Below, one piece after another: positions 1 to 64,000 of a stretch of 64,000 bases of DNA. A model generated the notes under the pieces. It was not told the origin of the DNA. It saw nothing but the letters and a program-made list of their open reading frames with translations, and searched no databases. This DNA is from Eledone cirrhosa. Lineage: Eukaryota. Where the stretch lies: assembly GCA_964016885.1 (NCBI GenBank), contig OZ024741.1:25358001-25422000 (forward strand), written 5' to 3'. Made by a program: the position numbers and the translations under genes. The first letter of the stretch is position 1, and every line of letters starts with the position of its first letter.

Positions 1-1176
1 ATCTAAAAAGGAAAATTGGGCACAAGTGCCCTCTGGGAAATGGCCATGCTCAGTGTGAAGGAAAGGAGTAGGTAGAAATTCCATTCTATGCCCCAAATGC
101 AAACTGTGGGTACATAAAAGATGTGGTGGGATCACAGGCAGGCTATCTAAGAATGTAGATTCTATATGTGGCAGATGCTCAGGTGCAGTAAGTAGCAAGT
201 GCCCACATAATACTAGCTCCTTCTACTGCCCAGATGGTTCTATAGAAATAGTGGACACTTCCCGTTACCTGGGTGACAAAATCAGCAGTGGAGGAGGGTA
301 CTCTGAAAGTACAGTAGCCAGAGTTAGAACGAGATGGAAAAAGTTCAGAGCTAATACCTCTGTTGGCCACAAAACGTTTCTCTCTAAAAATGAAAGGCAG
401 ATTGTATGATGCTTGTATACGAACAACAATGTTACAACGCAGTGAGACATGGGCATTATGTGCAGAGGACCTGCGCAGATTGGAAAGGAACAAAGTTTGC
501 ATGCTCCGTTGGATGTGTAATAGGAATATACACAAACGGCAAAACATAAACGATCAAAGTGAGAAATTAGGAATAAGAGGGATCAGATGCAGTTTACTTG
601 AGAAGAGATTATGTTGGTATAGTCACATGATGCGAATGAAGGACGACAGCTGTATAAAAAAGTGCAGGCCGATCAAAATTGATGGAAGCTACATAGTAGG
701 TAGACCCAGAAAAACCTCGGACATGATAAAAACTGACTATTCACACTTATATAAGAAAATGTCACTGGATCGAGACCTGAGGCACAATTCAGTAATACAG
801 AAGACCTGCATTCCCTTACATACAAACTTAAACTACAGTCAGTAGGCACCTCTTAACCAAATATACACCACACCCCAACTCCATCCTCCCACTTCTACTA
901 ACACCACCCTTTCTCTGTAAAGTTATGTTGGTGCCACAGAACATCCAGTCCACACTGTAAAGTGGTTGTGTAGGAGACACAGTAAAAAGGCTACCAATCC
1001 ACACTGTAGATATGGTTGGTGTTAGGAAGGGCATCCAGCCATAGAAAATCTGCCAGAAACAGTTCTATACGAGCGAGACACGGTCACCCGACCAATCTTG
1101 CCTCAAGTGGGACAATCCCGTCTAACCCAAGCTAGCAAGGAGATAGATGTTAAATGACAATGATGATGATGATGAT
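1..1176 (+). mobile_element. Degenerate 3' portion of a related RTE LINE
   Basis: Encodes PSGKWPCSV*RKGVGRNSILCPKCK and ORF 363-845, homologous to the intact ORF C-terminus but with stops/frameshifts. The 3' UTR resembles the reverse complement of 29054-29330 and ends in (TGA)n. Confidence 0.9.
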
Positions 1177-1189
1177 ATATATATATATA

Positions 1190-1275
1190 CTGCCAATCAT
1201 TATGGTCCTTTGTCATCTTCATCACGAGGTTCAGCTTTTTGAGATCAGTTTTCACCACTTCATCCCATATCTTCC
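1190..1275 (-). mobile_element. Short RTE 3'-end relic
   Basis: WKIWDEVVKTDLKKLNL resembles the RTE C-terminal KMTWDEVIKADL. Confidence 0.6.
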
Positions 1276-1771
1276 ACAGTTCCATTTACTACAAGAACTC
1301 AACTCTTCTTTTTACAACTGACATCTTCCATGCAGCACATCACATATCCAAACCTGTGAAGCTGTCTTCTATATTACAACTGATTCCTCTTATACATAAT
1401 CCTCCTCTCAACTCAACAATACTCCATCATTCATGCAGACTAACATTATACATACATCCAGCAGAGCATGCTTGCCTCATTTCTTTCCTGCTACCCCACA
1501 CTATCTACATTCTAGGTCCAAGTCTCCCCACCATGCAGCAATGCAGTTCATAAACAAGCAACATTTTAAGAAAAAAAAACCTTATGTTTCCAGTGCTTTA
1601 AATGTTTCCCAACCCCATTCTTAACCGGGTTACTATGTTTTCGGTACATCCTCCTCTACAACTGATGAAATTAACTGAAGATAGGAAAGACTGTTGTGAA
1701 TATCTACAAGTTGGGATTGATATCTACAGAGAGAGAGATTGCAGTTTGAATAGCTTAGTAAGTTGGGATAT

Positions 1772-1794
1772 TGTGTGTGTGTGTGTGTGTGTGT
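1772..1794. repeat. (TG)n microsatellite
   Basis: Direct dinucleotide run. Confidence 0.9.
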
Positions 1795-1924
1795 TGGGGG
1801 CAGAACCAGTAAACTCTGAGTATCTGAACATCTGGGTGACTTGAAGACAAGAAAACATACAATGTTAGAACAAAATGATACAAAATAACAAACAAGGAGA
1901 TAAAACCCCAAAGAGATGTCTTAC

Positions 1925-2053
1925 CTTTTCCTTAGTCTTGCATTAAAGAGTGGTGCTTCATAGCGAGGATTGGTACCAATCAAGAGAACAAGGTCTGATT
2001 CCTCAACTCCTGCAATAGTTGTGTTGAGAAGATAGTTTGACCGAATGTCAGTG
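1925..2053 (-). CDS. NDUFS1: NDUFS1 internal exon (129 bp): [42 protein letters not shown]
   Basis: Manual translation. GG from exon 46155 plus C forms the Gly codon, giving GAG-TDIRSNY directly. Acceptor ttctttttctAG|C, donor AG|GTaaga. Confidence 0.95.
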
Positions 2054-2111
2054 CTAGAAAAAGAAGCAATAAAGCAAGAATCAATTCATTAATTACATTA
2101 ACAGACAAGCT

Positions 2112-2380
2112 CATCATCATCAACATATCATCATTATTAATATTTTCATTATCATCATCATCATCATCAATAACATTTTTTTAATTCTTTCATGAGTTGG
2201 ATGGGTCACAACCAGGACCACCTCCCTCCTCTTATTGTGTCCCTTCAACACAACTGTGAGATTCAGTATTTTGAGATCAGCTCTCACTACTTCTAACCAG
2301 GTTTTCCTTGGTCTTCCTCTACTGCACCTTCCTTCCACTAACATCTCTCAGCCCTTCTTCACCCAACAATCATCATCCAA
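2112..2380 (-). mobile_element. RTE 3'-end relic with (GAT)n tail
   Basis: VEGRCSRGRPRKTWLEVVRADL motif followed by ATC microsatellite tracts. Confidence 0.75.
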
Positions 2381-2780
2381 AAGCATCACGTTTGTTAGAC
2401 ATATTCATCATCATATAAAACAGACATTAAATGATAATGATGATGATGAGGGTGGTGGGAATAATGTCCAACAACACAGTTCTTTAGTTATTAATTATTA
2501 CCAATTTTATATTTTTCATTCATCTGTGCCAAGCATAAGCCACATAGGATGTGGCTCATCATAAGGTGGGCCGCACTGCTATAAAATTCAAGGTAATTCA
2601 GAGATTAGGTGTGCCATTCAGAAAGCCAAACAGGCTGCAGTTTTCCCATAACTGGTCAATGTTAATGTGTGTTGTTTGTTAAAGAATGTGAAGTAACTCT
2701 TGTCCCCCTTCCTAACTAGGACACCAGTTTTTCTCTCAGATCATATTCCAAGCTCATCTGACATCTACTCATCATAATTA

Positions 2781-5700
2781 AATCAATTGAAACAGTATAT
2801 ACAGTTCAATATCAACTGAGACAGTATATAGAGTTCAATGATATCAACTGAGACAGTATATACAGTTCAATGATATCAACTGAGACACTATATAGAGTTC
2901 AATGATATCAACTGAGACAATATATAGAGATCAATGATATCAACGGAGACAGTATATAGAGTTCAATGATATCAACTGAGACAGTATATAGAGTTCAATG
3001 ATATCAACTGAGACAATATATAGAGTTCAATATCAACTGAGACAATATATACAGTTCAATGATATCAACTGAGACAGTATATAGAGTTCAATGATATCAA
3101 CTGAGACAGTATATAGAGTTCAATGATATCAACTGAGACAGTATATAGAGTTCAATATCAACTAAGACAGTATATAGAGTTCAATGATATCAACTGAGAC
3201 AGTATATAGAGTTCAATGATATCAACTGAGACAATATATAGAGTTCAATGATATAAACTGAGACAGTATATAGAGTTCAAACGAAATCAACTGAGACAAT
3301 ATATAGAGTTCAATGATATCAACTGAGACAATATATAGAGTTCAATGATATCAACTGAGACAGTATATACAGTTCAATGATATCAACTGAGACAGTATAT
3401 ACAGTTCAATGATATCAACTTAGACAGTATATACAGTTCAATGATATCAACTGAGACAGTATATAGAGTTCAATGATATCAACTGAGACAGTATATAGAG
3501 TTCAATGATATCAACTGACAGTATATACAGTTCAATGATATCAACTGAAACAGTGTATAGAGTTCAATGATATCAACTCAGACAGTATATAGAGTTCAAT
3601 GATATCAACTGAGACAGTATATACAGTTCAATGATATCAACTGAGACAATATATAGAGTTCAATGATATCAACTGAGACAGTATATAGAGTTCAATGATA
3701 TCAACTGAGACAGTATATAGAGTTCAATGATATCAACTGAGACAATATATAGAGTTTAATATCAACGGAGACAATATATACAGTTCAATGATATCAACTG
3801 AGACAGTATATAGAGTTCAATGATATCAAGTGAGACAGTATATACAGTTCAATGATATCAACTGAAACAGTATATAGAGTTCAATGATATCAACTGAGAC
3901 AGTATATAGAGTTCAATGATATCAACTGAGACAATATATAGAGTTCAATATCAACTGAGACAATATATACAGTTCAATGATATCAACTGAGAGAGTATAT
4001 GGAGTTCAATGATATCAACTGAGACAATATATAGAGTTCAATGATATCAACTGAGACAGTATATACAGTTCAATGACATCAACTGAGACAGTATATAGAG
4101 TTCAATGATATCAACTGAGACGGTATATACAGTTCAATGATATCAACTGAGACAGTATATAGAGTTCAATGATATCAACTGAGACAGTATATACAGTTCA
4201 ATGATATCAACTGAGACAGTATATAGAGTTCAATGATAGCAACTGAGGCAGTATATAGAGTTCAATGATATCAACTGAGACAATATATACAGTTCAATGA
4301 TATCAACTGAGACAGTATATAGAGTTCAATGATATCAACTGAGACAATATATAGAGTTCAATGATATCAACTGAGGCAGTATATAGAGTTCAATGATATA
4401 AATTGAGACAATATATAGAGTTCAATGATATCAACTGAGACAGTATATACAGTTCAATGATATCAACTGAGACAGTATATAGAGTTCAATATCAACTGAG
4501 ACAGTATATACAGTTCAATGATATCAACTGAGACAGTATATAGAGTTCAATGAAATCAACTGAGATAATATATAGAGTTCAATGATATCAACTGAGACAA
4601 TATATAGAGTTCAATGATATCAACTGAGACAGTATATACAGTTCAATGATATCAACTGAGACAGTATATAGAGTTCAATGATATCAACTGAGACAGTATA
4701 TACAGTTCAATGATATCAACTGAGACAGTATATACAGTTCAATGATATCAACTGAGACAGTATATAGAGTTCAATGATATCAACTGAGACAGTATATACA
4801 GTTCAATGATATCAACTGAGACAGTATATAGAGTTCAATATTATCAACTGAGACAATATATACAGTTCAATGATATCAACTGAGACAGTATATAGAGTTC
4901 AATGATATCAACTGAGACAGTATATACAGTTCAATGATATCAACTGAGACAGTATATACAGTTCAATGATATCAACTGAGACAATATATAGAGTTCAATG
5001 ATATCAACTGAGGCAGTATATACAGTTCAATGATATCAACTGAGACGATATATAGAGTTCAATGATATCAACTGAGATAGTATATACAGTTCAATGATAT
5101 CAACTGAGACAATATATAGAGTTCAATGATATCAACTGAGACAGTATATACAGTTCAATGATATCAACTGAGACAGTATATAGAGTTCAATGATATCAAC
5201 TGAGACAATATATAGAGTTCAATGATATCAACTGAGACAATATATAGAGTTCAATGATATCAACTGAGACAATATATAGAGTTCAATGATATCAACTGAG
5301 ACAGTATATACAGTTCAATGATATCAACTGAGACAATATATAGTTCAATGATATCGATTGAGACAGTATATACAGTTGAATGATATCAACTGAGACAGTA
5401 TATACAGTTCAATGATATCAACTGAGACAGTATATAGAGTTCAATGATATCAACTGAGACAGTAAATAGAGTTCAATGATATCAACTGAGACAGTATATA
5501 GAGTTCAATGATATCAACTGAGACAGTATATACAGTTCAATGATATCAACTGAAACAGTATATAGAGTTTAATGATATCAACTGAGACAGTATATAGAGT
5601 TCAATGATATCAACTGAGACAGTATATACAGTTCAATGATATCAACTGAGACAATATATAGAGTTCAATATCAACTGAGACAATATATAGAGTTCAATGA

Positions 5701-8700
5701 TATCAACTGAGACAGTATATACAGTTCAATGATATCATCTGAAACAATATATAGAGTTCAATGATATCAACTGAGACAGTATATACGGTTCAATGATATC
5801 AACTGAGACAGTATATACAGTTCAATGATATCAACTGAGACAGTATATAGAGTTCAATGATATCAACTGAGACAATATATACAGTTCAATGATATCAACT
5901 GAGACAGTATATAGAGTTCAATGATATCAACTGAAACAGTATATACAGTTCAATGATATCAACTGAGACAGTATATACAGTTCAATGATATCAACTGAGA
6001 CAATATATAGAGTTCAATGATATCAACTGAGGCAGTATATAGAGTTCAATGATATCAACTGAGACAATATATAGAGTTCAATGATATCAACTGAGACAAT
6101 ATATAGAGTTCAATGATATCAACTGAGATAGTATATACAGTTCAATGATATCAACTGAGACAATATATACAGTTCAATGATATCAACTGAGACAGTATAT
6201 AGAGTTCAATGATATCAACTGAGACAATATATAGAGTTCAATGATATCAACTGAGACAATATATAGAGTTCAATGATATCAACTGAGACAATATATAGAG
6301 TTCAATGATATCAACTGAGACAGTATATACAGTTCAATGATATCATCTGAAACAGTATATAGAGTTCAATGATATCAATTGAGACAGTATATACGGTTCA
6401 ATGATATCAACTGAGACAGTATATACAGTTCAATGATATCAACTGAGACAGTATATAGAGTTCAATGATATCAACTGAGACAGTATATAGAGTTCAATGA
6501 TATCAACTGAGACAATATATAGAGTTCAATGATATCAACTGAGACAATATATAGAGTTCAATGATATCAACTGAGACAGTATATAGAGTTCAATAATATC
6601 AACTGAGACAATATATAGAGTTCAATGATATCAACTGAGACAATATATAGAGTTCAATGATATCAACTGAGACAGTATATAGAGTTCAATGATATCAACT
6701 GAGACAATATATAGAGTTCAATATCAATTAAGACAGTATATAGAGTTCAATAATATCAACTGAGACAGTATGTACAGTTCAATGATATCAACTGAGACAG
6801 TATATAGAGTTCAATGATATCAACTGAGACAATATATAGAGTTCAATGATATAAACTGAGACAGTATATAGAGTTCAAACGAAATCAACTGAGACAATAT
6901 ATAGAGTTCAATGATATCAACTGAGACAATATATAGAGTTCAATGATATCAACTGAGACAGTATATACAGTTCAATGATATCAACTGAGACAGTATATAC
7001 AGTTCAATGATATCAACTGAGACAGTATATACAGTTCAATGATATCAACTGAGACAGTATATAGAGTTCAATGATATCAACTGAGACAGTATATACGGTT
7101 CAATGATATCAACTGAGACAGTATATACAGTTCAATGATATCAACTGAGACAGTATATAGAGTTCAATGATATCAACTGAGACAATATATACAGTTCAAT
7201 GATATCAACTGAGACAGTATATAGAGTTCAATATCAACTAAGACAGTATATAGAGTTCAATGATATCAACTGAGACAGTATATAGAGTTCAATGATATCA
7301 ACTGAGACAATATATAGAGTTCAATGATATAAACTGAGACAGTATATAGAGTTCAAACGAAATCAACTGAGACAATATATAGAGTTCAATGATATCAACT
7401 GAGACAATATATAGAGTTCAATGATATCAACTGAGACAGTATATACAGTTCAATGATATCAACTGAGACAGTATATAGAGTTCAATGATATCAACTGAGA
7501 CAGTATATAGAGTTCAATGATATCAACTGACAGTATATACAGTTCAATGATATCAACTGAAACAGTGTATAGAGTTCAATGATATCAACTCAGACAGTAT
7601 ATAGAGTTCAATGATATCAACTGAGACAGTATATACAGTTCAATGATATCAACTGAGACAATATATAGAGTTCAATGATATCAACTGAGACAGTATATAG
7701 AGTTCAATGATATCAACTGAGACAGTATATAGAGTTCAATGATATCAACTGAGACAATATATAGAGTTTAATATCAACGGAGACAATATATACAGTTCAA
7801 TGATATCAACTGAGACAGTATATAGAGTTCAATGATATCAAGTGAGACAGTATATACAGTTCAATGATATCAACTGAAACAGTATATAGAGTTCAATGAT
7901 ATCAACTGAGACAGTATATAGAGTTCAATGATATCAACTGAGACAATATATAGAGTTCAATATCAACTGAGACAATATATACAGTTCAATGATATCAACT
8001 GAGAGAGTATATGGAGTTCAATGATATCAACTGAGACAGTATATAGAGTTCAATGATATCAACTGAGACAGTATATACAGTTCAATGATATCAACTGAGA
8101 CAGTATATAGAGTTCAATGATAGCAACTGAGGCAGTATATAGAGTTCAATGATATCAACTGAGACAATATATACAGTTCAATGATATCAACTGAGACAGT
8201 ATATAGAGTTCAATGATATCAACTGAGACAATATATAGAGTTCAATGATATCAACTGAGACAGTATATAGAGTTCAATGATATCAACTGAGACAGTATAT
8301 AGAGTTCAATGATATCAACTGAGACAATATATAGAGTTTAATATCAACGGAGACAATATATACAGTTCAATGATATCAACTGAGACAGTATATAGAGTTC
8401 AATGATATCAAGTGAGACAGTATATACAGTTCAATGATATCAACTGAAACAGTATATAGAGTTCAATGATATCAACTGAGACAGTATATAGAGTTCAATG
8501 ATATCAACTGAGACAATATATAGAGTTCAATATCAACTGAGACAATATATACAGTTCAATGATATCAACTGAGAGAGTATATGGAGTTCAATGATATCAA
8601 CTGAGACAGTATATAGAGTTCAATGATATCAACTGAGACAGTATATACAGTTCAATGATATCAACTGAGACAGTATATAGAGTTCAATGATAGCAACTGA

Positions 8701-11700
8701 GGCAGTATATAGAGTTCAATGATATCAACTGAGACAATATATACAGTTCAATGATATCAACTGAGACAGTATATAGAGTTCAATGATATCAACTGAGACA
8801 ATATATAGAGTTCAATGATATCAACTGAGGCAGTATATAGAGTTCAATGATATAAATTGAGACAATATATAGAGTTCAATGATATCAACTGAGACAGTAT
8901 ATACAGTTCAATGATATCAACTGAGACAGTATATAGAGTTCAATATCAACTGAGACAGTATATACAGTTGAATGATATCAACTGAGACAGTATATAGAGT
9001 TCAATGAAATCAACTGAGATAATATATAGAGTTCAATGATATCAACTGAGACAATATATAGAGTTCAATGATATCAACTGAGACAGTATATACAGTTCAA
9101 TGATATCAACTGAGACAGTATATAGAGTTCAATGATATCAACTGAGACAGTATATACAGTTCAATGATATCAACTGAGACAGTATATACAGTTCAATGAT
9201 ATCAACTGAGACAGTATATAGAGTTCAATGATATCAACTGAGACAGTATATACAGTTCAATGATATCAACTGAGACAGTATATAGAGTTCAATATTATCA
9301 ACTGAGACAATATAAACAGTTCAATGATATCAACTGAGACAGTATATAGAGTTCAATGATATCAACTGAGACAGTATATACAGTTCAATGATATCAACTG
9401 AGACAGTATATACAGTTCAATGATATCAACTGAGACAATATATAGAGTTCAATGATATCAACTGAGGCAGTATATACAGTTCAATGATATCAACTGAGAC
9501 GATATATAGAGTTCAATGATATCAACTGAGATAGTATATACAGTTCAATGATATCAACTGAGACAATATATAGAGTTCAATGATATCAACTGAGACAGTA
9601 TATACAGTTCAATGATATCAACTGAGACAGTATATAGAGTTCAATGATATCAACTGGGACAATATATAGAGTTCAATGATATCAACTGAGACAATATATA
9701 GAGTTCAATGATATCAACTGAGACAATATATAGAGTTCAATGATATCAACTGAGACAGTATATACAGTTCAATGATATCAACTGAGACAATATATAGTTC
9801 AATGATATCGATTGAGACAGTATATACAGTTGAATGATATCAACTGAGACAGTATATACAGTTCAATGATATCAACTGAGACAGTATATAGAGTTCAATG
9901 ATATCAACTGAGACAGTAAATAGAGTTCAATGATATCAACTGAGACAGTATATAGAGTTCAATGATATCAACTGAGACAGTATATACAGTTCAATGATAT
10001 CAACTGAAACAGTATATAGAGTTTAATGATATCAACTGAGACAGTATATAGAGTTCAATGATATCAACTGAGACAGTATATACAGTTCAATGATATCAAC
10101 TGAGACAATATATAGAGTTCAATATCAACTGAGACAATATATAGAGTTCAATGATATCAACTGAGACAGTATATACAGTTCAATGATATCATCTGAAACA
10201 ATATATAGAGTTCAATGATATCAACTGAGACAGTATATACGGTTCAATGATATCAACTGAGACAGTATATACAGTTCAATGATATCAACTGAGACAGTAT
10301 ATAGAGTTCAATGATATCAACTGAGACAATATATACAGTTCAATGATATCAACTGAGACAGTATATAGAGTTCAATGATATCAACTGAGACAGTATATAC
10401 AGTTCAATGATATCAACTGAGACAGTATATACAGTTCAATGATATCAACTGAGACAATATATAGAGTTCAATGATATCAACTGAGGCAGTATATAGAGTT
10501 CAATGATATCAACTGAGACAATATATAGAGTTCAATGATATCAACTGAGACAATATATAGAGTTCAATGATATCAACTGAGATAGTATATACAGTTCAAT
10601 GATATCAACTGAGACAATATATACAGTTCAATGATATCAACTGAGACAGTATATAGAGTTCAATGATATCAACTGAGACAATATATAGAGTTCAATGATA
10701 TCAACTGAGACAATATATAGAGTTCAATGATATCAACTGAGACAATATATAGAGTTCAATGATATCAACTGAGACAGTATATACAGTTCAATGATATCAT
10801 CTGAAACAGTATATAGAGTTCAATGATATCAATTGAGACAGTATATACGGTTCAATGATATCAACTGAGACAGTATATACAGTTCAATGATATCAACTGA
10901 GACAGTATATAGAGTTCAATGATATCAACTGAGACAGTATATAGAGTTCAATGATATCAACTGAGACAGTATATAGAGTTCAATGATACCAACTGAGACA
11001 ATATATAGAGTTCAATGATATCAACTGAGACAATATATAGAGTTCAATGATATCAACTGAGACAGTATATAGAGTTCAATAATATCAACTGAGACAATAT
11101 ATAGAGTTCAATGATATCAACTGAGACAATATATAGAGTTCAATTATATCAACTGAGACAGTATATAGAGTTCAATGATATCAACTGAGACAATATATAG
11201 AGTTCAATATCAATTAAGACAGTATATAGAGTTCAATAATATCAACTGAGACAGTATATACAGTTCAATGATATCAACTGAGACAGTATATAGAGTTCAA
11301 TGATATCAACTGAGACAATATATAGAGTTCAATGATATAAACTGAGACAGTATATAGAGTTCAAACGAAATCAACTGAGACAATATATAGAGTTCAATGA
11401 TATCAACTGAGACAATATATAGAGTTCAATGATATCAACTGAGACAGTATATACAGTTCAATGATATCAACTGAGACAGTATATACAGTTCAATGATATC
11501 AACTGAGACAGTATATACAGTTCAATGATATCAACTGAGACAGTATATAGAGTTCAATGATATCAACTGAGACAGTATATACGGTTCAATGATATCAACT
11601 GAGACAGTATATACAGTTCAATGATATCAACTGAGACAGTATATAGAGTTCAATGATATCAACTGAGACAATATATACAGTTCAATGATATCAACTGAGA

Positions 11701-14700
11701 CAGTATATAGAGTTCAATATCAACTAAGACAGTATATAGAGTTCAATGATATCAACTGAGACAGTATATAGAGTTCAATGATATCAACTGAGACAATATA
11801 TAGAGTTCAATGATATAAACTGAGACAGTATATAGAGTTCAAACGAAATCAACTGAGACAATATATAGAGTTCAATGATATCAACTGAGACAATATATAG
11901 AGTTCAATGATATCAACTGAGACAGTATATACAGTTCAATGATATCAACTGAGACAGTATATAGAGTTCAATGATATCAACTGAGACAGTATATAGAGTT
12001 CAATGATATCAACTGACAGTATATACAGTTCAATGATATCAACTGAAACAGTGTATAGAGTTCAATGATATCAACTCAGACAGTATATAGAGTTCAATGA
12101 TATCAACTGAGACAGTATATACAGTTCAATGATATCAACTGAGACAATATATAGAGTTCAATGATATCAACTGAGACAGTATATAGAGTTCAATGATATC
12201 AACTGAGACAGTATATAGAGTTCAATGATATCAACTGAGACAATATATAGAGTTTAATATCAACGGAGACAATATATACAGTTCAATGATATCAACTGAG
12301 ACAGTATATAGAGTTCAATGATATCAAGTGAGACAGTATATACAGTTCAATGATATCAACTGAAACAGTATATAGAGTTCAATGATATCAACTGAGACAG
12401 TATATAGAGTTCAATGATATCAACTGAGACAATATATAGAGTTCAATATCAACTGAGACAATATATACAGTTCAATGATATCAACTGAGAGAGTATATGG
12501 AGTTCAATGATATCAACTGAGACAATATATAGAGTTCAATGATATCAACTGAGACAGTATATACAGTTCAATGACATCAACTGAGACAGTATATAGAGTT
12601 CAATGATATCAACTGAGACGGTATATACAGTTCAATGATATCAACTGAGACAGTATATAGAGTTCAATGATATCAACTGAGACAGTATATACAGTTCAAT
12701 GATATCAACTGAGACAGTATATAGAGTTCAATGATAGCAACTGAGGCAGTATATAGAGTTCAATGATATCAACTGAGACAATATATACAGTTCAATGATA
12801 TCAACTGAGACAGTATATAGAGTTCAATGATATCAACTGAGACAATATATAGAGTTCAATGATATCAACTGAGGCAGTATATAGAGTTCAATGATATAAA
12901 TTGAGACAATATATAGAGTTCAATGATATCAACTGAGACAGTATATACAGTTCAATGATATCAACTGAGACAGTATATAGAGTTCAATATCAACTGAGAC
13001 AGTATATACAGTTGAATGATATCAACTGAGACAGTATATAGAGTTCAATGAAATCAACTGAGATAATATATAGAGTTCAATGATATCAACTGAGACAATA
13101 TATAGAGTTCAATGATATCAACTGAGACAGTATATACAGTTCAATGATATCAACTGAGACAGTATATAGAGTTCAATGATATCAACTGAGACAGTATATA
13201 CAGTTCAATGATATCAACTGAGACAGTATATACAGTTCAATGATATCAACTGAGACAGTATATAGAGTTCAATGATATCAACTGAGACAGTATATACAGT
13301 TCAATGATATCAACTGAGACAGTATATAGAGTTCAATATTATCAACTGAGACAATATAAACAGTTCAATGATATCAACTGAGACAGTATATAGAGTTCAA
13401 TGATATCAACTGAGACAGTATATACAGTTCAATGATATCAACTGAGACAGTATATACAGTTCAATGATATCAACTGAGACAATATATAGAGTTCAATGAT
13501 ATCAACTGAGGCAGTATATACAGTTCAATGATATCAACTGAGACGATATATAGAGTTCAATGATATCAACTGAGATAGTATATACAGTTCAATGATATCA
13601 ACTGAGACAATATATAGAGTTCAATGATATCAACTGAGACAGTATATACAGTTCAATGATATCAACTGAGACAGTATATAGAGTTCAATGATATCAACTG
13701 GGACAATATATAGAGTTCAATGATATCAACTGAGACAATATATAGAGTTCAATGATATCAACTGAGACAATATATAGAGTTCAATGATATCAACTGAGAC
13801 AGTATATACAGTTCAATGATATCAACTGAGACAATATATAGTTCAATGATATCGATTGAGACAGTATATACAGTTGAATGATATCAACTGAGACAGTATA
13901 TACAGTTCAATGATATCAACTGAGACAGTATATAGAGTTCAATGATATCAACTGAGACAGTAAATAGAGTTCAATGATATCAACTGAGACAGTATATAGA
14001 GTTCAATGATATCAACTGAGACAGTATATACAGTTCAATGATATCAACTGAAACAGTATATAGAGTTTAATGATATCAACTGAGACAGTATATAGAGTTC
14101 AATGATATCAACTGAGACAGTATATACAGTTCAATGATATCAACTGAGACAATATATAGAGTTCAATATCAACTGAGACAATATATAGAGTTCAATGATA
14201 TCAACTGAGACAGTATATACAGTTCAATGATATCATCTGAAACAATATATAGAGTTCAATGATATCAACTGAGACAGTATATACGGTTCAATGATATCAA
14301 CTGAGACAGTATATACAGTTCAATGATATCAACTGAGACAGTATATAGAGTTCAATGATATCAACTGAGACAATATATACAGTTCAATGATATCAACTGA
14401 GACAGTATATAGAGTTCAATGATATCAACTGAAACAGTATATACAGTTCAATGATATCAACTGAGACAGTATATACAGTTCAATGATATCAACTGAGACA
14501 ATATATAGAGTTCAATGATATCAACTGAGGCAGTATATAGAGTTCAATGATATCAACTGAGACAATATATAGAGTTCAATGATATCAACTGAGACAATAT
14601 ATAGAGTTCAATGATATCAACTGAGATAGTATATACAGTTCAATGATATCAACTGAGACAATATATACAGTTCAATGATATCAACTGAGACAGTATATAG

Positions 14701-17700
14701 AGTTCAATGATATCAACTGAGACAATATATAGAGTTCAATGATATCAACTGAGACAATATATAGAGTTCAATGATATCAACTGAGACAATATATAGAGTT
14801 CAATGATATCAACTGAGACAGTATATACAGTTCAATGATATCATCTGAAACAATATATAGAGTTCAATGATATCAATTGAGACAGTATATACGGTTCAAT
14901 GATATCAACTGAGACAGTATATACAGTTCAATGATATCAACTGAGACAGTATATAGAGTTCAATGATATCAACTGAGACAGTATATAGAGTTCAATGATA
15001 TCAACTGAGACAGTATATAGAGTTCAATGATACCAACTGAGACAATATATAGAGTTCAATGATATCAACTGAGACAATATATAGAGTTCAATGATATCAA
15101 CTGAGACAGTATATAGAGTTCAATGATATCAACTGAGACAATATATAGAGTTCAATGATATCAACTGAGACAATATATAGAGTTCAATGATATCAACTGA
15201 GACAGTATATAGAGTTCAATGATATCAACTGAGACAATATATAGAGTTCAATATCAATTAAGACAGTATATAGAGTTCAATAATATCAACTGAGACAGTA
15301 TATACAGTTCAATGATATCAACTGAGACAGTATATAGAGTTCAATGATATCAACTGAGACAATATATACAGTTCAATGATTATCAACTGAGACAATATAT
15401 ACAGTTCAATGATATCAACTGATACAATATATACAGTTCAATGATATCAACTGAGACAATATATAGAGTTCAATGATATCAACTGAGACAGTATATACAG
15501 TTCAATGATATCAATTGAGACAGTATATACAGTTCAATGATATCAACTGAGACAGTATATAGAGTTCAATGATATCAACTGAGACAATATATAGAGTTCA
15601 ATGATATCGATTGAGACAGTATATACAGTTGAATGATATCAACTGAGACAGTATATACAGTTCAATGATATCAACTGAGACAGTATATAGAGTTCAATGA
15701 TATCAACTGAGACAGTAAATAGAGTTCAATGATATCAACTGAGACAGTATATAGAGTTCAATGATATCAACTGAGACAGTATATACAGTTCAATGATATC
15801 AACTGAAACAGTATATAGAGTTTAATGATATCAACTGAGACAGTATATAGAGTTCAATGATATCAACTGAGACAGTATATACAGTTCAATGATATCAACT
15901 GAGACAATATATAGAGTTCAATATCAACTGAGACAATATACAGAGTTCAATGATATCAACTGAGACAGTATATACGGTTCAATGATATCAACTGAGACAG
16001 TATATACAGTTCAATGATATCAACTGAGACAGTATATAGAGTTCAATGATATCAACTGAGACAATATATACAGTTCAATGATATCAACTGAGACAGTATA
16101 TAGAGTTCAATGATATCAACTGAAACAGTATATACAGTTCAATGATATCAACTGAGACAATATATAGAGTTCAATGATATCAACTGAGGCAGTATATAGA
16201 GTTCAATGATATCAACTGAGACAATATATAGAGTTCAATGATATCAACTGAGACAATATATAGAGTTCAATGATATCAACTGAGATAGTATATACAGTTC
16301 AATGATATCAACTGAGACAATATATACAGTTCAATGATATCAACTGAGACAGTATATAGAGTTCAATGATATCAACTGAGACAATATATAGAGTTCAATG
16401 ATATCAACTGAGACAATATATAGAGTTCAATGATATCAACTGAGACAATATATAGAGTTCAATGATATCAACTGAGACAGTATATACAGTCCAATGATAT
16501 CTGAAACAATATATAGAGTTCAATGATATCAATTGAGACAGTATATACGGTTCAATGATATCAACTGAGACAGTATATACAGTTCAATGATATCAACTGA
16601 GACAGTATATAGAGTTCAATGATATCAACTGAGACAGTATAAAGAGTTCAATGATATCAACTGAGACAGTATATAGAGTTCAATGATACCAACTGAGACA
16701 ATATATAGAGTTCAATGATATCAACTGAGACAATATATAGAGTTCAATGATATCAACTGAGACAGTATATAGAGTTCAATGATATCAACTGAGACAATAT
16801 ATAGAGTTCAATGATATCAACTGAGACAATATATAGAGTTCAATGATATCAACTGAGTCAGTATATAGAGTTCAATGATATCAACTGAGACAATATATAG
16901 AGTTCAATATCAATTAAGACAGTATATAGAGTTCAATAATATCAACTGAGACAGTATATACAGTTCAATGATATCAACTGAGACAGTATATAGAGTTCAA
17001 TGATATCAACTGAGACAATATATACAGTTCAATGATTATCAACTGAGACAATATATACAGTTCAATGATATCAACTGATACAATATATACAGTTCAATGA
17101 TATCAACTGAGACAATATATAGAGTTCAATGATATCAACTGAGACAGTATATACAGTTCAATGATATCAATTGAGACAGTATATACAGTTCAATGATATC
17201 AACTGAGACAGTATATACAGTTCAATGATATCAACTGAGACAATATATAGAGTTCAATGATATCAATTGAGACAGTATATACAGTTGAATGATATCAACT
17301 GAGACAGTATATACAGTTCAATGATATCAACTGAGACAATATATAGAGTTCAATGATATCAACTGAGACAATATATACAGTTCAATGATTATCAACTGAG
17401 ACAATATATACAGTTCAATGATATCAACTGAGACAGTATATAGAGTTCAATGATATCAACTGAGACAGTATATACAGTTCAATGATATCAACTGAAACAG
17501 TATATAGAGTTTAATGATATCAACTGAGACAGTATATAGAGTTCAATGATATCAACTGAGACAGTATATACAGTTCAATGATATCAACTGAGACAATATA
17601 TAGAGTTCAATATCAACTGAGACAATATATAGAGTTCAATATCAACTGAGACAATATATAGAGTTCAATGATATCAACTGAGACAGTATATACGGTTCAA

Positions 17701-20700
17701 TGATATCAACTGAGACAGTATATACAGTTCAATGATATCAACTGAGACAGTATATAGAGTTCAATGATATCAACTGAGACAATATATAGAGTTCAATGAT
17801 ATCAACTGAGACAGTATATAGAGTTCAATGATATCAACTGAAACAGTATATACAGTTCAATGATATCAACTGAGACAGTATATACAGTTCAATGATATCA
17901 ACTGAGACAATATATAGAGTTCAATGATATCAACTGAGGCAGTATATAGAGTTCAATGATATCAACTGAGACAATATATAGAGTTCAATGATATCAACTG
18001 AGACAATATATAGAGTTCAATGATATCAACTGAGATAGTATATACAGTTCAATGATATCAACTGAGACAATATATACAGTTCAATGATATCAACTGAGAC
18101 AGTATATAGAGTTCAATGATATCAAATGAGACAATATATAGAGTTCAATGATATCAACTGAGACAATATATAGAGTTCAATGATATCAACTGAGACAATA
18201 TATAGAGTTCAATGATATCAACTGAGACAGTATATACAGTCCAATGATATCATCTGAAACAATATATAGAGTTCAATGATATCAATTGAGACAGTATATA
18301 CAGTTCAATGATATCAACTGAGACAATATATACAGTTCAATGATATCAACTGAGACAGTATATACAGTTCAATGATATCAACTGAGACAGTATATAGAGT
18401 TCAATGATATCAACTGAGACAGTATAAAGAGTTCAATGATATCAACTGAGACAGTATATAGAGTTCAATGATACCAACTGAGACAATATATAGAGTTCAA
18501 TGATATCAACTGAGACAATATATAGAGTTCAATGATATCAACTGAGACAGTATATAGAGTTCAATGATATCAACTGAGACAATATATAGAGTTCAATGAT
18601 ATCAACTGAGACAATATATAGAGTTCAATGATATCAACTGAGTCAGTATATAGAGTTCAATGATATCAACTGAGACAATATATAGAGTTCAATATCAATT
18701 AAGACAGTATATAGAGTTCAATAATATCAACTGAGACAGTATATACAGTTCAATGATATCAACTGAGACAGTATATAGAGTTCAATGATATCAACTGAGA
18801 CAATATATACAGTTCAATGATATCAACTGATACAATATATACAGTTCAATGATATCAACTGAGACAATATATAGAGTTCAATGATATCAACTGAGACAGT
18901 ATATACAGTTCAATGATATCAATTGAGACAGTATATACAGTTCAATGATATCAACTGAGACAGTATATACAGTTCAATGATATCAACTGAGACAATATAT
19001 AGAGATCAATGATATCAACTGAAACAGTATATAGAGTTCAATGATATCAACTGAGACAATATATAGAGTTCAATGATATCAACTGAGACAATATATAGAG
19101 TTCAATGATATCAATTAAGACAGTATATAGAGTTCAATGATATCTACTGAGACAATATATAGAGTTCAATGATATCAACTGAGACAGTATATAGAGTTCA
19201 ATGATATCAACTGAGGCAGTATATAGAGTTCAATGATATCAACTGAGACAATATATAGAGTTCAATGATATCAACTGAGACAGTATATAGAGTTCAATGA
19301 TATCAACTGAGACAATATATAGAGTTCAATGATATCAACTGAGACCTTATATAGAGTTCAATGATATCAACTGAGACAATATATAGAGTTCAATAATATC
19401 AACTGAAACAGTATATACAGTTCAATGATATCAACTGAGACAATATATAGAGTTCAATATCAACTGAGACAATATATACAGTTCAATGATATCAACTGAG
19501 ACAGTATATAGAGTTCAATGATATCAACTGAGACAATATATAGAGTTCAATGATATCAACTGAGACAATATATAGAGTTCAATATCAACTGAGACAGTAT
19601 ATAGAGTTCAATGATATCAACTGAGACGATATATAGAGTTCAATATCAACTGAGACAGTATATACAGTTCAATGATATCAACTGAGACAATATATAGAGT
19701 TCAATGATATCAACTGAGACAGTATATACAGTTCAATATCAACTGAGACAATAAATAGCGTTCAATATCAACTGAGACAATATATAGAGTTCAATGATAT
19801 CAACTGAGACAATATATAGAGTTCAATATCAACTGAGACAGTATATAGAGTTCAATGATTTCAACTGAGACAATATATAGAGTTCAATGATATCAACTGA
19901 AACAGTGTATAGAGTTCAATGATATCAACTCAGACAGTATATAGAGTTCAATGATATCAACTGAGACAGTATATACAGTTCAATGATATCAACTGAGACA
20001 GTATATAGAGTTCAATGATATCAACTGAGACAATATATACAGTTCAATGATATCAACTGAGACAGTATATAGAGTTCAATGATATCAACTGAAACAGTAT
20101 ATACAGTTCAATGATATCAACTGAGACAGTATATACAGTTCAATGATATCAACTGAGACAATATATAGAGTTCAATGATATCAACTGAGGCAGTATATAG
20201 AGTTCAATGATATCAACTGAGACAATATATAGAGTTCAATGATATCAACTGAGACAATATATAGAGTTCAATGATATCAACTGAGATAGTATATACAGTT
20301 CAATGATATCAACTGAGACAATATATACAGTTCAATGATATCTACTGAGACAGTATATAGAGTTCAATGATATCAACTGAGACAATATATAGAGTTCAAT
20401 GATATCAACCGAGACAATATATAGAGTTCAATGATATCAACTGAGACAATATATAGAGTTCAATGATATCAACTGAGACAGTATATACAGTTCAATGATA
20501 TCATCTGAAACAATATATAGAGTTCAATGATATCAATTGAGACAGTATATACGGTTCAATGATATCAACTGAGACAGTATATACAGTTCAATGATATCAA
20601 CTGAGACAGTATATAGAGTTCAATGATATCAACTGAGACAGTATATAGAGTTCAATGATATCAACTGAGACAGTATATAGAGTTCAATGATACCAACTGA

Positions 20701-23700
20701 GACAATATATAGAGTTCAATGATATCAACTGAGACAATATATAGAGTTCAATGATATCAACTGAGACAGTATATAGAGTTCAATGATATCAACTGAGACA
20801 ATATATAGAGTTCAATATCAATTAAGACAGTATATCGAGTTCAATAATATCAACTGAGACAGTATATACAGTTCAATGATATCAACTGAGACAGTATATA
20901 GAGTTCAATGATATCAACTGAGACAATATATACAGTTCAATGATTATCAACTGAGACAATATATACAGTTCAATGATATCAACTGATACAATATATACAG
21001 TTCAATGATATCAACTGAGACAATATATAGAGTTCAATGATATCAACTGAGACAGTATATACAGTTCAATGATATCAATTGAGACAGTATATACAGTTCA
21101 ATGATATCAACTGAGACAGTATATAGAGTTCAATGATATCAACTGAGACAATATATAGAGTTCAATGATATCGATTGAGACAGTATATACAGTTGAATGA
21201 TATCAACTGAGACAGTATATACAGTTCAATGATATCAACTGAGACAGTATATAGAGTTCAATGATATCAACTGAGACAGTAAATAGAGTTCAATGATATC
21301 AACTGAGACAGTATATAGAGTTCAATGATATCAACTGAGACAGTATATACAGTTCAATGATATCAACTGAAACAGTATATAGAGTTTAATGATATATAGA
21401 GTTCAATGATATCAACTGAGACAGTATATACAGTTCAATGATATCAACTGAGACAATATATAGAGTTCAATATCAACTGAGACAATATATAGAGTTCAAT
21501 GATATCAACTGAGACAGTATATACGGTTCAATGATATCAACTAAGACAGTATATACAGTTCAATGATATCAACTGAGACAGTATATAGAGTTCAATGATA
21601 TCAACTGAGACAATATATACAGTTCAATGATATCAACTGAGACAGTATATAGAGTTCAATGATATCAACTGAAACAGTATATACAGTTCAATGATATCAA
21701 CTGAGACAGTATATAGAGTTCAATGATATCAACTGAGACAATATATACAGTTCAATGATTATCAACTGAGACAATATATACAGTTCAATGATATCAACTG
21801 ATACAATATATACAGTTCAATGATATCAACTGAGACAATATATAGAGTTCAATGATATCAACTGAGACAGTATATACAGTTCAATGATATCAATTGAGAC
21901 AGTATATACAGTTCAATGATATCAACTGAGACAGTATATACAGTTCAATGATATCAATTAAGACAGTATATAGAGTTCAATGATATCTACTGAGACAATA
22001 TATAGAGTTCAATGATATCAACTGAGACAGTATATAGAGTTCAATGATATCAACTGAGGCAGTATATAGAGTTCAATGATATCAACTGAGACAATATATA
22101 GAGTTCAATGATATCAACTGAGACAGTATATAGAGTTCAATGATATCAACTGAGACAATATATAGAGTTCAATGATATCAACTGAGACCTTATATAGAGT
22201 TCAATGATATCAACTGAGACAATATATAGAGTTCAATGATATCAACTGAGACAATATATAGAGTTCGATATCAACTGAGACAGTATATAGAGTTCAATGA
22301 TATCAACTGAGACAATATATAGAGTTCAATATCAACTGAGACAATATATACAGTTCAATGATATCAACTGAGACAGTATATAGAGTTCAATGATATCAAC
22401 TGAGACAATATATAGAGTTCAATGATATCAACTGAGACAATATATAGAGTTCGATATCAACTGAGACAGTATATAGAGTTCAATGATATCAACTGAGACA
22501 ATATATAGAGTTCAATATCAACTGAGACAGTATATACAGTTCAATGATATCAACTGAGACAATATATAGAGTTCAATGATATCAACTGAGACAGTATATA
22601 CAGTTCAATATCAACTGAGACAATAAATAGCGTTCAATATCAACTGAGACAATATATACAGTTCAATGATATTAACTGAGACAGTATATAGAGTTCATTG
22701 ATATCAACTGAGACAATATATAGAGTTCAATGATATCAACTGAGACAATATATAGAGTTCAATATCAACTGAGACAGTATATAGAGTTCAATGATATCAA
22801 CTGACAGTATATACAGTTCAATGATATCAACTGAAACAGTGTATAGAGTTCAATGATATCAACTCAGACAGTATATAGAGTTCAATGATATCAACTCAGA
22901 CAGTATATAGAGTTCAATGATATCAACTGAGACAGTATATACAGTTCAATGATATCAACTGAGACAATATATAGAGTTCAATGATATCAACTGAGACAGT
23001 ATATAGAGTTCAATGATATCAACTGAGACAGTATATAGAGTTCAATGATATCAACTGAGACAATATATAGAGTTTAATATCAACTGAGACAATATATACA
23101 GTTCAATGATATCAACTGAGACAGTATATAGAGTTCAATGATATCAAGTGAGACAGTATATACAGTTCAATGATATCAACTGAAACAGTATATAGAGTTC
23201 AATGATATCAACTGAGACAGTATATAGAGTTCAATGATATCAACTGAGACAATATATAGAGTTCAATATCAACTGAGACAATATATACAGTTCAATGATA
23301 TCAACTGAGAGAGTATATGGAGTTCAATGATATCAACTGAGACAATATATAGAGTTCAATGATATCAACTGAGACAGTATATACAGTTCAATGATATCAA
23401 CTGAGACAGTATATAGAGTTCAATGATATCAACTGAGACGGTATATACAGTTCAATGATATCAACTGAGACAGTATATAGAGTTCAATGATATCAACTGA
23501 GACAGTATATACAGTTCAATGATATCAACTGAGACAGTATATAGAGTACAATGATATCAACTGAGGCAGTATATAGAGTTCAATGATATCAACTGAGACA
23601 ATATATACAGTTCAATGATATCAACTGAGACAGTATATAGAGTTCAATGATATCAACTGAGACAATATATAGAGTTCAATGATATCAACTGAGGCAGTAT

Positions 23701-26700
23701 ATAGAGTTCAATGAAATCAACTGAGATAATATATAGAGTTCAATGATATCAACTGAGACAATATATAGAGTTCAATGATATCAACTGAGACAGTATATAC
23801 AGTTCAATGATATCAACTGAGACAGTATATAGAGTTCAATGATATCAACTGAGACAGTATATACAGTTCAATGATATCAACTGAGACAGTATATACAGTT
23901 CAATGATATCAACTGAGACAGTATATAGAGTTCAATGATATCAACTGAGACAGTATATAATTGTTCAATGATATCAACTGAGACAGTATATAGAGTTCAA
24001 TATTATCAACTGAGACAATATATACAGTTCAATGATATCAACTGAGACAGTATATAGAGTTCAATGATATCAACTGAGACAGTATATACAGTTCAATGAT
24101 ATCAACTGAGACAGTATATACAGTTCAATGATATCAACTGAGACAATATATAGAGTTCAATGATATCAACTGAGGCAGTATATACAGTTCAATGATATCA
24201 ACTGAGACGATATATAGAGTTCAATGATATCAACTGAGATAGTATATACAGTTCAATGATATCAACTGAGACAATATATAGAGTTCAATGATATCAACTG
24301 AAACAGTATATACAGTTCAATGATATCAACTGAGACAGTATATAGAGTTCAATGATATCAACTGAGACAATATATAGAGTTCAATGATATCAACTGAGAC
24401 AATATATAGAGTTCAATGATATCAACTGAGACAATATATAGAGTTCAATGATATCAACTGAGACAGTATATACAGTTCAATGATATCAACTGAGACAATA
24501 TATAGAGTTCAATGATATCGATTGAGACAGTATATACAGTTGAATGATATCAACTGAGACAGTATATACAGTTCAATGATATCAACTGAGACAGTATATA
24601 GAGTTCAATGATATCAACTGAGACAGTAAATAGAGTTCAATGATATCAACTGAGACAGTATATAGAGTTCAATGATATCAACTGAGACAGTATATACAGT
24701 TCAATGATATCAACTGAAACAGTATATAGAGTTTAATGATATCAACTGAGACAGTATATAGAGTTCAATGATATCAACTGAGACAGTATATACAGTTCAA
24801 TGATATCAACTGAGACAATATATAGAGTTCAATATCAACTGAGACAATATATAGAGTTCAATGATATCAACTGAGACAGTATATACAGTTCAATGATATC
24901 ATCTGAAACAATATATAGAGTTCAATGATATCAATTGAGACAGTATATACGGTTCAATGATATCAACTGAGACAGTATATACAGTTCAATGATATCAACT
25001 GAGACAGTATATAGAGTTCAATGATATCAACTGAGACAATATATACAGTTCAATGATATCAACTGAGACAGTATATAGAGTTCAATGATATCAACTGAAA
25101 CAGTATATACAGTTCAATGATATCAACTGAGACAGTATATACAGTTCAATGATATCAACTGAGACAATATATAGAGTTCAATGATATCAACTGAGACAAT
25201 ATATAGAGTTCAATGATATCAACTGAGATAGTATATACAGTTCAATGATATCAACTGAGACAATATATACAGTTCAATGATATCAACTGAGACAGTATAT
25301 AGAGTTCAATGATATCAACTGAGACAATATATAGAGTTCAATGATATCAACTGAGACAATATATAGAGTTCAATGATATCAACTGAGACAATATATAGAG
25401 TTCAATGATATCAACTGAGACAGTATATACAGTTCAATGATATCATCTGAAACAATATATAGAGTTCAATGATATCAATTGAGACAGTATATACGGTTCA
25501 ATGATATCAACTGAGACAGTATATACAGTTCAATGATATCAACTGAGACAGTATATAGAGTTCAATGATATCAACTGAGACAGTATATAGAGTTCAATGA
25601 TATCAACTGAGACAGTATATAGAGTTCAATGATACCAACTGAGACAATATATAGAGTTCAATGATATCAACTGAGACAATATATAGAGTTCAATGATATC
25701 AACTGAGACAGTATATAGAGTTCAATGATATCAACTGAGACAATATATAGAGTTCAATGATATCAACTGAGACAATATATAGAGTTCAATGATATCAACT
25801 GAGACAGTATATAGAGTTCAATATCAACTGAGACAATATATAGAGTTCAATGATATCAACTGAGACAGTATATACGGTTCAATGATATCAACTAAGACAG
25901 TATATACAGTTCAATGATATCAACTGAGACAGTATATAGAGTTCAATGATATCAACTGAGACAATATATACAGTTCAATGATATCAACTGAGACAGTATA
26001 TAGAGTTCAATGATATCAACTGAAACAGTATATACAGTTCAATGATATCAACTGAGACAGTATATAGAGTTCAATGATATCAACTGAGACAATATATACA
26101 GTTCAATGATTATCAACTGAGACAATATATACAGTTCAATGATATCAACTGAGACAATATATAGAGTTCAATATCAACTAAGACAGTATATAGAGTTCAA
26201 TAATATCAACTGAGACAGTATATACAGTTCAATGATATCAACTGAGACAGTATATAGAGTTCAATGATATCAACTGAGACAATATATACAGTTCAATGAT
26301 TATCAACTGAGACAATATATACAGTTCAATGATATCAACTGATACAATATATACAGTTCAATGATATCAACTGAGACAATATATAGAGTTCAATGATATC
26401 AACTGAGACAGTATATACAGTTCAATGATATCAATTGAGACAGTATATACAGTTCAATGATATCAACTGAGACAGTATATACAGTTCAATGATATCAACT
26501 GAGACAATATATAGAGATCAATGATATCAACTGAAACAGTATATAGAGTTCAATGATATCAACTGAGACAATATATAGAGTTCAATGATATCAACTGAGA
26601 CAATATATAGAGTTCAATGATATCAATTAAGACAGTATATAGAGATCAATGATATCTACTGAGACAATATATAGAGTTCAATGATATCAACTGAGACAGT

Positions 26701-29053
26701 ATATAGAGTTCAATGATATCAACTGAGGCAGTATATAGAGTTCAATGATATCAACTGAGACAATATATAGAGTTCAATGATATCAACTGAGACAGTATAT
26801 ACAGTTCAATGATATCAACTGAGACAATATATAGAGTTCAATGATATCAACTGAGACCTTATATAGAGTTCAATGATATCAACTGAGACAATATATAGAG
26901 TTCAATGATATCAACTGAAACAGTATATACAGTTCAATGATATCAACTGAGACAATATATAGAGTTCAATATCAACTGAGACAATATATACAGTTCAATG
27001 ATATCAACTGAGACAGTATATAGAGTTCAATGATATCAACTGAGAAAATATATAGAGTTCAATGATATCAACTGAGACAATATATAGAGTTCAATATCAA
27101 CTGAGACAGTATATAGAGTTCAATGATATCAACTGAGACAATATATAGAGTTCAATATCAACTGAGACAGTATATACAGTTCAATGATATCAACTGAGAC
27201 AATATATAGAGTTCAATGATATCAACTGAGACAGTATATACAGTTCAATATCAACTGAGACAATAAATAGCGTTCAATATCAACTGAGACAATATATACA
27301 GTTCAATGATATTAACTGAGACAGTATATAGAGTTCATTGATATCAACTGAGACAATATATAGAGTTCAATGATATCAACTGAGACAATATATAGAGTTC
27401 AATATCAACTGAGACAGTATATAGAGTTCAATGATATCAACTGAGACAATATATAGAGTTCAATGATATCAATTGAGACAGTATATAGAGTTCAATGATA
27501 TCAACTGAGACAGTATATAGAGTTCAATGATATCAACTGAGACAATATATAGAGTTCAATGATATCAACTGAGACAGTATATACAGTTCAATGACATCAA
27601 CTGAGACAATATATAGAGTTCAATATCAACTGAGACAATATATACAGTTCAATGATATCAACTGAGACAGTATATAGAGTTCAATGATACCAACTGAGAC
27701 AATATATAGAGTTCAATGATATCAACTGAGACAGTATATAGAGTTCAATGATATCAACTGAGACAATATATAGAGTTCAATGATATCAACTGAGACAATA
27801 TATAGAGTTCAATGATATCAACTGAGACAGTATATAGAGTTCAATGATATCAACTGAGACAATATATAGAGTTCAATGATATCAACTGAGACCTTATATA
27901 GAGTTCAATGATATCAACTGAGACAATATATAGAGTTCAATGATATCAACTCAGACAGTATATACAGTTCAATGATATCAACTGAGACAATATATAGAGT
28001 TCAATATCAACTGAGACAATATATACAGTTCAATGATATCAACTGATACAGTATATAGAGTTCACTGATATCAACTGAGACAATATATAGAGTTCAATGA
28101 TATCAACTGAGACAATATATAGAGTTCAATATCAACTGAGACAGTATATAGAGTTCAATGATATCAACTGAGACAATATATAGAGTTCAATATCAACTGA
28201 GACAGTATATACAGTTCAATATCAACTGAGACAATATATAGCGTTCAATATCAACTGAGACAGTATATAGCGTTCAATATCAACTGAGACAATATATACA
28301 GTTCAATGATATTAACCGAGACAGTATATAGAGTTCAATGATATCAACTGAGACAATATATAGAGTTCAATGATATCAACTGAGACAATATATAGAGTTC
28401 AATATCAACTGAGACAGTATATAGAGTTCAATGATATCAACTGAGACAATATATAGAGTTCAATGACATCAACTGAGACAATATATAGAGTTCAATATCA
28501 ACTGAGACAATATATACAGTTCAATGATATCAACTGAGACAGTATATAGAGTTCAATGATATCAACTGAGACAGTATATAGAGTTCAATGATATCAACTG
28601 AGACAGTATATAGAGTTCAATGATATCAACTGAGACAATATATACAGTTCAATGATATCAACTGAGACAGTATATAGAGTTCAATGATATCAACTGAGAC
28701 AGTATATAGAGTTCAATGATATCAACTGAGACAATATATAGAGTTCAATGATATCAACTGAGACAATATATAGAGTTCAATGATATCAACTGAGACAGTA
28801 TATAGAGTTCAATGATATCAACTGAGACAATATATAGAGTTCAATGATATCAACTGAGACCTTATATAGAGTTCAATGATATCAACTGAGACAATATATA
28901 GAGTTCAATGATATCAACTGAGACAGTATATACAGTTCAATGATATCAACTGAGACAATATATAGAGTTCAATATTAACTGAGACAGTATATACAGTTCA
29001 ATGATATCAACTGAGACAGTATATACAGTTCAATATCAACTGAGACAATATAT
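2781..29053. repeat. 32-bp satellite, left arm (consensus GATATCAACTGAGACA[G/A]TATATA[G/C]AGTTCAAT; 29-bp deletion variants)
   Basis: Uninterrupted head-to-tail monomers with no unique spacers; recurrent variant monomers define higher-order blocks. Confidence 0.98.
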
Positions 29054-29343
29054 CATCATCACCGTTTTACGTCCGTTCTTCCACGCTAGCATGGGTTAGA
29101 CGGGTTGTCCTGTTGTGGGCAGTGTCTGGTCGGCTGACCCTGCCTTGCTCATACAGGAACTGATCTGGCTTGATTTCTACAGCTGGATGCCCTTCCTAAC
29201 ACCAACCTCATTTACAGTGAGTGCTGGGTGCTTTTTCGTGGCGCCTACACGTCCACTTTACAGTGTGGGCTGGGTGCTTTTTTGCCGTGGCACCTCCACG
29301 ACCACCTTGCGGTGGGGGGGGGGGGGCATATTGTTTATATGCT

Positions 29344-32300
29344 TCAGCATGTACCCTGTATTACTGCGTGACGCCAGAAGTCACGGTCGTGTGTCATTGA
29401 CTTTGAGAGATGTAGTTGGGTAAGATCGGCTTTTATCACCTCATCCCAAGTCATCTTGGGTCTCCCCACTCCGCGGTTTCCATCAACTTCTAGTGCTCTG
29501 CACCTTTTTATGCAGCTGTCATCCTTCATACGCATCACATGTCCATACCAGCGTAACCGCCTCTCCTGCACGCAGCATTTGATTCCTCTTATGCTCAGTC
29601 TCTCTCTCAATTCCTTTATGCTTTGTCGTTCACGTATATTACTGTTACACATCCATCGGAGCATGCAGGCTTCGTTTCTCTCTAATCTACGTAAGTCTTC
29701 CACCTTCAGCGCCCAGGTCTCACTACCATGCAACATCGCTGTTCGGATACACACATCATACAGTCTGCCTTTCATTCTGAGGGAGAAGCCTTTTGCAGCT
29801 AGCAGTGGTAGTAGTTCCCTAAACTTCTTCCATCCCGTTCTTACCCTAGTTATTGTACTTTCTGAGCACCCACCTCCGTTGCTAATTCGGTCACCTAGGT
29901 AGCAGAAGCTGTCTACTGTTTCTACAGGGCCCTCCCAGAGATTGGTGGTACTTGTTTCCTGTGGCTGTTTGCTTGCTGTTTCAGCACAGCTGCTGCATGT
30001 GAATCCTACATTCTTAATTAAGCTTCCTGAGATCCCGCTACATTTCTTGTGTACCCATTGTTTGCATTTGGGGCAGAGAATGGAGTTCCTACCTACACCT
30101 TTCCTACATACTGAGCAAGGCCATTTCCCTGAGGGGATCTGGGTTCTGTTTTCTCGTCTACTTATAAGGACCTTAGTCTTTGTCATGTTGACTTTGAGGC
30201 CCTTTCTCTCTAGTCCCTGCTTCCAGGTTTGGAATTTATTCTCTAGTTCTACCATAGATTCAGCTATGAGTGCGAGGTCATCAGCATACAGGAGTTCCCA
30301 TGGGCATCCGGTCTTAAACTCCTCCGTTATTGCCTGCAGGACTATGATGAACAGGAGAGGGCTAAGAACAGAGCCCTGGTGGACCCCAACCTGTACGCTA
30401 AATTCCTCGCTATACTCATTGCCAATCCTAACTTTGCTGACTGCTCCCCTATACATGGCTTGTACCGCTTTCACAAGCCATTCATCTACTCCTAGTTTTC
30501 TAAGAGCCCACCAGATTACTGCACGTGGAACTCTGTCAAAGGCTTTCTCAAGGTCGACAAATGCCAAGTAGAGTGGCTTACTTTTAGCTAGGTACTTTTC
30601 CTGTAATTGCCTCACAAGGAAGAGGACATCAGTGGTGCCTTTCCCTGGTACAAACCCAAATTGCATCTCGTCTATATTCACCCGGTCCCTAATCAGCTGT
30701 GCTATAACTCTTTCTGTTACTTTCATGACCTGGTCCATCAACTTTATACCTCTATAGTTTCCTCTATCTAGTGCATCGCCTTTACCATTGTAGCAGTTGA
30801 CAATGATGCTACTGCACCAATCTTTTGGTATGGCCCCCTCTAGTATTACCTGGTTAACAATACGTGTGGTTATAGTGTGACCTACAGACCCAGATGCCTT
30901 CAGCATCTCGGCAGCTATACCCGATGGACCGGTTGCCTTCCCTATCTTCATATCTCTGATTGCCTTACTTACTACGCTGCCGCTGACTTGTACTGCTGGT
31001 CCCTCTATAGGGTCTACGTGGGGTAGGGTCTCTTCTTCCCATGCATTCTCCTCATTTAGTAATCTATCATAATGACTCTTCCATGCATCTTTCTTCTCAG
31101 CACTTGTGAGGGCAAGCTCACCTTTATCATTCCGGATACACTTCTCTCCAATGACATCACAACTATCTCTGACACACTGCCTCGCAATCTTGAATACCTC
31201 CTGTTTCTGGTCCTCACGTTGTAAAACATGCTTGAATTTTCTATCCTCTGCTTCCCTCCTAGCTAAGTATACTTGTCGCCTAGCTTCCCTCTTGGTCTCT
31301 ATGTAATGTACCCTGCTCCCCCCGTTCTTCCATTCTTTCCATGCCTGTCTCTTGGCCTTGACTGCTTCATCTACCTTATTGTTCCACCACCAAGTCACTC
31401 TCCTCCTGCTTGAGGTCTTACTCCAGCCACAAACCTCATCCGTCGCCTCTAGTAAGTTATTTTTTAGGAACTCCCAGTTCTCTTCTACGTTAAATGTCTC
31501 TATCTGTTCTTCTTTACTGTCGTAGGCGTTGAGTAAAATATCTTTAAATCTGTTACTGGTTGAGGGGACTTTCAGCTTCCAGATCTTTCTTCTCCAGGTT
31601 GGCCTCTGTTTCAGGGCTCGTCTAGTTCTGACCGTGAGGTCGCTGACAACTAAGCTATGTTGGGATGTACATTCCTCACTAGGGAAGGCTTTTGTGTTTA
31701 CGACCGTCCATCTGTCACGTCCTCTGATGAGGATAAAATCTAACTGACTAGAGTGCTCCCCTGATCTATAGGTGATCAGGTGGTTGTCGGGTTTTTTAAA
31801 GTTTGTGTTACATATCGACATGTCATTGGCGTCGCAGAATTCTAGAAGTCTGAATCCTTCCTCATTCCTTGTGCCAACTCCATGGCCTCCATGTACTCTA
31901 TTGAAGCCGTCGCAGTGTTTACCTACGTGTCCGTTAAAATCTCCTGCAATGATTAGGAAGTCCTTGTCGTCTGTTAGAGCAGTAGTGTGTATTAGGGACT
32001 CGTAAAACCTATCCTTAAGTTCGTCTGGCAGCCCCGATTGGGGTGCGTAAGCTGATATTATTGTGGTAATTGTCTTATTCAGGACTAGTCTGAGTTTAAT
32101 GATTCTTGCATTTACCCTGTACACTGAGATTACTTTATCTACCCACTTGTCAGCTAATAGTATACCTACACCACCCATCCCATCGTCATTTCCCACCCAG
32201 AAAAATTTGTAGCACTGGCTTTTTCCTACAAGGACTCTAGCAGACCCTCCTCTCCATCTAGTCTCTTGCACACAGCATACATCAACTTCCTTTCGCTCTA

Positions 32301-32445
32301 GCATTTCTACGATTTCTCCTGCTCTTCCTTTCATTGAGCCTACATTGATGGTACCAACTCGGAGTTTTGGGCATTTGTCGACACTCGTAGGGGAGGGTCT
32401 CTGGGTTGGCGCTTCACGTGGGTGCTTGGTAGCTCGCAGATTCAT
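29344..32445 (-). CDS. RTE LINE ORF, 1033 aa: APE endonuclease + reverse transcriptase + PHD-like finger
   Basis: EN motifs (TINVGS, VQETRW, GDFNGHVG, LDFIL, SQH); RT motifs (FVDLEKAFD, QGSVLSPLLF, YADD, YLG); RTE-type C-terminus RRLRWYGHV...GRPKMTW. No stops. Confidence 0.96.
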   Translation of the reverse strand: MNLRATKHPREAPTQRPSPTSVDKCPKLRVGTINVGSMKGRAGEIVEMLERKEVDVCCVQETRWRGGSARVLVGKSQCYKFFWVGNDDGMGGVGILLADKWVDKVISVYRVNARIIKLRLVLNKTITTIISAYAPQSGLPDELKDRFYESLIHTTALTDDKDFLIIAGDFNGHVGKHCDGFNRVHGGHGVGTRNEEGFRLLEFCDANDMSICNTNFKKPDNHLITYRSGEHSSQLDFILIRGRDRWTVVNTKAFPSEECTSQHSLVVSDLTVRTRRALKQRPTWRRKIWKLKVPSTSNRFKDILLNAYDSKEEQIETFNVEENWEFLKNNLLEATDEVCGWSKTSSRRRVTWWWNNKVDEAVKAKRQAWKEWKNGGSRVHYIETKREARRQVYLARREAEDRKFKHVLQREDQKQEVFKIARQCVRDSCDVIGEKCIRNDKGELALTSAEKKDAWKSHYDRLLNEENAWEEETLPHVDPIEGPAVQVSGSVVSKAIRDMKIGKATGPSGIAAEMLKASGSVGHTITTRIVNQVILEGAIPKDWCSSIIVNCYNGKGDALDRGNYRGIKLMDQVMKVTERVIAQLIRDRVNIDEMQFGFVPGKGTTDVLFLVRQLQEKYLAKSKPLYLAFVDLEKAFDRVPRAVIWWALRKLGVDEWLVKAVQAMYRGAVSKVRIGNEYSEEFSVQVGVHQGSVLSPLLFIIVLQAITEEFKTGCPWELLYADDLALIAESMVELENKFQTWKQGLERKGLKVNMTKTKVLISRRENRTQIPSGKWPCSVCRKGVGRNSILCPKCKQWVHKKCSGISGSLIKNVGFTCSSCAETASKQPQETSTTNLWEGPVETVDSFCYLGDRISNGGGCSESTITRVRTGWKKFRELLPLLAAKGFSLRMKGRLYDVCIRTAMLHGSETWALKVEDLRRLERNEACMLRWMCNSNIRERQSIKELRERLSIRGIKCCVQERRLRWYGHVMRMKDDSCIKRCRALEVDGNRGVGRPKMTWDEVIKADLTQLHLSKSMTHDRDFWRHAVIQGTC

Positions 32446-32688
32446 ATTTCATCTATTGATTCAGAGTTGCTCGTGTATTCCCAGCTCATCCATCCATAAC
32501 GGTGGGAAAATTGAGGGCTAGAAGAACAGTGGTGGTGGGGTAATGGCAGGGTGTGTTGGGATGCGCCAGAGGAGGAGAGAGTTAGTTAGGCAGGTAGTAG
32601 CAGCAGCAGTGGAAATGGCATGCTAGGTTTGATTGGTCGAATAGACTATGGTGGTGTGTGGGGGTGGGGGGAGGGGGAAATTGTGAGG

Positions 32689-34108
32689 TAGGAACTGAGG
32701 GTCGCATGGTAAATATCCAAGTTAATACTACATCAGTAAATTTAACAATAATAACGTCATGAAAAACTACTAAGAGAAACCCTCGAAAATTTATCGTTAA
32801 TACAGCAGGGAAAATTTAACGCTAATACAGCAGGGAACATCATAATATTAACGACAATATGTAGGCTAAAATACCTTCGTAGATTAGATGGATGGCTGGA
32901 AAAATTGGAATCAGCTCTAGTGATACATTTTAGCAGAGAAGAATGGGAAAGTGTCTTATCTCTTCAATATTTTCAGATTGAATGAATTAGGTTAAAGACA
33001 GGGTAGTAAGCCTTAAAGAAGTGCATAGAGAGGGGGGGGGTAGGAACTGAGGGTCGCATGGTAAATAACTGAGAGAGATACAATAGGATTAGAATACCGC
33101 ATGGTAAATATCCAAGTTAATACTACATCAGTAAAATTAACAATAATAATAACATCATGAAAAACTACTAAGAGAAACCCTCGAAAATTTATCGCTAATA
33201 CAGCAGGGAAAATTTAACGCTAATACAGCAGGGAACATCATAATATTAACGACAATATGTAGGCTAAAATACCTTCGTAGATTAGATGGATGGCTGGAAA
33301 AATTGGAATCAGCTCTAGTGATACATTTTAGCAGAGAAGAATGGGAAAGTGTCTTATCTCTTCAATATTTTCAGATTGAATGAATTAGGTTAAAGACAGG
33401 GTAGTAAGCCTTAAAGAAGTGCATAGAGAGGGGGGGGTAGGAACTGAGGGTCGCATGGTAAATAACTGAGAGAGATACAATAGGATTAGAATACCGCATG
33501 GTAAATATCCAAGTTAATAAGTTAATACTACATCAGTAAAATTAACAATAATAATAACATCATGAAAAACTACTAAGAGAAACCCTCGAAAATTTATCGC
33601 TAATACAGCAGGGAAAATTTAACGCTAATACAGCAGGGAACATCATAATATTAACGACAATATGTAGGCTAAAATACCTTCGTAGATTAGATGGATGGCT
33701 GGAAAAATTGGAATCAGCTCTAGTGATACATTTTAGCAGAGAAGAATGGGAAAGTGTCTTATCTCTTCAATATTTTCAGATTGAATGAATTAGGTTAAAG
33801 ACAGGGTAGTAAGCCTTAAAGAAGTGCATAGAGAGGGGGGGGGTAGGAACTGAGGGTCGCATGGTAAATAACTGAGAGAGATACAATAGGATTAGAATAC
33901 CGCATGGTAAATATCCAAGTTAATAAGTTAATACTACATCAGTAAAATTAACAATAATAATAACGTCATGAAAAACTACTAAGAGAAACCCTCGAAAATT
34001 TATCGCTAATACAGCAGGGAAAATTTAACGCTAATACAGCAGGGAACATCATAATATTAACGACAATATGTAGGCTAAAATACCTTCGTAGATTAGATGG
34101 ATGGCTGG
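32689..34108 (-). repeat. ~3.6 tandem 350-406-bp monomers in the LINE 5' UTR
   Basis: The marker TAGGAACTGAGGGTCGCATGGTAAATA recurs at 32689, 33041, 33438 and 33844; the last copy is truncated at the satellite junction. Confidence 0.93.
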
Positions 34109-37100
34109 AATATATAGCGTTCAATATCAACTGAGACAATATATAGCGTTCAATATCAACTGAGACAATATATACAGTTCAATGATATTAACTGAGACAG
34201 TATATAGAGTTCAATGATATCAACTGAGGCAATATATAGAGTTCAATGATATCAACTTAGACAATATATAGAGTTCAATATCAACTGAGACAGTATATAG
34301 AGTTCAATGATATCAACTGAGACAATATATAGAGTTCAATGACATCAACTGAGACAATATATAGAGTTCAATATCAACTGAGACAATATATACAGTTCAA
34401 TGATATCAACTGAGACAGTATATAGAGTTCAATGATATCAACTGAGACAATATATAGAGTTCAATGATATCAACTGAGACAATATATAGAGTTCAATATC
34501 AACTGAGACAGTATATAGAGTTCAATGATATCAACTGAGACAATATATAGAGTTCAATGACATCAACTGAGACAATATATAGAGTTCAATATCAACTGAG
34601 ACAATATATACAGTTCAATGATATCAACTGAGACAGTATATAGAGTTCAATGATATCAACTGAGACAGTATATAGAGTTCAATGATATCAACTGAGACAG
34701 TATATAGAGTTCAATGATATCAACTGAGACAATATATACAGTTCAATGATATCAACTGAGACAGTATATAGAGTTCAATGATATCAACTGAGACAATATA
34801 TAGAGTTCAATGATATCAACTGAGACAATATATAGAGTTGAATGATATCAACTGAGACAATATATAGAGTTCAATGATATCAACTGAGACCTTATATAGA
34901 GTTCAATGATATCAACTGAGACAATATATAGAGTTCAATGATATCAACTGAGACAGTATATACAGTTCAATGATATCAACTGAGACAATATATAGAGTTC
35001 AATATCAACTGAGACAATATATACAGTTCAATGATATCAACTGAGACAGTATATAGAGTTCACTGATATCAACTGAGACAATATATAGAGTTCAATGATA
35101 TCAACTGAGACAATATATAGAGTTCAATATCAACTGAGACAGTATATAGAGTTCAATGATATCAACTGAGACAATATATAGTGTTCAATATCAACTGAGA
35201 CAGTATATACAGTTCAATGGTATCAACTGAGACAGTATATACAGTTCAATATCAACTGAGACAATATATAGCGTTCAATATCAACTGAGACAATATATAG
35301 CGTTCAATATCAACTGAGACAATATATACAGTTCAATGATATTAACTGAGACAGTATATAGAGCTCAATGATATCAACTGAGACAATATATAGAGTTCAA
35401 TGATATCAACTGAGACAATATATAGAGTTCAATATCAACTGAGACAGTATATAGAGTTCAATGATATCAACTGAGACAATATATAGAGTTCAATGATATC
35501 AATTGAGACAGTATATAGAGTTCAATGATATCAACTGAGACAATATTTAGAGTTCAATGATATCAACTGAGACAGTATATACAGTTCAACGATATCAACT
35601 GAGACAATATATAGAGTTCAATGATATCAACTGAGACAATATATAGAGTTCGATGATATCAACTGAGACAGTATATAGAGTTCAATGATATCAACTGAGA
35701 CTATATATACAGTTCAATGATATCAACTGAGACAGTATATACAGTTGAATGATATCAACTGAGACAATATATAGAGTTCAATATCAACTGAGACAATATA
35801 TACAGTTCAATGATATCAACTGAGACAGTATATAGAGTTCACTGATATCAACTGAGACAATATATAGAGTTCAATGATATCAACTGAGACAATATATAGA
35901 GTTCAATATCAACTGAGACAGTATATAGAGTTCAATGATATCAACTGAGACAATATATAGAGTTCCTTCTCAACTGAGACAGTATATACAGTTCAATGAT
36001 ATCAACTGAGACAGTATATACAGTTCAATATCAACTGAGACAATATATAGCGTTCAATATCAACTGAGACAATATATACAGTTCAATGATATTAACTGAG
36101 ACAGTATATAGAGTTCAATGATATCAACTGAGACAATATATAGAGTTCAATGATATCAACTGAGACAATATATAGAGTTCAATATCAACTGAGACAGTAT
36201 ATAGAGTTCAATGATATCAACTGAGACAATATATAGAGTTCAATGACATCAACTGAGACAATATATAGAGTTCAATATCAACTGAGACAATATATACAGT
36301 TCAATGATATCAACTGAGACAGTATATAGAGTTCAATGATATCAACTGAGACAGTATATAGAGTTCAATGATATCAACTGAGACAGTATATAGAGTTCAA
36401 TGATATCAACTGAGACAATATATACAGTTCAATGATATCAACTGAGACAGTATATAGAGTTCAATGATATCAACTGAGACAGTATATAGAGTTCAATGAT
36501 ATCAACTGAGACAATATATAGAGTTCAATGATATCAACTGAGACAATATATAGAGTTCAATGATATCAACTGAGACAATATATAGAGTTCAATGATATCA
36601 ACTGAGACCTTATATAGAGTTCAATGATATCAACTGAGACAATATATAGAGTTCAATGATATCAACTGAGACAGTATATACAGTTCAATGATATCAACTG
36701 AGACAATATATAGAGTTCAATATCAACTGAGACAATATATACAGTTCAATGATATCAACTGAGACAGTATATAGAGTTCACTGATATCAACTGAGACAAT
36801 ATATAGAGTTCAATGATATCAACTGAGACAATATATAGAGTTCAATATCAACTGAGACAGTATATAGAGTTCAATATCAACTGAGACAATATATAGAGTT
36901 CAATATCAACTGAGACAGTATATACAGTTCAATGATATCAACTGAGACAGTATATACAGTTCAATATCAACTGAGACAATATATAGCGTTCAATATCAAC
37001 TGAGACAATATATAGCGTTCAATATCAACTGAGACAATATATACAGTTCAATGATATTAACTGAGACAGTATATAGAGTTCAATGATATCAACTGAGACA

Positions 37101-40100
37101 ATATATAGAGTTCAATGATATCAACTGAGACAATATATAGAGTTCAATATCAACTGAGACAGTATATAGAGTTCAATGATATCAACTGAGACAATATATA
37201 GAGTTCAATGATATCAATTGAGACAGTATATAGAGTTCAATGATATAAACTGAGACAATATATAGAGTTCAATGATATCAACTGAGACAGTATATACAGT
37301 TCAACGATATCAACTGAGACAATATATAGAGTTCAATGATATCAACTGAGACAATATATAGAGTTCAATGATATCAACTGAGACAGTATATAGAGTTCAA
37401 TGACATCAACTGAGACAATATATAGAGTTCAATATCAACTGAGACAATATATACAGTTCAATGATATCAACTGAGACAGTATATAGATTTCAATGATATC
37501 AACTGAGACAGTATATAGAGATCAATGACATCAACTGAGACAATATATAGAGTTCAATATCAACTGAGACAATATATACAGTTCAATGATATCAACTGAG
37601 ACAGTATATAGAGTTCAATGATATCAACTGAGACAGTATATAGAGTTCAATGATATCAACTGAGACAGTATATAGAGTTCAATGATATCAACTGAGACAA
37701 TATATACAGTTCAATGATATCAACTGAGACAGTATATACAGTTCAATGATATCAACTGAGACAATATATAGAGTTCAATGATATCAACTGAGACAGTATA
37801 TAGAGTTCAATGATATCAACTGAGACAGTATATAGAGTTCAATGATATCAACTGAGACAGTATATAGAGTTCAATGATATCAACTGAGACAGTATATACA
37901 GTTCAATGATATCAACTGAGACAATATATAGAGTTCAATATCAACTGAGACAATATATACAGTTCAATGATATCAACTGAGACAGTATATAGAGTTCACT
38001 GATATCAACTGAGACAATATATAGAGTTCAATGATATCAACTGAGACAATATATAGAGTTCAATATCAACTGAGACAGTATATAGAGTTCAATGATATCA
38101 ACTGAGACAATATATAGAGTTCAATATCAACTGAGACAGTATATACAGTTCAATGGTATCAACTGAGACAGTATATACAGTTCAATATCAACTGAGACAA
38201 TATATAGCGTTCAATATCAACTGAGACAATATATAGCGTTCAATATCAACTGAGACAATATATACAGTTCAATGATATTAACTGAGACAGTATATAGAGT
38301 TCAATGATATCAACTGAGACAATATATAGAGTTCAATGATATCAACTGAGACAATATATAGAGTTCAATATCAACTGAGACAGTATATAGAGTTCAATGA
38401 TATCAACTGAGACAATATATAGAGTTCAATGATATCAATTGAGACAGCATATAGAGTTCAATGATATCAACTGAGACAATATATAGAGTTCAATGATATC
38501 AACTGAGACAGTATATACAGTTCAACGATATCAACTGAGACAATATATAGAGTTCAATATCAACTGAGACAATATATAGAGTTCAATGATATCAACTGAG
38601 ACAGTATATAGAGTTCAATGACATCAACTGAGACAATATATAGAGTTCAATATCAACTGAGACAATATATACAGTTCAATGATATCAACTGAGACAGTAT
38701 ATAGAGTTCAATGATATCAACTGAGACTATATATACAGTTCAATGATATCAACTGAGACAGTATATACAGTTGAATGATATCAACTGAGACAATATATAG
38801 AGTTCAATATCAACTGAGACAATATATACAGTTCAATGATATCAACTGAGACAGTATATAGAGTTCACTGATATCAACTGAGACAATATATAGAGTTCAA
38901 TGATATCAACTGAGACAATATATAGAGTTCAATATCAACTGAGACAGTATATAGAGTTCAATGATATCAACTGAGACAATATATAGAGTTCAATATCAAC
39001 TGAGACAGTATATACAGTTCAATGATATCAACTGAGACAGTATATAGAGTTCAATGATATCAACTGAGACTATATATACAGTTCAATGATATCAACTGAG
39101 ACAGTATATACAGTTGAATGATATCAACTGAGACAATATATAGAGTTCAATATCAACTGAGACAATATATACAGTTCAATGATATCAACTGAGACAGTAT
39201 ATAGAGTTCACTGATATCAACTGAGACAATATATAGAGTTCAATGATATCAACTGAGACAATATATAGAGTTCAATATCAACTGAGACAGTATATAGAGT
39301 TCAATGATATCAACTGAGACAATATATAGAGTTCAATATCAACTGAGACAGTATATACAGTTCAATGATATCAACTGAGACAGTATATACAGTTCAATAT
39401 CAACTGAGACAATATATAGCGTTCAATATCAACTGAGACAATATATACAGTTCAATGATATTAACTGAGACAGTAACAGTATATAGAGTTCAATGATATC
39501 AACTGAGACAATATATAGAGTTCAATGATATCAACTGAGACAATATATAGAGTTCAATGATATCAATTGAGACAGTATATAAAGTTCAATGATATCAACT
39601 GAGACAATATATAGAGTTCAATGATATCAACTGAGACAGTATATACAGTTCAATGATATCAACTGAGACAGTATATAGAGTTCAATGATATCAACTGAGA
39701 CAGTATATAGAGATCAATGACATCAACTGAGACAATATATAGAGTTCAATATCAACTGAGACAATATATACAGTTCAATGATATCAACTGAGACAGTATA
39801 TAGAGTTCAATGATATCAACTGAGACAGTATATAGAGATCAATGACATCAACTGAGACAATATATAGAGTTCAATATCAACTGAGACAATATATACAGTT
39901 CAATGATATCAACTGAGACAGTATATAGAGTTCAATGATATCAACTGAGACTATATATACAGTTCAATGATATCAACTGAGACAGTATATACAGTTGAAT
40001 GATATCAACTGAGACAATATATAGAGTTCAATATCAACTGAGACAATATATACAGTTCAATGATATCAACTGAGACAGTATATAGAGTTCACTGATATCA

Positions 40101-43100
40101 ACTGAGACAATATATAGAGTTCAATGATATCAACTGAGACAATATATAGAGTTCAATATCAACTGAGACAGTATATAGAGTTCAATGATATCAACTGAGA
40201 CAATATATAGAGTTCAATATCAACTGAGACAGTATATACAGTTCAATGATATCAACTGAGACAGTATATACAGTTCAATATCAACTGAGACAATATATAG
40301 CGTTCAATATCAACTGAGACAATATATACAGTTCAATGATATTAACTGAGACAGTATATAGAGTTCAATGATATCAACTGAGACAATATATACAGTTCAA
40401 TGATATCAACTGAGACAATATATAGAGTTCAATATCAACTGAGACAGTATATAGAGTTCAATGATATCAACTGAGACAATATATAGAGTTCAATGACATC
40501 AACTGAGACAATATATAGAGTTCAATATCAACTGAGACAATATATACAGTTCAATGATATCAACTGAGACAGTATATAGAGTTCAATGATATCAACTGAG
40601 ACAGTATATAGAGTTCAATGATATCAACTGAGACAGTATATAGAGTTCAATGATATCAACTGAGACAATATATACAGTTCAATGATATCAACTGAGACAG
40701 TATATAGAGTTCAATGATATCAACTGAGACAGTATATAGAGTTCAATGATATCAACTGAGACAATATATAGAGTTCAATGATATCAACTGAGACAATATA
40801 TAGAGTTCAATGATATCAACTGAGACCTTATATAGAGTTCAATGATATCAACTGAGACAATATATAGAGTTCAATGATATCAACTGAGACAGTATATACA
40901 GTTCAATGATATCAACTGAGACAATATATAGAGTTCAATATCAACTGAGACAATATATACAGTTCAATGATATCAACTGAGACAGTATATAGAGTTCACT
41001 GATATCAACTGAGACAATATATAGAGTTCAATGATATCAACTGAGACAATATATAGAGTTCAATATCAACTGAGACAGTATATAGAGTTCAATGATATCA
41101 ACTGAGACAATATATAGAGTTCAATATCAACTGAGACAGTATATACAATTCAATGGTATCAACTGAGACAGTATATACAGTTCAATATCAACTGAGACAA
41201 TATATAGCGTTCAATATCAACTGAGACAATATATAGCGTTCAATATCAACTGAGACAATATATACAGTTCAATGATATTAACTGAGACAGTATATAGAGT
41301 TCAATGATATCAACTGAGACAATATATAGAGTTCAATGATATCAACTGAGACAATATATAGAGTTCAATATCAACTGAGACAGTATATAGAGTTCAATGA
41401 TATCAACTGAGACAATATATAGAGTTCAATGATATCAATTGAGACAGCATATAGAGTTCAATGATATCAACTGAGACAATATATAGAGTTCAATGATATC
41501 AACTGAGACAGTATATACAGTTCAACGATATCAACTGAGACAATATATAGAGTTCAATATCAACTGAGACAATATATAGAGTTCAATGATATCAACTGAG
41601 ACAGTATATAGAGTTCAATGACATCAACTGAGACAATATATAGAGTTCAATATCAACTGAGACAATATATACAGTTCAATGATATCAACTGAGACAGTAT
41701 ATAGAGTTCAATGATATCAACTGAGACTATATATACAGTTCAATGATATCAACTGAGACAGTATATACAGTTGAATGATATCAACTGAGACAATATATAG
41801 AGTTCAATATCAACTGAGACAATATATACAGTTCAATGATATCAACTGAGACAGTATATAGAGTTCACTGATATCAACTGAGACAATATATAGAGTTCAA
41901 TGATATCAACTGAGACAATATATAGAGTTCAATATCAACTGAGACAGTATATAGAGTTCAATGATATCAACTGAGACAATATATAGAGTTCAATATCAAC
42001 TGAGACAGTATATACAGTTCAATGATATCAACTGAGACAGTATATAGAGTTCAATGATATCAACTGAGACTATATATACAGTTCAATGATATCAACTGAG
42101 ACAGTATATACAGTTGAATGATATCAACTGAGACAATATATAGAGTTCAATATCAACTGAGACAATATATACAGTTCAATGATATCAACTGAGACAGTAT
42201 ATAGAGTTCACTGATATCAACTGAGACAATATATAGAGTTCAATGATATCAACTGAGACAATATATAGAGTTCAATATCAACTGAGACAGTATATAGAGT
42301 TCAATGATATCAACTGAGACAATATATAGAGTTCAATATCAACTGAGACAGTATATACAGTTCAATGATATCAACTGAGACAGTATATACAGTTCAATAT
42401 CAACTGAGACAATATATAGCGTTCAATATCAACTGAGACAATATATACAGTTCAATGATATTAACTGAGACAGTAACAGTATATAGAGTTCAATGATATC
42501 AACTGAGACAATATATAGAGTTCAATGATATCAACTGAGACAATATATAGAGTTCAATGATATCAATTGAGACAGTATATAAAGTTCAATGATATCAACT
42601 GAGACAATATATAGAGTTCAATGATATCAACTGAGACAGTATATACAGTTCAATGATATCAACTGAGACAGTATATAGAGTTCAATGATATCAACTGAGA
42701 CAGTATATAGAGATCAATGACATCAACTGAGACAATATATAGAGTTCAATATCAACTGAGACAATATATACAGTTCAATGATATCAACTGAGACAGTATA
42801 TAGAGTTCAATGATATCAACTGAGACAGTATATAGAGATCAATGACATCAACTGAGACAATATATAGAGTTCAATATCAACTGAGACAATATATACAGTT
42901 CAATGATATCAACTGAGACAGTATATAGAGTTCAATGATATCAACTGAGACTATATATACAGTTCAATGATATCAACTGAGACAGTATATACAGTTGAAT
43001 GATATCAACTGAGACAATATATAGAGTTCAATATCAACTGAGACAATATATACAGTTCAATGATATCAACTGAGACAGTATATAGAGTTCACTGATATCA

Positions 43101-45570
43101 ACTGAGACAATATATAGAGTTCAATGATATCAACTGAGACAATATATAGAGTTCAATATCAACTGAGACAGTATATAGAGTTCAATGATATCAACTGAGA
43201 CAATATATAGAGTTCAATATCAACTGAGACAGTATATACAGTTCAATGATATCAACTGAGACAGTATATACAGTTCAATATCAACTGAGACAATATATAG
43301 CGTTCAATATCAACTGAGACAATATATACAGTTCAATGATATTAACTGAGACAGTATATAGAGTTCAATGATATCAACTGAGACAATATATACAGTTCAA
43401 TGATATCAACTGAGACAATATATAGAGTTCAATATCAACTGAGACAGTATATAGAGTTCAATGATATCAACTGAGACAATATATAGAGTTCAATGACATC
43501 AACTGAGACAATATATAGAGTTCAATATCAACTGAGACAATATATACAGTTCAATGATATCAACTGAGACAGTATATAGAGTTCAATGATATCAACTGAG
43601 ACAGTATATAGAGTTCAATGATATCAACTGAGACAGTATATAGAGTTCAATGATATCAACTGAGACAATATATACAGTTCAATGATATCAACTGAGACAG
43701 TATATAGAGTTCAATGATATCAACTGAGACAGTATATAGAGTTCAATGATATCAACTGAGACAATATATAGAGTTCAATGATATCAACTGAGACAATATA
43801 TAGAGTTCAATGATATCAACTGAGACCTTATATAGAGTTCAATGATATCAACTGAGACAATATATAGAGTTCAATGATATCAACTGAGACAGTATATACA
43901 GTTCAATGATATCAACTGAGACAATATATAGAGTTCAATATCAACTGAGACAATATATACAGTTCAATGATATCAACTGAGACAGTATATAGAGTTCACT
44001 GATATCAACTGAGACAATATATAGAGTTCAATGATATCAACTGAGACAATATATAGAGTTCAATATCAACTGAGACAGTATATAGAGTTCAATGATATCA
44101 ACTGAGACAATATATAGAGTTCAATATCAACTGAGACAGTATATACAGTTCAATGATATCAACTGAGACAGTATATACAGTTCAATATCAACTGAGACAA
44201 TATATAGCGTTCAATATCAACTGAGACAATATATAGCGTTCAATATCAACTGAGACAATATATACAGTTCAATGATATTAACTGAGACAGTATATAGAGT
44301 TCAATGATATCAACTGAGACAATATATAGAGTTCAATGATATCAACTGAGACAATATATAGAGTTCAATATCAACTGAGACAGTATATAGAGTTCAATGA
44401 TATCAACTGAGACAATATATAGAGTTCAATGATATCAATTGAGACAGTATATAGAGTTCAATGATATCAACTGAGACAATATATAGAGTTCAATGATATC
44501 AACTGAGACAGTATATACAGTTCAACGATATCAACTGAGACAATATATAGAGTTCAATGATATCAACTGAGACAATATATAGAGTTCAATGATATCAACT
44601 GAGACAGTATATAGAGTTCAATGACATCAACTGAGACAATATATAGAGTTCAATATCAACTGAGACAATATATACAGTTCAATGATATCAACTGAGACAG
44701 TATATAGAGTTCAATGATATCAACTGAGACAGTATATAGAGATCAATGACATCAACTGAGACAATATATAGAGTTCAATATCAACTGAGACAATATATAC
44801 AGTTCAATGATATCAACTGAGACAGTATATAGAGTTCAATGATATCAACTGAGACAGTATATAGAGTTCAATGATATCAACTGAGACAGTATATAGAGTT
44901 CAATGATATCAACTGAGACAATATATACAGTTCAATGATATCAACTGAGACAGTATATACAGTTCAATGATATCAACTGAGACAATATATAGAGTTCAAT
45001 GATATCAACTGAGACAGTATATAGAGTTCAATGATATCAACTGAGACAGTATATAGAGTTCAATGATATCAACTGAGACAATATATAGAGTTCAATGATA
45101 TCAACTGAGACAATATATAGAGTTCAATGATATCAACTGAGACAGTATATAGAGTTCAATATCAACTGAGACAGTATATAGAGTTCAATGATATCAACTG
45201 AGACAGTATATAGAGTTCAATGATATCAACTGAGACAATATATAGAGTTCAATGATATCAACTGAGACAATATATAGAGTTCAATATCAACAGAGACAGT
45301 ATATAGATTTCAATGATATCAACTGAGACAGTATATAGAGTTCAATGATATCAACTGAGACAGTATATAGAGTTCAATGATATCAACTGAGACAATATAT
45401 AGAGTTCAATGATATCAACTGAGACAATATATAGAGTTCAATGATATCAACTGAGACAATATATAGAGTTCAATGATATCAACCGAGACAGTATATAGAG
45501 TTCAATGATATCAACTGACACAGTATATACAGTTCAATGATATCAACTGAGACAGTATATAGAGTTCAAT
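34109..45570. repeat. 32-bp satellite, right arm (richer in 29-bp, GCGTT and TTCACTG variants)
   Basis: The same monomer resumes in register after the LINE and ends at ...AGAGTTCAAT|taactgc. Confidence 0.98.
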
Positions 45571-45712
45571 TAACTGCAATGGATTTCAACTAAAACCCTG
45601 CAAACTTCATTTTGTAAATTTGGATTGTTTAGTGATTCTTTAAAATATAACTGATTCAGATAGAAAGTTTCATTCAGTGCTCATAGCTTTTCCAGAGTCT
45701 CTTCAATTGGAC

Positions 45713-45935
45713 TACTCTTGGGTCCCAAATAATAGGGAGGAGGAATTTTTCTAGGTTGTCTCTATTGATATTTTTGAAAACCAGAATTAGTCGTTTAGTT
45801 TACATACTGAGACCCCCAACCCATCCTATTTATTTTATAAAATATGGGGTTTCTAGTGATGTACTTTTTTTGTCATGTATAATGTTTTTAATTTCTAAAG
45901 AAAATTGTCACAGGAATGCTACCACTTAAAATAAA
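45713..45935 (+). mobile_element. DNA transposon/MITE terminal arm (TACTCTTGGGTCCCAAATA...)
   Basis: Diverged reverse-complement copy at 50101-50342; begins with TA. Confidence 0.6.
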
Positions 45936-46154
45936 ATTTCACTGGAGATAGATTAGCATATGCCCGGCAGGGTGGTAATTTGAATATATTGGGGAGCAAT
46001 TTTGCTAACTTTTAAATTATATCTTTTTAGCACCAAACATTTTTTAAAGTTAGACAGGAAGGGCACATCAATTTTGTTTAGATGTTGTGGTGGAGAGGTA
46101 AAGTATTACTGAATTCCTGGGAAGAAATGCAATGAGAAAACAAATAAAACTTAC

Positions 46155-46300
46155 CCTGCACCATTCATTGGAAAATTCTCCTCTGTGCAAAGTGCTTCAC
46201 TGCCCAGCCTGTTTAGAAAGTCTTTTAAAACAATGAGAGATTCAGCATCAACCATCCCTCCAACAACAGCAGCTATTTCATCATCAGACGCAGCAGTCAA
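46155..46300 (-). CDS. NDUFS1: NDUFS1 internal exon (146 bp): [48 protein letters not shown](G)
   Basis: Manual translation resembles NDUFS1 [22 protein letters not shown]...LCTEEVFP. Acceptor tctcatttAG|TTG, donor GG|GTaagt. Confidence 0.94.
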
Positions 46301-46549
46301 CTAAATGAGATAAAACAGTTTTAATAGCCCTAAATCAGATGTGAAATATACGCCACCACTGCTCATTAAGTACTTAGTAATCCATGCTAAATATGATTTG
46401 TATGGATTACAGGTATAAACATGTAGATGTAGTGTACATGTTTATAACAGTAACACCATGTATTTACTAGTACATGGTGTTACATCATGTACTGACAACA
46501 GAACAGATTAAGATAACTAAAACTGAGGGGAAGTAGTTAAGTTAAAGCT

Positions 46550-46790
46550 AAAGTCTGTTCCAAGTCATCACACTCATCTCAGCATTAAGTGACTGAAGGT
46601 ACAATACATCCCCCTAGACAGGATGCTAGTCCATCACAAGGTTAACCCCCAGCTAGTACTTATTTTCAGCTGAGTTACTGGCCAACAAGAAGTCAAGTGT
46701 TTTGCTCAAAAACACAATGTTTTCCACAGTCTAGGAATTGAACGCACAACATTATGATCATAAGTCCAACACTTGTAACCAATAGGTCCT
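46550..46790 (-). mobile_element. Degenerate tRNA-derived SINE (different family)
   Basis: B-box-like GGAATTGAAC (reverse complement GTTCAATTCC) and SINE-body-like GGATGCTAGTCCATCACAAGGTTAACCCC / AAGTGTTTTGCTCAA, recognised from memory. Confidence 0.5.
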
Positions 46791-47521
46791 AACAAAAACA
46801 TAAGCCCATGCCAACTAAACCAACTGCCCATTTATCCCCTTTGGTCTGGTCTGCTAATAACCACTGAACTGTGCAGTAAGGAGTTGAACCTGTATTTTGT
46901 TTAGAGGAAATAGATTGTGTTCATGTGCCTTTCTCAATGACTCACATAACACAATGATAGGATTAAGATCAGAACTTATGACCATATTGTCCTATGATGG
47001 TTGTACTGGAGTTAAGATACTGGACTACTGACCACATGGTTATAAAGTCAAATTTTGTCCATGAACTCTGCTTACTCAGCTTTTGGAGTTATAACTATAC
47101 ATATGTATAAGGGAAAACATATGACTGTGTTGTTAAAGGTATCACTTTACAATCATGTTGTTTCAGGTTCAACCTCATTATGTGACATTTTGTGAACTGT
47201 GGCATTATATATATCAGGATAGAACCAGTTTAAAACTAGTTAGACTTTTGCTCAACAGTTCTCTGGAACTAGCCGTTGGAACAGCAAAGCTCAGCCGTCG
47301 GGCCCTGACTCTTTATAATATATATATATGTGTGTGTGTGTATAAAGAGTCGGGACCTGACTGATGATATATATAATATAGTTTGTATATAGGGATGGAA
47401 GATACAATTGCAGATAAGAGCAGTATTGTGTGTGAGTATGTATGTGTGGTACGTATGTGCATGAGAGTGTGTGTGTGACTATGTGCGTGTGCATGCGTAA
47501 GAGTATAGAAGAAATGGTTAC

Positions 47522-47671
47522 CTTCTCAGCTGCAGCAATCAAGGCATTCTCCCAGTCAGTCTGGACTAACACTCCCTTGTTGTTCTTAATGTAAGGAACA
47601 GTCAAACGCTGCCTCTTCAGTCCATCATAGGCAAATCGAGTCTTGTCAGATATCCATTCCTCGTTTATGTC
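47522..47671 (-). CDS. NDUFS1: NDUFS1 internal exon (150 bp): [23 protein letters not shown]...[10 protein letters not shown]
   Basis: Within ORF 47291-47701. Conserved [16 protein letters not shown]; acceptor tggcAG|GAC, donor AAG|GTaacc. Confidence 0.96.
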
Positions 47672-47704
47672 CTGCCATGACAAGATGAGAACATTCATCA
47701 ATAG

Positions 47705-48170
47705 AAACAGGGGTTAGACAGTTTATAGAAAACATCTTAACAGATGCCTGGCAACTGACTTGGTAAACACCCACAAAATTATTGACCATCTTGCCAACAA
47801 CAACCCTGAATACCTTTTTGATTTCCATGTGTCTAACACACGTGGGCATGCCCACAAAGTCAGAAAACAGTACAGTTCCCATGACTTCTGGAAACATTTT
47901 TTCACGCTCAGAGTTGCTGAAGCATGGAACAAACTCCCTGCATCAGTTGTTAGCTGTCGAGACACTGTATCCTTTAAAACCTCCATGCTTCCCGAGATTC
48001 GCCAACACTACACCTAATGTTCCCCCTCCATACACATGCACACATGTATATCATGACTCATACACTATTCACTTCCCTGACATTTGTATATTATTCTATG
48101 TACTATACATGCACCTTTGACGAGTTGTAGTGCACCTGAGCACTTTACACAATAATTTCATTATTATTAT
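47705..48170 (+). mobile_element. 5'-truncated CR1/L2-group LINE 3' fragment with (ATT)n tail
   Basis: ORF 47760-48017 carries TRGH-x-HK...FF-x-x-RV...WN-x-LP...FK, the typical CR1 C-terminal signature; tail TTATTATTAT at ~48161. Confidence 0.8.
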
Positions 48171-48171
48171 C

Positions 48172-48283
48172 AAATAGGGTCATGAGATATGGTGTAGTTC
48201 ATTAGAAATAGGGTCATGAGATATGGTGTAGTTCATTAGAAATAGGGTCATGAGATATGGTGTATTTCATTAGAAATAGGGTC
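48172..48283. repeat. 34-bp minisatellite, ~3.3 copies (AAATAGGGTCATGAGATATGGTGTAGTTCATTAG)
   Basis: Direct tandem copies with one substitution. Confidence 0.9.
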
Positions 48284-48284
48284 A

Positions 48285-48600
<316 letters not shown>

Positions 48601-49002
48601 CTGATATTCTAACACAAAGATGGGGAACCTGCAGCCTTCTTTGCCATTCTGTGTGGCCTTTTGAAATAATAAAAGATTTCCAACACATTTTTTATTCTTA
48701 TTGATATGCTTTGTCTATCTCTTATTATTTTAATTTAAACCAAAAGAAGAACATATGTTAAATATCAAAGAGTAAAAGAAAATTCAATGAAATAATCCAC
48801 ACTGACAGACAGACACAGCATACACATTTTTCTTGATGCTGATTTTTTACAGAGCAAGTCAACTACTTTCCTCTCTCTAATATTTATATTCATATACATG
48901 ACTATATGGCTGTCTGTCTGAATGGTTGTGTCTGTATGGCTGCTTGCCAGTCTGTCTATGGCTGGCTGTCTGTATGTCTGTCTATAAGGTTGTGTCTCTT
49001 AC

Positions 49003-49188
49003 CTAGTCTCCCAAGGACGAGCGGTGAAGGAGTAAGGTTTGGATGTCAAAGCACCAACTGGACACAAGTCAATGATATTACCAGACAGTTCCGACCGAAA
49101 CATTTTCTCAACATAGGTGCCAACCTCCATAGTGCTTCCCCGACCAGTTGTTCCAAGGTCTTCCACTCCAGCAACCTCACTGGCAAAT
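49003..49188 (-). CDS. NDUFS1: NDUFS1 internal exon (186 bp): [17 protein letters not shown]...[27 protein letters not shown](R)
   Basis: Within ORF 48999-49256. Conserved [11 protein letters not shown] motif; acceptor catacAG|A, donor AG|GTaaga. Confidence 0.97.
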
Positions 49189-49409
49189 CTGTATGGTAAA
49201 GAGAAATGTATTATATAGAACAAGAGAACCATAAGATTTACTAAAGATATACTCATATTTCAAGTATGTTTATAGTGCTTCCCAAAATGGATGGCTTCTG
49301 AGCAATTTCAGAGTTCTGCCAAAAAAATTCTGAGGTTTCTCAAGACAGAGTGTCTTTAATAAAGTATCATCATTTTACGTCCGCTTTTCCCTACTTGCAA
49401 AGTATAATA

Positions 49410-49694
49410 ATAATAATTGTTTCTACTTTTGGCACAAGGCCAGCAATTACCCAGTGCATTACTGGTACTTTATTTTATCGACCCCGTAAGGATGAAAGGC
49501 AAAGTTAACCTCAGTGAGATTTGAACTCAGAATGGCAAGGGCCGTAACTCTATAAGTCAAAGCATGGCGTCCGACCCTCTACCAATACTGCCAATCCACC
49601 AATAATAATTGTTTCTACTTTAGGCACAATGCCAGCAATTACCCAGTGCATTACTGGTACTTTATTTTATCGACCCCGTAAGGATGAAAGGCAA
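49410..49694 (-). mobile_element. tRNA-derived SINE (full copy 49410-49600) plus a tandem partial copy (49601-49694)
   Basis: Reverse complement shows A-box-like GGATTGGCAGTATTGGTAG, B-box GAGTTCAAATC, core TTTGCCTTTCATCCTTACGGGGTCGATAAAATAAAGTACCAG and an (ATT)n tail. Confidence 0.85.
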
Positions 49695-50100
49695 TAAATG
49701 ATTATATACTTTATTTTACATGAATAAATTCTTTCTCTAAAACACATTTTGTTTCATTTAATTGTTTAGCATTTACATTTTTCTATATATACAATTGTAT
49801 TTTCACGGTAAACACTTTATCTTACATAATTACCTCACATAGCATCGAATCTACAAGATTTTGATATTATTTGTTTTAAGAACAATACCTTAACATAAGT
49901 ATGAGCATCTGGTTATGGCTGGTTTGAACAGAAAGAGGTGAGAGAATGCTGGCCGGATATGGTCAGTTTAAATGCTAAAGGGTTAATGTCCTATAAAAAT
50001 TAAGATAGTGCGTATTATCTATAAAATATACAAGGTATACTCAAGAAGTTTTGAGACTTTCTTTTGAAGCACTTTTAATTGACCTACTTCACTGTCACTC

Positions 50101-50342
50101 TATTTTAAGTGGTAGCATTCCTACGACAATAAATTTTCTTTAGGCATTAAAAAATATTATACATGACAAAAAAAGTACATTACAAGAAATCCCATATATT
50201 ATAAAAATGGGTTGGGGGTCAGAATATGTAAACTAAACTAATTCTGGTTTTTAAAAAAAAATCAATGGAGACAACCTAGAAAAATTACCAATTTACCAAC
50301 ACCCCCGTTTATTCCACCCCTACTATTTGGGACCCAAGAGTA
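50101..50342 (-). mobile_element. DNA transposon/MITE terminal arm, inverted partner of 45713-45935
   Basis: Ends ...TATTTGGGACCCAAGAGTA; shares blocks such as GTGGTAGCATTCCT, ATACATGACAAAAAAAGTACAT and GAGACAACCTAGAAAAATT in reverse complement. Confidence 0.6.
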
Positions 50343-50435
50343 TTAGATACTATAATCAGGACTGCCTCGAGCAGGTGTTACAAACAAACAAATAAAATTA
50401 ATATAAAGGACTTTAGAAGAGCACACAACACTTAC

Positions 50436-50513
50436 CGTATACATCGAGTGCAGTGAATACAACGTGTCATTATGGTTTTTATAAGGGGGCCAACATTCTT
50501 GTCCTCAACAGCC
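50436..50513 (-). CDS. NDUFS1: NDUFS1 internal exon (78 bp): [25 protein letters not shown](R)
   Basis: CxxCxxC 4Fe-4S motif. Acceptor cttttctAG|G, donor CG|GTaagt; phases match both neighbours. Confidence 0.96.
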
Positions 50514-50649
50514 CTAGAAAAGAAGCACAACATCATAATAACAACAGTAAAAGTCTCAGGGGTCTCATATCTAAATAGTATTTTAGTGTAGGGAATCTGT
50601 TCAATGTTTCTATGGAAATATATAATACAGAGAAACTGTTGCTACTGAC

Positions 50650-50714
50650 CTTTTTCCTGTAAAGTTAATGTCTGTAAATCGACTGCGGTCACTCCCAAAT
50701 ACCATCGACTGGTC
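50650..50714 (-). CDS. NDUFS1: NDUFS1 internal exon (65 bp): DQSMVFGSDRSRFTDINFTGK(R)
   Basis: Continues the previous exon in phase 0. Acceptor ctcctcctttacAG|GAC, donor AAAAG|GTcagt. Confidence 0.95.
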
Positions 50715-51096
50715 CTGTAAAGGAGGAGAGAGATGTTTTATATTGCTGTTAAGGTTTCAATACTTGGCTTTTCCATATTAATAACACAAGATGTACACAA
50801 ATATACATACAAACACTATGTACATACATACATTACACATGTATGTGTGTGTGTATATATATATACATACATACACAGGTTTTTTTATAGTTGGATGCCA
50901 TAAAAATATATATAGTTGTAGTTAGAGGGTACTAACCTACTGTCATATTTAGTAGACTAATGACCACATGTTTGGCTATTTCAATGGGATGCAACTATAA
51001 AGTTGTAAAAAATATATAAAAAACACAGATCTAACATGAATATAACCAACCAAACACTGATTACATTTGTTGATATAGACACATACATATACATTA

Positions 51097-51225
<129 letters not shown>

Positions 51226-51345
51226 TTAGACAGAGAATAAAAACAAACAATAAATAAAATAAAATATTTCTCAACCACTGAACCATTTAGAAGGGAGGGG
51301 GGCATTAGTATGTACTGTAAAACTTATTTGGTGGTCATTCATTAT

Positions 51346-51910
51346 AAGGGCGGTGGATTGGCAGTATCAGTAGAGGGTCGGACGCCATGCTTTGTAGCAT
51401 AGAGTTGCGGCCCTTTATGATCTGAGTTCAAATCCCATCGAGGTTAACTTTGCCTTTCATCCTTACATGGTCGATAAAATAAAGTACCAGTCACGCACTG
51501 GTGTCGATTTAATCGAGCCCCCGCCCCCCCCACAAATTGCTGGCCTTGTGCCTATATAAGAAACCATTATTATTATTAGTAGTAGTAGTGGATTGGCAGT
51601 ATCGGTAGAGGGCCAGGCACCATGCTTTCCAGCATAGTTACGTCCCTTTACGATCTGAGTTCAAATCCCGCCAAGGTTGACTTTGCCTTTCATCCCTACG
51701 GGGTTGATAAAATAAAGTACCAGTAATGCACTGGATAATTACTGACCTTGTGCCTAAAGTAGAAACAATTATTATTATTAGTACTAGTAGTATTAGTAGC
51801 AGCATCAGAACGCCGGATAACATGCTTCGCAGCACAGAGTTACAGCCCTTTACGTTCTAAGTTCATATCCCGCCGAGGTTAACTTTGCCTTTCATCCTTA
51901 CGGGGTCGAT
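51346..51910 (+). mobile_element. Three tandem tRNA-derived SINE copies (51346-51580, ~51586-51780, ~51795-51910 truncated)
   Basis: Repeated GAGTTCAAATCCC B-box and GCCTTTCATCC...GTCGATAAAATAAAGTACCAG core (Meta-domain-like, from memory) with (ATT)n tails. Confidence 0.85.
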
Positions 51911-51916
51911 GAAGAC

Positions 51917-54900
51917 GTGAGAAACTCAAATGTCTTCTCTGTCTCAATGGTCAACTAAAGACACTATTGTGAGAAACTCAATGGTCAACTGTCTCAATAG
52001 TCAACTAAAGACACTATTGTGAGAAACTCAAATGTCTTCTCTGTCTCAATGGTCAACTAAAGACACTATTGTGAGAAACTCAAATGTCTTCTCTGTCTCA
52101 ATGGTCAACTAAAGACACTATTGTGAGAAACTCAATGGTCAACTAAAGACACTATTGTGAGAAACTCAAATGTCAACTCTGTCTCAATGGACAACTAAAG
52201 ATACTATTGTGAGAAACTCAAATGTCAACTCTGTCTCAATGGTCAACTAAAGACACTATTGTGAGAAACTCAAATGTCTTCTCTGTCTCAATGGTCAACT
52301 AAAGACACTATCGTGAGAAACTCAAATGTCTTCTCTGTCTCAATGGTCAACTAAAGACACTATTGTGAGAAACTCAAATGTCTTCTCTGTCTCAATGGTC
52401 AACTAAAGACACTATTGTGAGAAACTCAAATGTCAACTCTGTCTCAATGGTCAACTCAAGACACTATTGTGAGAAACTCAATGGTCAACTAAAGACACTA
52501 TTGTGAGAAACTCAAATGTCTGCTCTGTCTCAATGGTCAACTAAAGACACTATTGTGAGAAACTCAAATGTCTTCTCTGTCTCAATGGTCAACTAAAGAC
52601 ACTATTGTGAGAAACTCAATGGTCAACTGTCTCAATGGTCAACTAAAGACACTATTGTGAGAAACTCAATGGTCAACTCTGTCTCAATGGTCAACTAAAG
52701 ACACTATTGTGAGAAACTCAAATGTCTTCTGTCTCAATGGTCAACTAAAGACACTATTGTGAGAAACTCAAATGTTAACTGTCTCAATGGTCAACTAAAG
52801 ACACTATTGTGAGAAACTCAAATGTCTTCTCTGTCTCAATGGTCAACTAAAGACACTATTGTGAGAAACTCAAATATCTGCTCTGTCTCAATGGTCAACT
52901 AAAGACACTATTGTGAGAAACTCAATGGTCAACTAAAGACACTATTGTGAGAAACTCAAATGACTGCTCTGTCTCAATGGTCAACTAAAGACACTATTGT
53001 GAGAAACTCAATGGTCAACTAAAGACACTATTGTGAGAAACTCAAATGTCTGCTCTGTCTCAATGGTCAACTAAAGACACTATTGTGAGAAACTCAATGG
53101 TCAACTAAAGACACTATTGTGAGAAACTCAAATGTCTGCTCTGTCTCAATGGTCAACTAAAGACACTATTGTGAGAAACTCAATGGTCAACTAAAGACAC
53201 TATTGTGAGAAACTCAAATGTCTTCTCTGTCTCAATGGTCAACTAAAGACACTATTGTGAGAAACTCAATGGTCAACTAAAGACACTATTGTGAGAAACT
53301 CAAATGTCTTCTCTGTCTCAATGGTCAACTAAAGACACTATTGTGAGAAACTCAAATGTCAACTCTGTCTCAATGGTCAACTCAACACACTATTGTGAAA
53401 AACTCAATGGTCAACTAAAGACACTATTGTGAGAAACTCAATGGTCAACTAAAGACACTATTGTGAGAAACTCAAATGTCTAATGTCTCAATGGTCAACT
53501 AAAGACACTACTGTGAGAAACTCAATGGTCAACTAAAGACACTATTGTGAGAAACTCAAATGTCTTCTCTGTCTCAATGGTCAACAAAAGACACTATTGT
53601 GAGAAACTCAAATGTCAACTGTCTCAATGGTCAACTAAAGACACTATTGAGAAACTCAAATGTCTTCTGTCTCAATGGTCAACTAAAGACACTATTGTGA
53701 GAAACTCAAATGTCTTCTCTGTCTCAATGGTCAACTAAAGACACTATTGTGAGAAACTCAAATGTCTTCTCTGTCTCAATGGTCAACTAAAGACACTATT
53801 GTGAGAAACTCAAATGTCAACTCTGTCTCAATGGTCAACTCAAGACACTATTGTGAGAAACTCAATGGTCAACTAAAGACACTATTGTGAGAAACTCAAA
53901 TGTCTGCTCTGTCTCAATGGTCAACTCAAGACACTGTTGTGAGAAACTCAAATATCAACTGTCTCAATGGTCAACTAAAGACACTATTGTGAGAAACTCA
54001 AATGTCTTCTGTCTCAATGGTCAACTAAAGACACTATTGTGAGAAACTCAAATGTCTGCTCTGTCTCAATGGTCAACTCAAGACACTGTTGTGAGAAACT
54101 CAAATGTCTTCTCTGTCTCAATGGTCAACTAAAGACACTATTGTGAGAAACTCAAATGTCTGCTCTGTCTCAAAGGTCAACTCAAGACACTGTTGTGAGA
54201 AACTCAAATGTCTTCTCTGTCTCAATGGTCAACTAAAGACACTATTGTGAGAAACTCAAATGTCTTCTGTCTCAATGGTCAACTAAAGACACTATTGTGA
54301 GAAACTCAAATGTCAACTCTGTCTCAATGGTCAACTCAAGACACTATTGTGAGAAACTCAATGGTCAACTAAAGACACTATTGTGAGAAACTCAAATATC
54401 TTCTGTCTCAATGGTCAACTAAAGACACTATTGTGAGAAACTCAATGGTCAACTAAAGACACTATTGTGAGAAACTCAAATGTCTAATGTCTCAATGGTC
54501 AACTAAAGACACTATTGTGAGAAACTCAATGGTCAACTAAAGACACTATTGTGAGAAACTCAAATGTCTTCTGTCTCAATGGTCAACTAAAGACACTATT
54601 GTGAGAAACTCAAATGTCTTCTCTGTCTCAATGGTCAACTAAAGACACTATTGTGAGAAACTTAATGGTCAACTGCCACAATGGTCAACTAAAGTCACTA
54701 TTGTGAGAAACTCAAATGTCAACTGTCTCAATGGTCAACTAAAGACACTATTGTGAGAAACTCAAATGTCTTCTGTCTCAATGGTCAACTAAAGACACTA
54801 TTGTGAGAAACTCAAATGTCTTCTCTGTCTCAATGGTCAACTAAAGACACTATTGTGAGAAACTCAAATGTCAACTGTCTCAATGGTCAACTAAAGACAC

Positions 54901-57900
54901 TATTGTGAGAAACTAAAATGTCTTCTCTGTCTCAATGGTCAACTAAAGACACTATTGTGAGAAACTCAAATGTCAACTGTCTCAATGGTCAACTCAAGAC
55001 ACTATTGTGAGAAACTCAAATGTCTTCTGTCTCAATGGTCAAGTAAAGACACTATTGTGAGAAACTCAAATGTCTGCTCTGTCTCAATGGTCAACTCAAG
55101 ACACTGTTGTGAGAAACTCAAATATCTTCTCTGTCTCAATGGTCAACTAAAGACACTATTGTGAGAAAGTCAAATGTCTGCTCTGTCTCAATGGTCAACT
55201 AAAGACACTGTTGTGAGAAACTCAAATGTCTTCTGTCTCAATGGTCAACTAAAGACACTATTGTGAGAAACTCAAATGTCTGCTCTGTCTCAATGGTCAA
55301 CTAAAGACACTATTGTGAGAAACTCAAATGTCTGCTCTGTCTCAATGGTCAACTCAAGACACTGTTGTGAGAAACTCAAATGTCTTCTCTGTCTCAATGG
55401 TCAACTAAAGACACTATTGTGAGAAACTCAAATGATTTCTCTGTCTCAATGGTCAACTAAAGACACTATTGTGAGAAAGTTAATGGTCAACTGCCTCAAT
55501 AGTCAACTAAAGACACTATTGTGAGAAACTCAAATGTCAACTCTGTCTCAATGGTCAACTAAAGACACTATTGTGAGAAACTCAAATGTCAACTGTCTCA
55601 ATGGTCAACTAAAGACACTATTGTGAGAAACTCAAATGTCTTCTGTCTCAATGGTCAACTAAAGACACTATTGTGAGAAACTCAAGTGTCTACTCTGTCT
55701 CAATGGTCAACTCAAGACACTGTTGTGAGAAACTCAAATGTCTTCTCTGTCTCAATGGTCAACTAAAGACACTATTGTGAGAAACTCAAATGTCTTCTCT
55801 GTCTCAATGGTCAACTAAAGACACTATTGTGAGAAACTCAAATGTCTTCTCTGTCTCAATGGTCAACTAAAGACACTATTGTGAGAAACTCAAATGTCTT
55901 CTCTGTCTCAATGGTCAACTAAAGACACTATTGTGAGAAACTCAAATGTCAACTGTCTCAATGGTCAACTAAAGACACTATTGTGAGAAACTCAAATGTC
56001 TTCTGTCTCAATGGTCAACTAAAGACACTATTGTGAGAAACTCAAATGTCTGCTCTGTCTCAATGGTCAACTCAAGACACTGTTGTGAGAAACTCAAATG
56101 TCTTCTCTGTCTCAATGGTCAACTAAAGACACTATTGTGAGAAACTCAAATGTCTTCTCTGTCTCAATGGTCAACTAAAGACACTATTGTGAGAAACTCA
56201 AATGTCTTCTCTGTCTCAATGGTCAACTAAAGACACTATTGTGAGAAACTCAATGGTCAACTAAAGACACTATTGTGAGAAACTCAAATGTCTTCTCTGT
56301 CTCAATGGTCAACTAAAGACACTATTGTGAGAAACTCAAATGTCTTCTCTGTCTCAATGGTCAACTAAAGACACTATTGTGAGAAACTCAAATGTCTTCT
56401 CTGTCTCAATGGTCAACTAATGACACTATTGTGAGAAACTCATATGTCTTCTCTGTCTCAATGGTCAACTAAAGACACTATTGTGAGAAACTCAAATGTC
56501 TTCTCTGTCTCAATGGTCAACTAAAGACACTATTGTGAGAAAATCAATGGTCAACTGTCTCAATGGTCAACTAAAGACACTATTGTGACAAACTCAATGG
56601 TCAACTAAAGACACTATTGTGAGAAACTCAAATGTCTTCTGTCTCAATGGTCAACTAAAGACACTATTGTGAGAAACTCAAATGTTAACTGTCTCAATGG
56701 TCAACTAAAGACACTATTGTGAGAAACTCAAATGTCTTCTCTGTCTCAATGGTCAACTAAAGACACTATTGTGAGAAACTCAAATATCTGCTCTGTCTCA
56801 ATGGTCAACTAAAGACACTATTGTGAGAAACTCAATGGTCAACTAAAGACACTATTGTGAGAAACTCAAATGACTGCTCTGTCTCAATGGTCAACTAAAG
56901 ACACTATTGTGAGAAACTCAATGGTCAACTAAAGACACTATTGTGAGAAACTCAAATGTCTGCTCTGTCACAATGGTCAACTAAAGACACTATTGTGAGA
57001 AACTCAATGGTCAACTAAAGACACTATTGTGAGAAACTCAAATGTCTGCTCTGTCTCAATGGTCAACTAAAGACACTATTGTGAGAAACTCAATGGTCAA
57101 CTAAAGACACTATTGTGAGAAACTCAAATGTCTTCTCTGTCTCAATGGTCAACTAAAGACACTATTGTGAGAAACTCAATGGTCAACTAAAGACACTATT
57201 GTGAGAAACTCAAATGTCTTCTCTGTCTCAATGGTCAACTAAAGACACTATTGTGAGAAACTCAAATGTCAACTCTGTCTCAATGGTCAACTCAACACAC
57301 TGTTGTGAAAAACTCAATGGTCAACTAAAGACACTATTGTGAGAAACTCAATGGTCAACTAAAGACACTATTGTGAGAAACTCAAATGTCTAATGTCTCA
57401 ATGGTCAACTAAAGACACTACTGTGAGAAACTCAATGGTCAACTAAAGACACTATTGTGAGAAACTCAAATGTCTTCTCTGTCTCAATGGTCAACTAAAG
57501 ACATTATTGTGAGAAACTCAAATGTCAACTGTCTCAATGGTCAACTAAAGACACTATTGTGAGAAACTCAAATGTCTTCTGTCTCAATGGTCAACTAAAG
57601 ACACTATTGTGAGAAACTCAAATGTCTGCTCTGTCTCAATGGTCAACTCAAGACACTGTTGTGAGAAACTCAAATGTCAACTGTCTCAATGGTCAACTAA
57701 AGACACTATTGTGAGAAACTCAAATGTCTGCTCTGTCTCAATGGTCAACTCAAGACACTGTTGTGAGAAACTCAAATGTCAACTGTCTCAATGGTCAACT
57801 AAAGACACTATTGTGAGAAACTCAAATGTCTGCTCTGTCTCAATGGTCAACTCAAGACACTGTTGTGAGAAACTCAAATGTCTTCTCTGTCTCAATGGTC

Positions 57901-60900
57901 AACTAAAGACACTATTGTGAGAAACTCAAATGTCTTCTCTGTCTCAATGGTCAACTAATGACACTATTGTGAGAAACTCATATGTCTTCTCTGTCTCAAT
58001 GGTCAACTAAAGACACTATTGTGAGAAACTCAAATGTCTTCTCTGTCTCAATGGTCAACTAAAGACACTATTGTGAGAAAATCAATGGTCAACTGTCTCA
58101 ATGGTCAACTAAAGACACTATTGTGAGAAACTCAATGGTCAACTAAAGACACTATTGTGAGAAACTCAAATGTCTTCTCTGTCTCAATGGTCAACTAAAG
58201 ACACTATTGTGAGAAACTCAAATGTCTTCTCTGTCTCAATGGTCAACGAAAGACACTATTGTGAGAAACTCAAATGTCTTCTCTGTCTCAATGGTCAACT
58301 AATGACACTATTGTGAGAAACTCATATGTCTTCTCTGTCTCAATGGTCAACTAAAGACACTATTGTGAGAAACTCAAATGTCTTCTCTGTCTCAATGGTC
58401 AACTCTGTCTCAATGGTCAACTAAAGACACTATTGTGAGAAACTCAAATGTCTTCTGTCTCAATGGTCAACTAAAGACACTATTGTGAGAAACTCAAATG
58501 TTAACTGTCTCAATGGTCAACTAAAGACACTATTGTGAGAAACTCAAATGTCTTCTCTGTCTCAATGGTCAACTAAAGACACTATTGTGAGAAACTCAAA
58601 TATCTGCTCTGTCTCAATGGTCAACTAAAGACACTATTGTGAGAAACTCAATGGTCAACTAAAGACACTATTGTGAGAAACTCAAATGACTGCTCTGTCT
58701 CAATGGTCAACTAAAGACACTATTGTGAGAAACTCAATGGTCAACTAAAGACACTATTGTGAGAAACTCAAATGACTGCTCTGTCACAATGGTCAACTAA
58801 AGACACTATTGTGAGAAACTCAATGGTCAACTAAAGACACTATTGTGAGAAACTCAATGGTCAACTAAAGACACTATTGTGAGAAACTCAAATGTCTTCT
58901 CTGTCTCAATGGTCAACTAAAGACACTATTGTGAGAAACTCAATGGTCAACTAAAGACACTATTGTGAGAAACTCAAATGTCTTCTCTGTCTCAATGGTC
59001 AACTAAAGACACTATTGTGAGAAACTCAAATGTCAACTCTGTCTCAATGGTCAACTCAACACACTGTTGTGAAAAACTCAATGGTCAACTAAAGACACTA
59101 TTGTGAGAAACTCAATGGTCAACTAAAGACACTATTGTGAGAAACTCAATGGTCAACTAAAGACACTATTGTGAGAAACTCAAATGTCTAATGTCTCAAT
59201 GGTCAACTAAAGACACTACTGTGAGAAACTCAATGGTCAACTAAAGACACTATTGTGAGAAACTCAAATGTCTTCTGTCTCAATGGTCAACTAAAGACAC
59301 TATTGTGAGAAACTCAAATGTCAACTGTCTCAATGGTCAACTAAAGACACTATTGTGAGAAACTCAAATGTCTTCTGTCTCAATGGTCAACTAAAGACAC
59401 TATTGTGAGAAACTCAAATGTCTGCTCTGTCTCAATGGTCAACTCAAGACACTGTTGTGAGAAACTCAAATGTCAACTGTCTCAATGGTCAACTAAAGAC
59501 ACTATTGTGAGAAACTCAAATGTCTGCTCTGTCTCAAAGGTCGACTCAAGACACTGTTGTGAGAAACTCAAATGTCAACTGTCTCAATGGTCAACTAAAG
59601 ACACTATTGTGAGAAACTCAAATGTCTGCTCTGTCTCAATGGTCAACTCAAGACACTGTTGTGAGAAACTCAAATGTCAACTGTCTCAATGGTCAACTAA
59701 AGACACTATTGTGAGAAACTCAAATGTCTTCTCTGTCTCAATGGTCAACTAAAGACACTATTGTGAGAAAGTCAAATGTCTGCTCTGTCTCAAAGGTCAA
59801 CTCAAGACACTGTTGTGAGAAACTCAAATGTCTTCTCTGTCTCAATGGTCAACTAAAGACACTATTGTGAGAAACTCAAATGTCTTCTGTCTCAATGGTC
59901 AACTAAAGACACTATTGTGAGAAACTCAAATGTCAACTCTGTCTCAATGGTCAACTCAAGACACTATTGTGAGAAACTCAATGGTCAACTAAAGACACTA
60001 TTGTGAGAAACTCAAATATCTTCTGTCTCAATGGTCAACTAAAGACACTATTGTGAGAAACTCAATGGTCAACTAAAGACACTATTGTGAGAAACTCAAA
60101 TGTCTAATGTCTCAATGGTCAACTAAAGACACTATTGTGAGAAACTCAATGGTCAACTAAAGACACTATTGTGAGAAACTCAAATGTCTTCTCTGTCTCA
60201 ATGGTCAACTAAAGACACTATTGTGAGAAACTCAAATGTCTTCTCTGTCTCAATGGTCAACTAAAGACACTATTGTGAGAAACTTAATGGTCAACTGCCA
60301 CAATGGTCAACTAAAGTCACTATTGTGAGAAACTCAAATGTCAACTGTCTCAATGGTCAACTAAAGACACTATTGTGAGAAACTCAAATGTCTTCTGTCT
60401 CAATGGTCAACTAAAGACACTGTTGTGAGAAACTCAAATGTCTTCTCTGTCTCAATGGTCAACTAAAGACACTATTGTGAGAAACTCAAATGTCAACTGT
60501 CTCAATGGTCAACTCAAGACACTATTGTGAGAAACTCAAATGTCTTCTGTCTCAATGGTCAACTAAAGACACTATTGTGAGAAACTCAAATGTCTGCTCT
60601 GTCTCAATGGTCAACTCAAGACACTGTTGTGAGAAACTCAAATGTCTTCTGTCTCAATGGTCAACTAAAGACACTATTGTGAGAAACTCAAATGTCTGCT
60701 CTGTCTCAATGGTCAACTAAAGACACTGTTGTGAGAAACTCAAATGTCTTCTGTCTCAATGGTCAACTAAAGACACTATTGTGAGAAACTCAAATGTCTT
60801 CTGTCTCAATGGTCAACTAAAGACACTATTGTGAGAAACTCAAATGTGAACTGTCTCAATGGTCAACTAAAGACATTATTGTGAGAAACTCAAATGTCTT

Positions 60901-63900
60901 CTGTCTCAATGGTCAACTAAAGACACTATTGTGAGAAACTCAAATGTCTACTCTGTCTCAATGGTCAACTAAAGACACTATTGTGAGAAACTCAAATGTC
61001 AACTGTCTCAATGGTCAACTAAAGACACTATTGTGAGAAACTCAAATGTCTTCCGTCTCAATGGTCAACTAAAGACACTATTGTGAGAAACTCAAATGTC
61101 AACTCTGTCTCAATGGTCAACTAAAGACACTATTGTGAGAAACTCAAATGTCTTCTGTCTCAATGGTCAACTAAAGACACTATTGTGAGAAACTCAAATG
61201 TCTTCTCTGTCTCAATGGTCAACTAAAGACACTATTGTGAGAAACTCAAATGTCAACTGTCTCAATGGTCAACTAAAGACACTATTGTGAGAAACTCAAA
61301 TGTCTTCTGTCTCAATGGTCAACTAAAGACACTATTGTGAGAAACTCAAATGTCTACTCTGTCTCAATGGTCAACTCAAGACACTGTTGTGAGAAACTCA
61401 AATGTCTTCTCTGTCTCAATGGTCAACTAAAGACACTATTGTGAGAAACACAAATGTCTTCTCTGTCTCAATGGTCAACTAAAGACACTATTGTGAGAAA
61501 GTCAAATATCTTCTCTGTCTCAATGGTCAACTAAAGACACTATTGTGAGAAACTCAAATGTCTTCTGTCTCAATGGTCAACTAAAGACACTATTGTGAGA
61601 AACTCAAATGTCAACTGTCTCAATGGTCAACTAAAGACACTATTGTGAGAAACTCAAATGTCTTCTGTCTCAATGGTCAACTAAAGACACTATTGTGAGA
61701 AACTCAAATGTCTGCTCTGTCTCAATGGTCAACTCAAGACACTGTTGTGAGAAACTCAAATGTCTTCTCCGTCTCAATGGTCAACTAAAGACACTATTGT
61801 GAGAAACTCAAATGTTTTCTCTGTCTCAATGATCAACTAAAGACACTATTGTGAGAAACTTAATGGTCAACTGCCTCAATGGTCAACTAAAGACACTATT
61901 GTGAGAAACTCAAATGTCTTCTCTGTCTCAATGGTCAACTAAACACACTATTGTGAGAAACTCAAATGTCTTCTGTCTCAATGGTCAACTAAAGACACTA
62001 TTGTGAGAAACTCAAATGTCTTCTCTGTCTCAATGGTCAACTAAAGACACTATTGTGAGAAACTCAAATGTCAACTGTCTCAATGGTCAACTAAAGACAC
62101 TATTGTGAGAAACTCAAATGTCTTCTGTCTCAATGGTCAACTAAAGACACTATTGTGAGAAACTCAAATGTCTACTCTGTCTCAATGGACAACTCAAGAC
62201 ACTGTTGTGAGAAACTCAAATGTCTTCTCTGTCTCAATGGTCAACTAAAGACACTATTGTGAGAAACTCAAATGTCTTCTGTCTCAATGGTCAACTAAAG
62301 ACACTATTGTGAGAAACTCAAATGTCTTCTGTCTCAATGGTCAACTAAAGACACTATTGTGAGAAACTCAAATGTCTTCTCTGTCTCAATGGTCAACTAA
62401 AGACACTATTGTGAGAAACTCAAATGTCAACTGTCTCAATGGTTAACTAAAGACACTATTGTGAGAAACTCAAATGTCTTCTGTCTCAATGGTCAACTAA
62501 AGACACTATTGTGAGAAACTCAAATGTCTGCTCTGTCTCAATGGTCAACTCAAGACACTGTTGTGAGAAACTCAAATGTCTTCTCTGTCTCAATGGTCAA
62601 CTAAAGACACTATTGTGAGAAACTCAAATGTCTTCTCTGTCTCAATGGTCAACTAAAGACACTATTGTGAGAAACACAAATGTCTTCTGTCTCAATGGTC
62701 AACTAAAGACACTATTGTGAGAAACTCAAATATCTTCTCTGTCTCAATGGTCAACTAAAGACACTATTGTGAGAAACTCAAATGTCTTCTGTCTCAATGG
62801 TCAACTAAAGACACTATTGTGAGAAACTCAAATGTCTGCTCTGTCTCAATGGTCAACTCAAGACACTGTTGTGAGAAACTCAAATGTCTTCTGTCTCAAT
62901 GGTCAACTAAAGACACTATTGTGAGAAACTCAAATGTCTGCTCTGTCTCAATGGTCAACTCAAGACACTGTTGTGAGAAACTCAAATGTCTTCTCCGTCT
63001 CAATGGTCAACTAAAGACACTATTGTGAGAAACTCAAATGTTTTCTCTGTCTCAATGATCAACTAAAGACACTATTGTGAGAAACTTAATGGTCAACTGC
63101 CTCAATGGTCAACTAAAGACACTATTGTGAGAAACTCAAATGTCTTCTCTGTCTCAATGGTCAACTAAACACACTATTGTGAGAAACTCAAATGTCTTCT
63201 GTCTCAATGGTCAACTAAAGACACTATTGTGAGAAACTCAAATGTCTTCTCTGTCTCAATGGTCAACTAAAGACACTATTGTGAGAAACTCAAATGTCAA
63301 CTGTCTCAATGGTCAACTAAAGACACTATTGTGAGAAACTCAAATGTCTTCTGTCTCAATGGTCAACTAAAGACACTATTGTGAGAAACTCAAATGTCTA
63401 CTCTGTCTCAATGGACAACTCAAGACACTGTTGTGAGAAACTCAAATGTCTTCTGTCTCAATGGTCAACTAAAGACACTATTGTGAGAAACTCAAATGTC
63501 TTCTCTGTCTCAATGGTCAACTAAAGACACTATTGTGAGAAACTCAAATGTCTTCTGTCTCAATGGTCAACTAAAGACACTATTGTGAGAAACTCAAATG
63601 TCTTCTCTGTCTCAATGGTCAACTAAAGACACTATTGTGAGAAACTCAAATGTCAACTGTCTCAATGGTTAACTAAAGACACTATTGTGAGAAACTCAAA
63701 TGTCTTCTCTGTCTCAATGGTCAACTAAAGACACTATTGTGAGAAACTCAAATGTCTTCTCTGTCTCAATGGTCAACTAAAGACACTATTGTGAGAAACT
63801 CAAATGTCTTCTCTGTCTCAATGGTCAACTAAAGACACTGTTGTGAGAAACTCAAATGTCTTCTGTCTCAATGGTCAACTAAAGACACTATTGTGAGAAA

Positions 63901-64000
63901 CTCAAATGTCTTCTGTCTCAATGGTCAACTAAAGACACTATTGTGAGAAACTCAAATGTCTTCTGTCTCAATGGTCAACTAAAGACACTATTGTGAGAAA
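51917..64000. repeat. 52/50/34-bp satellite (GTGAGAAACTCAAATGTCTTCTCTGTCTCAATGGTCAACTAAAGACACTATT) in an upstream NDUFS1 intron, running off the window
   Basis: Continuous tandem monomers; the 34-bp form lacks the 18-bp ATGTCTTCTCTGTCTCAA module. Confidence 0.98.

What the first reader, a model, noticed from the sequence alone, without database searches (positions are those of the whole stretch)
2054..46154. Satellite-filled 44-kb intron in an essential housekeeping gene
Seen: two consecutive in-frame NDUFS1 exons are separated by ~38 kb of 32-bp satellite (roughly 1,200 monomers by length) plus a 5-kb LINE, while the neighbouring introns are 0.1-1.3 kb. A second satellite of at least 12 kb fills another intron. 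Known: satellite-driven intron gigantism is best described for Drosophila Y fertility genes, which need dedicated RNA-binding factors. Inference: Pol II must read through more than 50 kb of satellite per transcript of a ubiquitous complex I gene, which implies a non-silenced satellite, abundant satellite RNA and possibly special splicing or elongation support.
Basis: partly seen in the sequence, partly recalled or inferred. Interest (0 to 1): 0.75.

Follow-up and report, generated by a model that had tools for sequence, protein, structure and literature searches.

The report
Octopod NDUFS1 introns swollen by repeats
In an octopus-group genome, the single intact gene for a core respiratory-chain protein (NDUFS1) is stretched to 268,000 bases because five of its introns each hold a different block of tandem repeats, and transcript-like data join the exons across the 44,000-base intron, so the repeats likely grew in place in a repeat-rich chromosome region and are likely tolerated and spliced out rather than functional.

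Summary
Observation confirmed and larger than reported. The 44,101-bp GT-AG intron (2054-46154) is intron 11 of a single-copy, intact, 19-exon NDUFS1 (723 aa, 642/723 identical to Octopus bimaculoides). It holds 1,190 monomers of a 32-bp repeat found nowhere else in the assembly, plus a 5-kb LINE with an open ORF. A spliced 2,754-nt contig from a public run joins 46155 to 2053 without mismatch. The gene spans 268 kb: introns of 135, 44, 27, 25 and 11 kb each carry a different array (~226-231 kb in all). It lies in a ~9-Mb array-rich domain (11 of 16 probes mostly array); 21 blind-picked housekeeping loci elsewhere are compact (0 of 77 gaps over 40 kb). The scan noted the same pattern before at seven other genes of this genome; I confirmed one (LHPP) in part. 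It resembles chicken 'sequence stuttering' at 10-50 times the size more than Drosophila Y-loop gigantism. Abundant satellite RNA and special splicing support are not shown; all five long introns have GTRAGT donors and the 32-bp array has no sense-strand decoy donor or AATAAA. No read spanning the array could be tested.

The parts
2054..46154 (-). NDUFS1 intron 11, 44,101 bp, GT-AG, phase 2
   Evidence: contig record 877-1022 = 46300-46155, record 1022-1151 = 2054-1925
1925..2053 (-). NDUFS1 exon 12 (129 bp)
46155..46300 (-). NDUFS1 exon 11 (146 bp)
2782..29054 (.). 32-bp array, left arm, 825 monomers
34110..45570 (.). 32-bp array, right arm, 365 monomers; contains an exact 2,999-bp tandem duplication (38149 / 41149)
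29055..34109 (-). Full-length LINE inserted into a monomer, same sense as the gene: 1,033-aa ORF 32445-29344 (endonuclease, RT, PHD finger), 3-4 tandem ~400-bp units at its 5' end, short ATG-repeat tail, 7-bp target-site duplication. 'RTE clade' is recalled, not tested by tree
47522..47671 (-). NDUFS1 exon 10
48309..48408 (-). NDUFS1 exon 9
49003..49188 (-). NDUFS1 exon 8
50436..50513 (-). NDUFS1 exon 7
50650..50714 (-). NDUFS1 exon 6
51142..51223 (-). NDUFS1 exon 5
51917..64000 (.). 52-bp (34+18 subunit) array in intron 4; continues to 78236 beyond the window (intron 4 = 27,111 bp)
1..1924 (-). Part of intron 12 (2,508 bp) with a decayed LINE piece; exons 13-19 follow beyond the window start, down to window-equivalent -48227, across arrays of 10, 23 and 1.8 kb. 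Exons 1-4 lie beyond the window end, up to 220160; intron 2 (135,525 bp) holds a 127-kb 49-bp array

Best explanation
This is an intact, single-copy, spliced NDUFS1 gene whose introns have been lengthened by unrelated minisatellite arrays that likely grew in place, as a by-product of lying in a multi-megabase array-rich chromosome domain, and that are likely tolerated rather than used. Steps: (1, shown) 19 exons, 18 GT-AG introns, open 723-aa frame over 268 kb; seven introns carry arrays with different units (48, 49+40, 52, 32, ~34-40, 22/47, 44 bp). (2, inferred) A short local duplication seeds each array; the 48-bp unit of intron 1 matches the 3' tail of the LINE family seen in the window. 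(3, inferred from the pattern) Arrays grow by duplicating multi-monomer blocks (unequal exchange or conversion): exact internal copies of 3.0, 1.8, 1.3 and 1.15 kb and a gradient of the 29-bp variant along the array. (4, shown) LINEs then land in the arrays. (5, inferred) Selection keeps exons and splice flanks out of the arrays (585 and 728 bp of non-array flank at intron 11) and likely lets only harmless expansions persist: introns with strong 5' splice sites, units that carry no strong donor or AATAAA on the transcribed strand. (6, inferred) Pol II reads through ~230 kb of repeat per transcript and ordinary exon definition with co-transcriptional splicing removes it; no dedicated factor is needed to explain the data.
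For: Gene model and 642/723 identity. One genomic match. Splice junction across intron 11 in a 2,754-nt contig, 0 mismatches, loose end matching exon 11; its record offsets fit the model and imply it starts in exon 2, i.e. also crosses the 135-kb intron (arithmetic; not seen directly). 32-mer: 245 exact matches in the genome, all 245 in the window; depth 0 in a related organism whose intron 9 region is ~95% identical. Different unrelated units: among 25 array samples only the two 49-bp arrays and two within-array pairs matched. Domain: 11 of 16 10-kb probes between 20.0 and 28.5 Mb of C2 are >=60% array, 0 of 4 flanking probes, against 3 of 20 along the chromosome; arrays of 103 kb and ~375 kb lie outside the gene. 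LHPP at the far end of C2 is built alike. GTRAGT donors in 5 of 5 introns over 10 kb against 4 of 13 others (Fisher one-sided p=0.015, post hoc). Transcribed strand of the 32-bp array: 0 donor-like, 1 acceptor-like site, 0 AATAAA in 37.7 kb, against 37, 108 and 13 in 15.2 kb of small introns; the 49-bp array has 2,124 AATAAA on the untranscribed strand and 96 on the transcribed one.
Against: No read spanning any array was available, so lengths rest on the assembly; the exact 2,999-bp duplicate could be an assembly copy. The filter idea is weak statistically: with about eight units, finding none with a consensus donor or AATAAA is expected fairly often by chance; rank correlation of U1 match with intron length is not significant (rho 0.37, p=0.13) nor is the pyrimidine tract (p=0.57); the 22/47-bp array has 627 acceptor-like sites and the 49-bp array 50 donor-like sites and 96 AATAAA in sense. 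The 49-bp unit is not private: an inverted array with the same consensus lies ~240 kb away, so at least one array was seeded from elsewhere. Neutrality and chromatin state are untested.
Confidence: 0.7

Rival explanations
1. The gene lies in (peri)centromeric or fusion-scar heterochromatin and works like Drosophila heterochromatic genes: expressed within H3K9me chromatin and possibly dependent on it.
For: A ~9-Mb domain dominated by arrays inside a 416-Mb, probably fused chromosome (fusion inferred from size); essential expressed heterochromatic genes with repeat-filled introns exist in flies (PMC2211541, passages).
Against: No single dominant centromeric satellite: nearly every probe has a different unit; fly heterochromatic introns are described as TE-like sequence, these are pure tandem arrays; compact gene islands persist between arrays. 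Not exclusive of the best explanation.
Confidence: 0.13
2. The arrays are real but their lengths are inflated or scrambled by assembly; the true intron is much shorter.
For: Arrays exceed typical accurate long-read length (recalled 15-25 kb); an exact 2,999-bp duplicate; an N gap exists ~540 kb away near the start of the far 49-bp array; no laid piece spans the array.
Against: No N in 464 kb; 113 monomer variants, a positional gradient and a unique LINE anchor mid-array; depth on the first monomers is 8,093-10,359 against 10.8 at single-copy flank, ~750-960-fold, near the 1,190 assembled (rough, the tool says depth is no copy number, and that run may be the assembly's source).
Confidence: 0.08
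3. Y-loop-like device: the array RNA is abundant, recruits dedicated RNA-binding factors, and intron length is used to time or limit complex I output.
For: Read-through of ~230 kb is unavoidable; such a programme exists for kl-3/kl-5 (PMC6508621, abstract and outline).
Against: Introns are 10-100 times shorter; units are unrelated between introns and absent from a close relative; the partner gene NDUFV1 is compact, 13 kb; array word depth in the spliced run is ~20 against 448 (weak evidence).
Confidence: 0.07

Closest known systems
Intron 'sequence stuttering' on chicken dot chromosomes (Hron et al. 2026, PMC12954441; read abstract, section 7 part 1, section 8 part 1, section 9)
   Same: Each intron holds its own locally expanded unit of tens of bases; blocks stop short of exons; coding sequence intact; concentrated in a chromosomal domain; intergenic DNA affected too; units differ between related species.
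   Different: Here arrays are 10-127 kb (their worked example is a 1.6-2.9-kb intron), 28-37% GC rather than GC-rich, on a 416-Mb chromosome full of LINEs/SINEs (dot euchromatin is described as devoid of interspersed repeats); no exon-derived unit found; length polymorphism untested.
Drosophila Y-loop intron gigantism, kl-3/kl-5 (PMC6508621 and PMC11207136; abstracts and outlines only)
   Same: Tandem repeat makes up most of the gene and must be transcribed through.
   Different: Megabase introns of simple satellite, >99% of the locus, spermatocyte-specific, ~90 h, dedicated RNA-binding proteins; here 11-135 kb, ~85% of the locus, 22-52-bp units, a housekeeping gene.
Drosophila heterochromatic genes such as light and concertina (PMC2211541; passages)
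   Same: Essential expressed genes with unique exons in repeat-filled introns.
   Different: Their introns are TE-like sequence; here pure private tandem arrays; chromatin here unknown.
NDUFS1 / NuoG / 75-kDa subunit of complex I
   Same: 642/723 identical to O. bimaculoides protein P0009; PDB and Pfam hits.
   Different: Protein ordinary; only the gene span (268 kb) is unusual.

Membership tests
NDUFS1 (complex I 75-kDa subunit) | Full-length, open orthologous coding sequence | tested here: met
   19 exons, 723 aa, 642/723 identity, all introns GT-AG; top named hits octopod NDUFS1
NDUFS1 (complex I 75-kDa subunit) | Expressed and spliced from this locus | tested here: met
   Spliced contig with 0 mismatches on 5 listed exons and 6 junctions; single genomic copy. 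Run type inferred from its splice joints; library not on record
Drosophila Y-loop intron gigantism | Megabase-sized introns | tested here: not met
   44.1 kb; largest 135.5 kb
Drosophila Y-loop intron gigantism | Simple satellite making up >99% of the locus | tested here: not met
   ~85% of 268 kb; units of 22-52 bp
Drosophila Y-loop intron gigantism | Abundant intronic satellite transcripts | tested here: inconclusive
   Summed depth ~20 vs 448 at the exon in contigs of one run of unknown library
Drosophila Y-loop intron gigantism | Dedicated RNA-binding factors; germline-restricted, days-long transcription | not testable with these tools
   No functional or tissue data
Avian intron sequence stuttering | Locally expanded motifs, different in each intron, confined by exons | tested here: met
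   (one exception: the 49-bp unit has a second array ~240 kb away)
Avian intron sequence stuttering | Extensive length variation within the species | not testable with these tools
   No long raw reads from several individuals were served
Avian intron sequence stuttering | Occasional exon-derived units | tested here: not met
   120-bp samples of 11 array stretches gave no exon hit against the array-masked 464 kb; only samples were tested
Avian intron sequence stuttering | GC-rich microchromosome euchromatin lacking interspersed repeats | tested here: not met
   Arrays 28-37% GC, contig 416 Mb, LINEs inside arrays
Classical multi-locus satellite family | Monomer shared by arrays at several loci | tested here: not met
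   32-mer: 245 of 245 exact genome matches lie in this intron; exact matches only, diverged copies elsewhere not excluded
Autonomous LINE (RTE-like; clade name recalled) | Single ORF with endonuclease and RT, target-site duplication, short tandem tail | tested here: met
   PF03372, PF00078, PF00628; junctions; no tree built

The most novel reading that the evidence does not exclude
Octopod chromosomes carry megabase domains in which any intron or spacer can spawn its own young minisatellite and grow it to 10-400 kb - an AT-rich, invertebrate form of intron stuttering 10-50 times the avian scale - and which introns of essential genes balloon is set by a simple RNA-processing filter (strong U1 site, no sense poly(A) signal). 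NDUFS1 would be a natural test of how far a constitutive gene can be stretched with pure tandem repeat without special machinery.
Probability: 0.3. Interest if true: 0.7.

Novelty: new variant of a known kind. Interest (0 to 1): 0.47.

Why it matters
It shows that ~230 kb of homogeneous tandem repeat can sit inside a single-copy respiratory gene that is correctly spliced, so long tandem arrays need not silence or break the gene around them. Because each array is private to its intron, reads, FISH probes and ChIP signal map to one locus, which makes elongation, splicing and chromatin on long repeats directly measurable - hard to do with shared satellites. It also points to an undescribed route of genome growth in octopods (no paper on it in five searches; many subscription papers are outside the library). 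The single locus is less remarkable than first thought because the scan has seen the same build at other genes of this genome.

Tried and rejected
Second NDUFS1 locus or retrocopy: not found (one search used a stricter first look, so it is a floor). Genome-wide long introns as the explanation: 21 multi-match housekeeping loci from four family searches gave 77 gaps, median 1,322 bp, 4 over 10 kb, 2 over 20 kb (both between repeated domain blocks, possibly two genes), 0 over 40 kb; single-match loci were dropped, one search scored 48 of 127 candidates, and only part of each gene is covered, so long introns outside the matched part would be missed. Decoy 3' splice site in every 32-bp monomer (…TCTCAG): scored far below the gene's own acceptors. 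Recursive-splice motif YAG|GTRAG: 0 on the transcribed strand of all arrays. Idea that the far 49-bp array is also intronic with the same orientation: upstream I found a heme-peroxidase-like gene (identified by eye from motifs, recalled) that appears to end before the array, so unresolved. No listed holder was on record as RNA; RAD-seq run X6 gave 0 depth on the array, uninformative for a reduced-representation library. Cephalopod genome papers searched for satellite/tandem repeat/intron passages gave nothing on intronic arrays (one search reports simple repeats 14.7% and mean intron 5.4 kb in O. minor); Chlamydomonas paper not relevant. Supplements were not read. No structure or complex prediction was needed.
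Full report
Setting. The window is G000:C2:25,358,001-25,422,000 of a 3.0-Gb genome; C2 is 416 Mb. The best named relatives of exon 8 are NDUFS1 of Octopus sinensis, Argonauta hians and O. bimaculoides, so the animal is an octopod. Coordinates outside 1-64000 below are window-equivalents on C2.

The observation. Composition is flat at ~30% GC from 3 to 45.5 kb except 29-34 kb. TRF gives one 32-bp array, 2782-45570, and a 52-bp array from ~51.9 kb. I counted 1,190 monomers, 113 variants, 1,010 of 32 bp and 156 of 29 bp. The interruption is a LINE, 29055-34109, minus strand, with a 1,033-aa ORF (endonuclease, RT, PHD), a 7-bp target-site duplication and the same monomer order on both sides, so it inserted into an existing array. 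Exon 11 (46300-46155) and exon 12 (2053-1925) join in frame across a 44,101-bp GT-AG intron.

The whole gene. Taking 200 kb on each side and mapping with O. bimaculoides P0009 gives 19 exons, 18 GT-AG introns, 723 aa, 642/723 identical, from ATG at 220160 to stop at -48227: 268,388 bp. Intron sizes: 5.1, 135.5, 0.9, 27.1, 0.4, 0.1, 1.2, 0.6, 0.6, 1.2, 44.1, 2.5, 11.4, 24.6, 0.9, 3.5, 3.2, 3.2 kb. Seven introns carry arrays, each with another unit; without them those introns would be 1.3-6.4 kb. Array total is 230,683 bp by mask, ~226 kb after removing a second LINE in intron 2. There is no N in the 464 kb.

Is it expressed from here? Exon 11 has one match in the genome and all 9 NuoG-family matches fall in this gene (a floor). 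Run X4 (library not on record; same study as the best DNA holder, other sample) has a 2,754-nt contig of depth 448 that joins exons 6-11 at their GT-AG boundaries and continues: record 877-1022 = 46300-46155, record 1022-1151 = 2054-1925, no mismatch, with loose ends that read exon 11 on one side and exon 13 on the other. Its offsets put its start in exon 2 and its end 702 nt past the stop, so it probably crosses the 135-kb intron too; that junction was not seen directly.

Is the array real? No spanning read could be tested. Indirect support: variant diversity, a gradient of 29-mers from 4-7% at the left to 20-27% at the right, a unique LINE in the middle, and DNA word depth of 8,093-10,359 on the first two monomers against 10.8 on the flank, ~750-960-fold against 1,190 assembled. 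The tool warns depth is no copy number and X1 may be the assembly's source. Against: an exact 2,999-bp duplicate could be an assembly copy. The 32-mer has 245 exact matches in the genome and 245 in the window: a private minisatellite, not a shared satellite family. Organism B, ~95% identical over 48278-48586, gives depth 0 on it (it also covered the unique flank poorly), so the array is likely young.

How unusual? Blind family searches (NDUFV1, aconitases, chaperonins, AAA ATPases) gave 21 loci and 77 gaps between matched exons: median 1.3 kb, 2 over 20 kb (ambiguous), none over 40 kb, against 4 of 18 over 20 kb in NDUFS1 (p=0.011; caveats under Tried and rejected). Three of 20 evenly spread 10-kb probes on C2 are wholly array, but 11 of 16 between 20.0 and 28.5 Mb are at least 60% array, almost each with a different unit, and 0 of 4 flanking probes. 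Arrays also lie outside the gene: 103 kb just downstream and ~375 kb beyond. So the cause is regional, not gene-specific. Earlier notes of this scan report the same build at VPS15, SRA1, LHPP, unc79, APLF, a PKD1-like and an SLC22 gene of this genome (unchecked AI notes). I checked LHPP: exons at C2:410.778 and 410.734 Mb with a 37-bp array between them and a 28-bp array beyond.

Mechanism. Shown: intact exons, spliced product, unrelated units, block duplications inside the array (2,999; 1,804; 1,266; 1,151 bp exact), later LINE insertions. Inferred: local seeding (the 48-bp unit matches the LINE 3' tail; the 49-bp unit was shared between two arrays), growth by unequal exchange or conversion, and a selective filter. 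For the filter: all 5 introns over 10 kb have GTRAGT donors against 4 of 13 others (p=0.015 one-sided, post hoc), though U1 match against length is not significant (p=0.13); the transcribed strand of the 32-bp array has 0 donor-like sites, 1 acceptor-like site and no AATAAA, and the 49-bp array carries its AATAAA on the untranscribed strand (2,124 against 96). With about eight units this is compatible with chance, and two arrays do carry many decoy sites. A 268-kb gene with 44-135-kb introns is within what vertebrate Pol II and spliceosomes handle routinely (recalled), so nothing here demands special factors. In X4 the array's summed depth is ~20 against 448 at the exon: no sign of abundant stable array RNA, but contigs of an unknown library cannot measure it.

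Comparison. It fails the defining size and purity features of Drosophila Y-loop gigantism (PMC6508621, PMC11207136; abstracts and outlines). It works most like chicken dot-chromosome sequence stuttering (PMC12954441; sections read; lead from note e1-10329506): private units per intron, intact exons, domain-wide, but far longer, AT-rich, amid transposons, with no exon-derived unit found and polymorphism untested, so I do not file it as a member. Searches for octopus or cephalopod intronic satellites or minisatellites found no such report (passages).

Verdict. The essential-gene angle and the private, mappable arrays give it moderate interest (0.47); the genome-level phenomenon deserves more than the single intron.

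Noticed in passing
window-equivalent 84769-212155 (L003-L010, L021-L025) and C2:24,825,749-~25,200,700: The 127-kb 49-bp array in intron 2 has an inverted twin of ~375 kb with the same consensus about 240 kb away; exons 3-19 lie between them, so recombination between the two would invert most of an essential gene away from its first exons (inference). Continuity of the far array rests on 9 probes plus 43 kb read whole.
   Followed up: partly
window 32700-34109: The LINE's 5' end consists of 3-4 tandem ~400-bp units 97-98% alike, recalling the tandem promoter monomers of rodent L1 (recalled); its ORF carries a PHD finger after the RT domain.
   Followed up: partly
window-equivalent ~99,100-104,200 (L004): A second LINE with a 1,133-codon open frame sits in the 49-bp array, 74% identical to the window's LINE, same orientation as the gene.
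   Followed up: partly
window-equivalent 215166-217805 (L026): The 48-bp array in intron 1 matches the 3' tail of the window's LINE (26 of 28 bases, window 29255-29282), in line with LINE tails seeding arrays.
   Followed up: partly
protein P0002 (O. sinensis record): The annotated O. sinensis NDUFS1 lacks exactly the stretch encoded by exon 11 and has intron-like filler in its place, hinting that the same region is hard to assemble there; cause not checked.
   Followed up: no
C2:24,750,000-24,815,000 (L102-L108): A heme-peroxidase-like gene (by recalled motifs) present as a near-identical inverted duplication, with a short N gap at ~24,820,200.
   Followed up: no
window-equivalent -154232 to -50873: A 103-kb 21/39-bp array begins 2.6 kb past the NDUFS1 stop codon.
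   Followed up: no
window 59-842: Decayed LINE 3' fragment on the + strand in intron 12, related to the full-length element.
   Followed up: no
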